In this document: one piece after another, positions 1 through 64,000 of the stretch | Layout of the letters: the number at the start of each line of letters is the position of its first letter | Numbering within the stretch: the first letter of the stretch is position 1 | Source: Nitrosopumilus sp. | GTDB taxonomy: Archaea; Thermoproteota; Nitrososphaeria; Nitrososphaerales; Nitrosopumilaceae | Reading direction: 5' to 3' | DNA: 64,000 nt | Assembly (NCBI GenBank): GCA_965197525.1 | Contig: OZ240211.1 | Coordinates: forward strand, 1 to 64,000 | Translations under genes and position numbers: made by a program | Notes under the pieces: generated by a model | The model's input: only the letters and a program-made list of their open reading frames with translations | What the model was told of the DNA's origin: nothing | The model's database searches: none

Positions 1-132
1 GCACTCTGATTCTATCCTCTACGTCTATTCTCTTCACACAACGCTCAAATTCTTGCTACCACTACGAAAAATGTTAAAACTCCCTAAGAAAAATTATGCA
101 ATTCTGTCAACTAAACTTGGCAATCATTAATT

Positions 133-3100
133 ATGTTGTCATTTATGGCAGTATTGTCATTGGTCTATATCAAAAAAGTTGAAATCTTTGGTTTCAAATC
201 GTTTGGATTTAAAAATACCACGGTCTCGTTTGAACCCGGTCTAATATCCATATCCGGTCCTAACGGTTCTGGCAAGAGTAACATCCTTGATGCCATAATA
301 TTTGCAATGGGTGAGAACAAACCCAAAGTTATGAGGGTTGACAAGCTGCGATCTCTCATTCATGATATTGAGGGAAATCGCCACGGTCCCAAAATGGCGC
401 GTTCTAGTGTACACTTTGATAACTCTGATAGAAAGATCCCTATCAACTCAGATCTAGTTGAGATTACAAGGGAACTTGATGTAAATGGTGAAAATACGTA
501 TTACCTGAATAAAAAAAAGACAAATCGTAGTCATATCCTTGACTTGCTTGATGTGGCAAATGCAGGACTTGGGCAGCTAAACGCAGTGCAGCAAGGAACC
601 GTGACTCGAATATCTGAATTTACATCCGAAGAGAAGAGAAAGACAATTGAAGATTTAATCGGTCTATCTTACTTTGATGAAAAAAAGGCCGAGTCACTAA
701 AACAACTTGAAGAAGCAGATCGCAGATTGGATATTGCATTAGCCAAGATGGGTGAGATTAAAAAGAGAATTGACGAGTTAGAAGAGGAGAGGAACCAGAA
801 ACTACGGTTTGATCTTGTGAACCGTGAACTTGGCCGCTACAAGGCAATATCTGCTGCAAATCAGCTAAAAGCTGTTACTGCTGAGAAGAGCACCAAAAAG
901 TCCGAGCTAGAATCCATTACATCTCAGATTGCAGCCCTTGATAACTCCCGAGCTGCAGTCAGAGAGGAGATATCAAAATTGGATGCTCAAAGATCAAAAC
1001 TAATGGCTAGCGCAGACATTTACAACAAGGCAAAATCCTCACTTGACACTGAACTAAGCCGTGCATTGGAACAGTATGAAACCCTCAATAGTACTATCTC
1101 TGTATCTGAAAAACGACTAAATCAAATTAATCTTAGAATTCCTGACATCGATGATCAGATTGCAGGCCTGACTAGCACCAAAAACAAACTTGATGCAGAG
1201 ATCCTAGAGATAAAAGAATCCTTGGATCAAACCACCCCATACAAAGACAAGATCAAAGAAAGCATTCGCCAAATTGACATTAAAAGAAACAACATACTTG
1301 CAGAACAATCGCGTATAGCAGCTAAAAAATCTGAACTTGACAAAACCGTCCAATCTCTAACTGCCGCCCTTAATGAAGCCAAGCTAAAACTTGCAAAGAT
1401 TCAACACGGGAAAACAGAGTCCGATAACAAAATTCGTACAAACTCTGAAAAACTTCTTGAACTAGATGCAAGTACTACTCAGCTCATCAAATACCAAACC
1501 CGTATTGAGACCATCCTAAAAAATCACCATGAAACTATCTCTAAACTCAAATCCCAAATTGAAAAGCTTCATGCAGACAAATCAAAGATATTGCATGACT
1601 GTGAAGATCTAGAACTCATTCTTGAAAAGTCAAGCAAGGTTGCAACTCAGTACGATTCCAAGATAAAAACTGTAAAGGGATTTATGCATGAGGATTATAC
1701 TGTTGCAAAATTAAAAGAAGATCCTCAAATACTTGGAATCCGTGGCCTAGTCTATGAGATTATCTCGTGGGATAAGCAGTATGAGCGATGTGTCTTGGCA
1801 GTCGGTTCTGACTGGATAAAATCTCTTGTAGTGGATGACTTTGCCACGCTACTTGGAATTGCCCAAATTGCTAAAGACAAAAACCTCTCAAAACTAAAGA
1901 TCATTCCTTTGGGAACCATTCCTAAATTTGATCTTAGTCTGCCTGACGAGCCAGGAATCTTGGGCGTTCTTTCCGACTTTGTAAAATGTGATCCGCAATA
2001 CTCTTCTCTTAAGACATTCCTCTTTGGGAATGTTATACTGGCAAAAGACAAAGAATCTGCCTTTAATCTCTCTCAGCTGGGGTATAGGTCAGTAACTATT
2101 ACAGGCGAATACTTTGAGGCAGACGGTGGTACTGTAGTAATTGATATAAATTCCAAGATCTCCAAACTTACCAAACTCATCTCTATGAGTAGTGATATTG
2201 ATGGATTACTACGTCATATTGCTTTGATAAAGAGATACGTACAAAAAAAGAAACACACTGTGAAGAAACTAGACGAATCAATCCAGTTACATACCAAACG
2301 ATTGTCTTTGTCTGAAAACTCTCTGACTTCTGCAAACGAGAACTATTCCCATTTAAACACTAAAATCAAATCTACGCAAACCATTCGGGATAAGCTAACG
2401 CAACGAATATCAGACTTTACATCACGTAATAGTTCCATTGAATCCCAAATCAGTACTGAGGAATCTAGCATAAAATCTCTGCAACAACAACTTGCAACTG
2501 CTAAATCCCAGTACACCTCTGATGGCGGACCTGACAATACTGCCCAACAACTATCTGAGGTTAATCAAATAAAATCAGATTGCGAAAAATTACATACACA
2601 GGTAATGGAGCAATACCAAAGCCAATCATACGGTCTAACGGCACTTCAAGCCCAACAGAGCGGAACAAACACTCAGCTAAACAATCTCACTGGCGAAAGA
2701 GATGCTCTAATTTTAGAACGAGAACAACTAGATGTAAAAATTCAGGACATGCAAAAATCCAAAATGTCACAAGATGCGATTCTTGTAAATCTGAGGGACA
2801 AGGAACAAAAACTGATCTCAAATTCAGGTTCTTCTATAGATGATATCCAAGAATTTGACAGTCAACTAAACAAGCTATCTTCTAACGAACGGGGTCTGAC
2901 CAAACAAATAAACACACATGAACGTCAATCTGATTCATTAAACCGCGATCTAGGCGACTTGGTTGCCAAACAGTCAAACCTGAATCAAGTTCTTACGTCA
3001 TTTGGATTTGAACAAAGTACTGAAACATTTGATGTTGAATCTATTATCGATGGACTCTCATCTGAGCTATCATCTCTATCTGCACTCAATGCCAAGGCTC

Positions 3101-3687
3101 CTCAGACATATCTTGAGGTATCATACGGATATCGTTCCATGTCTGATAGAAAGAACTCTCTTGAGGAAGAGCGCAACGGCATAGTCAAATTCATGGATGA
3201 TATTGACCGCGACAAAAAACAGACATTCCTTGACGCCTTTGACAAAGTTGACAAGGAGATTCGATTAATATTCCATAACATGACTGATGGCAATGCTTGG
3301 CTTGAACTGCAAGACGAGGATAACATATTTAGTTCAGGCATATCATATCTGCTCCAATTCCCAAACAAGCCCAAAAGAGAATCAACATCAATTAGTGGTG
3401 GAGAAAAGACATTGGCTGCCATCGTGTTTGTTCTTGCATTGCAAAGACTAAAACCATCCCCATTTTACTTGTTTGACGAAGTAGATGCGCATCTTGATGC
3501 TCCAAACGCCAAAAGACTTGCAAAAATACTAGAGGAGCGTTCTCTTGAGAGCCAATTTATCATGGTTTCCCTAAAGGACTCTGTCATACAAAAAGCCAAG
3601 CTCATCTATGGGGTATTTCCAAAAAACGGTGTTTCAAATGTTGTAACATACAAAGACAAGCGAATCCCTTCAGTCAGTACCGTCTAA
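133..3687 (+). CDS. smc: Chromosome segregation protein SMC (likely start TTG at 160)
   Basis: Walker A GPNGSGKS, long coiled coils with central hinge, signature ISGGEK, Walker B LFDEVDAHLD; 1184 aa. Confidence 0.97.
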   Translation: MLSFMAVLSLVYIKKVEIFGFKSFGFKNTTVSFEPGLISISGPNGSGKSNILDAIIFAMGENKPKVMRVDKLRSLIHDIEGNRHGPKMARSSVHFDNSDRKIPINSDLVEITRELDVNGENTYYLNKKKTNRSHILDLLDVANAGLGQLNAVQQGTVTRISEFTSEEKRKTIEDLIGLSYFDEKKAESLKQLEEADRRLDIALAKMGEIKKRIDELEEERNQKLRFDLVNRELGRYKAISAANQLKAVTAEKSTKKSELESITSQIAALDNSRAAVREEISKLDAQRSKLMASADIYNKAKSSLDTELSRALEQYETLNSTISVSEKRLNQINLRIPDIDDQIAGLTSTKNKLDAEILEIKESLDQTTPYKDKIKESIRQIDIKRNNILAEQSRIAAKKSELDKTVQSLTAALNEAKLKLAKIQHGKTESDNKIRTNSEKLLELDASTTQLIKYQTRIETILKNHHETISKLKSQIEKLHADKSKILHDCEDLELILEKSSKVATQYDSKIKTVKGFMHEDYTVAKLKEDPQILGIRGLVYEIISWDKQYERCVLAVGSDWIKSLVVDDFATLLGIAQIAKDKNLSKLKIIPLGTIPKFDLSLPDEPGILGVLSDFVKCDPQYSSLKTFLFGNVILAKDKESAFNLSQLGYRSVTITGEYFEADGGTVVIDINSKISKLTKLISMSSDIDGLLRHIALIKRYVQKKKHTVKKLDESIQLHTKRLSLSENSLTSANENYSHLNTKIKSTQTIRDKLTQRISDFTSRNSSIESQISTEESSIKSLQQQLATAKSQYTSDGGPDNTAQQLSEVNQIKSDCEKLHTQVMEQYQSQSYGLTALQAQQSGTNTQLNNLTGERDALILEREQLDVKIQDMQKSKMSQDAILVNLRDKEQKLISNSGSSIDDIQEFDSQLNKLSSNERGLTKQINTHERQSDSLNRDLGDLVAKQSNLNQVLTSFGFEQSTETFDVESIIDGLSSELSSLSALNAKAPQTYLEVSYGYRSMSDRKNSLEEERNGIVKFMDDIDRDKKQTFLDAFDKVDKEIRLIFHNMTDGNAWLELQDEDNIFSSGISYLLQFPNKPKRESTSISGGEKTLAAIVFVLALQRLKPSPFYLFDEVDAHLDAPNAKRLAKILEERSLESQFIMVSLKDSVIQKAKLIYGVFPKNGVSNVVTYKDKRIPSVSTV

Positions 3688-4647
3688 TTTTACATGACAC
3701 GCACAGTGATGTCCTGGCTCTTTCTCTTCTAGTGGGGGTTCCTTGCCGCATTCATCTATGGCATATGGGCATCTTGCCTTGAATCTGCACTCCTGAGACA
3801 TTGGCATGTCCTCTGTATCGTTAATACGTATGTCTCTTTTTTTGTATAGGTTATCTGGGTTGGGTTCTGATATTGCATCAATCAATGCCTGTGTGTATGG
3901 ATGCTTGGGACTTGTCAAGACTTTGTTTATTGGTCCTACCTCTACAATCTTTCCTCTGTATAGGATTCCAATTACATGGCCAAAATACTTGGCTGTTGCC
4001 AAATCATGAGTGATGTAAATAAATGAGATGCCGTGAGTTTTTTGAATCTGTTTCATCATCTCAAGCATCTCTGCTCTAACTGAGACATCGAGCATGGATA
4101 CTGGCTCATCAGCTAGTATTATCTTTGGTTTTAGCACCAATGCTCTTGCTAGCACTACTCTCTGTCTCTGTCCTCCTGATAACATATGTGGATATCTCTT
4201 TGCAATATCTTCTGCAGGTTCTAGTTTTACCTCTTGTAGTACTTGGATGACTCTTGATGCTCTGTCTTTTTTGTCCCCTACATTGTGTATCTCTAGCGGT
4301 TCTGATATTATCTGCTCTACTCTCATTCTTGGGTCCATGGAATCATATGGATCCTGGTGTATCATCTGGCAATTCATTCTAATCTTTGTCATATTTTTTT
4401 TGTCATTGTCAATTACCTGATCCTCGAAGATTATCTTGCCTGAATCTGGCTGGATTGATTTTAAAATTAGTTTTGCTATGGTAGTCTTCCCTGATCCTGA
4501 CTCGCCTGCTAGTACCAGCACCTGCCCTTTTTTTAAAGAGAACGTCACATCGTCTACTGCTCTCACAGTTGTGGATTTGGAACTAAATATTCTCTTTTTT
4601 GTATAAAACTTTGATAGGTGCTCAACTTGTAGTATCGCGTCTGTCAT
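3670..4647 (-). CDS. Oligopeptide/dipeptide ABC transporter ATP-binding subunit (OppF/DppF-like)
   Basis: GESGSGKT, LSGGQRQR, ILADEP, C-terminal HPYT..L and CRF..RCP..C Cys-rich oligo_HPY tail. Confidence 0.93.
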   Translation of the reverse strand: MTDAILQVEHLSKFYTKKRIFSSKSTTVRAVDDVTFSLKKGQVLVLAGESGSGKTTIAKLILKSIQPDSGKIIFEDQVIDNDKKNMTKIRMNCQMIHQDPYDSMDPRMRVEQIISEPLEIHNVGDKKDRASRVIQVLQEVKLEPAEDIAKRYPHMLSGGQRQRVVLARALVLKPKIILADEPVSMLDVSVRAEMLEMMKQIQKTHGISFIYITHDLATAKYFGHVIGILYRGKIVEVGPINKVLTSPKHPYTQALIDAISEPNPDNLYKKRDIRINDTEDMPMSQECRFKARCPYAIDECGKEPPLEEKEPGHHCACHVKLDGTD

Positions 4648-4747
4648 ATCTCTTGTTAAATGACGGGTTCTATATCAAGGATACAGTCATGTGTTGTGCG
4701 CTCTAGGTCTCAACTATATGCCTGAGTTATCCTGTTAGAGGGGGAGG

Positions 4748-4782
4748 AGTTGTTGTTGGTGTTGTTGTTGGTGTTGTTGGTG
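4748..4782. repeat. GTT/GGT low-complexity microsatellite in intergenic DNA
   Basis: gttgttgttggt gttgttgttggt gttgttggt read directly. Confidence 0.7.
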
Positions 4783-4904
4783 TATTGACGATATTTATCA
4801 TATGTCTATTGTGTAACTTGTAACAATTAATAATGCACTTTATCATCCAATGTGCTTAAAATCATTGCTAACGCATTTATGCTTAGCAAAGACAGATCTA
4901 ATAC

Positions 4905-5933
4905 TTGAATGATATGGCAGACAATCATCTTGTTTACAAAAAATACGTTATAGATTCCAAGCTTGAATACTTTAAACCTCATGCAAGCAGTATTGAGAAG
5001 ACATTTGCTCAGGAGATATACTCTAGTCTTAATCGTGACTCTAAATTCATCTCTCCCAAGTTTTTTTATGATCAGAGGGGATCAGAGCTGTTTGAGCAAA
5101 TCTGTGTCTTGCCTGAATACTATCCCACACGAACAGAGATTAATATCCTAAAGAACATGCAAGACGAGTTGCCGCAATACCTTGATGAAACCTTTCAACT
5201 AGTAGAATTAGGTAGTGGCTCATCAACTAAAACGCGATTGATACTTGATGCTTTTGCTACGCTATACCAAAGCAGAATCGATTACTTTCCAATAGATATA
5301 TCTGAAATTCTAACCGAGAGCTCAGAGCAGCTGTTACGCGATTATGACTCTTTACATATTACTGGAATAATCGATACATACGAGGGGGGATTGGAGTTCC
5401 TTAAAAACTACGACAATAAAAAAAATCTCATAATATTTTTGGGTTCTAGTTTTGGTAATTTTTCACCTGATGATGGACGCCATTTTCTAAAAAAGATAAA
5501 CTCGACTATGCGGCCAGGTGATCTGTTTTTGGTAGGTCTTGATCTAGTAAAGGATACGGAAATTTTAGAATCTGCCTACAATGATTCTGCAGGTGTTACC
5601 GCACAATTCAATCTCAACGTCTTATCTAGAATAAATGATGAACTTGATGCCGATTTTGATCTTGACAATTTTGCACATCACTGTGTTTATGATGACTCAC
5701 ATCAAAGAATAGAGATGTATCTGCGTTCTCTTCTCAACCAGTCAGTTATTATCTCAAAATCCAGTCTCTTGCTGAATTTGAAGAAAGATGAATTAATTCA
5801 TACTGAACACTCGCACAAATATGACATGGCACAAATCTCTGAGTTGTTTGAGAGCACTGGATTCAAAATCGTTAATGTGTGGTATGATGATAAACAATAC
5901 TTTTCAGTCTCTTTGGTATCAAAATTAGATTGA
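4905..5933 (+). CDS. egtD: L-histidine N-alpha-methyltransferase (ergothioneine pathway)
   Basis: PKFFYDQRGSELFEQIC.LPEYYPTRTE, ELGSGS, FLGSSFGNF, GLDLVKD, AYND..GVTA.FNLN, IHTEHSHKY. Confidence 0.93.
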   Translation: MNDMADNHLVYKKYVIDSKLEYFKPHASSIEKTFAQEIYSSLNRDSKFISPKFFYDQRGSELFEQICVLPEYYPTRTEINILKNMQDELPQYLDETFQLVELGSGSSTKTRLILDAFATLYQSRIDYFPIDISEILTESSEQLLRDYDSLHITGIIDTYEGGLEFLKNYDNKKNLIIFLGSSFGNFSPDDGRHFLKKINSTMRPGDLFLVGLDLVKDTEILESAYNDSAGVTAQFNLNVLSRINDELDADFDLDNFAHHCVYDDSHQRIEMYLRSLLNQSVIISKSSLLLNLKKDELIHTEHSHKYDMAQISELFESTGFKIVNVWYDDKQYFSVSLVSKLD

Positions 5934-6045
5934 TACACAGCTGCTACCTGTATTGATGGTGTGGCATCGTGTTGATAACATCGATAATGGCCACTGCAAA
6001 ATTACAGATAATTACCACACGACAAAAGCAATGGTGATTTAATCA

Positions 6046-7470
6046 TCATCTGCTACAGCATCTAAAACCTGAGAATAGCCACCGTTCATCTAGTCTGAAA
6101 AAGTTTCTATAACTTGTTCTAATTGACATTTGAGGCGTTCCAAATGATCCTCCTCTTAGGACTTTTTGATTTGTAAACCACTTGTCATTATATTCATCGA
6201 AATCCGATTTGAATCCTGGATATCCTACAAACTCTGACGCAGTCCACTCCCAGACATCGCCAATCATCTGATGACACCCTGCATGACTCTTTCCATTAGG
6301 AAATGATCCTATCTCTGAGCATCCCCAATAGTGTGATTCGAGTAGATTACACCTATCGCTTGTAGGGGGTTGATTGCCCCATGGGTACAATGTCTTTTTT
6401 TGTGTTTCTTCACTCCAACATGCTGCCTTTTCCCATTCAGCTTCTGTAGGTAATCTCTTTCCTGCCCACTTGCAGTATGCGTCTGCCTCATAGTAACTCA
6501 CATGACATACTGGCTGATTTGGATTTATCTTTCTTATTCCCATAAAATCTCGTACATACCATTGGCCGTCTCGTTGCTCCCAATACATTGGAGCATTCCA
6601 GTTGTTTTCCTTTACCTTCTCCCAACCGTCAGATAACCAATACTTGTACGTGTTGTACCCGCCATCGAGAATAAATTCCACATACTGTTGATTTGTAACT
6701 GGATATGCGTCAATACTATAATCATTTAGATACACTTTATGTTCTGGCAATTCAATGTCGTAGCAATACTCATCTCCGTTATATCCTTGTATGTATAATC
6801 CCCCTTTGATGCGAATTGGTTCTTCTGCTTCTTCTTTTGTTTTGGGCTGACTTGTTATTATATTGTTTTTGTTTATCGGTCTGTATGTGTCTGCAAGTAG
6901 ATGTTGCAAATCATATACCAAGAGCTCCTGATGTTGACATTCATGATGCAGACCCATTATGATGAGTTTTCTTGCATTCTGATCTAATGTATTATCTCTG
7001 ATAAATTGCAGTACCCGTTGATTAACGGTGTTAAAGTATTGGAATATTTGGTCTGTTGTGGGCCTTGATACTATGCCTCGCAGTTTTTTGTCGTGCGGAA
7101 CTCCAAACTGCTGATAGTATGAGTTCAGGTATTCTGAGAACTCTGTTGAATAAAATTCGTAATTTTTATCCAATTTACTCATAATTGCCTCGTAAATCCA
7201 GCTTACGTGGCCTATGTGCCATTTTGGCGGGCTCATAAATGGTGCTGTCTGAACTACAAAATCATCTGTCTGCAACGGCTTTACTAGTTCTAATGTTCTA
7301 TCTCTCGTTTCTTTGAACTGTAGCAATAGAGTATTTTTTATCTGATCTTCTTCTTCTTCTTCTACTTTTTTTGTTGTGGTTGATTCTTTTACCTCTAGTT
7401 TCGAGTCTAATGTCATTAATAATAGACCATTTTTGACTACTATTATTGTGTTTGCGCATGCATTGTACAT
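6046..7470 (-). CDS. egtB: Ergothioneine biosynthesis sulfoxide synthase (DinB_2 + FGE-sulfatase domains); likely start near 7416
   Basis: SPPKWHIGHVSW, iron-binding HECQHQE (H-x3-H-x-E), RLPTEAEWEKAA, GDVWEW, RGGSF, FSGFRC; convergent with egtD. Confidence 0.9.
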   Translation of the reverse strand: MYNACANTIIVVKNGLLLMTLDSKLEVKESTTTKKVEEEEEDQIKNTLLLQFKETRDRTLELVKPLQTDDFVVQTAPFMSPPKWHIGHVSWIYEAIMSKLDKNYEFYSTEFSEYLNSYYQQFGVPHDKKLRGIVSRPTTDQIFQYFNTVNQRVLQFIRDNTLDQNARKLIIMGLHHECQHQELLVYDLQHLLADTYRPINKNNIITSQPKTKEEAEEPIRIKGGLYIQGYNGDEYCYDIELPEHKVYLNDYSIDAYPVTNQQYVEFILDGGYNTYKYWLSDGWEKVKENNWNAPMYWEQRDGQWYVRDFMGIRKINPNQPVCHVSYYEADAYCKWAGKRLPTEAEWEKAACWSEETQKKTLYPWGNQPPTSDRCNLLESHYWGCSEIGSFPNGKSHAGCHQMIGDVWEWTASEFVGYPGFKSDFDEYNDKWFTNQKVLRGGSFGTPQMSIRTSYRNFFRLDERWLFSGFRCCSR

Positions 7471-7740
7471 CTATATCTGTTATAATTATACAAAAAATAT
7501 CTGAATCATCTTGACTTGAATATTGATACTGATGCCATTCTTGTTACACGAAACTGTTTCTTGATTTTCTGGGTGTTTTATGTATCGTTGTTTTGTGATA
7601 TTTGAGAACTTGGTTATTTTTAAACAGCATTACAGAACGTTAAATCTATACAAAATTTACGCCTCTGAGTTCTTCTCTGGCATATAATGTTCAGACATTG
7701 CAATCAGCTTGTGCGCCATGTCTGAATATCCATTCATTAA

Positions 7741-8646
7741 TCATACTCTAGTTGTAACTGTCACTCCGTCTTCAGTTGGAATAAACGTATGTTCTGCTTG
7801 TGCAACTCTTTGTTCATTTACTTCAATCAGAACAGGGTATGCTTGAACCGCTTTCTTTTTTATCAAAATTTGCAACAGCTCGTCTACCTTGTCTACTTTG
7901 TCTTCTTCTTGCCATTCGTTTGTAATCCATCTTAGTGCAAATGGCAGCATGTTGAATCTCTCCCAAATAAAATCAAGTAGTTTATCTGCTTTGTCATTTT
8001 TTGTTCTCTTCCGTGAGTTTAATGCAAAAATATTCTTGGTTTTACCGTTCCTTACAAATCCTCCTCCGTCATTTGTAGTTACAAACGGTTCACATGCATA
8101 TGCTGAATCTTCTGATAGCGCAAATCCTCCGATAGACCATATGTTTGGGATTGACCGTCCTGCATGAATTGTATATTTGTCCAACGAATGTCCGCTAAGG
8201 TTTGCAATAGGTTTGAATCCTCTCTTTTTAATCGTCGACTCTATCGTTCGCCCTACATCACTCGATTTCACTCCTGACTTTATCATTGATATTGCATCTC
8301 CCAACGCCGTCTCTGCTGCTTGAACTAGTCCATCAAATCGCGTATCATAACATACAGTTACAGCAGTATCTGCGATGTATCCATCAATCTGTGCACCAAG
8401 ATCAATCTTTACTAGATCCGTATCTTTGATTGTAATCTGGTCATCTGGCTCTGCTGTATAATGTGCTGCTATCTCATTGATACTGGTGTTGACTGGAAAT
8501 GCACATTTTGCTCCTCTTCTTTTGATCTCATCTTCTACCTGCTCACAAATTTCATAAACTGTCTTGCCTATCCAATTCTTTGTCCTTGCAATCTCCCTTA
8601 CCTCTGCTGCTATCTTTCCTGCTTTGATGTATTCTTGGGTCTGCAT
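7741..8646 (-). CDS. map: Methionine aminopeptidase type II
   Basis: AFPVNTSINEIAAHY, KIDLGAQIDGYIADTA, NLSGH, YACEPF, AQAEHT. Confidence 0.96.
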   Translation of the reverse strand: MQTQEYIKAGKIAAEVREIARTKNWIGKTVYEICEQVEDEIKRRGAKCAFPVNTSINEIAAHYTAEPDDQITIKDTDLVKIDLGAQIDGYIADTAVTVCYDTRFDGLVQAAETALGDAISMIKSGVKSSDVGRTIESTIKKRGFKPIANLSGHSLDKYTIHAGRSIPNIWSIGGFALSEDSAYACEPFVTTNDGGGFVRNGKTKNIFALNSRKRTKNDKADKLLDFIWERFNMLPFALRWITNEWQEEDKVDKVDELLQILIKKKAVQAYPVLIEVNEQRVAQAEHTFIPTEDGVTVTTRV

Positions 8647-8741
8647 GTCTTTGACTAGTTGTATGCCTTTAAAACGATTACCTGCTTTTCAAATAAATGA
8701 TCATATGTGAGGCTTAAATTGGGTAATTTCATAATTTTAAT

Positions 8742-8818
8742 GGGATCGTGGTCTAGCTTGGTATGATTCTGCGTTTGGGACGCAGAGGTCGCGAATTCGA
8801 ATTTCGCCGATCCCACCA
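8742..8818 (+). tRNA. tRNA-Pro(TGG), CCA encoded
   Basis: Acceptor stem GGGATCG/CGATCCC, anticodon arm CTGCG-TTTGGGA-CGCAG, T arm GCGAA-TTCGAAT-TTCGC, ends ACCA. Confidence 0.95.
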
Positions 8819-9157
8819 TTTCTACAATTTATGTTCTCTGTTAACTGCTGGTATTGGCAAATGTCTTGTACATTGACTAATTACAACATATCAGTAGGGT
8901 CTACGACGGCTTGCATTAACCTACATTTGAATTAATTAGGACTTTCTTGCCAGCACTCCACACATGTTATCAATCTCTCTGATTACCACACTATCTGAAC
9001 CTCTCTTCTTCTATAGGTGCATACATTTGCAAATTGCCAGTACCACTATCTTATTATTGATATCAGTCTTGTCGTAACTGCCGAGCAATGAAGAAGAGTT
9101 AGAGTAATGATCGATGAGATAAACAAATGACTCTGAGCTCCGGCATACTTTTATGAC

Positions 9158-9430
9158 TTGGATACCCACATCCTCTTGTTGTACTTTGAACGACGTGATA
9201 TCATTCTAATTGCAGGCTTGATTCTTTTTATGATAGGTTTGCTGCCATTTATGGCGCCCGTCTACGCCGTGCTCATAGTCGTATGCATGTACTTTGGGAT
9301 CAAGATATATGTAGGCAAGAAGAGACAGTTGATTCAAAACGAAGTTGGAGTCGAGGGCCTATGTATGGAGTGTGGCTCAAAGGTTGTCAACAAGAGATGT
9401 CTTCAGTGCGATGAGAATGATCAAAATTAA
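9158..9430 (+). CDS. Small membrane protein with C-terminal CxxC..CxxC zinc ribbon
   Basis: Two hydrophobic segments followed by CMEC...CLQC; TTG start. Confidence 0.65.
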   Translation: MDTHILLLYFERRDIILIAGLILFMIGLLPFMAPVYAVLIVVCMYFGIKIYVGKKRQLIQNEVGVEGLCMECGSKVVNKRCLQCDENDQN

Positions 9431-9553
9431 CCTTGTTTCATGGTCTAAACTGCCATGTTTTTACAATTTTTACATATATGACTTTAACCATAAGCTCAAC
9501 TTTTTCTCTATCCTATTTTAAAATGCTTTTTGATCAAATCATCTTGAAGACAA

Positions 9554-12500
9554 ATGAGTCGTGCTTTGTTTGTATTATTGTTAGTAGTGTCATCTGTATC
9601 TATATTTTCAGCTGGGTTTGTCTTACCTGCACATGCACAAACGTCTCAAAACGTTGTAATTAATGAGCTAGACGTTAATCCTCCTGGAAGTGACAGCAGA
9701 TCTGCTGTTGAATGGGTTGAACTATACAATCCTACTGATTCTGCCATTGATTTGAGTGAATGGAAGATTGCATCAACTACCACGTTAAAGAAGACATTGA
9801 CTATTCCTTCTGGAACTGTTATAGAGCCCCAAGATTACATGGTCTTTCTTCATCAGAGTCTTTGGTTCTCTGATACCCTTGAATCAGTCGAACTACTGGA
9901 TCAGAATGATGTACTCGTTGACAAAACCCCAATACTAGTTGATCTTGACAATGACATTAATTCTTGGCAGCGAATCTCTGATGGGTTTGATCTTGACAGC
10001 ATAAATGATTGGAAATTTGCATTAACTACTGTCGGTGGTTCAAACGGAAAGATTGTTTCATTGCCTGATGTTGTTGCGTTATCTATGACTGTCTCCACTA
10101 CAGAATCATCGTATACCCTTGGTCAGACTGCTGTAATCCAAGGAACCGTATCTGAATTAGCATACGCTGATAGAAATTTTCTTACTCCTGCATCAGTTAC
10201 TGTGCTAATTTCAGGCCCTAATTTTGCAAGGACTACAACAATATATCCTGATTCTGATTTGAATTATTCTACAACACTTAGCTTGCAGCAAACACAGAGA
10301 GTTAATCCCGGTATTTATGTTGTAACTGCAACTTATGGGGATGCATCTGCAACCACTCAGTTCACAGTAAACCCTGCTGATTCCGGTCCAATTGTAACTA
10401 CTCCGCCAATTGTTATCACTACTGATAAACCGCAATACTTTCCAGGTGAGACAGTCTTCATCACAGGTGCTGTAGCTGACCTAGTCCAGTATAGATCAAT
10501 GGCATTTAGAGTCACTGATTCTAATGGTGATCTTGTAGCAGATGGCACTTTGCTTCCAACTAACGATGAATTTCTAACTGACGTCTTTCTTAGTCATGTT
10601 AATCCGGTATATGGCGTTTATACTATAACTGCCACGTATTTCCACATGTCTACCTCTGTCACTTTTAGTGTCTTAGAGGAGACTCAGAATGCTGATGTGA
10701 TACTATTATCAACTGCAAAACCAGCTTTTGGTTTAGGTGATCAAATACAAATTAACGGTAGATTAAACCAGGTATGGACTGCTGCATTAGATTTAGCGAT
10801 AACTCAGACTACTTTGTCTGGTGTTGCTACAGATTTTGAGATTATAGATGAATTACGCGTCTCTGATGATGGCTTGTTTGATTATACCTTTACCGTCTCT
10901 GGTGATTCAAGTGGCATAGGACTCTATACCGTTACAGTATCTCAAAATGATGTAGTCTCCTCTTCTTCGTCTCTCATTGTCCACGTAGTTGATAACCCTG
11001 GCGAGTTTGTTGCTTCTGATGATCTGTTTACCGTATCTGTTGATAATGATATCTACACGTTAGGTGACAAGGCGGTAATATCTGGACTTATTACAGATTC
11101 ACGTCTTGACTCAATCTATGCTGTTGGATCTGGATTACAAATCTTAGTAACTAGTGCAGATAGTAATTCTGATTCGTTGGCCATGCAGGCCTCGCAAAAT
11201 AGTTTTAATACTGATATTCATGGACAGCGATTCGTAGAATATAGTTTTGCAGCTGTCCCTGACTCATCTGGGCGTTACTCTGTAGACTTTGTCATAACTC
11301 CTGGCACTTTCTCTGCTGGGGACTATGTTGTAACTGCCAAATATTTTGATCGTAGCATTACTACTACATTTACCGTAATCGAATCCCTGGCATTCATTGG
11401 CGATCCAATAATCACGCTTGACAAGCAAGTGTACGGCCTAGGTGAGACCATTATGCTTTCAGGTATTGCTCCTGCTACTGCTGCATTGGGAGTTGACATA
11501 ACCATAACAAAACCTGATGGCACTGTAATTGATTCTAGAACTTCAATTGATGATCAACGCTTCTCATGGTCTTGGGTCACACCTACACGTGAACTACGTC
11601 AAGACCTTCCATCATCAGCTAGCGATCGAGTTGCACCTAAATCAAACTTTGGTATATACAAACTACAAGCATCCGTTGACAGATTGCATAGCGAACTATT
11701 CTTCAAAGTTTCAAAAGATCCTGAAAATGACTTTATATCCACAGCTCCGTTGTTTGTATCTACTGACAAGTCATTGTACCTGCCAGGCGATACATTGCAA
11801 GTATCTGGCAGTGTTCTTTTAGAACCCCAAGCAAATGAGTCATTTCTGCCTCCTAAACGTGTAACAGTCCAAGTAATCGACAGTAACTCTTCTCCATCAA
11901 AGGTCGTCTACGAATCCAAAGTATATCCACAACAGGGCGGTCTCTTCTCCAGCTCTTTTGATCTCCCTCTCACAGTCTTTACAGAAGAGACATACCTAGT
12001 TAAAGCTACTTTTGAGAAGCTCTCTGAGACTATCACGTTTGGTGTTGTCAATGATTATGGGCGTGAGACTATTGATGATACTCCGGCATCTCTATTGTTG
12101 TCAACTGACAAAGAACAATATTTTCTGGGAGATGTGGTAACGATCACTGGACTATCAAGTAAATTAACTTATGTAGAATCGTTTGATGTTAGTATATCTC
12201 AGCAAATAAATTCCGATGATGTTGCATGTGATACACTCTTTTGTGGTGTACAGCTGGGTCCTGTCACATCTGTTCCGCCCAGCTCATCGGCTTCATTTAC
12301 ATATCAATTTACCATTCCTGACGCAGATTCTGCACTGGGTTCATACCAAGTAGCAGTTGATGCTGGCTTTGATATGCAATCTATCTTGTTTGATGTGGTA
12401 CAAGAATCCTCTACTACATCAGCATCCCCACCTAGTACCGTAATTATCAAAGAGAATAGAATCCCTGATAGTGATATTACCATATCTACTCCTCTCACAC

Positions 12501-12871
12501 ATATTCACGATACTAACTATGCACCACGTGTACTGTCCGGCTCGCTAATCACCTCATCCCTTGATGCCTACTCAATCGTCAATCTCAGGGTGTCCACTCA
12601 AGACGGACTATGCATAATTGGACCTAGTGTTGATTGTCTTGTATCTGAGTCTACCCAAGTACCTGGTTCCATATATGATGTAGTTGAGATTGATGGCACA
12701 AGCTTTAACGTACGTTATTCAGGTCCTGACGTGCGTCTGGAAAAATTCAGCATATTGCCTGAATCCTCTGATGAGTTTTTGCCTGACGTTGATTGGGATG
12801 TTCAGATTCTCAAAGATGATCAGGTCTCACGATTCTATTACAAGGTAACTTACAAGTCATTACTAGAGTAG
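9554..12871 (+). CDS. Secreted lamin-tail-domain surface protein with multiple Ig/MG2-like domains
   Basis: Signal peptide ending AHA-Q; VVINELDVNPPG..EWVELYNP lamin tail motif; repeated 'TDK..Y..G..V.I.G' beta-sandwich starts; 1105 aa. Confidence 0.85.
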   Translation: MSRALFVLLLVVSSVSIFSAGFVLPAHAQTSQNVVINELDVNPPGSDSRSAVEWVELYNPTDSAIDLSEWKIASTTTLKKTLTIPSGTVIEPQDYMVFLHQSLWFSDTLESVELLDQNDVLVDKTPILVDLDNDINSWQRISDGFDLDSINDWKFALTTVGGSNGKIVSLPDVVALSMTVSTTESSYTLGQTAVIQGTVSELAYADRNFLTPASVTVLISGPNFARTTTIYPDSDLNYSTTLSLQQTQRVNPGIYVVTATYGDASATTQFTVNPADSGPIVTTPPIVITTDKPQYFPGETVFITGAVADLVQYRSMAFRVTDSNGDLVADGTLLPTNDEFLTDVFLSHVNPVYGVYTITATYFHMSTSVTFSVLEETQNADVILLSTAKPAFGLGDQIQINGRLNQVWTAALDLAITQTTLSGVATDFEIIDELRVSDDGLFDYTFTVSGDSSGIGLYTVTVSQNDVVSSSSSLIVHVVDNPGEFVASDDLFTVSVDNDIYTLGDKAVISGLITDSRLDSIYAVGSGLQILVTSADSNSDSLAMQASQNSFNTDIHGQRFVEYSFAAVPDSSGRYSVDFVITPGTFSAGDYVVTAKYFDRSITTTFTVIESLAFIGDPIITLDKQVYGLGETIMLSGIAPATAALGVDITITKPDGTVIDSRTSIDDQRFSWSWVTPTRELRQDLPSSASDRVAPKSNFGIYKLQASVDRLHSELFFKVSKDPENDFISTAPLFVSTDKSLYLPGDTLQVSGSVLLEPQANESFLPPKRVTVQVIDSNSSPSKVVYESKVYPQQGGLFSSSFDLPLTVFTEETYLVKATFEKLSETITFGVVNDYGRETIDDTPASLLLSTDKEQYFLGDVVTITGLSSKLTYVESFDVSISQQINSDDVACDTLFCGVQLGPVTSVPPSSSASFTYQFTIPDADSALGSYQVAVDAGFDMQSILFDVVQESSTTSASPPSTVIIKENRIPDSDITISTPLTHIHDTNYAPRVLSGSLITSSLDAYSIVNLRVSTQDGLCIIGPSVDCLVSESTQVPGSIYDVVEIDGTSFNVRYSGPDVRLEKFSILPESSDEFLPDVDWDVQILKDDQVSRFYYKVTYKSLLE

Positions 12872-12987
12872 TAGTAGTAGTAAGTTCAAAATACTCGTGT
12901 CTTTTTGTATATCTTAAATTGATAGTCCGGCAACATAGATTAGACCCAGTAGCAGTACTGCAGGACGTCGGACATGCATACATGATA

Positions 12988-13257
12988 TCAACCAGTACTG
13001 GAACCATGACCCAACCCGGGAAAATCATTCCGAAATTCTTGGATTTCTTCGACGGTATTCTTTTTTAAAATCTGGATCGTGTTGCGCCGTACGTACCTTT
13101 CTGTAATTTTGCGGGTGTTGTTATCAAGTAGTTCACTTTCCACAACATGAGAGGGGATGACTAGATCATGGCCTAACAACGCAATTTTCTCCATCAACTC
13201 CGGGCAGCTAATCTCATTACACACTGCAATCATTGTAGTGGCATCTAATATTTTCAA
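12988..13257 (-). pseudogene. Truncated PIN-domain (DUF3368/VapC-like) ribonuclease
   Basis: N-terminal ILDAT, 'IPSHVVESEL' and 'PGLGHG' match PIN motifs, but the ORF stops where GE and the later acidic residues are expected; starts 3 nt after the upstream gene's stop. Confidence 0.55.
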
Positions 13258-13260
13258 GAT

Positions 13261-13845
13261 TTATCTTAATACCGCCATCCGTTTGTCCTTCATTTTTTTA
13301 ATTATGTAATCCTGTGACCTGCCTAGCAGTTCGGCTGCACGCTGGGAGCTAATTTTTTGTTTTCTAATCAGTGACAGTATGTAATTTTCCATGTTTGGTT
13401 TCAGATTTTCATATTCGACTGACTCTTCGGTCATATCAGGATATGCAGAATAGATGTATGCAAGCAGTTCGTTGCTGGTCATGTCGTTGAGGAATTTTTT
13501 GTACTCGTCTAGGACTTTGAGGATCTTTTCGTCCTCATGTTTGGACAGTTCTTGTGCTATCTCTTTGCCGGTTTTAGTCAGGGCGATTTCTCCGGTACTG
13601 CTAGTCAGTACTCCTATTTGCTCTAGGTATTGTTCCTCTTCATCTAGCACTTCGCTGTACGGACCATAGTTGTCTGCGTCGTAGCTGTTCTGTTCTTTGA
13701 TCTCTTCGATTTTATCTGAGAGAAGATACATCATTTTTTGAAGTTTCGTCCTTCCCTTAATAGGCTCGCCGCTGGCATTTGCTAGTAAAATGATGAATTT
13801 ATGTAGTTCATCTCCGTCTTCTAATATTTTTTCCTTGATTCCCAT
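13261..13845 (-). CDS. DUF4065/Panacea-like (SocA/YwgA-type) protein with C-terminal HTH; putative antitoxin
   Basis: GRTKLQKMMYLL and ADNYGPYSE motifs; C-terminal ISSQRAAELLG resembles a UPF0175-type HTH. Confidence 0.65.
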   Translation of the reverse strand: MGIKEKILEDGDELHKFIILLANASGEPIKGRTKLQKMMYLLSDKIEEIKEQNSYDADNYGPYSEVLDEEEQYLEQIGVLTSSTGEIALTKTGKEIAQELSKHEDEKILKVLDEYKKFLNDMTSNELLAYIYSAYPDMTEESVEYENLKPNMENYILSLIRKQKISSQRAAELLGRSQDYIIKKMKDKRMAVLR

Positions 13846-13942
13846 GTCTCTATATCACCCATAGTTACTAATATTATTGGTTATAATATAATAATCAACA
13901 GTTTTTTATTTGCCCTTGTAGAAAGCACTAATTTTTTGAACA

Positions 13943-14119
13943 TTAGGTATGAATTGCTCCCTCTAACTGTCCAAGCTCCCTGAGCGCTTCTGTCTTGCCT
14001 ATGCATGTTCATGACAAGTGAGGGTCTGCCTCAAGTGCCAGTTCATAACAGTGTAGGGAATACTCGTATTTTTTTTCTGAGAACAGGTGATTACCATTCT
14101 GAATCAAGGTCTCGGACAT
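13943..14119 (-). pseudogene. TPR-repeat protein remnant with internal stop
   Basis: Manual translation MSETLIQNGNHLFSEKKYEYSLHCYELALEADPHLS*TCIGKTEALRELGQLEGAIHT* fits the TPR consensus. Confidence 0.55.
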
Positions 14120-14424
14120 GAACATACACACGAATCAAACCAATAGAACCCTACTTGTGCAGATCTTTTGAATTCTAGTACAGGAACATTCTCAACATCT
14201 CTCTTACTTTTGTCATGTGGCAGAACATACCAGTTATGAACCGGTTATGCAGTGTTTTAGGTTCCACGCGTATGCCGTTTGCCGGGAGTGGACTGCCGGT
14301 CATTTGATATCCTTTGCCTTTCTGCCACGTCACATCCATGCAAAATCAGTAAATCGTCTAGATTTAAATCCAAATTTTGTGCAACATGTTCTACTGAAAA
14401 TAGAGAATTCATTAGTAGATTTAT

Positions 14425-15156
14425 TCAAATTAAAAATTTACAAACATCTTCTCCTGTGTCTGTCAAAGATATCCGATGATTAGTTCCAATTTGAGTCACT
14501 TTGATAAATTTCCACTTCTCTTCAAGTGGTTTTATTATATGGTGATCCAATTTTGCATAGTCACTTTGAGTCACTTTGTCATTTTTTGAGTCGATCAGAT
14601 TATTTTCTATTGCAAGTTTAGCAAGAGTTTTTTTGTTCAAATTGTTATTTTGTTGTGCTATATCCAGTGCTTTTATCAAGATGGGTTCTGGTTTTTGGAT
14701 GGTATATTCTGGAAGTTGTATAATATCTCTGATTCCTGAAGACTGTGGTGCTTCTGATGGCTTTTCATATTTTTTTGGCTCTACATAATACGGTATTGGG
14801 CAATATTCTTTGAATATCATGCACGCCATCATCCCTGCAATCGCCTGAATTTTAGATCCTGACGAGACATTTACATAATACGTATTGTCTTTTTCTTCAC
14901 TTGCAATACTTTTCACACTCTTGATTATGCTGAGCAGGTTTAATCTGTCTAGCTCCTTGATATCAAACTCAATTCTTTCTTTTTGTAGCCTTGCTTTGAT
15001 ATCCTCAAGATACAATTTTGCCTTGGTCTTTTTCGGATTGTTGTGTATCAGTATCCAAACCTTGTCTGCCTTTAGCTTTATTGCAGGTAAGACAATCCTG
15101 TCGGATTCAAAGCCTAGTGGGGCAATATGAATGCGTAATCGTGCATGTTTATTCAT
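14425..15156 (-). CDS. CARF-like + winged-HTH regulator (HFX_2341/DUF6293, Csa3-like architecture)
   Basis: IHIAPLGFESDR, YYVNVSSGSKIQA (CARF ligand-loop-like), PYYVEP, C-terminal wHTH 'NKKTLAK...YAKLDHHIIKPLEEKWKFI...ISLTDTG'. Confidence 0.75.
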   Translation of the reverse strand: MNKHARLRIHIAPLGFESDRIVLPAIKLKADKVWILIHNNPKKTKAKLYLEDIKARLQKERIEFDIKELDRLNLLSIIKSVKSIASEEKDNTYYVNVSSGSKIQAIAGMMACMIFKEYCPIPYYVEPKKYEKPSEAPQSSGIRDIIQLPEYTIQKPEPILIKALDIAQQNNNLNKKTLAKLAIENNLIDSKNDKVTQSDYAKLDHHIIKPLEEKWKFIKVTQIGTNHRISLTDTGEDVCKFLI

Positions 15157-15157
15157 T

Positions 15158-15182
15158 ATAGTATGTTCATTAAAGATACTAT
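15158..15182. promoter_or_regulatory. 7-11-7 inverted repeat, candidate operator between divergent genes
   Basis: ATAGTAT (15158-15164) N11 ATACTAT (15176-15182) immediately upstream of the CARF-HTH start codon. Confidence 0.35.
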
Positions 15183-15232
15183 GTTGATGGTATTTAATAA
15201 TTTGTTTCCGCTAAACTGTGTTATGACGGCAC

Positions 15233-15649
15233 ATGCTATCTTGGAATCATCAGGGAGGTTTGATGATCAAAGAGATGAAGAATCGGTGGTGTATGGGAGG
15301 CACAACTAGTTTGAGATCTGATAATGAGACAATAAATTATGTATATGAAAAAACTGACGGTTATTGTTATTATTGTGGTAAGAGATTATCTTTTAAAAAT
15401 TACGGCAAACCTGGAAATCATGGTGCGTGGGAAATTGATCACAGTAAACCAAAGTCAAAGGGCGGCACCGATTATCGTAGGAATCTGGTTCCCGCATGTG
15501 TGGCCTGCAACAGGGACAAAAGTGCAAGAAGAGGCTCAAACTACAAAAGAAAGTTTGAACCCGCGACACTTGGCGGTCAGCTAGTCAAGCAATTGGGATT
15601 GCCTGAAGGATTTATGGGCGCATCAAGAAGGAAGACGGATAGGAGATAG
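15233..15649 (+). CDS. HNH endonuclease (likely start 15263 after GGGAGGT)
   Basis: CYYCG...WEIDHSKPKSKGGTDYRRNLVPACVACNRDK. Confidence 0.9.
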   Translation: MLSWNHQGGLMIKEMKNRWCMGGTTSLRSDNETINYVYEKTDGYCYYCGKRLSFKNYGKPGNHGAWEIDHSKPKSKGGTDYRRNLVPACVACNRDKSARRGSNYKRKFEPATLGGQLVKQLGLPEGFMGASRRKTDRR

Positions 15650-15652
15650 GAT

Positions 15653-15919
15653 ATGGCTTATAGAAAAAAATCCGTACGACGTAAAGTTCAAAGCATAGTT
15701 GACGGCGATACTATCAAGGTTCGTAGAAAGGTAAGAGGATCTCAATATATCAGAATTGCAGGGCTGAATGCGCCTGAAAAGGGGAGGAGAGGATATGCAT
15801 CTGCCAAGAAAAACCTTTCAAGAATTAACGGCAAGACTGTCACAGTAACACCAAAGGCAAGGTCATACGGCAGAGTGGTTGCCAATGTAACTTACAAACG
15901 CAAGAGGATCAGAGACTAA
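15653..15919 (+). CDS. Minimal, very basic thermonuclease (SNase) family protein
   Basis: VDGDTI, IRIAGLNAPE, SYGRVVA; lacks C-terminal helices; K/R-rich. Confidence 0.8.
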   Translation: MAYRKKSVRRKVQSIVDGDTIKVRRKVRGSQYIRIAGLNAPEKGRRGYASAKKNLSRINGKTVTVTPKARSYGRVVANVTYKRKRIRD

Positions 15920-15920
15920 G

Positions 15921-16219
15921 ATGGCGTTGAAATGGAGTGAGCCGATTTACTATGGTGGCAATGAAGGTTATGTCCGGCCGGACTATGATGGCGTTTATGT
16001 AATTGCAAAAGAGGAAGGCGACAAGACGAAAGCAATCTATGTTGGATAGGGAAAAATAAAAGATAGAATGCAGCTCATGAATGAAGCGATGATCCAAATG
16101 AATGCTTGAAAGATTTTATGAAAAGACGGAACAGCAAGACCAAAGTTTTTCATGCGCGAATTGATTCAGAAGAAGAGCGCAATGATGCAGAGTATACGAT
16201 CCGGCATGGGTATCTCTGA
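15921..16219 (+). pseudogene. GIY-YIG nuclease-like gene with in-frame stop and frameshift (not in ORF track)
   Basis: MALKWSEPIYYGGNEGYVRPDYDGVYVIAKEEGDKTKAIYVG*GKIKDRM; after a frameshift SDDPNECLKDFMKRRNSKTKVFHARIDSEEERNDAEYTIRHGYL*; ATG 1 nt after the SNase stop. Confidence 0.65.
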
Positions 16220-16262
16220 ATAACCCTATACTTTTATTCTGACTGTTGTTTTAGTTGTACTG

Positions 16263-16481
16263 ATGGTACAGTGCAAAAAATTATCTGGAATGGGGGTCGC
16301 TCTTGTTATTGGCGGATTGATTTGGATGAATTATGTACTACCTGTAATTAAATCAGCCCCAGAATCATTGAATTTTGATATACCTTATGCAGAATTGTGG
16401 GGTTCACTTATGTTTTGGTCAGGAGTTGCTATGTTAATTACTTCTGGAATTATTGTCGCTTATCGTAAACTACAACGGTAA
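16263..16481 (+). CDS. Small two-TM membrane protein
   Basis: 72 aa, two hydrophobic helices, basic C-terminus. Confidence 0.55.
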   Translation: MVQCKKLSGMGVALVIGGLIWMNYVLPVIKSAPESLNFDIPYAELWGSLMFWSGVAMLITSGIIVAYRKLQR

Positions 16482-16621
16482 AATTTAAATCAATCACCAA
16501 ACGGCACGCAAATTGTATATTGAGTGTTAAATTCGGGACATAACAAATGGTATATTTCGAGACTGTTAAATTAGGAAGGTGTAAAGGATGGGGAAAAACT
16601 CGCAAAAAAATGAAGTGCATA

Positions 16622-18291
16622 CTATTCTGATTAAAGATCCGGACAAAATCGCTTTCACCATTGAAATCTAAATTAGATGTTCAAAAACAAGACAATCAAC
16701 TAAGATATGGAAGTGTCTTGAATAATACACGCAGTGCTAGAAGAGATCCGGATGTACATAGCCGTCACACGGTAATAATAACACAGAATGATCTGTTCAG
16801 TGTGCAGATATTTTGTGTATGCTGATCACTGTTGTATGATTGTAGGGCCTACAGGTATGATCCGCGGAGGGTGCCACGGCCCGTTTTGATTTTTGAGGGC
16901 CTCCTGCATATATCTGAACAGTTTGACTATGGCCACTTCTCTGCTGTGCAACAGCTGCCTGATCCTCTTTTGCAGCTCGTCTAGCCCTCCAAAAAACATG
17001 TCTGCAACTGCACGCCTTATCTCGCGCCACTGTATCTCGATTGGATTGTGCTGCGGGGTACGGGGAGGTAGAAACCACAAGATGACATCGCCCTTGGTGC
17101 TTTTAATATAGTTGCCCATCTGTCTGCCGGTGTGGGCTGCCGCGTTGTCAAGTATTACAAACACCTTGCCGTACCTGTATCTGAGATACTCCAAAAGTGC
17201 AATCGTACTATTGGCATCCGTCTTTTGATGGAACTGTATGTCAAGCGTGCCCAGTCCCAGTGCCCCTATGATCTTTATGCTCTTTTTTGAAAAATTAATC
17301 TGGACCGTGTCCTTTCCGCCTTTTGCCCGTATGCCCCGCGTCGATGAGGGCGCATCTACAAAGGCTGCGGCGTCCACACATACTGCTTTGTAATGCTTGT
17401 TGTCATATTTTTTGAGCATCTTTATGGTTTCGCAGATGTATTCATCCTGCTTTTCAGGCGTGGCACAGTTGTACGGCACGGGTCTTGCATATCTGACAGA
17501 GAAACCAATCTTTTTTGTCAGCTGTAACGCGCCGCTTGCACCGTACGCCACTTTGAACCTGTTTTTGATATGACAGGCGACAATCTTTGCGGTCCACGAA
17601 CCACGCAGAAAACCGCATTCTGCAGGACTTTTGCCAAGATCCATTCTCAGTCTGTTTTTTTGCTTGACAGAGAGGCGACACGGCCTTCCCGGACTCTTCC
17701 TGTCGTGTATGCGTTTGATTCCTCCGACGGCCAGACGCAGCAGCCACCCATAGACGGTACTTTTTGCAACTCCAAGAGCTTGGGATATCTGCCTGAATGA
17801 ACTGCATTGCTTTCTGAGTCTGACTGCCTGTAGCACGCACTTGACCTTGTAATCCGTGCTGCCTGCGTGCAGTGATTCAATGTCTGCCATATCGACATCT
17901 GGAAGAAACGATTTCCCTCGTTCCACTATACATGCAGCAGGGACATCCGTACTATGCAAGATATTTCTGCGTCTCATACCGGTCCGACCCTTCTGCCATA
18001 CCGCGCGTAGTTAGTTGGGATTAACTTGCAGTGAAGAAAAAATTTACATACGTTCTTAAGCGTTGTTCCTGTGAGTGTTTGTTGTGTGCGTCCCTTCATT
18101 TGTGGATATCTGAAGGGATTTCACACTGTATGTTATTAAGAGACGGTATCAATTACGTTTGAATTACAGCTAAACTGATTTAAAACGTAAGGCACGCACA
18201 TGCAGGATTGATCAGATCGTGTTGATTACCCATTCACGCATCTGTTGTAGGAACTTTTTCTAGAAAGTGTCCGGATCTTTAATCAGAATAG
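16622..18291 (-). mobile_element. IS630-family insertion sequence
   Basis: Perfect 24-bp TIR CTATTCTGATTAAAGATCCGGACA (16622-16645; reverse complement 18268-18291), flanked by TA on both sides (16620-21, 18292-93). Confidence 0.92.
16826..17977 (-). CDS. IS630 transposase
   Basis: N-terminal HTH (KSPGRPCRL, WTAKIV), DDE: VDAAAF, VILDNAAAH, PPRTPQHNPIEIQW. Confidence 0.92.
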   Translation of the reverse strand: MRRRNILHSTDVPAACIVERGKSFLPDVDMADIESLHAGSTDYKVKCVLQAVRLRKQCSSFRQISQALGVAKSTVYGWLLRLAVGGIKRIHDRKSPGRPCRLSVKQKNRLRMDLGKSPAECGFLRGSWTAKIVACHIKNRFKVAYGASGALQLTKKIGFSVRYARPVPYNCATPEKQDEYICETIKMLKKYDNKHYKAVCVDAAAFVDAPSSTRGIRAKGGKDTVQINFSKKSIKIIGALGLGTLDIQFHQKTDANSTIALLEYLRYRYGKVFVILDNAAAHTGRQMGNYIKSTKGDVILWFLPPRTPQHNPIEIQWREIRRAVADMFFGGLDELQKRIRQLLHSREVAIVKLFRYMQEALKNQNGPWHPPRIIPVGPTIIQQ

Positions 18292-18530
18292 TATGCATAT
18301 GACTGAATGTCGGGAGATCATGGTTATGGACTTGCGCGATAAGAGGAGAGAGTTTCCATGCTTGGAACCTAACTGTGATTAACCCTGGTGAATGGATGAA
18401 GAGTGTGCTGAGTGATAGAGCTCGTATAGATATGTGCCTAACAATCTTATCACGCTGAACACCACAACGCTTTGCAAAGTCGTACTCTGTATTTCCATAG
18501 ATCCGGCAATTGGTTTGATTCTGTCGTTTT

Positions 18531-19679
18531 TTACCTCATATTGCGTTCAAATTTCTTCTCGATTTCATTCGTGATCAGTTTGTACACATACAGATTTTCC
18601 GACTTGTGGTATCCGTCAGCAGCATACAAGGCAAGCTCGTACATCCTTCTCTTCATTACCCTCTGAGATACCTTGTACGACTTTAACGTCGATGGGATCG
18701 CTACCTCGAACTCATTGACAAAGTTCCGGAGCTCCGAAATTCCCTGCTCTGCATCATCTGGAGTAGGTATGTATGGCTCCGATTCAAGCCACGGGAGCCC
18801 AGCTATCTGCTGTCGTTTTTCTGCCCCCAGCATGCCAAACCACTTCTCCTCGCACTCTAGAGACAGGTTGTCAAAGAGGACATGTAGCCCGTTGTCGTTG
18901 TTTACTATGTGGTATATCAACCAGTCCATCTCCTTTCGTATTGGACCATATCTTTCCATGACGCATACGAGCAACTCCAGCATACTCTTCCAGAATTTTT
19001 TCAGCCGCCTGAGATAATTTGCATCTGCATAGCTTTTGGTGTCAAAGGAACCGTACGACGGCTCTAGGGAATATGGGGTCACGATGCTTTTGAGCCTCTT
19101 ATCATCCCTTGCCGGATCCTTTCTGCTGGGAATCTTTGGATATTTGTCATAGGATCTGTCGGGGTTTCGTATGATTATGCGACGGATCTGCCGGCTTTCC
19201 GCTATGACGTGTGAGAAGTCTTTCTGTGTTCTCCTAACGGATTTTTCATTGCGGCCCGACCCTGAACAGTCGTCCGTTCTGGGTAGGTTTTTCAGATCTT
19301 TCGTGGTGGGGTTGATCGACATTAGCAGGTCAAGTACTGCTACCTCTGCCAGTTTAACCAGTTGACTGTGTACGGTGGGCAAGTCCACTATTTCTGCATT
19401 TACTTGTCTCTTTACATGCCAGCTGTTCATATTCCTGTTGGCTCGAAAAAACATACGTTGCCACCATGCTTCAAAAGATTCGGAAGATGCCTTAAAGAGC
19501 ATGTCCATGCACCTGATGTTATGAATTTCACGACTTCTGTCTAGGAGCAAACCCTTAGACAGGCGTGTCTCAAATTGCTCTCCTTCGTATTCTCTGATCT
19601 TCACCTTGTCATCCATTTTGAGTAGGTATGTGGCTTTCCCTTTTAACTGAAGCGGACACTTGCGTACCCTATCTGACAA
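18531..19679 (-). CDS. Hypothetical protein (382 aa, no recognised family)
   Basis: Long ORF with normal charged/helical composition; no motif recognised. Confidence 0.6.
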   Translation of the reverse strand: MSDRVRKCPLQLKGKATYLLKMDDKVKIREYEGEQFETRLSKGLLLDRSREIHNIRCMDMLFKASSESFEAWWQRMFFRANRNMNSWHVKRQVNAEIVDLPTVHSQLVKLAEVAVLDLLMSINPTTKDLKNLPRTDDCSGSGRNEKSVRRTQKDFSHVIAESRQIRRIIIRNPDRSYDKYPKIPSRKDPARDDKRLKSIVTPYSLEPSYGSFDTKSYADANYLRRLKKFWKSMLELLVCVMERYGPIRKEMDWLIYHIVNNDNGLHVLFDNLSLECEEKWFGMLGAEKRQQIAGLPWLESEPYIPTPDDAEQGISELRNFVNEFEVAIPSTLKSYKVSQRVMKRRMYELALYAADGYHKSENLYVYKLITNEIEKKFERNMR

Positions 19680-19775
19680 GCTGTCTAGCTGATAAATTGT
19701 CCGCTTTTCTTATATGGAAAATACTGCCTACATGTTTCAGATGAAACACACATCCAGAATTGAAAAGGAGGTGAA

Positions 19776-19865
19776 ATGATGGGCAAGGCAGGACGAGGTG
19801 GTGGCAAAGGCAAAGCCGGCGGTGCTAGCAAGACCGGAAATCCATCCGGAAAGAACCCTCACTAG
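19776..19865 (+). CDS. 29-aa Gly/Lys-rich peptide MMGKAGRGGGKGKAGGASKTGNPSGKNPH (below ORF-track cutoff)
   Basis: Strong Shine-Dalgarno AAGGAGGTGA directly before ATG; downstream hairpin and T-tract. Confidence 0.6.
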   Translation: MMGKAGRGGGKGKAGGASKTGNPSGKNPH

Positions 19866-19956
19866 TTGCAAAAATGTTCAAAATTCAGTCCTGGAGGAGA
19901 TTAGCCCTCTCACTCTTCTTAGTGACCGAGCATGCTAGAAAACAACCCTCAGGTCC

Positions 19957-19983
19957 GCCCAGTAATGGGCTGGGCTATTTTTT
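19957..19983 (+). terminator. Hairpin plus T-tract, putative terminator
   Basis: GCCCAG-TAATGGG-CTGGGC followed by TATTTTTT. Confidence 0.5.
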
Positions 19984-20000
19984 AAATACAACTTTATAAT

Positions 20001-21714
20001 CAGTTAACCCAAAAGTGAGCCTAATCTAACATCTAAAAATCAATGCGGTGCTTTCAAATATCGTCATCTTTGAGAAAAAGACAGGCTTGATGGCTATTGT
20101 GTATAGTTTAAAGATTCGTCTGCAGGCAAGACCGAACATGATGGCCTAATCTTCAGAAAAGGTGCTGGTTTTTCTGATACTAGATGTATCAAACATTTTA
20201 AAAATATGAACAGTTTTTTATCCTATCTATTTGTACATCTAACAGAACGTCTGAAATTTGATGTTTGATGCATGTTGCAGCTGTCTAGTACGAACACAGT
20301 GATCCGATGTCAGGCGGCGTCTTATAGCTCGGTTCGTGCCGGGCAAGCACGGTTATTATCTCGATTCGCAGATGTGTCTGCGTCATGCGTTTTGTGTTCT
20401 TGTCTGCCGGCTTGGATGTTGCAGACATCATCGCATTTATCATCACCCAAGCATTGAACATTACCACAGAGTACAAAAAGCAGAATATCCTGGATACGGT
20501 CTTGTTGCTGCGCGTCCGCGCCCTCATCTCTTCTATCATGCGGTATCCTGTCTCTATGCCCCATCTCTTGGAGTACAGTTCGGCATCCTGAATAGGCATG
20601 TTGGTGGCAAATCCAATGAACTCCTCTTCTGGACGTGTATGCACATCGTCTGATTTTTCCCCACTGTCGCTTTTCTTCCTTTTCTTCTTCTTCTTCTTAC
20701 GCTCGGTTATGATTATGGTATACTTTACTGACACTCCGTCGGCATTTGTAATGTATAAACTTGATACTGCCTGCCGTCTTCCCGCAACAAATTCTGCGAT
20801 TGCATCCACTACGACATCTGTGTTCTTGCACGGTACAAGGTAGCCCACATCCATCTTCTCAAGGGTCTCAAAGACACGAGTGGAGAAAAACTCGCGGTCA
20901 AGCAATACGGCCCTGATATTACATCCCACACTGCGGCATATTGCAATCAGGTTGCGTACAAAACCAGGAACATCCTCAAGTGCTCCCATGTGTAGGACTC
21001 CCAGTACAAGACGCGGTCCGCCGTCAACGCACTGCGCTGTGATGTACCTCTCAAACGTCCCGGTTCCATTATTTCTTCTTGAACGCGTCAGATCGATGCC
21101 GGGTTCTTTGTCCCATCGCGGGATCAGGTGCATATCTATTGCAATTACCATACCTTTCTTTGAAACCTGTCCGAGTGCGCGCACCGCATCAAGCTGCAGG
21201 CGCACAGAATTGGCAAAATCTTTCATCATCTCAGTCCTGTCAATCTTGGCAAGAAGTCCGTTGAACCATTCGTCAGTGGGTGATGCCCGATGATGCGTTC
21301 CTGCACCCGTACTCCACTCAATATGATTCCGTACCGCCGAAGCCGTAGCCCCTACAGAAGAGCCGTTGACTGTAGCCCACATCATACCCCTGTTAAAGTC
21401 GTCAAGCCCGTATGTCCTGTTGGGGCTGTCCGATATTTTGATGCACGAGCAGATGCTGTCCTCGGCTGCCCTTACTGCTGCATCATTGCGCCTTTTATGC
21501 TGGCCGAACCATGATGATGAGAGACGAATGTTTTGATTTGACACGTCATATTGTCATAAAAGTTATTTTTATGGTATTGTATTAGGTATTGCATAGAATT
21601 ATGTCAAAATTTGTTCAGGCATGAAGTGGTGCTGGTGCACAACAAAGGTAGTTGTTAATTTCATATGTGTTAAGGGAAATGATTCATGTGAATTGCTTAC
21701 TTTTGGGTTAACTG
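20001..21714 (-). mobile_element. ISH3-family (IS4-like) insertion sequence, copy 1
   Basis: TIR CAGTTAACCCAAAAGT at both ends; 5-bp target duplication ATAAT (19996-20000, 21715-21719). Confidence 0.93.
20285..21544 (-). CDS. ISH3-family DDE transposase
   Basis: IAIDMHLIP, VLLDREFF, YSKRWGIETGYR (YREK-like motif). Confidence 0.9.
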   Translation of the reverse strand: MSNQNIRLSSSWFGQHKRRNDAAVRAAEDSICSCIKISDSPNRTYGLDDFNRGMMWATVNGSSVGATASAVRNHIEWSTGAGTHHRASPTDEWFNGLLAKIDRTEMMKDFANSVRLQLDAVRALGQVSKKGMVIAIDMHLIPRWDKEPGIDLTRSRRNNGTGTFERYITAQCVDGGPRLVLGVLHMGALEDVPGFVRNLIAICRSVGCNIRAVLLDREFFSTRVFETLEKMDVGYLVPCKNTDVVVDAIAEFVAGRRQAVSSLYITNADGVSVKYTIIITERKKKKKKRKKSDSGEKSDDVHTRPEEEFIGFATNMPIQDAELYSKRWGIETGYRMIEEMRARTRSNKTVSRIFCFLYSVVMFNAWVMINAMMSATSKPADKNTKRMTQTHLRIEIITVLARHEPSYKTPPDIGSLCSY

Positions 21715-21764
21715 ATAATTAGTGGCAATCTCAAGACCTAACTGATGTTTGATTCTTTTGTAAG

Positions 21765-22406
21765 TCATAGTTTTTTTATATCACGGCTATCGATTACGGT
21801 CTTTGCTTGTACAATATATTCTATCAAATCTTCTCTGTCTACTAATTTTATGTTTGTGCTATTAGCTTGTATGATTGCAGAGTTTGTAAAATATGAGTTT
21901 GTTACCACCCAACCCTCATCTGCACCATAATGTGCTAGGCCGGCATAAACTTCCTGAACTGCCTTGTTTCCAACGTTATTGGAATGTCTCTTGGCCTGCA
22001 CAGCTATCATGCTATCGTTTTTTTTCAGAAGAAGATCTACGCCATAATCTCCTGTTGTGTTGGTGGTTGATACATTGTATCCTAGTACTCTAAACACGCT
22101 CTCTAGAAATGTTTCAAATTCAAAACCAGTCATGTCATCCATGTCTTCGGCTCCAAAGTACACCAGTGCTTGTTCCTTCATTCTCTTATCTGCCTTATCT
22201 GCTTCACTGTTGGAGGACCATCCAGCTGCTAGTATAATCAAGGAGAATATCCAAACTGCAAATCCGCTCCAAAATTCATAGGAGGTTATACCTATGCTTG
22301 TTATCCAAACAAGTACAGAAATAACTATCCACGTAGTTCCTGTTCTTGCCAATACATTGTTGCAATCTGACACATTTATAGAGATATCTGCATCCTTCTT
22401 GATCAT
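21765..22406 (-). CDS. Mrr-family (PD-(D/E)xK) restriction endonuclease with two N-terminal TM helices
   Basis: MTGFEFETFL..GY..TGDYGVDL..AVQAKR..VGNKAVQEV..VTNSYFT; hydrophobic residues ~25-62. Confidence 0.85.
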   Translation of the reverse strand: MIKKDADISINVSDCNNVLARTGTTWIVISVLVWITSIGITSYEFWSGFAVWIFSLIILAAGWSSNSEADKADKRMKEQALVYFGAEDMDDMTGFEFETFLESVFRVLGYNVSTTNTTGDYGVDLLLKKNDSMIAVQAKRHSNNVGNKAVQEVYAGLAHYGADEGWVVTNSYFTNSAIIQANSTNIKLVDREDLIEYIVQAKTVIDSRDIKKL

Positions 22407-22489
22407 TACTAATAAAAATCTGCCATGAGTTACAAAATCCAGAATAAATCATTCACTAAAATCGAATCTCGAGTTGGAATCTAGTAATA

Positions 22490-22728
22490 TACATAGGCAG
22501 AGGTTCAATGGTGCATAATCACGAATATGGAATCCAGAATTCTGTGTTTTTACTATTCTCTGATATTGTACAATGCATGGATAATCATCATGGCGATGAT
22601 TTCTGACAGGACTGAAAGATAGAGTGCCATGATCATGCTGACATGTAAGATACAGGCGGAATCACATCTGATACGCGAGCCCAAACCGCCTGCCTGACGT
22701 CAGATTTGGTGTACATTTCGGTTAGCTG
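22490..22728 (+). pseudogene. Degraded ISH3 right-end remnant
   Basis: RILCFYYSLILYNAWIIIMAMISD matches the ISH3 transposase C-terminus (RIFCFLYSVVMFNAWVMINAMMS); ends in degenerate TIR CATTTCGGTTAGCTG. Confidence 0.65.
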
Positions 22729-22852
22729 ATCGCGTAAGATAGTTTTATAAGATATAATACCTAACATGTAATATCAGAATCTGAATCCTTCAGACTAACG
22801 GGAACCTACGTGGTATAACGGTGGTACTGAGGGTTCTGTGGGTTCTGGGTCA

Positions 22853-23434
22853 TTATTTTAGCAAATCATCACTCATCTCTGTGTGCAGTCTGGCTGCAAG
22901 ATCGATGTTCAGACATCGTTTAATGGATTGGCCGCGCTCGTTACACCATGCTATCGCATCGGCAATTTCATAAGCTTGTCCCCCGTACACTGTACTCATG
23001 CCCCAGTTTTTTCCTGTCAGGTTCATGTCTGAATCGCATTGCATGACAATATCTCGGATCTCACAGTTTCTAGGAAACGCAAAATATTCTATCTTGTCAC
23101 GTATCATTTTCAATAACAGATAATCAAAGTGTTTTTGAATTTTGAACTTTGGTTTGTTTTTTGGACGTAGTTTGGTATTGCAAACTATGTGATCGATGAT
23201 CTTCTGTCTTTCCACATTCAGACACATACCAAGCAGATCATCATTGCCAAACTTTAATTCTTGAAATATTTTCTGTCTCTTTGAGCTAGATAAAGACGAC
23301 ATATGGATTCTAGTCAAGCCGATTTTTTGATAGATTTTGCTAATGCTTTCCTCAGTACCTATGACAACGGCAATATGTCTGGACTGACCATCTCCTGTTA
23401 TATTACCAGATACATCTGCACCTATAATTACCAC
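22853..23434 (-). CDS. Hypothetical protein, possibly DUF3800-like RNase H fold
   Basis: N-terminal IGADVSG and C-terminal YEIADAIAW resemble the DESG...QxADxxA pattern. Confidence 0.5.
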   Translation of the reverse strand: MVIIGADVSGNITGDGQSRHIAVVIGTEESISKIYQKIGLTRIHMSSLSSSKRQKIFQELKFGNDDLLGMCLNVERQKIIDHIVCNTKLRPKNKPKFKIQKHFDYLLLKMIRDKIEYFAFPRNCEIRDIVMQCDSDMNLTGKNWGMSTVYGGQAYEIADAIAWCNERGQSIKRCLNIDLAARLHTEMSDDLLK

Positions 23435-23775
23435 AAACGTATTTTGAATATGCGGTATTTAATTTCTATCGTCTAAAAAGTAGTATGCTTTTATCATATA
23501 TCATAGGAGGAACATGTCATGACGGACTTGGGGTGTAGATCTGGGATAAATATACACCGATGGTGACATCGTGCAGAACGGTGGGGGAATACAGGAAGAC
23601 GCCGTACCAGCGTTATGAAAAAGCTGGACGAATAAAAAATAAAGGCTGTTTTGTGCGCCAAAATCTACGCAAGAGTAATAAGGTACATGATTTTACATAC
23701 ATCCAGTATGAAATCCCATCCTGAATTTCCACTTAAATTAATAAAACAGCATGAAAAAGTAGTGTTAAATCTTAA

Positions 23776-24267
23776 ATGAAGTTACAAGTTCTAATGTTTT
23801 ATCAGGATGATCCAAAAAAATGTACCGCAGCTAAAATAGTAAAATTTGGACTAGCAGAAAAAATCAAGAGGATCAATTCGCGCAGTCTTGTATTGGATCC
23901 TTTTTCTCAAGATCTGTTACTTCCAAAAGACAGATCAAAGATTCGTACCATTGTTGGACTAGACTGTTCTTGGAATTTAGCAGCTGAGACTCTGTCTAAG
24001 AATTTTTCAGGCATCAAAAGACGACTTCCTCCACTCCTTGCAGGTAACCCTGTAAATTACTCAAAATTAAACAAACTAACTACTGTAGAGGCATTATCTG
24101 CCACGCTATTTATTCTGGGTTCAAAGCAGCAGGGTCTAGAGTTACTTGACAAGTTTAGGTGGGGCCACACGTTTTATGATTTAAACTGCAATCTCTTAGA
24201 AGAATATTCCAAACTTGAGGATGCATCCCAGCTCGAATCAATTTTGCAGGATTATGGTTTGATATGA
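23776..24267 (+). CDS. tsr3: rRNA aminocarboxypropyltransferase Tsr3 (DUF367)
   Basis: QDDPKKCTAAK, LDCSW, RRLPPLLAGNPVNYSK, LTTVEAL, FRWGHTF. Confidence 0.93.
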   Translation: MKLQVLMFYQDDPKKCTAAKIVKFGLAEKIKRINSRSLVLDPFSQDLLLPKDRSKIRTIVGLDCSWNLAAETLSKNFSGIKRRLPPLLAGNPVNYSKLNKLTTVEALSATLFILGSKQQGLELLDKFRWGHTFYDLNCNLLEEYSKLEDASQLESILQDYGLI

Positions 24268-24315
24268 TCGTACCTGTTCGTTATCTCTGATCTCTGATGA
24301 GCGACGTCGTTTTTA

Positions 24316-26907
24316 CTATTGAATCTTGTGTCCTGTCTGATCCTTGCTTTTTCGGCGCTGGATTATTATTATTCCTATTACAATGACTATTGCTATTACT
24401 ATTATTATTCCTGATATTATTCCTAAAGTCTGATATCCTGGTTGTTCTTCTTGTAGATGTATGTTACTTTGCATACTTTGTGGCAGTTCTGCATTGTTCT
24501 CAGTTACTATAAAGCTTGATTCATAGAAATCAGGTTTTAGCACTGATTCTGATATTGCAAATATCTTGATACTATTTGCACCTATTCCTAGCTTTTCTGA
24601 TACCTCAGACGATATGTTGATACTTGTCATCATTTCATCTGTGTTGCCATCACTACTATTTACATCATCATCCAATCTGATGGCCTCTGATGCTACTATG
24701 TTCCCCTTGGTGTTTGCCACAAAATACAGTATTGAATCTGAGTTTCTCGTCTCTACTCCGACTGTTATCTCCTCGCCATGTTTGGCTGCATCATCCAACT
24801 CTATCATACTAATTGATGGGAATTCTGCTTCTTCGAATATTGCCCATGCCTGACGATCAAATGGGTATGTGTCATCGTCAAATATGTTTACCTTTATCGT
24901 TCTTGATTCAGGCGAATATGATTCCAGATAAAACGGTCCGTTACTAATCACTGCATGATTGTTATCATCTATCCACTTTATTGATGCATTGTATCTGTCC
25001 TGATAGTACTCTTCTGTATTTTGGTTGTCTCCCCTAAATGCAGATGGAACATGGCCTGTATCTCTGAACTCTTGTAGATATTCTTTAATTATCTGCGCAT
25101 CATTTGGAACTATCAGTGATAGCCAGTTTACATTCTTACTTGTAGCCCCTGATCTTGAGAATGCCACCTTTCCGTCAGTTACGGCCCTCTCCATTGCAGC
25201 TGTTATCTCCCATGGAACAGAACTCCACATCGCTGCCCAATCCGCTATCTCTCCCTGATCAAAGTGCCAATAATCTACATAAACCTCCATTGTATCTGCA
25301 TCAATTGGGTTGACTCCTATTATCGTCTGTATGCTTTGAGCAGCCCTTGGTGTGAACTCTGTGTCAAATGTCTTGTCATTCTCGTCAACTTGAGTTCCCC
25401 ACTCCATAACAAAGTATAACGAGTACAAAACATCTTGTATGTCCATGATTTCTCCATTGTGCCAATTACTAAACTTGAAATCAAACGTGACTTTGCTTGT
25501 TGCATTTACATTGTTTGCATCTACTACCCTATCCCATGTCTGTGATGATGGGTTCCACATGATTGCTTCATCTGGAATGTCTATTCTTCCATTCGGTCCT
25601 GCAGTTTCCACCTCCCACGTTGTTCTAATTGGAAATGTCTCTCCTGTAAATGGGTGTTTTCCTGTTGCAGGATCTGCTATGATGCCCCAGATATGGTTAC
25701 TATACGTGTCAGTTAACCCCATTATTGGGTTCCATGCTCCTTGATAAATCTGTTTTACGCCTATCACGAACTCTTTATGATCGCTTTTTGCATTAATTGG
25801 TGTAAATCTACTTGGAATTCCTGCACCAAAGTCGTTGACTACTCCGCTGACCTTTTGATTTACTACATATTGATCAACGGTACTTGCAAGAAAAATTCTG
25901 ACTGATTCCTCGATTCCTTTTACAACTGCTTTTTGAATTAATTCTGTTCTCTCTTCGGCCGTCTCAAATTCACTTGTGTATATTTTTTGGGTATATCCGT
26001 CTATCTCGTCATTTTTATAGTTCCAGTATGATGGATCGTTGAACCCTGGCATGTTTGAGAACCAAGGAGAGTACATCTGCGCCAATGCTACAGAATCATA
26101 CCTTACAAATGCTGAACTGCCCCATCCCTCTGTGTATAAATGCCATTTAAGATCAGCAGGATTTGAACCATACACTACTACAAATGCTTTATTGAGATCT
26201 CCGAAATCTTTTTTGATTGTAAACCCTATCTTCTCAAGCTCAACTGCTAATATCTCCCCGATAGATTTTCTTACAGGATCGTCACTTCTGATAAACATTG
26301 TAATCTCTATTGGTTCTCCGCCGGCTTGCCATTTACCGTCACTTTTGATTGCGCCTCTCTCTGTTAGAACATTGGAGATGATTTGTTCTGCATACGTTGG
26401 ATTGTATTTGAAATTAAATGTCTCCAGTTGTTCAATTACTGTGAGGTATTCTGGGTTTGATGGACCATAATATGATATGATTGGTGCCCCGTATCCTCCC
26501 ATTAACTCGTTTACTATCAGTTTTCTGTCAACTAGGTAGTTTAGGGCAAATCTAACGTCTCTGCTTGCAAATGGATTAAACTTTTCAGTATCTGCAGGAT
26601 TTACAAGAAGACTAAATGACCCTCCAGTTGAGTCAAACACCTGCAAGTCTCCTCTATTTTGACTGTTCTCTAATCTGTCAGGTGATATTGTATAGTAATA
26701 TGTATCGAGGTTTCCATTTTTTACTTCCTCTAGTGCCGTATTTTCATCTAGATATTGGATGAATTTGACAGAGTCAAAGTATGTCTTCTCATCCCCCTCC
26801 CCCTCATCACCTTGCGCAAATGATTCATTATATGGTACTATCAATAATGTTAACAATACTGGCGCGACTAGTATGAAAGCCAGTAGTTTACTCATACCCT
26901 TCATCAT
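24316..26907 (-). CDS. Peptide ABC transporter substrate-binding protein (family 5) with C-terminal TM anchor
   Basis: Signal peptide, NPFASRDVRFALNYLVDR, SNGPFYLESY, C-terminal hydrophobic helix plus basic tail. Confidence 0.88.
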   Translation of the reverse strand: MMKGMSKLLAFILVAPVLLTLLIVPYNESFAQGDEGEGDEKTYFDSVKFIQYLDENTALEEVKNGNLDTYYYTISPDRLENSQNRGDLQVFDSTGGSFSLLVNPADTEKFNPFASRDVRFALNYLVDRKLIVNELMGGYGAPIISYYGPSNPEYLTVIEQLETFNFKYNPTYAEQIISNVLTERGAIKSDGKWQAGGEPIEITMFIRSDDPVRKSIGEILAVELEKIGFTIKKDFGDLNKAFVVVYGSNPADLKWHLYTEGWGSSAFVRYDSVALAQMYSPWFSNMPGFNDPSYWNYKNDEIDGYTQKIYTSEFETAEERTELIQKAVVKGIEESVRIFLASTVDQYVVNQKVSGVVNDFGAGIPSRFTPINAKSDHKEFVIGVKQIYQGAWNPIMGLTDTYSNHIWGIIADPATGKHPFTGETFPIRTTWEVETAGPNGRIDIPDEAIMWNPSSQTWDRVVDANNVNATSKVTFDFKFSNWHNGEIMDIQDVLYSLYFVMEWGTQVDENDKTFDTEFTPRAAQSIQTIIGVNPIDADTMEVYVDYWHFDQGEIADWAAMWSSVPWEITAAMERAVTDGKVAFSRSGATSKNVNWLSLIVPNDAQIIKEYLQEFRDTGHVPSAFRGDNQNTEEYYQDRYNASIKWIDDNNHAVISNGPFYLESYSPESRTIKVNIFDDDTYPFDRQAWAIFEEAEFPSISMIELDDAAKHGEEITVGVETRNSDSILYFVANTKGNIVASEAIRLDDDVNSSDGNTDEMMTSINISSEVSEKLGIGANSIKIFAISESVLKPDFYESSFIVTENNAELPQSMQSNIHLQEEQPGYQTLGIISGIIIVIAIVIVIGIIIIQRRKSKDQTGHKIQ

Positions 26908-26978
26908 TAAACCATCTAATAAAACCTATATCACGCAAACGATCTGTATGGTTTGGATTAAACATATTAAATCATTTT

Positions 26979-27656
26979 TTGCCAAACTCTATATTCTTAG
27001 TATCAATACCCATACCATTGAAGATTCATCCTAAAACGATCGCAGGATTACCTGTAATAATTCCTGGAGGTATATCTGTTACTGATTTTCATGCAGCTAC
27101 AAACCTAGATCCTACTGATTGCCAAATAATTCTGGACACCTTGATTCGTAATAATATTGGCTTAAAGCAAGACAACATGTACTATTTTGAAGACGGCGAC
27201 AAACTCAGAATTGCTATCCTCTTGCTTGAATCAGGTCTTCCAATAAGCGATATAGCAGTAGCATTGGATTGGCGGGATTTTGAAGGGCTTGCAGGACAAA
27301 TTCTATCCTCCAAAAACTTTGCTGTAATCAAAAATATGATGTTAAAAAATCCTAGAATGGAGATTGATGTAGTTGGTATTCGGTTAGGTATTGCAGTTCT
27401 TATTGACTGCAAACATTGGAAACGCTATAGCGCGTCATCTCTGGCATCTGCTGTCACAAAACAGATAGAGCGTACCAAACAGTATGTTGCAAAGACTCAA
27501 GGTGCTATCGCAGTACCTGTAATTGTTACGCTATACCGAGACCGGATTGACTTTATTGACCGTGTTCCCATCGTGCCAATATTTCAGTTCTCTTCTTTTA
27601 TTGACGAATTTTACGGCAACATTGATCAGATGAAACTCATAGAAAGAGACTCGTGA
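26979..27656 (+). CDS. Restriction-endonuclease-fold (NERD/Mrr-like) conserved hypothetical protein
   Basis: DWRDFEGLAGQIL, EIDVVG, VLIDCKHWK; true start probably ~27020. Confidence 0.7.
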   Translation: MPNSIFLVSIPIPLKIHPKTIAGLPVIIPGGISVTDFHAATNLDPTDCQIILDTLIRNNIGLKQDNMYYFEDGDKLRIAILLLESGLPISDIAVALDWRDFEGLAGQILSSKNFAVIKNMMLKNPRMEIDVVGIRLGIAVLIDCKHWKRYSASSLASAVTKQIERTKQYVAKTQGAIAVPVIVTLYRDRIDFIDRVPIVPIFQFSSFIDEFYGNIDQMKLIERDS

Positions 27657-29415
27657 TAAATAGTCCTGTACAACCAATAACAAATCCTTTTGTAATTTTC
27701 AAAGAGTTATCTAATGCCTTGGAGTAGTCCTCGTATATACTCTGACCCATCACTCTTACTCTAGTTTCGTTCTCTAATATCTCAAACATTCCTTGTATCA
27801 TTGACTTTTCTGCATTCTTTGCAACTTCCAAGTACCACTTTGCCAGCTTTTCTGCACTAGTTATTAATCCCAACTGATAGTATCCATTTCTATTTCTGGC
27901 TTTGACTGGGGCGTAATGTGTATCTGATGTACAAATCTCTACTAGATTGTATCCTTTATTTTCAAATATGCTTACTATCTTCTCTCTTACACCGTTCTCC
28001 ATATTATTTGCATCTGCCCATCCAAGAAAATACTTTTTTTCATTGATTCGAAGGCATAGGATGCCTAAACCACCCATCCCCAAATCTTCAGTCCATACGT
28101 CCATTTTGTCTGAGTTTGCATAACCAAATTCCATTGGGAATTTTTTTTGAGTCATTAGTGTATCAAGACACGTCTTTGCAGCATTTAACATGTCTTGGCC
28201 ATCATCCTCTTTTGAGATCTCTTCTCCCATTGCATTATGTGAGTCAACTATCATCGTTCTTGTGTAGTTTTTGTCTTCGGCATATTGTGCGATTCCTTCT
28301 TTCATATAACTTGGGATATCTTCCATGCCGTGAGGCGATAGAGATAAAATCAGCAGTGGGTCATTCCCAAACAGCATCCCAGTTATTCTTGCTTTGTTTA
28401 TTTGAACAGTTATTGGTTCTGTGCATTGAAACCCACTTTCCTTTGTTTTGCTATCGTCTAAACTCTTCAAATATTTTTCAACCTGTTCTTTTGATGGTAA
28501 ATTTAACGAGTGGTCTGATATGCTGTGCATTACCATTGCAGACGATGCCATTTTTTTGTAAATCATATATGGGATATTACTACCTCCTACAGGATGATAT
28601 GGTCCAGGATGTATGTCAGGCAATATTATCGTAAATTCCGTTTCACCCTCTTTATCTTTTTGAGACTGCGTTGGAGTTGCAGTTGATAATCTTATCTGTA
28701 GTGTTGTTACTCTTGTTTCATTTGAGCGTTTTTCCATTATCTCTTCTGCATCAGTAAAATCGTTTCCCTGTGATGCAAGGTATGCTTGAATTGTTTTGTG
28801 TGTGCTCTCCATTCCCGGTCTTCCTGCTCTGTCAGTCAGAACTGACCAAACACTTGCAATTATAACAAAAGATACGCCATACGATAACGATAGTGGATCA
28901 CTTAGCATTGGTACCCATAACTCCTGTGGGATCAGTACCAAAAACATTGATAACGGTTGCACAAGACATATCGCCCAAGCTTTTTTGAGATTTACTCCAA
29001 GTGTTGTTGTGTATATACCAATTCTAAAACTTGCAAAAAGTAACATTCCAAAAGTGACAAAAAATAGCGATGTCTCCTTTCCTAACACTATGCTTGCCAG
29101 TAATCCCATTAGAAGCGTAACAATCCATAGCATATTTCCAAATAATGACGAATGAAGTGATTTGGAATATTCTTTCTTTTTTGTAAACCTTACATCAATG
29201 AATTGCGTCAATGCCAGTACTCCAACAATTAGTGGGATTCTGTACCACATATCATCTGTTGTTGATTCTCCTAGATATCCAAAATATACTGTAAATGCAA
29301 TTAGTGTACTAATTGTTAGTGATACTGCTAGTGAAAAATAATGTGACGACGGATTTAGTAGGGTAAGAGAAAATCTATTATGTATGTTTGCAACATTGTC
29401 TGGATCTTTTTCCAT
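27637..29415 (-). CDS. DUF2070 family membrane protein
   Basis: Multi-TM N-terminal half; PDIHPGPYHPVGGSN, DSHNA, TSDTH motifs. Confidence 0.85.
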   Translation of the reverse strand: MEKDPDNVANIHNRFSLTLLNPSSHYFSLAVSLTISTLIAFTVYFGYLGESTTDDMWYRIPLIVGVLALTQFIDVRFTKKKEYSKSLHSSLFGNMLWIVTLLMGLLASIVLGKETSLFFVTFGMLLFASFRIGIYTTTLGVNLKKAWAICLVQPLSMFLVLIPQELWVPMLSDPLSLSYGVSFVIIASVWSVLTDRAGRPGMESTHKTIQAYLASQGNDFTDAEEIMEKRSNETRVTTLQIRLSTATPTQSQKDKEGETEFTIILPDIHPGPYHPVGGSNIPYMIYKKMASSAMVMHSISDHSLNLPSKEQVEKYLKSLDDSKTKESGFQCTEPITVQINKARITGMLFGNDPLLILSLSPHGMEDIPSYMKEGIAQYAEDKNYTRTMIVDSHNAMGEEISKEDDGQDMLNAAKTCLDTLMTQKKFPMEFGYANSDKMDVWTEDLGMGGLGILCLRINEKKYFLGWADANNMENGVREKIVSIFENKGYNLVEICTSDTHYAPVKARNRNGYYQLGLITSAEKLAKWYLEVAKNAEKSMIQGMFEILENETRVRVMGQSIYEDYSKALDNSLKITKGFVIGCTGLFITSLFL

Positions 29416-29422
29416 TGTTCCT

Positions 29423-29590
29423 TCAAGGAGCTAAAAACAGATCAATTATCCATGAAACTACGATTAAACTAATCGGAATTGTTACTACAATTTTTGGATC
29501 AATCTTAAATCCTTTTGTTTCATCCTCAAAGAATCTCATGAGGCCTCCACTTGATGCCGGAAGTGGTGCTGATTTCTTGTTACTGCTCAT
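29423..29590 (-). CDS. secG: Preprotein translocase subunit Sec61-beta (55 aa, not in ORF track)
   Basis: MSSNKKSAPLPASSGGLMRFFEDETKGFKIDPKIVVTIPISLIVVSWIIDLFLAP; GLMRFFE..GFKIDP signature and single TM. Confidence 0.88.
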   Translation of the reverse strand: MSSNKKSAPLPASSGGLMRFFEDETKGFKIDPKIVVTIPISLIVVSWIIDLFLAP

Positions 29591-30168
29591 TACAACTCAT
29601 CTTCACGGATTTTAACATAAAAACTTTATTCTGCGCTAGATTTGATGCTAAATTTGCCATATATTTTAGAATTAATGACATTTGCCTGCCATTTGCTTTG
29701 ATTATTTGTTGATAACAACAATACCTTCGCTTACAGAGATATCATTTGTTCTAGATTATTTCATTATTAACAATATCAGTAACAATACTATGGCAACAAT
29801 TCTCTAATGTCAAATCATTTTTGATATTCTCATCACCGCCACCATTCTCATCCCTACCTCCTACCATGACCACTCTGTACTATAGTTACTTTATATGATT
29901 ATCATCTGCAACCATCTACTTGTAACAGATCATTAACAGACGTATCATCAATTCTAAAATCATAACTACACAAATGGTTCTATACATATTCCTTGGTTGT
30001 TTATTATTTGATAATGCCTTGAGATAAAATTTACAAATACTAAATAATTATCTTAAACTGTTTTTGATCTAGTTTACACTTTGAATGGTAATCAGGATAA
30101 CAAAAGTTGATAAATTAATGTGAATTAACTTACCACAAGATCTAAAACTGATTGTGACTATTTAATAT

Positions 30169-30663
30169 ATGCTAAAATATTCTCGAGTGGTAAAAGATCC
30201 TAAAATGTTTAAATCAATTACTGGAATTAGTGTAAAACAATTTAATCTCTTATACTCTGACATCGAAAGACAATACGTCAAGGAAGAATCTAAAAGACTT
30301 ACAAAAAGAAAGAGGTATAGAAAGGTTGGCGCTGGCCGTAAATTTAATTTGGAATTAAAAGATCGTGTTCTGATGACTCTGATGTATTATAGAATGCACA
30401 CTAGTCATGATATTTTAGGATTGTTATTTGATCTGGATAATTCTAATGTGTATAGAAATATCACATACATAAAACCCATGATTGAATCCCACACTTCCAT
30501 GCCTGCTAAGAAATATCCTAAATCAGACAAGGCAATAACTATACATGATTTACTGACAAATTTCCCTGAATTTAGAATAATTACTAGTGCATTGAAAAGA
30601 TCAATATTTGGATCTAAGAATCCTGACAAGCAACGCATAACTCACTATAACAAACGTGCATAA
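30169..30663 (+). CDS. Transposase-derived HTH protein (IS5/ISL2-type N-terminus, no DDE domain)
   Basis: FKSITGISVKQF, GAGRKFNL, RVLMTLMYYR, LGLLFDLDNSNVYRNI. Confidence 0.65.
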   Translation: MLKYSRVVKDPKMFKSITGISVKQFNLLYSDIERQYVKEESKRLTKRKRYRKVGAGRKFNLELKDRVLMTLMYYRMHTSHDILGLLFDLDNSNVYRNITYIKPMIESHTSMPAKKYPKSDKAITIHDLLTNFPEFRIITSALKRSIFGSKNPDKQRITHYNKRA

Positions 30664-31417
30664 CCCAAAAATAAAGACCCGTTTCGTTTATTAGTTAGTT
30701 TGTATGTTGTATTCTTTATGTGTTGTAATAAGGATATCCTGGTGCCTCATTATTCTGTTCTGTTATATTATTCCATGTCACTTGTATAGTATATACAAAT
30801 AGTCTTATTTAATTTTGAAACTCTGTTATGTGAAATAGTACATTGCATATTTTATACATTTATTCTATTTTTATTAATTGATTTTTAAACCATATGTTCT
30901 ATCATCATCATCATCATCTTATTATTGATCCATAAATTGTTTTTATACTCAAATATGTCATGTGATATGCTTTTGAATTTCCATCAAAAATGACTTAAAT
31001 CTCTAAAGTTATCCTTCTGATGGTTAATTACATGATTTGGTCTAGAAAAGTATCTTCTTTGCTGTTTGGATGCGCAAATATTTTTCTATTATCTAGAGTA
31101 CGTTGTTATGTTAAATTAAAAAACAAGTCAGTACAGTCGCAAAAAATTACTTGCATAACTCTACATAATTATAGCTCTGCTCTATAGTGTCCAATTATCT
31201 ATTTTTTTGTATGTTCGGCTAGATGATCTAAATTTCCTGGTATTGACTATTTTTTCTACAGTAATTATTTGCAATGTATGCATTCGTATTTGGCGCTTCT
31301 CTTAACACAAAAAATTAGTATTCTTGTAAATCATATCTGGACTAAAGTGCGACATAGGCACGTCATTGACATGACGCAATCTTTATAAACAACCAATTAG
31401 TAAATCTTAAATATCAC

Positions 31418-32347
31418 ATGGAAGATTCTGATAGAAAAATGGTTAAACAATCCAATTTAAATCTAAAATGTCAAAGATGTGCAAATAATACGTTAGTAAC
31501 CGATGCTAACACGGGTGAAAATTTCTGTAGCAGCTGTGGATTTGTAATTAATGACAAGGTAGAAGAATCAGGTCCGGAATGGCGAACATTCTCAAGTGAT
31601 AATGACAATAAAAGTAGGGCTGGTGTGCCAACATCGCTTGCAATGCATGATATGGGATTGGCTACCGTGATTAATCCTCAAAACAGAGATGCTACGGGAA
31701 AGCCTCTGTCTTCATCAATGAAGAGCACTATTGAGAGATTACGTACTTGGGATAGCAGAAGTCAAGTTCATGAGTCAATTGATAGAAATTTTCGACAGGC
31801 ATTTAGTGAATTAGATAGACTAAAAGATAAACTCACCGTAGGTGACTCAGTAATTGAAAAAGCCGCTTACATATATCGCAAGGCACTTGAAAAAGGTCTT
31901 GTCAGAGGTCGTTCTATCTCTACCCTTATTGCATCTGCACTTTATGCAGCGTGTAGATACACTGAGACCCCTAGGACACTAAAAGATATTGGACATGCAA
32001 GCAACGTTAAACGCAAGGATATTGCACGGTGTTATCGTTTATTACTACGAGAGTTAGATCTCAAAATGCCTCTGGTTGATCCTACTAAATGTATTTCAAG
32101 AATCGCAAGTAACGCAGATTTATCCGAAAAGACAAAGCGAAAAGCAACACAAATTTTACAGATCGCAGATGAAAAAAAAATTCTAGCAGGAAAAGATCCA
32201 ATGGGATTAGCAGCTGCCGCACTTTATGTTGCATGTGTGATGTATGGTGAGAGCAAAACACAAAGAGATGTAGCTGAAGCTGCAGGCGTAACTGAGGTCA
32301 CCATTAGAAACCGATACAAAAACCTCAAGGTTGTTTTAAACCTTTAA
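31418..32347 (+). CDS. tfb: Transcription initiation factor IIB
   Basis: Zn ribbon CQRC..CSSCG, GPEWRTF, two cyclin repeats, GKDPMGLAAAALY, VTEVTIRNRY. Confidence 0.96.
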   Translation: MEDSDRKMVKQSNLNLKCQRCANNTLVTDANTGENFCSSCGFVINDKVEESGPEWRTFSSDNDNKSRAGVPTSLAMHDMGLATVINPQNRDATGKPLSSSMKSTIERLRTWDSRSQVHESIDRNFRQAFSELDRLKDKLTVGDSVIEKAAYIYRKALEKGLVRGRSISTLIASALYAACRYTETPRTLKDIGHASNVKRKDIARCYRLLLRELDLKMPLVDPTKCISRIASNADLSEKTKRKATQILQIADEKKILAGKDPMGLAAAALYVACVMYGESKTQRDVAEAAGVTEVTIRNRYKNLKVVLNL

Positions 32348-33344
32348 TGCTTTTTCCGTACAAGAATTTGTTTATAATCAATACACTTATTGAAAATATT
32401 CCTGACGCTAGTAATATTATCTCTATTGTTGCCATAAACGAATGTGAAAATACCTCATCTATAGAAATCGCATTTATCTCTGCAATAAAGTAACCATACG
32501 AGAATACAAAATAGTTTGTGGCCCAATGAATTAACAATGCGGCTACAAACCCGTATCTTAGGTATGCCCAACCTAATATTATTCCTCCTGCCGTTGCTTG
32601 CGCAAATTTGCCCTCACTCCACGACCCTTCAAATATGATGTGAGACATCCCAAACGCAACTCCTACCACAACAATTAGTATAATTGCTTTTTTTGAATTA
32701 TCTATATTCAAAATGTGAGGGTTCCACAGACATCTGATGAAATATTTTATCGATGCTTTTTTTGAATATATCAAAAATAATGGAATTCCAATTAGTAAAA
32801 GACGAAACCCAAATTCCTCTATTAGTGGTGCTAGACTAATATAAAAAAACTGAATCAGGTGATTCTCGGCATCTGCTAGTGGTAGTGGTGGTATGATCTC
32901 TATGCCTAGTAATGAAGTCTGAACTAGGTCAATTATAGCTGAGATCAGTACTAGTATTGAGAGCCATTTTGTCACGCCTACCATATAGTTTAACTGAACG
33001 TGTGACTGTTGTTGCTCTCCTCGGGATATTATTCCAGAGAGTGTCTTTAGAAATCTCTGCCTCGGACCTAGTACTGCAATAACAAAAACTACAAGATAAA
33101 ACATCCATAAAACGACAAACGCGTCGCCAACACTGACGTTAATTGGTATCTGTTGTAGTATGGTGTCATTAAACAGGTGCAAGTCAGTAAATGGATATTC
33201 GTAATTGATATCTCCTCCTATCTCACTCTCAAAGACAACATAGATTCCTACCGGAAACGAGACTAGCAACAACCCAAAAACTACCGATAGTAGTGCAGTA
33301 AACGGAATCCCGATTAATTGGATTGAATTGTTTAAACTTTGCAA
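32325..33344 (-). CDS. CPBP (CAAX protease-like) intramembrane metalloprotease
   Basis: APLIEEFGFR, FGMSH, LIHWATN in a multi-TM protein. Confidence 0.85.
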   Translation of the reverse strand: MQSLNNSIQLIGIPFTALLSVVFGLLLVSFPVGIYVVFESEIGGDINYEYPFTDLHLFNDTILQQIPINVSVGDAFVVLWMFYLVVFVIAVLGPRQRFLKTLSGIISRGEQQQSHVQLNYMVGVTKWLSILVLISAIIDLVQTSLLGIEIIPPLPLADAENHLIQFFYISLAPLIEEFGFRLLLIGIPLFLIYSKKASIKYFIRCLWNPHILNIDNSKKAIILIVVVGVAFGMSHIIFEGSWSEGKFAQATAGGIILGWAYLRYGFVAALLIHWATNYFVFSYGYFIAEINAISIDEVFSHSFMATIEIILLASGIFSISVLIINKFLYGKSIKGLKQP

Positions 33345-33350
33345 TTTGTT

Positions 33351-33686
33351 TTAGTGTAGTTCGATTGTCTCCTCTGCAAATCCTAAATTAATCAAAGTCT
33401 CTTTAATTGAGTCTCTATGATCTCCCTGTAAGAAGATATAACCTTCCTTTGCAGTTCCACCACAGGCATACTTATTTTTGAGCTCTTTTGCCACAGTTTC
33501 TAGATTGTTTAATTTTGGATCCAATCCTTCTATCATGGTCCCTTTTTTTTTGAATCGTCTCGTCTCCAATCGAATAATAATTTTAGTACTATCTTTGGCT
33601 AATTCACCACAAGCACACAGATCTTCTGGTAAGCCACAAGTATTACAAATTACTGCCATCGGTTCTAAATAAATACAACTAATCAT
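33351..33686 (-). CDS. sui1: Translation initiation factor SUI1/aIF1 (likely start 33659)
   Basis: CNTCGLPEDLC, KELKNKYACGGTAKEGYIFLQGDHR. Confidence 0.95.
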   Translation of the reverse strand: MISCIYLEPMAVICNTCGLPEDLCACGELAKDSTKIIIRLETRRFKKKGTMIEGLDPKLNNLETVAKELKNKYACGGTAKEGYIFLQGDHRDSIKETLINLGFAEETIELH

Positions 33687-33747
33687 ACTATTAAGTCTTC
33701 TTTGCCTACTGAAGGGAATTACATACTTGGATTACATTATACGTCAC

Positions 33748-33757
33748 TTATATATAA
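33748..33757 (+). promoter_or_regulatory. TATA box, reconstructed original tnpB promoter
   Basis: TTATATATAA would lie at about -29 to -20 from ATG 50600 once 33773-50595 is removed. Confidence 0.55.
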
Positions 33758-33772
33758 TACACAGACTATTAA

Positions 33773-35092
33773 CAGTTAACCCAAATGTCTCAAATTTGCC
33801 TGTTTTAAACACTATAAATCGTAAAAGCTATAAGACACTTCAAATGATATTGCATAGTGAACACAAACCACCTGAAGCGCAATATTAAAAATAACATACG
33901 CCTATTTCAAGATACCATTTCTGAGATCCAAACACAAGTGGAACCCTGTGTTCACATATCCAAGGCTGCCAACGCCACATATGATATCACGCATTTTATT
34001 ACCTGTATGATGAATGGTACTCTGAATGATGCATCTGTAAGTGGAAAGGCAGGCGATACACGTTTTGTAGGTGATGACCACTGCAGGCCAAAGGGAACAA
34101 GGCATTATCCCACGGGCGAATGGAACAGACTGATACTTGCCAAGATGAGTAAAAATGAGATTGAGAAATGCCTTGAAGATACGGTTAGAACTCAGATTGC
34201 AGTATTGGACAAAAACAGGTGGATTCCTGACAAAGGCATAGATATAGCGATAGATATGCACAAGATACTCAGGCACGACAAGAAATCAACTGGCGATCTA
34301 ATACATACAAAAGACAAGGGGCACGCAGGATACTATGAGAGATACATAACTGCACAATCAGTCACTTCAGGAATCAGACTGAATCTATGTGCGTATCACA
34401 TGCCTGCACTTGAATCCATAGACAATTTCGTGCGTAAAATCCTCGTTTCATGCCAAAATATTGGAGTCAAGATCAGATATGTCTTACTTGATCGCGAATT
34501 CTTCAACGCCAAAATTCTAGACATGATTGACAAGATGGGATTGTATTACATCACACCATGCAAGAATACGGATACTGTGGTACGATGTATAAGAAAATTC
34601 GATAAAGAGAACGGTCCTGCAGAATCCAAAGTTGAGATCGCAGGATATGATGGTACAGTAGCTGTATACCATATGATCATAGTGACAAGAAAGAAGAGAA
34701 AAAAGATCAAGAATCGCGAGCTCCGGCCGGAGGAGAGATACATCGGATTTTGCTACTAATCAACCCAGTGTAGACGTTGAGATCTATGCCAGCAGATGGG
34801 GCATAGAGACCGGCTACAGAATGTTAGAAAATATTAGAGCCAAAACCAAAAGCAAGAATTCTGCTGCCAGAATGTTCTGTTTTGTGTATTCTCTGTTGTT
34901 TTATAATGCGTGGGTGATGATCAACACGCTCTTATGGCGATCATGCATGGTTGGCTACGCCTAAAAAAACCGATAATCGCGCAGGGGATGATCAAAATAG
35001 CATTGGATAGAACGGTAACGAGATGATAATTCCGCCAGAGCCTCCACCTGACGCGATCTGGCCTTAGAATATGGAGACATTTGGGTTAACTG
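33773..35092 (+). mobile_element. ISH3-family IS, divergent copy (left arm of composite)
   Basis: Perfect 19-bp TIR CAGTTAACCCAAATGTCTC; own flanks ATTAA / ATCTA do not match each other. Confidence 0.9.
33857..35030 (+). pseudogene. ISH3 transposase, frameshifted
   Basis: IAIDMHKI, VLLDREFF; extra T in TTTT at ~34748 separates the YASRWGIETGYR-containing C-terminus. Confidence 0.85.
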
Positions 35093-35194
35093 ATCTATAA
35101 ACTTTATCTTAAATTCTACCATTTCTCGTCTGACATTCGCAAGCGCGCTTTTCAATTCTGCATTTTCTCTTCTCAGATCTGAGTTTTTGGCCAT
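35093..35194 (-). pseudogene. 5' fragment of a coiled-coil gene truncated by ISH3
   Basis: MAKNSDLRRENAELKSALANVRREMVEFKIKFID reads straight into the TIR (QLTQMS). Confidence 0.45.
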
Positions 35195-35380
35195 TTCTGA
35201 CTGTCGCCTTGATCGTTGACTTTATCATATTTGCCTTCCAAAAAACTACTATTTAGTAAGATTAGTTACAAAAATTTGGTAATACACAAAATAACCTACA
35301 TCAAATTTGACATAGAGATGCAACAAACTAATTTTCATGATTTAAACGCCTAAATGACGTGAACGCTTACCATTTTTGCG

Positions 35381-36422
35381 TCATTCCATCACGACAGCAC
35401 GTTGTAGCAGACGCGCCTGAGCAGCGGCCTTTGGACCCGCAGCGTCTTTGCGCAAATCATTGCAGTGAACATGACTTGAACGACGAGAACACGGACTATT
35501 ATACTGCACTGGTGGCACGTCTTCAAACTCTTCGGGGTTATTCTCCTGCCATCTGATCATCTCTGCCCTAGGACTGAATCCCCTTGCGACGTGGTTCTTG
35601 CAGGTGCAGATGACGGGTCTTCTGTCCGAGTCACGGATCATCTCGTAGTTCTTGTGTGCGTCATATCCTGCATCAAGCATCGCGCATCCGGTGCCGTCTG
35701 GAACATTCTCGAATCTCTCTCAGAATATGGGAGAGTCGTGCGCGTATCCTTTGGTGACTGCACAGGAGACGATCTTTCTTCCCTTGGAATCGACGATCAC
35801 GTATAATTTGACGAATTCGCGCCTGAAGACAAGTCCTCCTCTTGGCGTCTTCTTCCCAGTCTGCGTATTGGTTTATGGCAACCCCCGTGGAGTCGCCCAG
35901 AGGGAACCGCGCGCGTGGGATTCTGCCTGCCATTCCATTACTTTGTGCAGCCACCCATAATCTGCGATTACGGTGGCTGCGTGGCGCAGGCAGGATTTTG
36001 ATGGAGCGGTTTTTAATCCATACATGTGCAGTGTTCCCTGATGTGTCTGCAGGTATGAGACATGTTGACGGTATGAATGGCAGTAGAACTCCAGGTCTGT
36101 AAGGCATACCATGTATGGGATCATACGCACCTTGCCAGGGGGGTGTGGCAGATGGGTAGATTTCATACAGCAGGGCAGTGAGGGCCTTGATTTGCAATCT
36201 AGTTACGTGGCCCTCTCCCTCTCCCCCACCACTCCTCCATGTCTCGTATTCCTTGTAGTATCCGGCGGGGCGTTCCCATTTCTCGTCGTTGGGACTTGCT
36301 TTTGCATCGTTTCTTGCTCTTGCTGTGTTTCGTGTTTGTATCACGTTTTTTGTTCATCAAGCGGCGTGCGATCTGATCTTTGAGCTTTTCGCTGATTTTG
36401 AATCAAAAATTTGGACAACGCC
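35381..36422 (-). pseudogene. Degraded IS5-family transposase / IS remnant
   Basis: GDSTG, frameshifted RREFVKLYVIVDSKGRKIVSCAVT..HDS, MLDAGYD; possible end GGCGTTGTCCAA at 36411-36422. Confidence 0.75.
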
Positions 36423-36489
36423 GCTTGTAAATGTAAAAAAAGAATCATCAATGAGATTTTTTAAAATAGTATCTGAAAAACTAGATGCT

Positions 36490-39400
36490 TTAGGTGTTGT
36501 TCCCCATCACGTACTCTAATGCAACTCTAAACTCGTCTAGGGTTATCAGTCCTTTTACCACTAGTGGTGCAAGATCAGTCATGACCCAGGCAGGTATGTC
36601 TGCTCCCATGTGAGTCAGGCCCATAACAGCTAGCAGTTGATTGTCATCTGCTATCTCAGATTCAAATCCAGACCACATGCGCAGTACAAGCAATGCACGG
36701 TCATAGTCTGAGTCATCATCAAAAGTTTCAATCACAGGTTCTGGATTATCAGGTACTGCAGCAGGTGACCGGGGTTCTGGGTTCGCCTCTGCTACTTGGG
36801 GCTCTGGGTCTGCCTCCGTTGTTGCCTGGGGCTCTGGATCTACTTTTGAGGGTATGATGTTTAGCGCATCAACTATTATGACTATTGAAGACTGACGGTC
36901 TGCGTTCCAAGTTCTGATTACCATGTTGGTATTCCCTATCGCATCTGCAAACGTGATATCAAGTGCGACTGTCTTTTTATTGCGATCATCAGGGTCAGTT
37001 GATATAGTGATGGAGGCATCTGAGAACAGGTTATGAGGATCAACTATGTTGGTCTTGCCTCTGTTGTATTCCACGTATGTATCACTGTTCGTGTATGATA
37101 TGTCATCATCTTGCAGGTTCAGGTATACTGCAAAGTAGAGTATGTCAAGTCTGTCGTGTGCCGTAAAACTCATGGATATGGGTTGTTGGTCTACTGCAAC
37201 CTCCAGCGGCGTGGGATGATGGTTTACCCTGTTTTGAACATTGTAACTCTGGCCGTTTATCTCAAGTGTATCCACAGATGGTGGTGGTGCGGTACCTGAC
37301 TTTTTGGACTTGAGCAGTATGGTAGCATCAACAAATGATTCCAAAGGTTTGCCTGACTCGTCTACAACATTGCCTGTACCGCTGTCGTATGAGAGCGTGT
37401 CCCCACGAGACAGTGAACCGTCAAGTAGTAACGTAAGGGTGTTTGTGCCATTTCCGGTGATGGATTCCACTGTGACTGTACTACCAGAAGAAGAGGATAC
37501 TGTAAATCCGTTGAGGCCTGTTCCATTGATTTTGACTGGCTCAGAGAATGTCAGCGTTATAGAAGAGCCAGAGCCCCGTACAGATACAAGACGTGGAGCT
37601 ATGTCATTTACTGTAACTGATACCAGTTCAGATGCTGTGCCACCGTTACCATCCGAGACGGTCACATTAATGGAGTGTACACCGTCCTGGGACTGGTCAG
37701 GCCTCCAAGAGAACGAGCCTTCCCGGGTGATTGATGCACCACGTGGTATGTCCCCGTCAAGTGAGAATCTCAAAGAGTTAGGAGAGCCTTGATATATGTC
37801 GACGTCCCGGGCTGTTGCAGTAAACCTAAGCGTGTCTGTCTCATCTATGGTCTGTGCACCTATGGGATCAAGTCGTGGATTCTGATTTACCTCAGTTACA
37901 GTTATTGTGACGTTTTGCGAGTCTGTGCCTCCGTTACCATCAGAGACCTGTACGGTTATGGTGTGACGGCCATCCTGTGCCTCAGTTGGCGTCCATGAGA
38001 ACACTCCGGTGTTGGTATCCATCGCGGCACCGTCAGGTATCGGCTCGATAAGGGAGTATGTCCGGGCATCGTTATCATCAGGATCAGTTGCTTCAGCAGT
38101 GAATGTGAGGAGTGTAAGCTCATCTCCAGTCTGCGGTGAGATATTATTCAGTACGGGTAACTGGTTGACTGTGTAGGTCTCATTAGAGCCGATCACTGTC
38201 AGGTCAATCAGACTGTTGGTTGCAGTATCCTGTATGTCGTGGTTTTGTGCGATATCCAAGCCGATGGTTCCACTAGCGGTTACTGTGACTGTTACTCGGT
38301 ATGATGCACCGGAACCTGATACGCCAGATATTGTACCTGTACCGGAGCCCGTTACTGTAAAATCGGCATCATCCACATTGGTTACTGGTTCATCAAACGT
38401 GACAGCAAACACCAAGGTGGTATCAGTTGTGGATTGAGCTAGAGGGGTACCACGCAGTATGGAGGCAACGCGGGGCGGAGTGGTGTCTGTTACCGTGACT
38501 GTGTAGGTCTGATCAGAGCCGGTAGGTGCCAAGTTGGCCAAACGGTTGGTTGCGGTATCCTGTATGTCGTGGTTTTGTGCGATATCCAAGCCGATGGTTC
38601 CAACATTATCTACTGTGACTGTTACCCGGTATGATGCACCGGAACCTGATACGCCAGATATTGTGCCGGTGCCGGTGCCTGTTACTGTAAAATCGGCATC
38701 ATCCACATTGGTTACTGGTTCATCAAACGTGACAGCAAACACCAAGGTGGTATCAGTTGTGGATTGAGCTAGAGGGGTACCACGCAGTATGGAGGCAACG
38801 CGGGGCGGAGTGGTGTCTGTTACCGTAGTGCCTGTTACCGTAGTCTCTGTTACCGTGTAGGTCTGATCAGAGCCGGTAGGTGTCAGGTTGGCCAAACGGT
38901 TGGTTGCGGTATCCTGTATGTCGTGGTTTTGTGCGATATCCAAGCCGATGGTTCCAACATTATCTACTGTGACTGTTACTCGGTATGATGTACCGGAACC
39001 TGATACGCCAGATATTGTGCCGGTGCCGGTGCCTGTTACTGTAAAATCGGCATCATCCACATTGGTTACTGGTTCATCAAACGTGACAGCAAACACCAAG
39101 GTGGTATCAGTTGTGGATTGAGCTAGAGGGGTACCACGCAGTATGGAGGCAACGCGGGGCGGAGTGGTGTCTGTTACCGTGGGGGCGGTGGGATCAATAT
39201 CTTTGTTTTGCTCTACTTCCTTGTCAAGATATATGACATTGATGGCGCCGCGGTCTCGCCCGCTGTTATCATCTCGATAAGCACCAACTGCAAGGTCTGT
39301 CACCCCGTCGCCGTCAAGGTCGCCTATGGAAGCAACGGAGACGCCGAAATAGTCACTGTTTGATAGCGTGGGACCGTTTGTAGTGGAGTCGTTTATCTCT

Positions 39401-41958
39401 ACTGTGCTGTCTACCGTACCGTCAGTATTCATAAACATTATGTGTACTGCGCCGCGGTCTTGTCCGCTGTTATCATCTTGATAAGCACCAACTGCAAGGT
39501 CTGTCACCCCGTCGCCGTCAAAGTCGCCTATGGAAGCAACGGAGACGCCGAAATTGTCACTGTTTGATAGCGTGGGACCGTTTGTAGTGGAGTCGTTTAT
39601 CTCTACTGTGCTGTCTACCGTACCGTCAGTATTCATAAACATTATGTGTACTGCGCCGCGGTCTGATCCGCCGTTGTCATCTCCATAAGCACCAACTGCA
39701 AGGTCTGTCACCCCGTCGCCGTCAAGGTCGCCTATGGAAGCAACGGAGATGCCGAAATTATCATAGTTTAATAGCGTGGGACCGTTTGCAGTGGAGCTGT
39801 TTATCTCTACTGTGCTGTCTACCGTACCGTCAGTATTCATAAACATTATGTGTACTGCGCCGCGGTCTGATCCGCCGTTGTCATCTTGATAAGCACCAAC
39901 TGCAAGGTCTGTCACCCCGTCGCCGTCAAGGTCGCCTATGGAAGCAACGGAGATGCCGAAATTGTCACTGTTTGATAGCGTGGGACCGTTTGCAGTGGAG
40001 CTGTTTATCTCTACTGTGCTGTCTACCGTACCGTCAGTATTCATAAACATTATGTGTACTGCACCGCGCTCTGATCCGCCGCCGTTATCATCTTGATAAG
40101 CACCAACTGCAAGGTCTGTCACCCCGTCGCCGTCAAGGTCGCCTATGGCAGCAACGGAGATGCCGAAACGGTCACTGCTTGATAGCGTGGGACCGTTTGT
40201 AGTGGAGTCGTTTATCTCTACTGTGCTGTCTACCGTACCGTTTGTATTCATAAACATTATGTGTACTGCGCCGCTGTCTAGTTTGCTGTGGTCATCTCGA
40301 GCAGCACCAACTGCAAGGTCTGTCACCCCGTCGCCGTCAAGGTCGCCTATGGAAGTAACGGAGACGCCGAAACGGTCACTGTTTGATAGCGTGGGACCGT
40401 TTGTAGTGGAGTCGTTTATCTCTACTGTCCTGTCAACAATAAAGGCAACGCGGGGCGGAGTGGTGTCTGTTACCGTGGGAACTGACACATCGGTTACCGT
40501 GACGTCATAGGTGTCAAAAGCCGTGGCCCCGTCGTCGTCAGTAACAGTGAGGGTAAATGTAACTTGGGTGTCAGATGATACCTGTGACGCAGTGTACTGC
40601 AGGGTTGCTGCGTTACCGGACGTTATCGTAATAACAGATGTGTCATCCACGCTCCACGCGTATGTGGATATTGTACCATCAGAGTCAGAGGCAATACCCG
40701 TGAGCGTGCCGGATGCGCCCTCGTTGATTGTAGTGTCGCCGGTTATGCTGCTGATAGTTGGGGACTGGTTGGGGACTGGCACATTGTTTACCGTGACATC
40801 GTAGGTGGCAGATGCCGTGGCCCCGTCGTCGTCGGTAACAGTGAGGGTAAATGTAACTTGGGTGTCAGATGATACCTGTGATGCAGTGTATCGCAGGATA
40901 GCCGCATCGCCAGTCGTGATCGTGATAGTAGACGTATCATCCACGCTCCACAGGTACGAGGATATGTTGCCGTCAGAATCGGAGGCAATACCCGTGAGCG
41001 TGCCGGATGCGCCCTCGTTGATTGTAGTGTCGCCGGTTATGCTGCTGATAGTTGGGGACTGGTTGGGGACTGGCACATTGTTTACCGTGACATCGTAGGT
41101 GGCAGATGCCGTGGCCCCGTCGTCGTCGGTAACAGTGAGGGTAAATGTAACTTGGGTGTCAGATGATACCTGTGATGCAGTGTACTGCAGGGTTGCTGCG
41201 TTACCGGACGTTATCGTAATAACAGATGTGTCATCCACGCTCCACGCGTATGTGGATATTGTACCATCAGAGTCAGAGGCAGTGCCCGTGAGCGTGCCGG
41301 ATGCGCCCTCGTTGATTGTAGTGTCGCCGGTTATGCTGCTGATAGTTGGGGACTGGTTGGGGACTGGCACATTGTTTACCGTGACATCGTAGGTGGCAGA
41401 TGCCGTGGCCCCGTCGTCGTCGGTAACAGTGAGGGTAAATGTAACTTGGGTGTCAGATGATACCTGTGATGCAGTGTATCGCAGGATAGCCGCATCGCCA
41501 GTCGTGATCGTGATAGTAGACGTATCATCCACGCTCCACAGGTACGAGGATATGTTGCCGTCAGAATCGGAGGCAATACCCGTGAGCGTGCCGGATGCGC
41601 CCTCGTTGATTGTAGTGTCGCCGGTTATGCTGCTGATAGTTGGGGACTGGTTGGGGACTGGCACATTGTTTACCGTGACATCGTAGGTGGCAGATGCCGT
41701 GGCCCCGTCGTCGTCGGTAACAGTGAGGGTAAATGTAACTTGGGTGTCAGATGATACCTGTGATGCAGTGTACTGCAGGGTTGCTGCGTTACCGGACGTT
41801 ATCGTAATAACAGATGTGTCATCCACGCTCCACGCGTATGTGGATATTGTACCATCAGAGTCAGAGGCAGTGCCCGTGAGCGTGCCGGATGCGCCCTCGT
41901 TGATTGTAGTGTCGCCGGTTATGCTGCTGATAGTTGGGGACTGGTTGGGGACTGGCAC
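36490..41958 (-). CDS. C-terminal part of giant surface adhesin: PKD-like repeats, six FG-GAP repeats, three Ig-like repeats, two cadherin/He_PIG-like domains, conserved C-terminal domain
   Basis: ORF-track translation; begins inside a repeat with no signal peptide, so continuous with the upstream part. Confidence 0.85.
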   Translation of the reverse strand: MPVPNQSPTISSITGDTTINEGASGTLTGTASDSDGTISTYAWSVDDTSVITITSGNAATLQYTASQVSSDTQVTFTLTVTDDDGATASATYDVTVNNVPVPNQSPTISSITGDTTINEGASGTLTGIASDSDGNISSYLWSVDDTSTITITTGDAAILRYTASQVSSDTQVTFTLTVTDDDGATASATYDVTVNNVPVPNQSPTISSITGDTTINEGASGTLTGTASDSDGTISTYAWSVDDTSVITITSGNAATLQYTASQVSSDTQVTFTLTVTDDDGATASATYDVTVNNVPVPNQSPTISSITGDTTINEGASGTLTGIASDSDGNISSYLWSVDDTSTITITTGDAAILRYTASQVSSDTQVTFTLTVTDDDGATASATYDVTVNNVPVPNQSPTISSITGDTTINEGASGTLTGIASDSDGTISTYAWSVDDTSVITITSGNAATLQYTASQVSSDTQVTFTLTVTDDDGATAFDTYDVTVTDVSVPTVTDTTPPRVAFIVDRTVEINDSTTNGPTLSNSDRFGVSVTSIGDLDGDGVTDLAVGAARDDHSKLDSGAVHIMFMNTNGTVDSTVEINDSTTNGPTLSSSDRFGISVAAIGDLDGDGVTDLAVGAYQDDNGGGSERGAVHIMFMNTDGTVDSTVEINSSTANGPTLSNSDNFGISVASIGDLDGDGVTDLAVGAYQDDNGGSDRGAVHIMFMNTDGTVDSTVEINSSTANGPTLLNYDNFGISVASIGDLDGDGVTDLAVGAYGDDNGGSDRGAVHIMFMNTDGTVDSTVEINDSTTNGPTLSNSDNFGVSVASIGDFDGDGVTDLAVGAYQDDNSGQDRGAVHIMFMNTDGTVDSTVEINDSTTNGPTLSNSDYFGVSVASIGDLDGDGVTDLAVGAYRDDNSGRDRGAINVIYLDKEVEQNKDIDPTAPTVTDTTPPRVASILRGTPLAQSTTDTTLVFAVTFDEPVTNVDDADFTVTGTGTGTISGVSGSGTSYRVTVTVDNVGTIGLDIAQNHDIQDTATNRLANLTPTGSDQTYTVTETTVTGTTVTDTTPPRVASILRGTPLAQSTTDTTLVFAVTFDEPVTNVDDADFTVTGTGTGTISGVSGSGASYRVTVTVDNVGTIGLDIAQNHDIQDTATNRLANLAPTGSDQTYTVTVTDTTPPRVASILRGTPLAQSTTDTTLVFAVTFDEPVTNVDDADFTVTGSGTGTISGVSGSGASYRVTVTVTASGTIGLDIAQNHDIQDTATNSLIDLTVIGSNETYTVNQLPVLNNISPQTGDELTLLTFTAEATDPDDNDARTYSLIEPIPDGAAMDTNTGVFSWTPTEAQDGRHTITVQVSDGNGGTDSQNVTITVTEVNQNPRLDPIGAQTIDETDTLRFTATARDVDIYQGSPNSLRFSLDGDIPRGASITREGSFSWRPDQSQDGVHSINVTVSDGNGGTASELVSVTVNDIAPRLVSVRGSGSSITLTFSEPVKINGTGLNGFTVSSSSGSTVTVESITGNGTNTLTLLLDGSLSRGDTLSYDSGTGNVVDESGKPLESFVDATILLKSKKSGTAPPPSVDTLEINGQSYNVQNRVNHHPTPLEVAVDQQPISMSFTAHDRLDILYFAVYLNLQDDDISYTNSDTYVEYNRGKTNIVDPHNLFSDASITISTDPDDRNKKTVALDITFADAIGNTNMVIRTWNADRQSSIVIIVDALNIIPSKVDPEPQATTEADPEPQVAEANPEPRSPAAVPDNPEPVIETFDDDSDYDRALLVLRMWSGFESEIADDNQLLAVMGLTHMGADIPAWVMTDLAPLVVKGLITLDEFRVALEYVMGNNT
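38170..39180 (-). repeat. Three near-identical Ig-like domain repeats (DTTPPRVASILRGTPLAQ...)
   Basis: Repeated ~320-350 bp blocks. Confidence 0.85.
39230..40430 (-). repeat. Six FG-GAP/integrin-like repeats
   Basis: Six GD(L/F)DGDGVTDLAVGA motifs. Confidence 0.88.
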
Positions 41959-42720
41959 ATTGTTTACCGTGACATCGTAGGTGGCAGATGCCGTGGCCCC
42001 GTCGTCGTCGGTAACAGTGAGGGTAAATGTAACTTGGGTGTCAGATGATACCTGTGATGCAGTGTACTGCAGGGTTGCTGCGTTACCGGACGTTATCGTA
42101 TGTGGATATAACAGATAGTGTCATCCACGCTCCACGCGTATGTGGATATTGTACCATCAGAGTCAGAGGCAGTCAGTGAGGGTAAATGTAACTTGGGTGT
42201 CAGATGATACCTGTGATGCAGTGTACTGCAGGGTTGCTGCGTTACCGGACGTTATCGTAATAACAGATGTGTCATCCACGCTCCACGCGTATGTGGATAT
42301 TGTACCATCAGAGTGAGGCAGTGCCCGTGAGCGTGCCTGATGTGCCCTCGTTGATTGTAGTGTCGCCGGTTATGCTGCTGATAGTTGGGGACTGGTTGGG
42401 GACTGGCACATTGTTTACCGTGACATCGTAGGTGGCAGATGCCGTGGCCCCGTCGTCGTCGGTAACAGTGAGGGTAAATGTAACTTGGGTGTCCGAGGAT
42501 ACCTGTGATGCAGTGTATCGCAGGATAGCCGCATCGCCAGTCGTGATCGTGATAGTAGACGTATCATCCACGCTCCACAGGTACGAGGATATGTTGCCGT
42601 CAGAATCGGAGGCAATACCCGTGAGCGTGCCTGATGCGCCCTCGTTGATTGTAGTGTTACCGGTTATGCTGCTAATAGTTGGGGGCTGGTTGGGAACGGT
42701 AAATATCTCAATGTTCTTGT
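40490..42720 (-). repeat. 294-bp tandem PKD-like repeats alternating between two variants
   Basis: Shadow ORFs recur at 294-bp spacing (40511, 40805, 41099, 41393, 41687); TISTYAWS vs NISSYLWS variants alternate. Confidence 0.9.
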
Positions 42721-45700
42721 TCTGCGCAAGGGATCCGAATGCCCCGGGCGGGTTAAAGTCAAACATTACAGCAGGATCCGGGAGGAGAGGGATTACGTCC
42801 CTGCCTGGGCTCTTAAGGGCAGTGATCGTTGCCCCCCCCATCTCACCGTCAGGCGACAGTGAGTTTTGTGCAACATACTGGAGATCAGAGGATACGTCCG
42901 TACTCTGTGGCGCGTACCTGAAGGTAAGGATGTCGGTGCCGCTACCGGACAGATAGGGGGCCGTTCTGTGTTGTGGACTGACATCAAGCGTGAGTCGGGG
43001 CGTTCCGGTTACGGCCACTGGTTCTGAAAATTTGACTGTAATATCGACTGTCTGGCTTGATCCGTACGTGCCGTCTGCAGTGGTGGAGGACACGGCGCGG
43101 ATCAATACATCCTTGTCAAAGTACATGATGTGCACGGTGCCGTGATCCGTCCCGCCGTGGTCGTCGCCCCAAGCGCCTGCGGCAAGGTCCGGCACCCCGT
43201 CGCCGTCAAGGTCGCCTATTGCCGCGACGGATGCGCCAAAAAAGTCATCGTCTGACAGTACGGGGCCGTTTGCAGTGGAGTCGTTTATCTCGACTGTACC
43301 CTTTACCGTGCCGTTACCGTTCATGAACATGACGTGCACGGCGCCGTGATCCGTCCCGCCGTTGTCGTCGCCATCAGCGCCTACGGCAAGGTCCTGCACC
43401 CCGTCGCCGTCAAGGTCGCCTATTGCCGCGACGGATATGCCAAAATAGTCCTCGTCTGACAGTACGGGGCCGTTTGCAGTGGAGTCGTTTATCTCGACTG
43501 TACCCTTTACCGTGCCGTTACCGTTCATGAACATGACGTGCACGGCGCCGCGGCCCGGCCCGCCGTTGTAGTTGCCCCAAGCGCCTACGACAAGGTCTTG
43601 CACTCCGTCGCCGTCAAGGTCGCCTATTGCCGCGACGGATGCGCCAAAATAGTCCTCGTCTGACAGTACGGGGCCGTTTGCAGTGGAGTCGTTTATCTCA
43701 ACTGTGCCCTTTACAGAGCCGTTACCGTTCATGAACATGACGTGCACGGCGCCGCGGCCTTCCCCGCCGTTGCTGTCGCCATTAGCGCCTGCGGCAAGGT
43801 CCGGCACCCCGTCGCCGTCAAGGTCGCCTATTGCCGCGACGGATGTGCCAAAAAAATCATTGTTTGATAGTACGGGGCCGTTTGCAGTGGAGTTGTTTAT
43901 CTCGACTGTATCCTTTACAGAGCCGTTACCGTTCATGAACATGACGTGCACGGCGCCGTGATCCGTCCCGCCGTTGTCGTCGCCATTAGCGCCTACGGCA
44001 AGGTCCTGCACCCCGTCGCCGTCAAGGTCGCCTATTGCCGCGACGGATCTGCCAAAACCGTCATCGTCTGACAGTACGGGGCCGTTTGCAGTGGAGTTGT
44101 TTATCTCGACTGTGCCCTTTACAGAGCCGTTACCGTTCATGAACATGACGTGCACGGCGCCGCGCTTCTCCCCGCCGTCGTCATCTCCCTGAGCACCAAC
44201 TGCAAGGTCTGTCACCCCGTCGCCGTCAAGGTCGCCTATTGCCGCGACGGATCCGCCAAAATAGTCATAGTCTGACAGTACGGGGCTGTTTGCGGTGGAG
44301 TCGTTTATCTTGACCGTATCCTTTACAGAGCCGTTACCGTTCATGAACATGACGTGCACGGTGCCGTGATCCGTCCCGCCGTGGTCGTCGCCCCAAGCGC
44401 CTGCGGCAAGGTCCTGCACCCCGTCGCCGTCAAGGTCGCCTATTGCCGCGACGGATGCGCCAAAAAAGTCATCGTCTGACAGTACGGGGCCGTTTGCAGT
44501 GGAGTCGTTTATCTCGACCGTATCCTTTACAGAGCCGTCGCGGTTCATGAACATGACGTGCACGGCGCCGTGATCCGTCCCGCCGTTGTCGTCGCCATCA
44601 GCGCCTACGGCAAGGTCCTGCACCCCGTCGCCGTCAAGGTCGCCTATTGCCGCGACGGATATGCCAAAATAGTCCTCGTCTGACAGTACGGGGCCGTTTG
44701 CAGTGGAGTCGTTTATCTCGACTGTACCCTTTACCGTGCCGTTACCGTTCATGAACATGACGTGCACGGCGCCGCGGCCCGGCCCGCCGTTGTAGTTGCC
44801 CCAAGCGCCTACGACAAGGTCTTGCACTCCGTCGCCGTCAAGGTCGCCTATTGCCGCGACGGATGCGCCAAAATAGTCCTCGTCTGACAGTACGGGGCCG
44901 TTTGCAGTGGAGTCGTTTATCTCAACTGTGCCCTTTACAGAGCCGTTACCGTTCATGAACATGACGTGCACGGCGCCGCGGCCTTCCCCGCCGTTGCTGT
45001 CGCCATTAGCGCCTGCGGCAAGGTCCGGCACCCCGTCGCCGTCAAGGTCGCCTATTGCCGCGACGGATGTGCCAAAAAAATCATTGTTTGATAGTACGGG
45101 GCCGTTTGCAGTGGAGTTGTTTATCTCGACTGTATCCTTTACAGAGCCGTTACCGTTCATGAACATGACGTGCACGGCGCCGTGATCCGTCCCGCCGTTG
45201 TCGTCGCCATTAGCGCCTACGGCAAGGTCCTGCACCCCGTCGCCGTCAAGGTCGCCTATTGCCGCGACGGATCTGCCAAAACCGTCATCGTCTGACAGTA
45301 CGGGGCCGTTTGCAGTGGAGTTGTTTATCTCGACTGTGCCCTTTACAGAGCCGTTACCGTTCATGAACATGACGTGCACGGCGCCGCGCTTCTCCCCGCC
45401 GTCGTCATCTCCCTGAGCACCAACTGCAAGGTCTGTCACCCCGTCGCCGTCAAGGTCGCCTATTGCCGCGACGGATCCGCCAAAATAGTCATAGTCTGAC
45501 AGTACGGGGCTGTTTGCGGTGGAGTCGTTTATCTTGACCGTATCCTTTACAGAGCCGTTACCGTTCATGAACATGACGTGCACGGTGCCGTGATCCGTCC
45601 CGCCGTGGTCGTCGCCCCAAGCGCCTGCGGCAAGGTCTGTCACCCCGTCGCCGTCAAGGTCGCCTATTGCCGCGACGGATGCGCCAAAAAAGTCATCGTC

Positions 45701-48310
45701 TGACAGTACGGGGCCGTTTGCAGTGGAGTCGTTTATCTCGACCGTATCCTTTACAGAGCCGTCGCGGTTCATGAACATGACGTGCACGGCGCCGTGATCC
45801 GTCCCGCCGTTGTCGTCGCCATCAGCGCCTACGGCAAGGTCCTGCACCCCGTCGCCGTCAAGGTCGCCTATTGCCGCGACGGATATGCCAAAATAGTCCT
45901 CGTCTGACAGTACGGGGCCGTTTGCAGTGGAGTCGTTTATCTCGACTGTACCCTTTACCGTGCCGTTACCGTTCATGAACATGACGTGCACGGCGCCGCG
46001 GCCCGGCCCGCCGTTGTAGTTGCCCCAAGCGCCTACGACAAGGTCTTGCACTCCGTCGCCGTCAAGGTCGCCTATTGCCGCGACGGATGCGCCAAAATAG
46101 TCCTCGTCTGACAGTACGGGGCCGTTTGCAGTGGAGTCGTTTATCTCGACTGTACCCTTTACCGTGCCGTTACCGTTCATGAACATGACGTGCACGGCGC
46201 CGCGGCCTTCCCCGCCGTTGCTGTCGCCATTAGCGCCTGCGGCAAGGTCCGGCACCCCGTCGCCGTCAAGGTCGCCTATTGCCGCGACGGATGTGCCAAA
46301 AAAATCATTGTTTGATAGTACGGGGCCGTTTGCAGTGGAGTTGTTTATCTCGACTGTATCCTTTACAGAGCCGTTACCGTTCATGAACATGACGTGCACG
46401 GCGCCGTGATCCGTCCCGCCGTTGTCGTCGCCATTAGCGCCTACGGCAAGGTCCTGCACCCCGTCGCCGTCAAGGTCGCCTATTGCCGCGACGGATCTGC
46501 CAAAACCGTCATCGTCTGACAGTACGGGGCCGTTTGCAGTGGAGTTGTTTATCTCGACCGTATCCTTTACAGAGCCGTTACCGTTCATGAACATGACGTG
46601 CACGGCGCCGCGCTTCTCCCCGCCGTCGTCATCTCCCTGAGCACCAACTGCAAGGTCTGTCACCCCGTCGCCGTCAAGGTCGCCTATTGCCGCGACGGAT
46701 CCGCCAAAATAGTCATAGTCTGACAGTACGGGGCTGTTTGCGGTGGAGTCGTTTATCTCTACTGTGTTGTCGACAGAGCCGTTTCCATTGGTTTTCATGC
46801 CATTAATGTGGATTATGTGTACGGCGCCGCGGTCTGATCCGCCCTCGTCATCTTGATAAGCACCAACTGCAAGGTCTGTCACCCCGTCGCCGTCAAGGTC
46901 GCCTATGGAAGCAACGGAGACGCCGAAACTGTCATCGTCTGATAGCGTGGGACCGTTTGTAGTGGAATCGTTTATCTCTACTGTGCTGTTTATCGTACCG
47001 TCAGTATTCATAAACATTATGTGTACGGCGCCGCGCTCTGATCCGCCGTCGCCGTCATCTTGATAAGCACCAACTGCAAGGTCTGTCACCCCGTCGCCGT
47101 CAAGGTCGCCTATGGAAGCAACGGAGACGCCGAAATAGTCAACGTTTGATAGCGTGGGACCGTTTGCAGTGGAGTCGTTTATCTCTACTGTGCTGTTTAT
47201 CGTACCGTCAGTATTCATAAACATTATGTGTACGGCGCCGCGGTCTCGTCCGCGGTCGTCATCTCGATTAGCACCAACTGCAAGGTCTGTCACCCCGTCG
47301 CCGTCAAGGTCGCCTATGGAAGCAACGGAGGCGCCGAAATAGTCAACGTTTGATAGCGTGGGACCGTTTGCAGTGGAGTCGTTTATCTCTACTGTGCTGT
47401 CTACCGTACCGTCAGTATTCATAAACATTATGTGTACTGCGCCGCGGTCTGATCCGCTGTCGTCATCTCGATTAGCACCAACTGCAAGGTCTGTCACCCC
47501 GTCGCCGTCAAGGTCGCCTATGGAAGCAACGGAGGCGCCGAAGCGGTCAACGTCTGATAGCGTGGGACCGTTTGCAGTGGAGTCGTTTATCTCTACTGTG
47601 CTGTCTACCGTACCGTCAGTATTCATAAACATTATGTGTACTGCGCCGCGGTCTCGTCCGCCGCCGTCATCTCGAGCAGCACCAACTGCAAGGTCTGTCA
47701 CCCCGTCGCCGTCAAGGTCGCCTATGGAAGCAACGGAGACGCCGAAACGGTCATTGTCTGATAGCGTGGGACCGTTTGCAGTGGAGCTGTTTATCTCTAC
47801 TGTGCTGTCTACCGTACCGTCAGTATTCATAAACATTATGTGTACTGCGCCGCGGTCTGATCCGCCGCCGTCATCTCGAGCAGCACCAACTGCAAGGTCT
47901 GTCACCCCGTCGCCGTCAAGGTCGCCTATGGGAGTAACGGAGAAGCCGAAGCGGTCAACGTCTGATAGCGTGGGACCGTTTGCAGTGGAGCTGTTTATCT
48001 CCACTACGGAGTTTGGATACGCGTTGTTTGATGCGTACGCAGTATCCACACCAAAGCTTAGATGTATGTCGTGTATGCCAGGGGTGTGAACCGATAGCAC
48101 GAGGCTTGCGATGCCGTCGCACTGATAGTCCTCAAACGTAATGATCCCATCATGTGCTGTAGCATCCAGTATGGAGTCGTTGCCGCACAATACCCCCACA
48201 AACCCCACGTCGTCAGGAGAAGAGTCCCCAAACGTGGTGCCGTTTATTACAGAGATTGTTAGGTTATGGGTACCGTATGTCCTAAAGTTTATCGTCCACT
48301 CCCCGCCCAC
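42308..48310 (-). CDS. Central part of giant surface adhesin with 24 FG-GAP repeats
   Basis: 24 GDLDGDGV.DL..GA motifs (6 + 3x6), N-terminal unique domain, then PKD-like repeats. Confidence 0.87.
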   Translation of the reverse strand: MGGEWTINFRTYGTHNLTISVINGTTFGDSSPDDVGFVGVLCGNDSILDATAHDGIITFEDYQCDGIASLVLSVHTPGIHDIHLSFGVDTAYASNNAYPNSVVEINSSTANGPTLSDVDRFGFSVTPIGDLDGDGVTDLAVGAARDDGGGSDRGAVHIMFMNTDGTVDSTVEINSSTANGPTLSDNDRFGVSVASIGDLDGDGVTDLAVGAARDDGGGRDRGAVHIMFMNTDGTVDSTVEINDSTANGPTLSDVDRFGASVASIGDLDGDGVTDLAVGANRDDDSGSDRGAVHIMFMNTDGTVDSTVEINDSTANGPTLSNVDYFGASVASIGDLDGDGVTDLAVGANRDDDRGRDRGAVHIMFMNTDGTINSTVEINDSTANGPTLSNVDYFGVSVASIGDLDGDGVTDLAVGAYQDDGDGGSERGAVHIMFMNTDGTINSTVEINDSTTNGPTLSDDDSFGVSVASIGDLDGDGVTDLAVGAYQDDEGGSDRGAVHIIHINGMKTNGNGSVDNTVEINDSTANSPVLSDYDYFGGSVAAIGDLDGDGVTDLAVGAQGDDDGGEKRGAVHVMFMNGNGSVKDTVEINNSTANGPVLSDDDGFGRSVAAIGDLDGDGVQDLAVGANGDDNGGTDHGAVHVMFMNGNGSVKDTVEINNSTANGPVLSNNDFFGTSVAAIGDLDGDGVPDLAAGANGDSNGGEGRGAVHVMFMNGNGTVKGTVEINDSTANGPVLSDEDYFGASVAAIGDLDGDGVQDLVVGAWGNYNGGPGRGAVHVMFMNGNGTVKGTVEINDSTANGPVLSDEDYFGISVAAIGDLDGDGVQDLAVGADGDDNGGTDHGAVHVMFMNRDGSVKDTVEINDSTANGPVLSDDDFFGASVAAIGDLDGDGVTDLAAGAWGDDHGGTDHGTVHVMFMNGNGSVKDTVKINDSTANSPVLSDYDYFGGSVAAIGDLDGDGVTDLAVGAQGDDDGGEKRGAVHVMFMNGNGSVKGTVEINNSTANGPVLSDDDGFGRSVAAIGDLDGDGVQDLAVGANGDDNGGTDHGAVHVMFMNGNGSVKDTVEINNSTANGPVLSNNDFFGTSVAAIGDLDGDGVPDLAAGANGDSNGGEGRGAVHVMFMNGNGSVKGTVEINDSTANGPVLSDEDYFGASVAAIGDLDGDGVQDLVVGAWGNYNGGPGRGAVHVMFMNGNGTVKGTVEINDSTANGPVLSDEDYFGISVAAIGDLDGDGVQDLAVGADGDDNGGTDHGAVHVMFMNRDGSVKDTVEINDSTANGPVLSDDDFFGASVAAIGDLDGDGVQDLAAGAWGDDHGGTDHGTVHVMFMNGNGSVKDTVKINDSTANSPVLSDYDYFGGSVAAIGDLDGDGVTDLAVGAQGDDDGGEKRGAVHVMFMNGNGSVKGTVEINNSTANGPVLSDDDGFGRSVAAIGDLDGDGVQDLAVGANGDDNGGTDHGAVHVMFMNGNGSVKDTVEINNSTANGPVLSNNDFFGTSVAAIGDLDGDGVPDLAAGANGDSNGGEGRGAVHVMFMNGNGSVKGTVEINDSTANGPVLSDEDYFGASVAAIGDLDGDGVQDLVVGAWGNYNGGPGRGAVHVMFMNGNGTVKGTVEINDSTANGPVLSDEDYFGISVAAIGDLDGDGVQDLAVGADGDDNGGTDHGAVHVMFMNGNGTVKGTVEINDSTANGPVLSDDDFFGASVAAIGDLDGDGVPDLAAGAWGDDHGGTDHGTVHIMYFDKDVLIRAVSSTTADGTYGSSQTVDITVKFSEPVAVTGTPRLTLDVSPQHRTAPYLSGSGTDILTFRYAPQSTDVSSDLQYVAQNSLSPDGEMGGATITALKSPGRDVIPLLPDPAVMFDFNPPGAFGSLAQNKNIEIFTVPNQPPTISSITGNTTINEGASGTLTGIASDSDGNISSYLWSVDDTSTITITTGDAAILRYTASQVSSDTQVTFTLTVTDDDGATASATYDVTVNNVPVPNQSPTISSITGDTTINEGTSGTLTGTASL
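43100..46760 (-). repeat. Three near-identical 1224-bp units, each six FG-GAP repeats
   Basis: Identical landmarks at 43683/44907/46131 and 44281/45505/46729. Confidence 0.92.
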
Positions 48311-48353
48311 TACAGGATAGGACTGCGGGTTGAGTACGTCGATTCGCCCGTAC

Positions 48354-48566
48354 TCACGGTTCAGAAAACTGGCTGCCGACTGCTGTATCTCTGAGGTAGT
48401 TACCGTTACAGGTGTGGGGGGGGGGGCTGTCAGTTATCGTGATCACAGGGTCAGTCATATAGGCAGACGCAAAACTGACATCATAGTACTGGAACAGTAA
48501 CAAAGATACAGTCACTACCACAATGGCCATGACTGTCATAGTATGATGAATTCTTAATGTATTCAT
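48354..48566 (-). pseudogene. Signal-peptide-encoding 5' end of the giant adhesin, out of frame at a C11 tract
   Basis: Hydrophobic leader ending SFA-SAY; removing one C at 48416-48426 gives PPPTPVTVTTSEIQQSAASFLNREYGRIDVLNPQSYPVVGGEWTINF, joining ORF 42308-48310. Confidence 0.8.
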
Positions 48567-48870
48567 ATCACATTCCCACCATTATCATACAATAATCCAC
48601 AGGGACTATTTAAAAAGATTGTATATTCAACTCTGTTTCCTAATTACATGCAACACAGACACCCATCTGTGTGATTTTGCTTATGTCATTGCCTTCCCTC
48701 CTACACTGCGGTCTTTGTGGCGGGTTTTAGACTGATACACTATCTTTGGTGTGCCGTAGTATTCCCATTGGATAATAGCTCATTTTGACTATACACATTT
48801 TGTATGTGTTTACATCGTACTTGGAAAAATAAGAGATGTTCCCACAGTGTGTTAAACTTATGCCTAAATC

Positions 48871-50590
48871 CAGTTAACCCAAAAGTGAGCCTAATCTAAC
48901 GTCTAAAAATCAATGCGGTGCTTTCAAATATCGTCATCTTTGAGAAAAAGACAGGCTTGATGGCTATTGCGTATAGTTTAAAGATCCGTCTGCAGACAAG
49001 ACCGAACATGACAGCCTAATCTTCAGAAAAAGTACTGGCTTTTCTGATACTAGATGTATCAAACATTTTAAAAATATGAACAGTTTTTTATCCTATCTAT
49101 TTGTACATCTAACAGAACGTCTGAAATTTGATGTTTGATGTACGTCGTAGATGTCTAGTACGAACACAGCGATCCGATGTCAGGCGGCGTCTTATAGCGC
49201 GGTTCGTGCCGGGCAAGCACGGTTATTATCTCGATTCGCAGATGTGTCTGCGTCATGCGTTTTGTGTTCTTGTCTGCCGGCTTGGATGTCGCAGACATCA
49301 TCGCATTTATCATCACCCAAGCATTGAACATTACCACAGAGTACAAAAAGCAGAATATCCTGGATACGGTCTTGTTGCTGCGCGTCCGCGCCCTCATCTC
49401 TTCTATCATGCGGTATCCCGTCTCTATGCCCCATCTCTTGGAGTACAGTTCGGCATCCTGAATAGGCATGTTGGTGGCAAATCCGATGAACTCTTCTTCT
49501 GGACGTGTATGCACATCGTCTGATTTTTCCCCACTGCTGCTTTTCTTCCTCTTCCTCTTCTTCTTCTTCTTACGCTCGGTTATGATTATGGTATACTTTA
49601 CTGACACTCCGTCGGCATTTGTGATGTATAGACTCGATACCGCCTTCCGTCTTCCCGCAACAAATTCTGCGATTGCATCCACTACGACATCTGTGTTCTT
49701 GCACGGTACAAGGTAGCCCACATCCATCTTCTCAAGGGCCTCAAAGACACGAGTGGAAAAGAATTCGCGGTCAAGCAATACGGCCCTGATATTACATCCC
49801 ACACTGCGGCATATTGCAATCAGGTCGCGTACAAAACCAGGAACATCCTCAAGTGCTCCCATGTGTAGGACTCCCAGTACAAGACGCGGTCCGCCGTCAA
49901 CGCACTGCGCTGTGATGTACCTCTCAAACGTCCCGGTTCCATTATTTCTTCTTGAACGCGTCAGATCGATGCCGGGTTCTTTGTCCCATCGCGGGATCAG
50001 GTGCATATCTATTGCAATTACCATGCCTTCGTTTGAAACCTGTCCGAGTGCGCGCACCGCATCAAGCTGCAGGCGCACAGAATTGGCAAAATCTTTCATC
50101 ATCTCAGTCCTGTCAATCTTGGCAAGAAGTCCGTTGAACCATTCGTCAGTGGGTGATGATGCCCGATGATGCGTTCCTGCACCCGTACTCCACTCAATAT
50201 GATTCCGTACCGCCGAAGCCGTGGCCCCTACAGAAGAGCCGTTGACTGTAGCCCACATCATGCCCCTGTTAAAGTCGTCAAGCCCGTATGTCCTGTTGGG
50301 GCTGTCCGATATTTTGATGCACGAGCAGATGCTGTCCTCGGCTGCCCTTACTGCTGCATCACTGCGCCTTTTATGCTGGCCGAACCATGATGATGAGAGA
50401 CGAATGTTTTGATTTGACACGTCATATTGTCATAAAAGTTATTTTTATGGTATTGTATTAGGCATTGCATAGAATTATGTCAAAATTTGTTCAGGCATGA
50501 AGTGGTGCTGGTACACAACAAAGGCAGTTGTTAATTTCATATGTGTTAAGGGAAATGATTCATATGAATTGCTTACTTTTGGGTTAACTG
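48871..50590 (-). mobile_element. ISH3-family IS, copy 2 (right arm of composite), near-identical to copy 1
   Basis: Same TIRs and internal sequence as 20001-21714; flanks AAATC / ATTAA unmatched. Confidence 0.92.
49155..50420 (-). CDS. ISH3-family DDE transposase (intact)
   Basis: 421 aa, nearly identical to 20285-21544. Confidence 0.9.
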   Translation of the reverse strand: MSNQNIRLSSSWFGQHKRRSDAAVRAAEDSICSCIKISDSPNRTYGLDDFNRGMMWATVNGSSVGATASAVRNHIEWSTGAGTHHRASSPTDEWFNGLLAKIDRTEMMKDFANSVRLQLDAVRALGQVSNEGMVIAIDMHLIPRWDKEPGIDLTRSRRNNGTGTFERYITAQCVDGGPRLVLGVLHMGALEDVPGFVRDLIAICRSVGCNIRAVLLDREFFSTRVFEALEKMDVGYLVPCKNTDVVVDAIAEFVAGRRKAVSSLYITNADGVSVKYTIIITERKKKKKRKRKKSSSGEKSDDVHTRPEEEFIGFATNMPIQDAELYSKRWGIETGYRMIEEMRARTRSNKTVSRIFCFLYSVVMFNAWVMINAMMSATSKPADKNTKRMTQTHLRIEIITVLARHEPRYKTPPDIGSLCSY

Positions 50591-50599
50591 ATTAACTGG

Positions 50600-52168
50600 A
50601 TGGAAAAAGAAATAGAAGATTTTATTTATAGAACAGTGATTGTAAAACCAAGGCAGACAAAAGAACTGTCATTGAAGGCACGCAGGATTGCAAACTTTCA
50701 GACGTATTTTTTCAACATGGGCGTAGAGGCAGGACTGGTTGAAAAATATGACAAAATCAAGACAAGCCGTACCATTACTGACATACATCACACCATGCCA
50801 TGGAGCAACAGATATCACACCAATGTGGCAACAACTGCGTTCCAACAGGGGCATGATACGGCAGACAAACATTTGAAATCCTGCGCAAAAAAACGCAGAG
50901 TACGAAACTGGGCAAAAAAGACTGGTGACAAGAACCACAACTGGCACACGTCATTTAAAAATCTCAAACCAAACAAATGGATTGACAGAAACAGTTTGTT
51001 CAGAAACGCCAAAAATGCAAAACATGCATCCATAACAGTAAACGGTAAGCATCCCTCGCTAAGGATGGGAAAGTGGAAAAAACTGTACATGAATCTGCCT
51101 GGTATGGGTCAGGTGGAGCTGTTGTCGTCTTTGAATAATCTTCCAAAGCAACTGGCATGTGAAAGAGACAAAAACAGCACTAGCAAATTCTACCAGACCA
51201 ACATTGTATCATACAGGCTTGTAGAGAACACCAAAAAAATCACTGTCAATACAAACGATTCGAACCGCACGTTTGAGATCCATCTGACACTAAAAATACA
51301 GAGACCTAAAAATACGGATCGTACAGTCGTATGCGGAATAGACATGGGGGTTAAGAGATCCCTAGTCGTTCATGACGGAATAAATGCCGATTTTTACAGG
51401 ACACCTTATTCCTGTAGGAGAAAGAAAGACGATGTAGTCTCAGAACAACAGTCAAAAAGAGACGGCCACAAACTGCATAGTAACAGATGGAAAAAAGAGG
51501 ATCGCAAACTGAAGAGGATGAAGAAAACACTCAACAACAGAAGAACCGAGCACAATAATTTCCTTGCCAAACAGATTGTGATGAGAACAGGAGTGATAGT
51601 CATGGAAAAACTAAACATTGGCAATATGACTGCAAAAAATGAAAAGCGGAAAAGCGGCCTTAACAGGGAGATTTACGGGGCAGGTATGGGAAGAATGGGG
51701 GATAGAATAAAAATGACTGCCGAAAACCACGGAACCAAAACGCTTGAGATTGTTCCGCATTATACCAGCATAACGTGTAGTAAGTGCAATATGATCAACA
51801 GCAACTCTAGAACTACCAGGGATGCGTTTCAATGCGTATACTGTGGATTTTTGTGCGATGCAGACGATAACGCCAGCACAAACATCAGACATTACGGACT
51901 TCCGTGCATACGAAGGCTCCCGCTTGTAGACAGATATGGAAACTACAGGTGTGACAGCATGGAAAATATTATTTTAGCTAATAAAAATGGCACATCTAAT
52001 AGTGTCAGTGTTATTAGGGGCGGTAGGGATTATCGTCACAAGACAGAAGAATCAAAATATGGCTTACACCATGTTGTTTCTAAAAAAGACGGCAAGAACC
52101 AAGCTGTGAATGATTTGTTGGACTGTCAGAAAAAAACCTTGGTGTATAAATGTAACCTAGGTATATAA
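50600..52168 (+). CDS. tnpB: TnpB-family RNA-guided nuclease, 522 aa, RuvC triad intact
   Basis: RuvC-I GIDMG, RuvC-II VMEKL, PHYTSITCSKC / CVYCG zinc finger, RuvC-III DADDNAS; stop codon lies inside the right TIR. Confidence 0.9.
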   Translation: MEKEIEDFIYRTVIVKPRQTKELSLKARRIANFQTYFFNMGVEAGLVEKYDKIKTSRTITDIHHTMPWSNRYHTNVATTAFQQGHDTADKHLKSCAKKRRVRNWAKKTGDKNHNWHTSFKNLKPNKWIDRNSLFRNAKNAKHASITVNGKHPSLRMGKWKKLYMNLPGMGQVELLSSLNNLPKQLACERDKNSTSKFYQTNIVSYRLVENTKKITVNTNDSNRTFEIHLTLKIQRPKNTDRTVVCGIDMGVKRSLVVHDGINADFYRTPYSCRRKKDDVVSEQQSKRDGHKLHSNRWKKEDRKLKRMKKTLNNRRTEHNNFLAKQIVMRTGVIVMEKLNIGNMTAKNEKRKSGLNREIYGAGMGRMGDRIKMTAENHGTKTLEIVPHYTSITCSKCNMINSNSRTTRDAFQCVYCGFLCDADDNASTNIRHYGLPCIRRLPLVDRYGNYRCDSMENIILANKNGTSNSVSVIRGGRDYRHKTEESKYGLHHVVSKKDGKNQAVNDLLDCQKKTLVYKCNLGI

Positions 52169-52227
52169 TTCCCCTACTGAATATTATCACAAACAGCTTT
52201 TTTAAATGGCGATACAAACCATTGATT

Positions 52228-52566
52228 ATGTCTGATGATCTCCAGAAGCGAGCAGCTGATATGTTGTTAAATGGTGCGACATTACTCGGTGAGCCTTGTC
52301 CATACTGTAACGGTGTTAGAGTTCTGAATCACGGATATGCGTTATGTACTAGTTGTGGCAGCGAACCTGAATCAAAGGATGTTCATTCTCCTTCTACTCC
52401 AACAAATCATAATCCTCCTCCTCCTCCTCCTATTGATGATGTTTTACAACAAAAGATAGACTCTCTATCAAAAGAACTGGCATCAGAAAGAGATCATCAA
52501 AGACAACAAAATATCCTAAAAACAATAAATTTGCTGTTAGATACGGCAAATAGGATTAAAAGCTGA
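52228..52566 (+). CDS. UPF0148 / autoantigen p27 zinc-ribbon protein
   Basis: AADMLLNGATLLGEPCPYC...CTSCG, coiled-coil C-terminus. Confidence 0.85.
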   Translation: MSDDLQKRAADMLLNGATLLGEPCPYCNGVRVLNHGYALCTSCGSEPESKDVHSPSTPTNHNPPPPPPIDDVLQQKIDSLSKELASERDHQRQQNILKTINLLLDTANRIKS

Positions 52567-52941
52567 TTACTAGTGTATATTCTTCAGTCTTTATTTACGA
52601 TATTTAGGGAATTATATACACGAGTAGTCATCCCCCATGTCTTTTCTTGGCGTTCTGAAAAAGTCAAACGGCTTCTCGTCAGAAGAACCTTCTTCATTGG
52701 TTGACGGATTCAAACCATCCCCATTCTTGCGCATATAGCAACGTGCACAAGTTTCTGTAAATGATATTTTATGACCATCATAGGCATAATGCCTCTTGTC
52801 TGGGGAATATGCCAAAAGCAAAAAAAAAAAAAAAATGCATGGAAGATTAAAATTCAGATTCATGTATGGCTATACATACCACATTGGAAAAAAATGCAGG
52901 CACCAACATGATACGTACAGAAGATCAAGCTGTTCGTACAA

Positions 52942-53337
52942 TCATTGCTTTTGTGCAGATTTAGACGATATCTGGTGTTGATACAATGTCGGGATTTGGC
53001 GGGTGCCATCCATCTTTATGAATAGCCGCATGATTCCTTTGGGCGGTTTTCTCTTCTGGCATTTCTTAAAATTATAATCAAACTTGTGTACTAGGATAAA
53101 CTCATACACTGCTGCCAGATGTGCATCCTTGTCTGCATAACGTAGGAAATGATTCATTGCACGTTTGAGTACGCACCATACTTCCTCTACAGGACTCGTA
53201 TGTGAATGTTCTACAGGATACCCCATGACAATAATGTCGAGCTCTGCAAAGAATCTTTCTGCTTCCTGGGATGTATGCCGCGATGCCTTGTCTAGTATCA
53301 TGACCATCTTACCTGCCTCCCTGTACACCTTGTCCAT
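52942..53337 (-). pseudogene. IS630 transposase C-terminal remnant
   Basis: MILDKASRH, YPVEHSHTSPVEEVW (degenerate P..SP.LNPIE..W). Confidence 0.75.
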
Positions 53338-53594
53338 ATGTTCTAGAAAGGAACCCCACTGTCTGGCATATCGCCTTATCTGCGTAGTGTTCCCATTTGA
53401 TAATAGCTCATTTTGATTTTATTATTTTTGTACATCTCTTGTATAAATATTATTTATCTTGTCAATGTCAGTATACAGAATGTTTGTAATATTCTACTTG
53501 AACATGAAAATACATTTAGTTAAAAAATAATTTACTAAATACGCAATATTTTTTAAACCAAAAAGCTGTATTACGATAACGATTTGAACAACAC

Positions 53595-53982
53595 ATGACA
53601 GCAGAAAAATCCCTGCCTACAGGCAGCAAATTTCTATATGGAACAAGTGTAGGACGTCTGAAAAAGATGCAAAGAAATGAAAAGGATCCCAAAGCTGCCA
53701 AAAGACTTCTTGTGTTTATCAAGAGGAAAGGGAACATGGCCATCCGTAAGATATGTGACTTGATGAACATGTCATACACGACTGTGCGCCAATGGTTGTG
53801 GCGTGCAACGGATATGGGATTACAAGGAAGATACGACAATGTACGCCCCGGAATGCCATGCAGGCTTGATGACTCACAACTGAAATGTCTCAGAGCGGAT
53901 CTTATTGCAGGCCCTCAAAAGTGCGGATTCATGTCAAATGTATGGACTGCGCGACTGGTGTTAATACATCAGAAGTTGAAAA
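53595..53982 (+). pseudogene. IS630 transposase N-terminal (HTH) remnant, cut off by IS3 remnant
   Basis: RPGMPCRLDDSQL..GPQKCGF..WTARLV parallels the intact IS630 at 16826-17977. Confidence 0.75.
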
Positions 53983-54598
53983 TGTACCCTCTACACACGT
54001 TTTTTACGCATAATTTTACAAGCTAACGCACATAATTTTTTGATACATGGAACCTGTACTGCCATGCGTCTGGTTCCATACGTGGGTCGCTTGGAGGATA
54101 TCTCTCTTACCTTGTCTGTGACCTCTGCATTTATCATAACATCTCTTGATTTTTTAGTATAATGCCAAGCGTGTTTGGACATCCCGCAATACTGCAAGGC
54201 TTTGTTCAGACTCATCTCTTTGCTTGTTTCACGTACTGCCTGCATCCTCATCGTTTTGTTCCCTCCAAAGTTTTTTTTAAAACGTCGTTGGCTATGGTGA
54301 TCTCACCTATTATACGCTTGAGATTCTCTACCTCTTTTGCATGATTTTTGGTCTTGCTTCCTTTGTTTATGAGAGCCTCCTTGCCTCCCTGCAGAAACTT
54401 GTCTTTCCAGTCTTGGAATGTGGTTGGAGATATGTTGTGTTTGCGACACAATTCGGCAGCAGATATACTGGTATTGATAAATTCCATTACAATTATTGCC
54501 TTATCTTGAGGGTTACGCTTCTTGTTCATACCCTTCCTCTAACCTCCTGTCCCAAAAAGTATACGGATTTGATCGGTTTCATTATAGAGGGGTCCGCA
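53983..54598 (-). mobile_element. Internally deleted IS3-family element (OrfA intact, OrfB truncated)
   Basis: OrfA 54248-54529 (AELCRKHNISPTTFQDWK), A8C slippery site at OrfA/OrfB overlap, OrfB RPTYGTRRM; end TG.. at 54598. Confidence 0.75.
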
Positions 54599-54671
54599 CC
54601 AAAAAAAAAACAGGGTTCAGGTTACTATTTTTGATCACAAGATAATTATATCATACTCTATTACATAACAC

Positions 54672-56510
54672 ATGCTCATATATTCCAGTTTTGAGGATGG
54701 ACGAACTATTTTTGGGATCCCACACTATAATTATTATTTTAACACATGTTCTATACTCAAAGTATCACCCTGTACGGATGACGTCGACGGTTCCATAACG
54801 CCGACATCAAGCGGTACCGTTGATGCAAGCCAGGCCGGAACGTACACCGTGACCTACTCTTGTACGGATTTGGCAAACAATGAGGCTACACCGGTGTCAA
54901 GAACCGTGATCGTTTCAGAGAGTATGGGCCAGTCTCCCCCCCCTCTCAACCACCCTCCTACTGTCGATGCCGGATCTGACCGTACCGTCAACGAAATGAC
55001 GACAGTCACGCTGTCAGGGTCTGCAAGCAATCCCGATGTCGGCGACATCCTGACGTACTCGTGGTCGCAGGACTCTGGGACGCCAGTGGTGACGCTGACA
55101 AACGACGACACCCTCCGGCCGCAGTTTACGGCGCCGGGTGTCGCCTCTGATGTGGAGGAGGTGGAGTTTGTATTCAGACTTGCCGTCACAGACGACCTAG
55201 ACAAATCCGCAGAGGACACCGTCACAATAACCGTGCGTAATGTGCCCATAACGGTATCGTCTGCCACGTACAATCCCGGCAACGGGCAGCTGACGATTAC
55301 ATTCAACTATGACATTGGCACCGTCGACTATTCCGGACTACACGTGCGCAGTGCAGACTCTGATACCGGCGGCATTACGCTCTTTGATGCAGACTCTAGG
55401 GACATATCCTCTGCCAGAACGATAACTGCAGTCCTTGACTCTGACATGAGGGAGACGTATGCGGATCTGACTGACCCGCATCTTGTTACTGATAACGGCG
55501 CTGTAACGGACACTGACGGTGACACGACAACTGACGTGCCGGACCTGCCCATAAGGGATGTAAGCTCCCGCAAAAAATCATCCTCACTCCCGCCAGCAGT
55601 TGACTTGGGCACGCTGGCATACCAGAGACATGTCGACATCCCGCCGCACATTGCAGAGCAGATGACATCACGCAGCGACTCTGACCCGCTTGAGCCACTC
55701 GTACCCGATGGTACCTTTGAGTTTCCGCTTGTGATAAACGGGTACGGCTACCTGCTCGATGCTTCCATCAACACGCTGGTACCTCAGACTGTCACGGCAG
55801 GGGACGACGGTTCTGTGACTATCACCTTTACCGTGTACACCGAAAAGGATCTTGCACACTTTGCACTGTACCTTAACTTGCAGGACGGCAATACCGACTA
55901 TGTAGACAGCGACACGTACATAATGTACAAAGACGGCGACGGCACGACAGTTGTGACTGACCCGCACGGATACATCGCCGACGCCACAATCACCGTGACG
56001 CAGGAGGACGACTCTGTACCTGAAAGGAAGACTGTTCGGATAACCATAGAGTTTGGAGATGAGCCGATGGGTTCCACCAACATGGTCGCATACATGTGGA
56101 ATACCGACAGAAAGGCCACGTTCGTCAGGATGATTGACGCACTTGAGGTGGTAATGGCACTACCGCTGCTGCCTCCACAGGAGCCTGTCATGCAGGCAGC
56201 AGACCCTGAACCCGTCGAACCTGACTCCGTACTCCCTACAGACCCCGAACCCGCATTCTATGACATACTGGAACCGGATGATTACGACGAGGTGCAAGTC
56301 CTGCACCTCATACGCATGTGGTCAGGTTTTGAGCCCGAGATGATCACAGACGAGCAGCTGCTGGCCTCGCTCGGATTTGATGATGACGACTATCCAGACG
56401 CGGACATTCCCGACTGGGTGATGACCAAGCTGGGGGTGTTGGTAGTAAAGGGCGATGTCACGGTAAACGAGTTAGTGCTTGTACTGCAGTACGTACTGGA
56501 TGGTACATAG
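54672..56510 (+). CDS. N-terminally truncated surface protein (DUF5011-like, PKD-like, conserved C-terminal domain)
   Basis: No signal peptide; CTDDVDG..GTYTVTYSCTD, PTVDAGSD PKD motif; C-terminus homologous to that of 36490-41958. Confidence 0.75.
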   Translation: MLIYSSFEDGRTIFGIPHYNYYFNTCSILKVSPCTDDVDGSITPTSSGTVDASQAGTYTVTYSCTDLANNEATPVSRTVIVSESMGQSPPPLNHPPTVDAGSDRTVNEMTTVTLSGSASNPDVGDILTYSWSQDSGTPVVTLTNDDTLRPQFTAPGVASDVEEVEFVFRLAVTDDLDKSAEDTVTITVRNVPITVSSATYNPGNGQLTITFNYDIGTVDYSGLHVRSADSDTGGITLFDADSRDISSARTITAVLDSDMRETYADLTDPHLVTDNGAVTDTDGDTTTDVPDLPIRDVSSRKKSSSLPPAVDLGTLAYQRHVDIPPHIAEQMTSRSDSDPLEPLVPDGTFEFPLVINGYGYLLDASINTLVPQTVTAGDDGSVTITFTVYTEKDLAHFALYLNLQDGNTDYVDSDTYIMYKDGDGTTVVTDPHGYIADATITVTQEDDSVPERKTVRITIEFGDEPMGSTNMVAYMWNTDRKATFVRMIDALEVVMALPLLPPQEPVMQAADPEPVEPDSVLPTDPEPAFYDILEPDDYDEVQVLHLIRMWSGFEPEMITDEQLLASLGFDDDDYPDADIPDWVMTKLGVLVVKGDVTVNELVLVLQYVLDGT

Positions 56511-56552
56511 GTGATACGAAATGCCTCAGACCGACATGCCTCTTGGTACTGC

Positions 56553-56757
56553 TCTCCCTCTGATGAAACCAATCAAATCCGTATACTTTTTGGAACAGGA
56601 GGTTAGAGGGATGGCATGCACAAGAAGTAACCACAAGGCAATAATCGTAATGGAATTTATCAATACCGGCATTCTGCTGCCGAATTGTGTCGCAAACACA
56701 ACACATATCTCCAACCACATTCCAAGACTGGAAAGACAAGTTTCTACAGGAGGCCAG
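56553..56757 (+). pseudogene. Degenerate second copy of the IS3 left end and OrfA
   Basis: gatgaaaccaatcaaatccgtatactttttggaacaggaggttagag...cattccaagactggaaagacaagtttct matches the reverse complement of ~54380-54590. Confidence 0.8.
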
Positions 56758-56993
56758 TGGGGGGGGGGGTGGTAGGGTGTATGTGTGGATAGAGGAAGAG
56801 CTGTGTCGTATCGCCGTTCCCCATGTATTTACCATTATGCAAGAGACACTCGGAGATCTCATACACGGTTTGATGTCTTTTGCCAACCCCATCCGTATTT
56901 ACGCTTAACTGTCATTGATTGCCTGATCAATTGGTTCATAGTTGATTCTGTGCATCTTTCATATCAACATCTTTCTGCTTCGATCGATGAGAA

Positions 56994-59900
56994 ATGTTCC
57001 TGACAAAATCTCTGCTTGTGTCGTTGGTGTTGTTTTGTGGCGTGTTGCTATTTCCTGATGTCTATGCACAAACACCAGACAACAGGTCTCCAACCTTTGA
57101 GTCCTCTGAATTTAATCTCATGACAGGAGTGCTCACGATAGCCTTCTCAGAGACCATAGATGTGACGCCTGCCACAAATGTTGTTCCATCCCAGATACAC
57201 ATCAGGGAGTCAGACAACTACACCGGCGGTATAACCCTGACTGCACAGGAGCTTGACACTGTATCTGACGGTACTACGATCTCATTTACCCTGACTGCAT
57301 CACACCTTGCAGCAGTCAAAGCACTGACTGTGCCGGAGCTGACAATCGAGCCGGGGGCAGTACAAGACACGTCTGGCAACCTCATTGTCGGCACCTTTGA
57401 TGCATCTACTGCTACCTTTGTTGATGCCACCTCGATCTCGTTCCAAGAATCTCATCCGACAGGCATGGCATTCTCAAATGACGGTACCAAGATGTTTGTA
57501 ATAGGTACCGGTAGTGACGCCGTAATCGAATACACTCTATCTGTCCCATTTGATGCCTCCACGCTAGATTACATAGACGCCACCTCGATCAAATCGGAGG
57601 AAACTTGGCCATCAGGCATAACATTCTCAGATGACGGTACCAAGATGTTTATAATAGGTGCCGGTAGTGACGCCGTAACCGAATACGCCCTGTCTACTGC
57701 CTTTGATGCCTCCGCCCTGACCTTGACTAACACCACATCGATCTCAGATCAGGAAACCGCTCCAAGAGGCATGGCATTCTCAAATGACGGCACCAGGATG
57801 TTTGTAGTAGGTGCTCACAGCAACGCCGTAAACGAATACACTCTATCTGTCCCATTTGATGCCTCCACTCTGACTTATGCTGGTATTGTATCCCTGACAC
57901 CACGAGAAAATACGCCACAAGACATAGCATTCTCAAATGACGGCACCAAGATGTTTGTATTAGGCGGTGATGAAAGCATCATAAGCGAATATGCTCTATC
58001 TATCCCCTTTATTGCCTCCACCGGCACCTTCATTGACGCCACCCCTGTTGTCCCATTATGGGAAACACATGCAACAGGTATGGCATTCTCAAATGACGGT
58101 GCCAAGATGTTTGTAATAGGCCGTATCGGAGATTCCATATACGAATATGCGCTAAGCTCAGTCTATCCCATTGCCATAGATTCCTCTCCTCCCACCTTTG
58201 TGTCCTCTGGACTTAATCCCGTGACAAGAGTGCTCACGATAGCCTTCTCAGAGGATGTGGATGTGACGCCTGCCACAAATGTCGTTCCGGTCAAGATACA
58301 CATCAGGGAGTCAGGCAATTACACTGACGGCATAACCCTGACTGCCCAGGAGCTTGACACTGCATCTGACGGTACTACGATCTCATTTACCCTGACTGCA
58401 TCACACCTTGCAGCAGTCAAAGCACTGACTGTGCCGGAGCTGACAATCGAGCCGGGGGCAGTACAAGACGTATCTGGCAACCTCATTGTCGGCACCTTTG
58501 ATGCATCTACTGCTACCTTTGTTAGTGCCACCTCGATCTCGTTCCAAGAATCTTCTCCGACAGGCATGGCATTCTCAAATGACGGCACCAGAATGTTTGT
58601 AATAGGTGTTAACAGCGACAGCGTAAACGAATACACTCTATCTGTCCCCTTTGATGCCTCCACCCGTACCTACGTTAATGCCACCTCCGTCTCAGACCAG
58701 GAGATATATCCGACAGGCATGGCATTCTCAAATGACGGTACCAAGATGTTTGTAATAGGTGTTAACAGCGACAGCGTAAACGAATACACTCTATCTGTCC
58801 CCTTTGATGCCTCCACCCGTACCTACGTTAATGCCACCTCCGTCTCAGACCAGGAGATATATCCGACAGGCATGGCATTCTCAAATGACGGTACCAAGAT
58901 GTTTGTAATAGGTGTTAACAGCGACAGCGTAAACGAATACACTCTATCTGTCCCCTTTGATGCCTCCACCCGTACCTACGTTAATGCCACCTCCGTCTCA
59001 GACCAGGAGACAAGTCCGACAGGCATGGCATTCTCAAATGACGGTACCAAGATGTTTGTAATAGGTATTAACAGCGACAGCGTAAACGAATACACTCTAT
59101 CTGTCCCCTTTGATGCCTCCACCCGTACCTACGTTAATGCCACCTCCGTCTCAGACCAGGAGACAAGTCCGACAGACATGGCATTCTCAAATGACGGTAC
59201 CAAGATGTTTGTAATAGGTGCTAGTAGAGGCTACGTACACGAGTACACGCTAAGCTCAGTCTATCCTGTTACCTTGGATTCCTCTCTTCCCGACTTTATC
59301 ATGTACACACCTGACGTATCCTCCACCAATGTTAATGGAACATACTTTACAGGTGCCATGATCGACGTAACTGCAACATTCCCAAACGCAGTAAATATGA
59401 AGACGTCTGGCATTGTTGATGGGAAAGGAGGATTTGACAGACTGAAAGGTGCAAATTCTGTTACAATCGTGACAATCAGCGGCAAGACATATGCACTTGC
59501 GTCTAGCACAATTGACGACGGCGTTCAGATTATTGATATTACTGATCCCTCGGATCCGTTTGCAGTTGCATCCTTTGGAGCCGGTGATGCCGATAGCAAC
59601 GGCGATATCTTTGATAGTCTTGTTGCGCCGTTTGACGCTACAACTATTGTAATTGATGGCAGGACATACGCTCTAGTGGTCGGTACTTTATCTCACGGCA
59701 TCCAGATTGTTGATATTACAGATCCTGCTGATCCTATTGCAGTTGCATCAGTCTTTCATAGTATTGAATTCCCAGCGCTTGTAGGACCAAGGTCTCTTAC
59801 CTCCGTAACAATTGACAAAAATATCTATGCGCTGGTTGCAGGCTACCATGCCGACGGCATCCAGATTATCAACATCACCGATCCTGTTGCCCCTGCCGCA

Positions 59901-62900
59901 GTTGCACATATATCCGACAGCACCGATTCTAATCCTACAGATTATGTCACATTGGACATTCCAACTTTTGTTACTACTTTTGTAGTTGATGATAAAACAT
60001 ACGCCTTGGTGACGAGTGCTGATGATCACGGCATCCAGATAATCGACATCTCTGATCCTGCCGCCCCTGTAGCCGTTGCATCAGTGACTGACCTGAATGA
60101 CTGTGACGGTATTCCAGAAGACGAGTGCTTTGATACGCTTCGGGTTTCATACCATGCCATCATCACTGTAATTAATGATGATACTTATGCGCTGGTGGCA
60201 AGCGCTGCAGATTCTGGCATCCAGATAATTAACGTTACAGATCCTGCCTCTCCTGCCGCCGTTGCATCAGTGACTGACCTGAATGATTGTGATGATACTC
60301 CAGAAGATGAGTGCTTCGATCAGCTTGCCGGTGCTACGCATATGGCTATTACAATAATTGATGGCAAAACTTATGCGCTGGTGACAGGCCTGTCAGACAA
60401 CGGCGTCCAGATAATCGACATCTCTGATCCCGCTGCCCCTACTGCCACCGCATCAGTAACTGACAGTACGGCTAGCAACCCTACAGGCTATAGGGAACTT
60501 GGCGGTGCAAATGCCGTTGCAATTACAACAACCGTTCTTGGCAAGACTTACGCACTGGTGGCTGGATATGCTGATAACAGCATCCAGATAATCGACATCA
60601 CAGACCCTGAATCGCCCGTACCTGTCTACTTTAACCCGTACATAAATCTGGACTTGACACATACCACTCAACGCGCAGAATATGCGTCTGGATCTGGAAC
60701 TGACACCCTCTCCTTTAGGTATGTGGTGCAACCTGGTGACTTTTCGCTGGATCTTGCATACACTGATTCTGCGGCACTAGTAGTACCGCGTATTAGCAAA
60801 ATAGAGGATGCTGACAATAACGTTTCTATCGTATCGGTACTAGCTGATCCCGGACAGCCAAAATCACTTAGCACAAACAAGGACATTAAAATTAACGTGC
60901 ACGTAGCCGATGCAGGAGACGACGACAATGTAGATGAAAATGTCCTGTACACCCTCAACGGTACAGGCTCTACCGGCCCCCTCGAGAACCCGTTGACATT
61001 TGAATGGACACAGGACTCTGGTCCGACGGTAACCTTGACAGACATCAATGCGGTCTCCCCGTCGTTTGTTGCCCCCGTCGTAGCTGAGAACACCCCGGTG
61101 GTCTTCACCCTCAACGTCACAGCTGCAGGAGAGTCTGACACGGACACCGTCACCATTACGATAATTGACAGTGAAAGCAACGCGCCAGTCGCTGATGCAG
61201 GTGATGATGACAATGTCAACGAAGGTGTCTCGTACACCCTTGATGGTACAGATTCCACTGACCCCAACGACGACCCGCTGTCATTTGAGTGGACACAGGA
61301 CTCTGGTCCGACGGTAACCCTGACAGGTGCCAATACTGACTCTCCGTCGTTTGTTGCCCCTGCCGTAGCTGAGAACACCCCGGTGGTCTTCACCCTCAAC
61401 GTCACAGCTGCAGGAGAGTCTGACACGGACACCGTCACCATTACGATAATTGACAGTGAAAGCAACGCGCCAGTCGCTGATGCAGGTGATGATGACAATG
61501 TAGATGAGGGTACCTCGTACACCCTTGATGGTACAGATTCCACTGACCCCAACGACGACCCGCTGTCATTTGAGTGGACACAGGACTCTGGCCCAACGGT
61601 AACCCTGACAGGTGCCAATACTGACTCTCCGTCGTTTGTTGCCCCTGCCGTAGCTGAGAACACCCCGGTGGTCTTCACCCTCAACGTCACAGCTGCAGGA
61701 GAGTCTGACACGGACACCGTCACCATTACGATAATTGACAGTGAAAGCAACGCGCCAGTCGCTGATGCAGGTGATGATGACAATGTCAACGAAGGTGTCT
61801 CGTACACCCTTGATGGTACAGATTCCACTGACCCCAACGACGACCCGCTGTCATTTGAGTGGACACAGGACTCTGGTCCGACGGTAACCCTGACAGGTGC
61901 CAATACTGACTCTCCGTCGTTTGTCGCCCCCGCAGTAGCTGAGAACACCCCGGTGGTCTTTACCCTCAACGTCACAGCTGCAGGAGAGTCTGACACGGAC
62001 ACAGTCACCATCACGATAATTGACAGTGAAAGCAACGCGCCAGTCGCTGATGCAGGTGATGATGACAATGTCAACGAAGGTGTCTCGTACACCCTTGATG
62101 GTACAGATTCCACTGACCCCAACGACGACCCGCTGTCATTTGAGTGGACACAGGACTCTGGTCCGACGGTAACCCTGACAGGTGCCAATACTGACTCTCC
62201 GTCGTTTGTTGCCCCTGCCGTAGCTGAGAACACCCCGGTGGTCTTCACCCTCAACGTCACAGCTGCAGGAGAGTCTGACACGGACACCGTCACCATTACG
62301 ATAATTGACAGTGAAAGCAACGCGCCAGTCGCTGATGCAGGTGATGATGACAATGTAGATGAGGGTACCTCGTACACCCTTGATGGTACAGATTCCACTG
62401 ACCCCAACGACGACCCGCTGTCATTTGAGTGGACACAGGACTCTGGCCCAACGGTAACCCTGACAGGTGCCAATACTGACTCTCCGTCGTTTGTTGCCCC
62501 TGCCGTAGCTGAGAACACCCCGGTGGTCTTTACCCTCAACGTCACAGCTGCAGGAGAGTCTGACACGGACACAGTCACCATCACGATAATTGACAGTGAA
62601 AGCAACGCGCCAGTCGCTGATGCAGGTGATGATGACAATGTCAACGAAGGTGTCTCGTACACCCTTGATGGTACAGATTCCACTGACCCCAACGACGACC
62701 CGCTGTCATTTGAGTGGACACAGGACTCTGGTCCGACGGTAACCCTGACAGGTGCCAATACTGACTCTCCGTCGTTTGTTGCCCCTGCCGTAGCTGAGAA
62801 CACCCCGGTGGTCTTCACCCTCAACGTCACAGCTGCAGGAGAGTCTGACACGGACACCGTCACCATTACGATAATTGACAGTGAAAGCAACGCGCCAGTC

Positions 62901-64000
62901 GCTGATGCAGGTGATGATGACAATGTAGATGAGGGTACCTCGTACACCCTTGATGGTACAGATTCCACTGACCCCAACGACGACCCGCTGTCATTTGAGT
63001 GGACACAGGACTCTGGCCCAACGGTAACCCTGACAGGTGCCAATACTGACTCTCCGTCGTTTGTTGCCCCTGCCGTAGCTGAGAACACCCCGGTGGTCTT
63101 TACCCTCAACGTCACAGCTGCAGGAGAGTCTGACACGGACACAGTCACCATTACGATAATTGACAGTGAAAGCAACGCGCCAGTCGCTGATGCAGGTGAT
63201 GATGACAATGTCAACGAAGGTGTCTCGTACACCCTTGATGGTACAGATTCCACTGACCCCAACGACGACCCGCTGTCATTTGAGTGGACACAGGACTCTG
63301 GTCCGACGGTAACCCTGACAGATGCCAATACTGACTCTCCGTCGTTTGTTGCCCCTGCCGTAGCTGAGAACACCCCGGTGGTCTTCACCCTCAACGTCAC
63401 AGCTGCAGGAGAGTCTGACACGGACACCGTCACCATTACGATAATTGACAGTGAAAGCAACGCGCCAGTCGCTGATGCAGGTGATGATGACAATGTAGAT
63501 GAGGGTACCTCGTACACCCTTGATGGTACAGATTCCACTGACCCCAACGACGACCCGCTGTCATTTGAGTGGACACAGGACTCTGGTCCGACGGTAACCC
63601 TGACAGATGCCAATACTGACTCTCCGTCGTTTGTTGCCCCTGCCGTAGCTGAGAACACCCCGGTGGTCTTTACCCTCAACGTCACAGCTGCAGGAGAGTC
63701 TGACACGGACACCGTCACCATTACGATAATTGACAGTGAAAGCAACGCGCCAGTCGCTGATGCAGGTGATGATGACAATGTAGATGAGGGTACCTCGTAC
63801 ACCCTTGATGGTACAGATTCCACTGACCCCAACGACGACCCGCTGTCATTTGAGTGGACACAGGACTCTGGTCCGACGGTAACCCTGACAGGTGCCAATA
63901 CTGACTCTCCGTCGTTTGTTGCCCCTGCCGTAGCTGAGAACACCCCGGTGGTCTTTACCCTCAACGTCACAGCTGCAGGAGAGTCTGACACGGACACAGT
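56994..64000 (+). CDS. Giant secreted surface protein, 5' part (>2300 aa, runs off window; not in ORF track): beta-propeller repeats, LVIVD repeats, PKD-like tandem repeats
   Basis: ATG 56994, MFLTKSLLVSLVLFCGVLLFPDVYAQ signal peptide; PTGMAFSNDGTKMFVIG blades; GIQIIDITDP LVIVD motifs; the sense codons at the window end are in the same frame. Confidence 0.88.
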   Translation, partial: MFLTKSLLVSLVLFCGVLLFPDVYAQTPDNRSPTFESSEFNLMTGVLTIAFSETIDVTPATNVVPSQIHIRESDNYTGGITLTAQELDTVSDGTTISFTLTASHLAAVKALTVPELTIEPGAVQDTSGNLIVGTFDASTATFVDATSISFQESHPTGMAFSNDGTKMFVIGTGSDAVIEYTLSVPFDASTLDYIDATSIKSEETWPSGITFSDDGTKMFIIGAGSDAVTEYALSTAFDASALTLTNTTSISDQETAPRGMAFSNDGTRMFVVGAHSNAVNEYTLSVPFDASTLTYAGIVSLTPRENTPQDIAFSNDGTKMFVLGGDESIISEYALSIPFIASTGTFIDATPVVPLWETHATGMAFSNDGAKMFVIGRIGDSIYEYALSSVYPIAIDSSPPTFVSSGLNPVTRVLTIAFSEDVDVTPATNVVPVKIHIRESGNYTDGITLTAQELDTASDGTTISFTLTASHLAAVKALTVPELTIEPGAVQDVSGNLIVGTFDASTATFVSATSISFQESSPTGMAFSNDGTRMFVIGVNSDSVNEYTLSVPFDASTRTYVNATSVSDQEIYPTGMAFSNDGTKMFVIGVNSDSVNEYTLSVPFDASTRTYVNATSVSDQEIYPTGMAFSNDGTKMFVIGVNSDSVNEYTLSVPFDASTRTYVNATSVSDQETSPTGMAFSNDGTKMFVIGINSDSVNEYTLSVPFDASTRTYVNATSVSDQETSPTDMAFSNDGTKMFVIGASRGYVHEYTLSSVYPVTLDSSLPDFIMYTPDVSSTNVNGTYFTGAMIDVTATFPNAVNMKTSGIVDGKGGFDRLKGANSVTIVTISGKTYALASSTIDDGVQIIDITDPSDPFAVASFGAGDADSNGDIFDSLVAPFDATTIVIDGRTYALVVGTLSHGIQIVDITDPADPIAVASVFHSIEFPALVGPRSLTSVTIDKNIYALVAGYHADGIQIINITDPVAPAAVAHISDSTDSNPTDYVTLDIPTFVTTFVVDDKTYALVTSADDHGIQIIDISDPAAPVAVASVTDLNDCDGIPEDECFDTLRVSYHAIITVINDDTYALVASAADSGIQIINVTDPASPAAVASVTDLNDCDDTPEDECFDQLAGATHMAITIIDGKTYALVTGLSDNGVQIIDISDPAAPTATASVTDSTASNPTGYRELGGANAVAITTTVLGKTYALVAGYADNSIQIIDITDPESPVPVYFNPYINLDLTHTTQRAEYASGSGTDTLSFRYVVQPGDFSLDLAYTDSAALVVPRISKIEDADNNVSIVSVLADPGQPKSLSTNKDIKINVHVADAGDDDNVDENVLYTLNGTGSTGPLENPLTFEWTQDSGPTVTLTDINAVSPSFVAPVVAENTPVVFTLNVTAAGESDTDTVTITIIDSESNAPVADAGDDDNVNEGVSYTLDGTDSTDPNDDPLSFEWTQDSGPTVTLTGANTDSPSFVAPAVAENTPVVFTLNVTAAGESDTDTVTITIIDSESNAPVADAGDDDNVDEGTSYTLDGTDSTDPNDDPLSFEWTQDSGPTVTLTGANTDSPSFVAPAVAENTPVVFTLNVTAAGESDTDTVTITIIDSESNAPVADAGDDDNVNEGVSYTLDGTDSTDPNDDPLSFEWTQDSGPTVTLTGANTDSPSFVAPAVAENTPVVFTLNVTAAGESDTDTVTITIIDSESNAPVADAGDDDNVNEGVSYTLDGTDSTDPNDDPLSFEWTQDSGPTVTLTGANTDSPSFVAPAVAENTPVVFTLNVTAAGESDTDTVTITIIDSESNAPVADAGDDDNVDEGTSYTLDGTDSTDPNDDPLSFEWTQDSGPTVTLTGANTDSPSFVAPAVAENTPVVFTLNVTAAGESDTDTVTITIIDSESNAPVADAGDDDNVNEGVSYTLDGTDSTDPNDDPLSFEWTQDSGPTVTLTGANTDSPSFVAPAVAENTPVVFTLNVTAAGESDTDTVTITIIDSESNAPVADAGDDDNVDEGTSYTLDGTDSTDPNDDPLSFEWTQDSGPTVTLTGANTDSPSFVAPAVAENTPVVFTLNVTAAGESDTDTVTITIIDSESNAPVADAGDDDNVNEGVSYTLDGTDSTDPNDDPLSFEWTQDSGPTVTLTDANTDSPSFVAPAVAENTPVVFTLNVTAAGESDTDTVTITIIDSESNAPVADAGDDDNVDEGTSYTLDGTDSTDPNDDPLSFEWTQDSGPTVTLTDANTDSPSFVAPAVAENTPVVFTLNVTAAGESDTDTVTITIIDSESNAPVADAGDDDNVDEGTSYTLDGTDSTDPNDDPLSFEWTQDSGPTVTLTGANTDSPSFVAPAVAENTPVVFTLNVTAAGESDTDT
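58557..59230 (+). repeat. 153-bp (51-aa) tandem propeller-blade repeats
   Basis: ccgacag(g/a)catggcattc starts at 58557, 58710, 58863, 59016, 59169. Confidence 0.9.
61176..64000 (+). repeat. 285-bp (95-aa) tandem PKD-like repeats, 10 copies plus one divergent upstream copy
   Basis: SNAPVADAGDDDNV.EG.SYTLDGTDSTDPNDDPLSFEWTQDSGPTVTL... every 285 bp from 61176. Confidence 0.93.

Follow-up and report, generated by a model that had tools for sequence, protein, structure and literature searches.

A probable non-autonomous IS1595-type transposon carrying tnpB in a Nitrosopumilus-type archaeon

TnpB is the ancestor of Cas12, and its accepted role, the restoration of transposons after scarless excision, was derived from IS200/IS605 and IS607 elements. 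The former have neither inverted terminal repeats nor target duplications and depend on a Y1 TnpA (PMC13565253). The general arrangement of a DDE-associated TnpB has already been published: in Altae-Tran et al. (2023, PNAS, PMC10691335), six such branches (DDE-1 to DDE-6) have inverted terminal repeats, and solo TnpBs sharing these ends are presumed to move in trans. A 2026 review (PMC13565253) asks what use the nuclease could be when the transposon is of DDE type and leaves duplications. We found no description of a partnership between tnpB and IS1595 in the literature within reach of our search.

The window analysed here, 64,000 nucleotides of a Nitrosopumilus sp. genome, contains a tnpB-bearing transposon with the following features:

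33689-33694, + strand: host TATA-like motif TATTAA, with TAA at -14 to -12 before the left duplication
33706-33713, no strand: left 8-bp target-site duplication CTACTGAA
33714-52173: window copy of the transposon, bounded by inverted ends starting GGGAATTA
33714-33743, + strand: left terminal inverted repeat (GGGAATTACATACTTGGATTACATT...)
33714-33772, + strand: left 59 bp of the element, containing its own TATA-like box
33748-33759: this TATA-like box, TTATATATAATA, a putative promoter
50600-52168, + strand: tnpB, 522 aa, with its stop codon within the right inverted repeat
51988-52173, + strand: predicted guide-RNA (omega RNA) scaffold, about 190 nt at the 3' end of the element
52144-52173, - strand: right terminal inverted repeat (reading inward, GGGAATTATATACCTAGGTTACATT...)
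52174-52181, no strand: right 8-bp target-site duplication CTACTGAA

A sequence-only reading of this DNA had claimed an 8-bp direct repeat around inverted repeats of about 30 bp, and both were located. The ends 33714-33738 and 52149-52173 were complementary at 21 of 25 positions, all four mismatches being transitions, and with one gap permitted the match stretched to about 30 columns (imperfect repeats of 25-30 bp). When the composite transposon nested in this copy was excised in silico together with one ATTAA, the tnpB unit measured exactly 1637 bp, the length previously given, with the 522-aa TnpB as its only gene; the element is therefore non-autonomous. This unit was collinear, base for base, with four further copies in the genome. 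The same reading had sui1 and a UPF0148 gene rejoined across a divergent gap of about 100 bp once the element was removed, and the two genes were indeed adjacent and divergent in 11 of the 13 relatives examined, with 84-106 nt between their aligned 5' ends. Their adjacency would thus appear to be the ancestral state of the insertion site.

The nested composite is 16.8 kb long and has as arms two insertion sequences (ISs) that are inverted relative to each other:

33768-33772, no strand: ATTAA, left copy of the 5-bp duplication of the composite
33773-35092, + strand: IS A, IS4/ISH3-like, left arm, transposase frame broken
36490-41958, - strand: cargo gene for an 1822-aa PKD / FG-GAP / Ig-like repeat protein
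42308-48310, - strand: cargo gene for a 2000-aa FG-GAP repeat protein with 204-nt tandem units
48871-50590, - strand: IS B, IS4/ISH3-like, right arm, with an intact 421-aa DDE_Tnp_1 transposase
50591-50595, no strand: ATTAA, right copy of the duplication, its last base 4 nt before the tnpB ATG

The ends of IS A are perfect 19-bp inverted repeats, CAGTTAACCCAAATGTCTC, and a copy 99% identical to it lies at 1471269-1472591 of the genome. The composite entered the window copy later, at a point 4 nt before tnpB begins, and now parts the gene from the TATA-like box of the element.

The TnpB protein matched Pfam OrfB_IS605 and Cas12f1-like_TNB at 48.0 and 48.9 bits, both above the cut-offs. Alignment to ISDra2 TnpB bore out the earlier claim of intact RuvC residues and a zinc finger, placing D248, E336 and D422 opposite D191, E278 and D361, and the CxxC...CxxC finger was present. 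The gene fills the unit almost completely, with its ATG 63 nt from the left tip and its stop codon 5 bp from the other. Between pairs, dN/dS was 0.18-0.51, mostly 0.2-0.3 (codons 1-430), and the substitution pattern indicates that tnpB is under purifying selection. Because the catalytic residues are intact and selection is purifying, TnpB would be a working RNA-guided nuclease.

The genome contained seven copies of the element, five intact, one reduced to a 386-bp deletion form and one decayed. Each was flanked by its own perfect 8-bp duplication, and all seven duplications differed (CTACTGAA, TAAAAAAA, AATCAATT, AATTCAAT, CTAAATCA, ATGTTAAC and GTAATCAA), which answers the earlier suggestion to look for different duplications at other copies. 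The 13-mer GGGAATTAYATAC, with at most one mismatch, occurred 12+12 times genome-wide against 1+1 for the reversed control. In run X4 of a related strain, one contig joined the left flank and a single AATTCAAT straight to the right flank; this empty site, together with the sui1-UPF0148 adjacency of most relatives, is of the kind that the sequence-only reading had proposed to seek. The same run also had a full copy at another place, with GCCATATG on both sides. Repeated movement is established by the seven differently flanked copies and by the unoccupied site of the related strain: this is, beyond chance, a 1.6-kb mobile element with several copies in a Nitrosopumilus-type archaeon, and it was still moving after related strains had diverged. 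Since the copies diverge from each other by 1.5-5%, its activity may have ceased.

Homologues of both ends and gene, for which the sequence-only reading had also proposed a search, extended beyond this genome. Relatives with 34-80% TnpB identity showed the same architecture, with 8-bp duplications in most. The earlier view of a captured tnpB stands insofar as the gene is carried by the element, but the capture is old, as these ends were already present in all relatives examined, including those whose TnpB identity is as low as 34%.

Similar ends were found on elements of another kind. We collected 36 elements encoding a PF12762 (IS1595) transposase, which had perfect 8-bp duplications and, from 27 distinct end pairs, the end consensus GGGaaTTATATACntnAnTanCCaa (GGGaaTTATATAC). 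Of its 15 strongly conserved positions, the window element matched 12 at the left end and 13 at the right, and the first 13 bases were essentially identical. ISfinder gives the ISNwi1 end as 'ggnnatTAT'. The passenger genes of the PF12762-encoding elements were varied (methylase-HNH/Mrr, RhuM, P63C, T5orf172) and did not include TnpB. The window element thus has the end motif and the 8-bp duplication of the IS1595 family and lacks a DDE_Tnp_IS1595 gene of its own. Such a gene exists elsewhere in the genome: an intact 333-aa IS1595-type transposase at 615175-616176 (PF12762, 114.6 bits) follows a GGGGATTATATAC end (614150) at a distance of about 1 kb, a second, truncated copy has the same GGGGATTATATAC end, and ends of this kind also flank same-genus homologues of the transposase. 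The transposase's own end begins GGGG, against GGGA at the ends of the tnpB element, and the element that bears the transposase has lost its right end. This genome held no complete autonomous copy, with a transposase between two matching ends. In the same single-contig, 99% complete genome, we found no match to Y1 TnpA (PF01797) or to serine TnpA/recombinase (PF00239), the enzyme used by the IS607 family, and no IS256 or ISL3 transposase. The earlier proposal of a non-autonomous DDE element with tnpB is supported by the ends, the duplications, the transposase in the genome and the lack of Y1 and serine TnpA, and IS1595, one of several families then named, emerges as the partner.

At the 3' end of the element, five conserved helices were predicted within 51988-52127, followed by a terminal hairpin that joins 52137-52143 to bases of the right inverted repeat, 52155-52161. 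In the consensus structure of 38 pairs, 95% of cells were paired. Double changes affected 16 pairs, against 1-7 in slid controls; the G-U pairs were specific to the sense strand, and the repeat bases used by the last conserved hairpin covaried. Synonymous change in tnpB was lowered over 51988-52173. An Rfam search of the region gave no match. One contig of an RNA library spans the right end, although it is an assembled contig for which DNA carry-over is possible. The guide RNA would be transcribed from the last 190 nt or so of the element and, since its last hairpin is partly built from the right inverted repeat, the guide would come from the duplication and the right flank.

The flanks showed a preference on one side. 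TAA was present at -14 to -12 in 10 of 17 left-side flanks of the element clade, against 0-3 at other offsets, and the TATA-like motif also adjoined archaeal IS1595-type ends without TnpB. Directly 5' of the duplication (-1 to -5), the 12 sites of the element family yielded no TAM consensus, so that the geometry needed for homing, a TAM next to the guide, is unseen in this family. The other TnpB family of the genome does have such a consensus, with T occupying -2 at 14 of 14 sites.

We consider it highly probable that the whole is a non-autonomous, ISNwi1-like element of the IS1595 DDE family which has no transposase gene and carries tnpB and its predicted guide-RNA scaffold as its sole cargo. 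An ordinary IS200/IS605-type element of the IS1341 group, lodged in an IS1595-type miniature inverted-repeat element to which the ends and duplication would belong, is an alternative suggested by the usual classification of tnpB-only elements as IS1341 (PMC13565253) and by short TnpB-free elements with the same ends in this genome, such as the 165-bp element at 891809-891973. This alternative is largely refuted and very improbable: an ATG so near the left tip and a stop codon within the right inverted repeat, whose bases the covarying hairpin uses, leave no space for IS605 ends of its own, this tight architecture is kept in relatives down to 34% TnpB identity, and the genome is devoid of Y1 TnpA. 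Inverted repeats of 25-30 bp and an 8-bp duplication also do not fit the definition of that group.

The identity of the mobilising enzyme can be argued further. TnpB, alone or with its RNA, might move the element and make a separate transposase superfluous, as its RuvC domain has the RNase H-like fold of DDE transposases, none of at least 12 clade members examined had a transposase inside the ends, the transposase-bearing copy in the genome is incomplete, and a one-sided motif stands at a fixed distance beside the insertions. Yet the 36 IS1595-transposase elements have the same end motif and 8-bp duplication without TnpB, as archaeal IS1595-type ends have the TATA-like motif without it, and we give this idea the least credence of all. 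Hardly better placed are the IS6/IS240-like transposases, a different DDE family with 8-bp duplications, for which the genome has eight PF13610 matches and one complete element (746475-748444) with an 8-bp duplication; the ends of the latter start GGTTCTGTG, unlike GGGAATTA, and GGGAATTA-type ends are absent from all eight loci, whereas the IS1595-type consensus matches across the first 13 bases. As its ends and duplication are of IS1595 type, the element most likely relies on a transposase whose gene lies at another place in the genome. The IS1595-type enzyme, with the 333-aa gene as candidate, would cut and integrate the element in trans, and TnpB would raise its persistence, for instance by cutting unoccupied alleles that are then repaired from an occupied copy. 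This last step is weakly supported, because no TAM is seen next to the target in the element family.

A broader reading, which we offer tentatively and regard as rather unlikely, joins promoter-targeted IS1595-type integration in archaea to an RNA-guided nuclease that has adapted to a DDE-transposon life cycle. IS1595-type transposons of Nitrosopumilus-type archaea would insert shortly downstream of TATA boxes, at a constant distance from them, and their tnpB-only derivatives would always be oriented away from the box, so that the host promoter would read into tnpB. The guide RNA, its last hairpin formed by the inverted repeat itself, would be read out into the new flank. If true, Fanzor-bearing transposons would have a counterpart in prokaryotes, one whose mode of target choice is undescribed.

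Among known systems, the element resembles the DDE-associated TnpBs (PMC10691335) in having tnpB within inverted terminal repeats and its 3' end less than 250 bp from the transposon end. The partner families named in the accessible texts are IS630 (PMC10691335) and ISL2 and IS1031 (review PMC13565253), and IS1595 here; the 8-bp duplication, the archaeal host and the lack of an in-cis transposase in the members examined are further differences from the systems of PMC10691335. It shares the end motif GGGAATTAT... and the carriage of cargo with the ISNwi1-like group of IS1595 (Siguier et al., 2009, as cited in PMC3129680) and 8-bp duplications with the family (PMC10045372), but unlike IS1595 ISs it has no transposase gene inside, and the RNA-guided nuclease that it carries has a predicted RNA scaffold intertwined with the right inverted repeat. 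As in the IS1341 group of IS200/IS605, tnpB is the sole gene and a structured RNA region is predicted at the 3' end; unlike in IS200/IS605, inverted repeats and a duplication are present, in a genome without Y1 TnpA. Since sampled copies of both main tnpB families of this genome have DDE-style ends and TnpA is missing, 'solo' archaeal tnpB genes should not be classified as IS200/IS605 by default. For the question of what the nuclease does for a DDE transposon, the element family offers a clean natural case, with a candidate transposase, defined ends, an unoccupied site and a guide RNA that is predicted to interlock with the inverted repeat. The sequence-only reading had seen in it a possible prokaryotic parallel to Fanzor; the DDE-type tnpB element is supported, while the concept is not new (Altae-Tran et al., 2023, PMC10691335). 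Like the eukaryotic DNA transposons that carry Fanzor1 (Bao and Jurka, 2013, PMC3627910), which encode or rely on a DDE transposase, the element combines a TnpB-family nuclease as cargo with inverted repeats and target duplications, and it differs from them in its prokaryotic host and in a protein that is an ordinary TnpB by its Pfam and PDB matches.

The genome consists of a single contig of 2.21 Mb (39.6% G+C, 99% completeness), of which the window is the first 64 kb. We located the 8-bp duplication CTACTGAA at window 33706-33713 and 52174-52181 and, just inside it, the inverted ends of the tnpB element (left GGGAATTACATACTTGGATTACATT, right GGGAATTATATACCTAGGTTACATT, read inward), which are complementary at 21 of 25 positions, all four mismatches being transitions. 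The element is split by a nested composite transposon, and its parts are arranged as follows (window coordinates).

From 33714, 59 bp: left end of the element, up to the insert
33773-50590: composite insert, inside the element
33773-35092: broken IS4/ISH3-like IS, left arm of the composite
48871-50590: intact IS4/ISH3-like IS with a 421-aa DDE_Tnp_1 transposase, right arm of the composite
50600-52168: tnpB, between the insert and the right end

The two arms lie in inverted orientation with CAGTTAACCC-type ends common to both and enclose two giant PKD/FG-GAP repeat protein genes (adhesin-like), the whole composite being bordered on both sides by the 5-bp duplication ATTAA. Once the insert and one ATTAA are taken out, a unit of exactly 1637 bp remains, which aligns collinearly and gap-free with four further copies of the genome. 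The window copy retains its tnpB frame, its two ends and its RNA region intact. The insertion point of the composite lies 4 nt before the tnpB ATG and, because the composite separates the gene from the TATA-like box of the element (33748-33759), tnpB has probably been cut off from its own promoter in this copy.

The composite occurs a second time at genome 1459849-1472591, where one arm is truncated, and its right-arm IS is also found alone (97% identical) at window 20001-21714. Just past the UPF0148 gene, one of the two host genes flanking the window copy, we observed a solo GGGAATTATATACACGAGTAGTC end that resembles the end of a more distant tnpB element at genome 1984842 and is followed by broken minus-strand frames, while window 54048-54602 is a fragment of another IS, 95% identical to genome 1702816-1703371. 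The region from 52607 to about 54047 appears to be a second, decayed tnpB element that this IS fragment cuts short.

The genome contains five intact 1637-bp copies of the element, together with an internal-deletion derivative and a decayed copy carrying an insertion of about 1.3 kb. All seven are flanked by a perfect 8-bp duplication, different in each.

Copies of the element in this genome and their duplications
Window copy, 33714-52173: CTACTGAA
Copy, genome 545581-547217: TAAAAAAA
Copy, genome 874687-876323: AATCAATT
Copy, genome 879513-881149: AATTCAAT
Copy, genome 1029182-1030818: CTAAATCA
Deletion derivative of 386 bp with the same kind of ends, genome 562158-562543: ATGTTAAC
Decayed copy, genome 1330018-1332960: GTAATCAA

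Repeated DNA of at least 300 bp makes up about 18% of the genome (400 kb). A 165-bp miniature derivative with GGGGATTATATA ends and its own 8-bp duplication, TTTCATAT, was also seen at genome 891809-891973.

Public sequencing runs were compared with the copy at 879513. In run X4, from a related strain whose flank is about 95% identical, the left flank with a single AATTCAAT runs straight into the right flank on one contig, which lacks exactly the element and one duplication; the same run has a full copy elsewhere, on a 10-kb contig, with GCCATATG on both sides. At the window site, 11 of 13 relatives have sui1 and the UPF0148 gene side by side in divergent orientation, with 84-106 nt between their aligned 5' ends. 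The sequence-only reading had described the flanking direct and inverted repeats with their transition mismatches and the 1637-bp unit, and all of this was recovered. It had also named findings that would refute it: tnpB homologues with hairpin-type IS605 ends and no duplication, repeats that are fixed host sequence without tnpB in relatives, or the lack of an empty site with a single target copy. Given the different duplications, the X4 empty site and the adjacency of sui1 and UPF0148, it came through these tests.

As to the transposase that moves the element, neither Y1 TnpA (PF01797) nor serine recombinase (PF00239) has a match in this genome, which holds dozens of tnpB genes without either, and the IS256 (PF00872) and ISL3 (PF01610) transposases are absent from it. 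IS6/IS240-like DDE genes (PF13610) occur at eight loci, and GGGAATTA-type ends were searched at all eight and found at none; the sole locus with clear ends, a complete element, starts with GGTTCTGTG, and this partner was rejected. There are also two IS1595-family transposase genes (PF12762; genome coordinates).

615175-616176: intact transposase of 333 aa (114.6 bits), with a GGGGATTATATACATGGGTATACTTGG end at 614150, about 1 kb before the gene
1394720-1394956: truncated second copy, with the same end at 1395933, at the same distance

Both copies have lost the right end; in the search for that of the IS1595 transposase element, a GGTTCTGT-ended tnpB element was found in its expected place. Homologues of the transposase in related Nitrosopumilaceae genomes are 71-72% identical. 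Those in same-genus genomes adjoin GGGRATTAYATA-type ends, and in these genomes we found single ends beside transposase genes and no complete IS1595 copy. A scan of species-representative genomes gave 80 loci whose transposase homologues are 37-87% identical, and the majority of these loci come from bacterial metagenome-assembled genomes. Some of the genomes belong to groups known as sponge-associated, namely Poribacteria, Dehalococcoidia, Latescibacterota, Binatia and Thermohalobaculum. At 36 of the 80 loci, the transposase gene lies between GGGRATTATATAC-type inverted ends with a perfect 8-bp duplication. The end consensus, drawn from 27 distinct end pairs, is GGGaaTTATATACntnAnTanCCaa. Of the 15 strongly conserved positions in this consensus, 12 are matched by one end of the element and 13 by the other. 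ISfinder gives 'ggnnatTAT' as the ends of the ISNwi1 group, which fits those of the element. The IS1595 family makes 8-bp duplications (PMC10045372).

Because of its ends, its 8-bp duplications and the resident transposase, with the other TnpA types absent, the element is best read as a non-autonomous IS1595-type transposon that carries tnpB as cargo and is moved in trans. The DDE-type non-autonomous element proposed from the sequence alone is supported, with IS1595 as its probable family and the intact gene behind the GGGGATTATATACATGGGTATACTTGG end as candidate transposase.

The bacterial IS1595 elements (L088-L166, loci in other genomes) share these ends and the 8-bp duplications, occur in multiple copies in many metagenome-assembled genomes and encode transposases 37-56% identical to the archaeal one, which suggests that IS1595 elements have spread across domains within one habitat.

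The TnpB clade is small, with about 19 clusters at no less than 35% identity in a large protein collection, and among 41 relatives none above 78% identity was found outside this genome. The same architecture was recovered in every clade member whose DNA was examined, and none of these has a transposase inside the ends.

Relatives of the element, by identity of their TnpB
L167, L168 and L169 (54%, 42% and 41%): 1737-1777 bp, ends of GGGGCTTATATA / GGGAATTATATAC type, perfect 8-bp duplication
L187 (56%): ends of the same type, duplication 8/8
L189 (76%): ends of the same type, duplication 7/8
Two other loci (77% and 80%): ends of the same type, duplication not matching
Four copies in a same-genus genome (34%): 1503 bp, ends GGGAATTATATACGTAAGTTAC, duplication perfect in three and 7/8 in one
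Second element of this genome, 1984842-1986191 (31%): 1350 bp, same kind of ends, duplication 7/8

An IS1595 transposase, 72% identical, is likewise encoded in the genome of the same genus that harbours the 34% copies. The association of tnpB with these IS1595-type ends is old and stable. On the contig of the 80%-identical TnpB, a 105-aa IS1595-transposase fragment (L184:681-998) precedes the tnpB element by about 440 bp; since the tnpB copy there has no matching duplication, a rearranged cluster of both element types is suggested.

In the TnpB protein, OrfB_IS605 and the Cas12f1-like TNB domain were both recognised with scores above the cut-offs. The intact RuvC residues and zinc finger credited to it earlier were borne out: D248, E336 and D422 align with the catalytic positions D191, E278 and D361 of ISDra2 TnpB, and both CxxC pairs are present. 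The 522-aa frame is kept in all five full copies, variable sites are concentrated at third codon positions (52 versus 32 and 20), and pairwise dN/dS over codons 1-430 is 0.18-0.51, most pairs falling at 0.2-0.3. Judged from these sequences, the tnpB cargo looks functional.

The last 92 codons of tnpB show lower overall variation without third-position bias, and dS is depressed. When the right ends of 11 elements (TnpB identity 41-100%) were aligned, blocks were invariant at all codon positions, and the consensus RNA structure comprised 38 pairs, with 95% of cells paired. Changes on both sides were seen in 16 pairs, versus 1-7 in controls with the partners shifted by 1-3 columns. Several G-U pairs are invariant and can form in the sense strand only. 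The predicted helices run from window 51988 to 52127, followed by a terminal hairpin pairing 52137-52143 (CCTTGGT) with 52155-52161 (ACCTAGG), the second arm being inside the right inverted repeat; in L169, the 41% relative, this stem is CAATAGT/ACTATTG. We read this predicted structure as a putative omega-RNA scaffold; its end coincides with the element tip, and the guide would thus consist of the duplication and the right flank. Rfam gave no match on the element. The single-sequence fold of the last 294 nt reached only z = -2.1, and the RNA argument rests on the alignment instead. Assembled contigs of X5, a sponge metatranscriptome, cover four pieces of the element. One contig, of 437 nt, joins the last 186 nt to 251 nt of a different flank, and it starts where the first predicted helix starts; since such contigs neither display RNA ends nor rule out DNA carry-over, it carries no weight here as evidence.

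If the nuclease cuts empty alleles, a target-adjacent motif (TAM) is expected directly left of the duplication; none was found there in 12 sites of the TnpB clade of the element. Instead, 10 of 17 sites have TAA, embedded in a WWWTAA that resembles a TATA box, at precisely -14 to -12 ahead of the left-side duplication, and the number rises to 14 of 17 when a shift of one or two bases is allowed; the count of TAA at every other offset is 0-3, and nothing comparable occurs on the right side. The motif loci are the left flanks of the window copy (TATTAA, window 33689-33694) and of related copies, positions 614150, 1395933 and 891809 of this genome, and L077, L074, L080 and L067 elsewhere. The same motif stands at the same distance beside archaeal IS1595-type ends without TnpB. 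The 36 bacterial transposase-bearing relatives have no flanking motif of any kind (at most 0.18 bit at any position). This suggests that archaeal IS1595-type elements integrate at a fixed distance from promoters. In three of the seven sites of this genome, the duplication is followed after 33-40 nt by the start of a co-oriented host ORF. We read the WWWTAA motif as a probable sign of integration or survival next to archaeal promoters rather than as a TAM.

A second tnpB-only family of this genome, GGTTCTGT-ended, has about 38 copies of about 1.3 kb with 8-bp duplications (for example 182311-183642, 635341-636672 and 2206174-2207504 of G000:C1, the contig of this genome), 26-bp inverted ends GGTTCTGTTGGGTTAAC... 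and a TnpB of about 400 aa, 21-23% identical to that of the element. All 14 copies with intact duplications have T at -2 left of the duplication, within a W-T-R motif whose position and geometry are those expected of a TnpB TAM. Candidate partners of this family are an IS6-like gene or a second IS1595-like gene at 338494-339303.

Elements of the IS200/IS605 and IS607 families lack inverted ends and do not duplicate their target (PMC13565253). The element, in contrast, has inverted ends and 8-bp duplications and is therefore not a member of either family. In the text of Altae-Tran et al. (2023; PMC10691335), six DDE-associated TnpB branches with inverted terminal repeats are described, in which tnpB lies within 250 bp of the end, together with solo TnpBs that have matching ends and are mobilised in trans; the partners named there and in a 2026 review (PMC13565253) are IS630, ISL2 and IS1031. 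The general arrangement, tnpB in a DDE-type transposon with solo forms, is thus already published. In the literature searched, which covered TnpB in Nitrosopumilus and sponge symbionts and the text of Altae-Tran et al. (2023), no paper on a TnpB-IS1595 pairing was found. Some members of the IS1595 family have been described as carrying passenger genes (Siguier et al., 2009, as cited in PMC3129680). The autonomous IS1595 elements found here carry a DNA methylase fused to HNH or Mrr, RhuM, P63C or T5orf172, and the element matches these relatives in its habit of carrying a passenger.

Follow-up and report, generated by a model that had tools for sequence, protein, structure and literature searches.

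Organization of the locus

We analysed a window of 64,000 nucleotides from Nitrosopumilus sp. (GCA_965197525.1, OZ240211.1:1-64000). It contains a tnpB element interrupted by approximately 16.8 kb of DNA that begins and ends with insertion sequences, called here IS-A (left) and IS-B (right). A solitary element of the IS-B type, IS copy 1 (IS1 below), lies elsewhere in the window. The features are as follows, with the strand where one applies.

20001-21714, minus strand: IS1, solo IS-B-type element of 1714 bp, flanked by a 5-bp duplication of its own (ATAAT) and encoding an intact transposase of 419 aa
33706-33713: left copy of the 8-bp target duplication of the tnpB element (CTACTGAA); the same octamer is at 52174-52181
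33714-33767, plus strand: left end of the tnpB element, containing a terminal inverted repeat that begins GGGAATTACATAC and a TATA-like tatataat; the corresponding ends of six other copies are 95-98% identical
33768-33772: ATTAA, left copy of the 5-bp target-site duplication of the proposed composite; single ATTAA in six intact tnpB-element copies
33773-35092, plus strand: IS-A, left arm, ISH3-type IS of 1320 bp with a 19-bp perfect inverted repeat (CAGTTAACCCAAATGTCTC)
35093-35372: spacer from IS-A to an IS5 remnant; its flank next to IS-A begins ATCTA, and the same junction occurs at a second locus
35373-36489, minus strand: degenerate IS5-family element whose transposase is broken; it directly follows the stop codon of the surface-protein gene
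36490-48566, minus strand: giant FG-GAP / PKD / Ig-like repeat surface-protein gene of about 4,000 codons (Pfam)
48632-48758: dispersed repeat of about 128 nt upstream of the surface-protein gene; copies 94-96% identical lie near 77286, 937067 and 1063009
48871-50590, minus strand: IS-B, right arm, ISH3-type IS of 1720 bp with inverted repeat CAGTTAACCCAAAAGT(G/A)AGC
50591-50595: ATTAA, right copy of the 5-bp target-site duplication of the proposed composite
50596-52173, plus strand: rest of the tnpB element (95-98% identity with six other copies)
52174-52181: right copy of the 8-bp target duplication of the tnpB element

The tnpB ORF itself is intact (50600-52168, 522 aa) and now lies 16.8 kb from its upstream end. 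Its product matches Pfam OrfB_IS605 and Cas12f1-like TNB, and scores 119.5 bits with the NCBIfam guided_TnpB model, above the cut-off of 100. Other copies of the tnpB element also have flanking duplications. The interrupted copy adjoins a SUI1 gene.

The two arms

The arms are inverted: the transposase gene of IS-A is on the plus strand and that of IS-B on the minus strand, both pointing inward. IS-B encodes an uninterrupted 421-aa transposase (49155-50420) with DDE and YSKRWGIETGYR, and is 97.2% identical to IS1, whose intact transposase likewise has DDE. The transposase gene of IS-A is split by a frameshift, a single extra T in the T4 run at 34748-34751, into a 300-aa ORF (33857-34759) and, in a different frame, a C-terminal piece (34686-34964) that contains YASRWGIETGYR. 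The frameshift precedes the catalytic glutamate. A second IS-A copy (1471269-1472591, 99.1% identical) has the same frameshift and differs at 12 other positions; no intact IS-A-type transposase gene was found in the genome.

The original prediction described inverted arms with a common terminal sequence and divergent transposases, and this is what we find. The two transposases are 37% identical. All six ends of IS-A, IS-B and IS1 begin CAGTTAACCCAAA; base 14 distinguishes the two element types, and bases 15-16 are again the same. The outer ends of IS-A and IS-B consequently have their first 13 nt in common and 15 of the first 16, and diverge beyond.

De Palmenaer et al. (2008, PMC2266710) characterize the ISH3 family by a CRGT terminal consensus, 4-5 bp direct repeats, a length of 1225-1500 bp and the motif Y-(2)-R-(3)-E-(3)-R. 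Every end here starts with CAGT, the duplications are of 5 bp (ATAAT for IS1, ATTAA for the composite) and the host is archaeal, as in that family. Instead of a complete YREK motif the transposases have Y-(2)-R-(3)-E-(3)-(R), as YSKRWGIETGYR in IS-B and IS1 and as YASRWGIETGYR in the shifted frame of IS-A. At 1320 bp IS-A falls inside the length range, whereas IS-B and IS1 (1720 and 1714 bp) are above it. The transposases match Pfam DDE_Tnp_1, and NCBIfam NF033541 is the best-scoring family each time, with 121.9, 119.8 and 61.8 bits. Since these scores fall well below its curated cut-off of 225 bits, the elements are best called ISH3-type or ISH3-related. The arms had been assigned to two ISH3 subfamilies; "subfamilies" is an informal term, and they are simply two different insertion sequences with 37% identical transposases.

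Junctions and the empty site

IS1 has a clean 5-bp duplication, with ATAAT on both sides. Neither arm has one of its own: IS-A is flanked by ATTAA outside and ATCTA inside, IS-B by AAATC inside and ATTAA outside. Both observations agree with what had been noticed initially, including the identity of the two outer pentamers.

In this genome a random pentamer match has P = 0.0013, or 0.035 if targets are restricted to A/T-only pentamers. A stronger argument comes from the target. When the outer flanks are joined and one ATTAA is removed, the product equals the junction sequence of the six other tnpB-element copies base for base, so that the predicted restoration of the tnpB element holds across the junction. 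In these six paralogues the 60 nt that precede IS-A form one continuous stretch with the 1.58 kb that follow IS-B, and the two matches overlap by exactly 5 nt, one ATTAA. Because a multi-copy element is restored exactly, coincidence is negligible; and because six intact paralogues read through one ATTAA, we attribute the structure to a single 16.8-kb insertion, 4 bp upstream of the tnpB start codon.

Two IS elements bracket approximately 13.8 kb of passenger DNA, a duplication surrounds the whole and neither arm individually, the empty site can be reconstructed from six paralogous copies in the same genome, and the unit recurs at a second site (1459849-1472591), decayed and with no recognisable duplication. 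As originally proposed, 33773-50590 is thus very probably a composite (compound) transposon with two different ISH3-type arms that was inserted as one unit into the tnpB element. Just one clean insertion event is visible. We also considered an inversion between the inverted arms. This would exchange the flanks as reverse complements, and the pairs ATTAA/ATCTA and AAATC/ATTAA do not fit.

The passenger DNA

The cargo had been described as an FG-GAP/PKD gene of about 12 kb. The type of gene is right, but the gene is not intact, and it is accompanied by the IS5 remnant and small repeats. Pfam matches include FG-GAP (1e-163), K319L-like PKD (7e-57), Big_9 and He_PIG, and there are approximately thirty repeats of 204 nt. 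The FG-GAP and PKD domains together with a hydrophobic N-terminal leader, a predicted export signal, mark the product as a putative surface protein. No C-terminal anchor or sorting signal, including those of the PEFG type, was found at its C-terminus with NCBIfam. In the window the gene is in three frame pieces, a leader from 48566 to about 48354 and ORFs at 42308-48310 and 36490-41958, with breaks at a G11 tract (48416-48426) and within 42120-42310; an intact adhesin gene it is not. Since it is interrupted in at least two places, the mobilised copy is perhaps a pseudogene, or else a phase-off gene. The genome contains six members of this giant surface-protein family, and paralogues hold open frames of several thousand codons (e.g. 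3872 aa).

DNA copies of the IS5 remnant elsewhere are 74-85% identical. One of these copies, at 328516-329541, has an intact 342-aa ORF that matches the NCBIfam IS5 model at 7e-33, below the model's cut-off.

The second copy of the unit

The second locus is colinear with the window: IS-A, the same inner junction, the IS5 remnant, the surface-protein gene (98.1% over 4.7 kb) and an IS-B arm, which an IS630-type element has shortened to 422 nt. Divergence between the two composite copies is 1-2% throughout. Relative to IS1, the two IS-B arms are sister copies (13 shared sites, against 4 and 2 for the alternative groupings). The inner IS-B junction differs between the loci, in that the window has about 106 nt and the 128-nt repeat which are missing from the second locus; for this reason the IS-B arms could have arrived independently, or an adjacent deletion could have come afterwards.

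The second IS-A abuts the last 100 nt or so of another ISH3-like remnant, whose remainder is inverted, 14 kb off, beside IS110 and IS630 elements. With the surrounding remnant rearranged in this way, no target duplication was recoverable at the second locus. Nor was a donor scar found among the paralogues of the inner flanks in this genome: for the inner flank of IS-A, homology to 1437 kb begins only about 55 nt inward, and for that of IS-B a paralogue at 1967 kb continues uninterrupted past the insertion point.

How the unit may have moved

In the mechanism that we propose, a DDE transposase would have paired the outward-facing ends of IS-A and IS-B, and inserted the whole unit into a tnpB element already in place. 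The flanking direct repeat would stem from the repair of a staggered cut of 5 bp at ATTAA. By analogy with IS4-related elements, we infer that the chemistry was cut-and-paste. As a consequence of the insertion, tnpB is cut off from the TATA-like box and upstream end of its element, and one copy of the six-member surface-protein family was gained or relocated in the genome.

Which enzyme acted? Judging from the state of the genes, it was probably the intact IS-B/IS1-type transposase working on mixed ends, because the IS-A gene is frameshifted in both copies before the catalytic glutamate and those of IS-B and IS1 are intact. IS1 is a possible source of the transposase in trans. The idea of one transposase on mixed ends, part of the original prediction, gains support from this, but it is still something that we infer. 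It is also possible, if distinctly less likely, that the transposase of IS-A, then intact, catalysed the move alone or together with the other enzyme. A single extra T could be young, the 19-bp inverted repeats of IS-A are perfect, and the frameshift could have passed between both IS-A copies by gene conversion after the move. On the other hand, the two copies have the frameshift in common despite their 12 other differences, and the genome is without any intact gene of this type. Here, too, one enzyme would have to accept a heterologous end, in this case that of IS-B.

The remaining alternatives question the composite itself. We think it improbable that the 16.8-kb unit is an assembly artefact in which IS copies or adhesin paralogues were misjoined and which is not contiguous in the chromosome. 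The region is certainly highly repetitive, with its 204-nt repeats, six adhesin paralogues and IS copies 97-99% identical. However, a misjoin would need to sit in the 13-16 bp common to the IS-A and IS-B termini, the 1-2% divergence suffices to tell the two composite copies apart, and the very long open frames of the paralogues speak for good assembly.

Slightly less probable again is that one IS inserted alone at ATTAA, and that recombination or gene conversion then brought in the cargo and the other arm as copies of the 1.46-Mb locus, through one crossover in the IS and one in the 13-16 bp of shared terminal repeat. A homologous donor locus is present, the differing inner IS-B junction means that the two loci have not stayed identical, and archaea with several genome copies undergo gene conversion. 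Yet this would require a crossover within at most 16 bp of homology, exactly at an IS terminus. In addition, the window has sequence beside IS-B that is missing from the second locus, which therefore cannot in its present form be the template. Composite transposition accounts for all junctions in a single step. Finally, we practically dismiss independent insertion of IS-A and IS-B with a coincidental ATTAA match or a shared hot-spot preference: ISH3-type elements do favour A/T-rich pentamers, which brings the chance of a match to about 3.5% if only A/T-only pentamers are targets, but each arm would then keep its own duplication, which neither has, and the flanks are two halves of one tnpB element that meet at a single ATTAA in six intact paralogues.

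Host and distribution

The host is an ammonia oxidiser: amoA is present, and mcrA was not found in its genome. A search of 40 relatives did not reveal IS-A DNA, IS-B-type transposases reached at most 49% identity in 150 genus genomes, and the C-terminal part of the adhesin has no close homologue in 120 genus genomes (at most 47% identity). The single match in a scan of genome contigs was a fragment of 77% identity at a contig end in a Nitrosopumilus MAG, and nothing useful came from two metagenome scans. In the protein database, IS-B-type transposases at 89-96% identity occur on other ENA contigs.

The suggestion that such units spread host-interaction genes among archaea finds no support here, given an ammonia-oxidising host and IS-A, IS-B-type transposase and adhesin without close matches in the genus genomes examined. 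Movement is shown within this genome only, no transfer between organisms is shown, and the locus says nothing on host interaction. What it offers is a clean, checkable archaeal example of two diverged insertion sequences acting as one unit with only about 16 shared terminal bases. It provides natural material with which to ask what length of terminal repeat an ISH3 transposase requires, and a case of IS activity reshaping a giant repeat-rich surface-protein gene family in an ammonia oxidiser.

Comparison with known systems

Composite transposons are the textbook route by which insertion sequences make ordinary genes mobile in bacteria. In Tn5 and Tn10, as here, inverted IS arms (IS50 or IS10, IS4 family) surround passenger DNA, a single target duplication encloses the whole unit and none the arms, and one arm is defective (IS50L or IS10L; here IS-A). 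The transposase is likewise a DDE enzyme of the IS4-related group (PMC2266710). The arms of Tn5 and Tn10 are near-identical, in contrast to the different insertion sequences found here with 37% identical transposases; their duplication is of 9 bp instead of 5; and their passengers are resistance genes, not a surface-protein gene in an archaeal host.

Unlike arms have a precedent. Tn1547 of Enterococcus faecalis, for which PMC4438569 cites Quintiliani and Courvalin (1996), is reported to be a vanB element between IS16 and an IS256-like element. It is also a composite with different members of one IS family as its arms, but it is bacterial, belongs to the IS256 family and has a resistance cargo.

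In archaea, the closest case is soil thaumarchaeal fosmid 19c08, with a putative amoAB composite transposon whose mobility was raised only as a possibility (Bartossek et al. 2012, PMC3379541). There too, two IS elements surround cellular genes of an ammonia-oxidising archaeon, and the arrangement was proposed to be co-mobilisable. It differs in that an unclassified IS forms both arms, as near-identical copies, and in that the DNA between them is in synteny with other genomes. Neither a target duplication nor an empty site was shown for it, whereas here the insertion event is documented. A 2019 survey of thaumarchaeal mobile elements regarded composite transposons with passenger genes as undetected in archaea, and had ISH3 elements in one thaumarchaeal species only (PMC6563490).

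The unit described here is a mechanistically ordinary composite transposon, well supported, of a kind that is rarely documented in archaea and with unlike arms as already known from Tn1547. Several further suggestions can be made only tentatively. This might be the first natural archaeal composite transposon with passenger DNA for which target duplication, reconstructed empty site and second copy together document the insertion. A single ISH3-type transposase might have moved it, by cross-recognition of the ends of another insertion sequence whose own transposase is only 37% identical. IS-bounded units such as this one may have multiplied the giant surface-protein genes of their host.

Ends, flanks and the empty site

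The genome is one contig of 2,210,164 bp (39.6% G+C), and the window covers its first 64 kb. Junction sequences were read directly and terminal motifs were located across the whole genome, in which the terminus CAGTTAACCCAAA is carried by three full elements and one fragment. The elements of interest are:

20001-21714: IS copy 1 (IS1), a solo element of the IS-B type; ATAAT at both flanks
33773-35092: IS-A, left arm of the composite; transposase on the + strand; flanks ATTAA and ATCTA
48871-50590: IS-B, right arm; transposase on the - strand; flanks AAATC and ATTAA
1471269-1472591: second IS-A (IS-A2), at the second, decayed copy of the composite (1.46-1.47 Mb)
1459849-1460270: IS-B fragment of 422 nt (IS-B2), at the same second locus

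Direct reading bears out the original prediction in its coordinates, the absence of a duplication around either arm, the matching outer ATTAA and the common 13-nt termini. The arms are indeed inverted: both transposase genes read inward, and what DNA similarity remains between the arms is inverted as well. Over their first 13 nt the outer ends of IS-A and IS-B do not differ at all; position 14 is a mismatch, positions 15 and 16 match again, and beyond these the sequences diverge.

The probability that two pentamers drawn at random from this genome agree is 0.0013, or 0.035 if only A/T pentamers are considered. The decisive evidence beyond chance is not this probability, but the paralogues of the interrupted tnpB element. 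When the flanks are compared with the genome by BLAST, the 60 nt preceding IS-A and the 1.58 kb following IS-B fall in one repeated element. In each of six other copies (near 545, 562, 874, 879, 1030 and 1332 kb) the left and right matches overlap by exactly 5 nt, and in the alignment every intact copy has ATTAA just once, within ...cacagactATTAActggatggaaaaag.... At the window locus this sequence is interrupted 4 bp upstream of the tnpB start codon, where 16,818 bp and a further ATTAA have been added. Joining the outer flanks restores the tnpB element, as had been proposed: the same uninterrupted sequence with one ATTAA stands in the six other copies. This element is bounded by ends of its own (GGGAATTAC... 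and ...ATAATTCCC), and a separate 8-bp duplication, CTACTGAA, flanks it at 33706-13 and 52174-81; hence it was resident before the composite landed.

The interrupted element itself (33706-33772 plus 50596-52181) lies beside the SUI1 gene and is about 1.64 kb long, with tnpB as its sole gene. About seven copies, 94-98% identical, lie near 545.6, 562.5, 874.7, 879.5, 1030.8, 1332.9 and 1613.5 kb. Its inverted terminal repeats and its target duplication of 8 bp set it apart from IS200/IS605-type elements.

We consider it very probable that 33773-50590 is a composite transposon. The simplest account covering every junction is one transposition event, in which IS-A and IS-B would have been paired by their outward-facing ends and the whole unit inserted at a 5-bp staggered cut. 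Misassembly is quite unlikely, requiring a misjoin inside 13-16 bp. Very unlikely, too, is a solo IS insertion followed by gene conversion via at most 16 bp of homology: this is unparsimonious, and the second locus, as a source of the conversion, is without sequence that the window has. Independent insertion of IS-A and IS-B is hardly credible, being refuted by the six intact tnpB-element copies that read through one ATTAA.

The transposases

The transposases of all three full elements match DDE_Tnp_1 in Pfam. In NCBIfam the ISH3 family model scores best throughout, though its values of 122, 120 and 62 bits are below the curated cut-off of 225. Those of IS-A and IS-B are 37% identical over 311 residues. 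The ISH3 family is defined by a CRGT terminal consensus, a Y-(2)-R-(3)-E-(3)-R motif and a size of 1225-1500 bp (PMC2266710). The elements described here have CAGT termini and 5-bp duplications, as in that definition, and the motif is found as YSKRWGIETGYR in IS-B and IS1. IS-A falls within the size range; IS-B and IS1, at 1.72 kb, are above it. We name the elements ISH3-type.

The IS-A transposase gene is broken. Its 300-aa ORF stops just past a T4 run (34748-34751), and the last ~70 codons lie in another frame (34686-34964); among them is YASRWGIETGYR, which holds the catalytic glutamate. The frameshift recurs in the second IS-A copy, which differs from the first at 12 positions and has more frame disruptions. 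No further IS-A-type gene was found in the genome, and no IS-A DNA in 40 relatives. In IS-B and IS1 the ORF runs without a break, over 421 and 419 aa respectively. Because the IS-A gene is defective in both copies, the catalyst was probably an intact enzyme of the IS-B/IS1 type, provided in cis or by IS copy 1. Whichever transposase acted, it had to accept one foreign end; mixed-end use by one transposase is plausible, and we infer it here. By analogy with IS4-related families (PMC2266710) the chemistry would be cut-and-paste, in which case two persisting copies would need sister-chromosome repair or post-replication transposition.

The cargo

Between the arms lie:

280 nt, leftmost part of the cargo: spacer
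35373-36489: degenerate IS5-family element (copies elsewhere 74-85% identical)
48566 to 36490, - strand: surface-protein gene of ~12.1 kb, with FG-GAP, PKD and Ig-like repeats and about thirty 204-nt repeats
48632-48758: dispersed repeat of ~128 nt, 5' of the surface-protein gene; other small repeat fragments also occur in the cargo

An IS5-family copy elsewhere has an intact 342-aa ORF that matches the NCBIfam IS5 model (7e-33, below cut-off). Copies of the ~128-nt repeat, possibly a MITE, lie near genome positions 77286, 937067 and 1063009 (94-96% identity).

The giant FG-GAP/PKD gene is where the original prediction placed it, but it is not intact, the frame being broken at more than one place. 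Just past the leader a G11 tract (48416-48426; C11 on the coding strand) shifts it out of frame; the corresponding tract of the second locus (1460474-1460500) is interrupted and longer by 5 nt, and there the frame is kept. Phase variation, a genuine mutation and a miscalled homopolymer are all possible explanations of the window break. Several frame changes follow within 42120-42310, inside a partly duplicated PKD unit, and the second-locus gene has a different frameshift of its own. "Adhesin" is a reasonable label rather than a demonstrated function, because no C-terminal anchor signal was found in the protein.

The genome encodes six paralogues, which are 79-97% identical over their C-terminal 900 aa; one has an uninterrupted 3872-codon frame. 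They lie at:

2093525-2096860
1869076-1871727
1460334-1469856 (second locus)
856644-859127
983060-987721
36490-48566 (window)

The stop codon is immediately followed by the same IS5 remnant in three of the six (those in the window, at 987.7 kb and at 2096.9 kb), so earlier duplications also took IS DNA along.

The second copy

Window 33773-38497 is colinear with 1472591-1467861 at 98.1% identity, from IS-A across the inner junction, which is identical at both loci, and the IS5 remnant to the adhesin 3' end. The alignment continues through the adhesin gene (94%), its repeat arrays (87%) and the leader and upstream region (95%) to an IS-B end. IS-B2 adjoins the upstream region ~106 nt nearer the gene than IS-B does; the 128-nt repeat there is present in the window and absent from the second locus. 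Over the remaining 422 nt IS-B2 is sister to IS-B relative to IS1 (13 shared sites versus 4 and 2). This relationship argues that the IS-B arm travelled with the cargo when the unit was copied.

IS-B2 was cut to its present length by an IS630-type element and lies beside an IS110-type element. The IS630-type element has DDE_3 and HTH ORFs, and the stretch 1457005-1460270, which includes IS-B2, is a dense nest of four IS families. IS-A2 has its outer end inside the terminal ~100 nt of a further ISH3-like remnant, the rest of which is inverted and 14 kb away; this split in opposite orientations suggests an IS-mediated inversion. No target duplication is recoverable around the second copy at 1.46-1.47 Mb, and neither of the two loci can be singled out as the donor.

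Remnants of this third ISH3-like element, ~200-nt terminal pieces ending in CAGCTAA(C/G)CGAAATGT, are found at:

window 22517-22730
genome 1964726-1964923
genome 980897-980999
genome 1472599-1472700
genome 1458400-1458514

Other repeats were also seen. A 110-nt element (genome 1505146-1505255) lies between inverted repeats CAGTTAAGCGAAATGT that resemble the IS-A ends and has no obvious duplication; it is a candidate MITE from this IS group. The window is IS-rich: a perfect 30-nt inverted repeat with 1.6 kb between its arms (16616-18297) and inverted repeats of up to 85 nt, 84-95% identical and ~2 kb apart (54388-56750), probably mark other IS elements.

Organism and relatives

The genome encodes an archaeal AmoA (2e-116), and a search of it for McrA found none; the organism is therefore an ammonia-oxidising archaeon, and a role of the cargo in host interaction is unsupported. 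Nor is the suggested spread among archaea supported. In samples of one genome per species, no IS-B-type transposase above 49% identity was found in 150 genomes of the genus and no adhesin C-terminal homologue above 47% in 120, and IS-A DNA was not found in 40. Among the genome contigs searched, the IS-B transposase has a single relative, a fragment at the end of a contig from a Nitrosopumilus MAG (77% identity, same terminus). In the protein database, IS-B-type transposases 89-96% identical occur on other ENA contigs; two metagenome scans gave nothing useful. ISH3-like transposases (E <= 1e-60) are present in 10 of 151 genomes of the genus, one per species and the present one included, mostly larger genomes and often in many copies. 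What is shown is movement within the genome only.

Comparison with known systems

A 2019 survey states that archaea had yielded no composite transposons with passenger genes, and ISH3 in one thaumarchaeal species only (PMC6563490). An amoAB composite on a soil thaumarchaeal fosmid has been proposed, and is unproven (PMC3379541); the literature searched also refers to engineered haloarchaeal composites. Tn5 and Tn10 likewise have inverted arms, one of them defective, and a duplication around the whole unit. Unlike arms also have a parallel in Tn1547, which has IS16 and an IS256-like element at its two sides (cited in PMC4438569). Asserting no priority, we see the composite not as a new type of system but as a clean case from the archaea that is slightly unusual in its mechanism.
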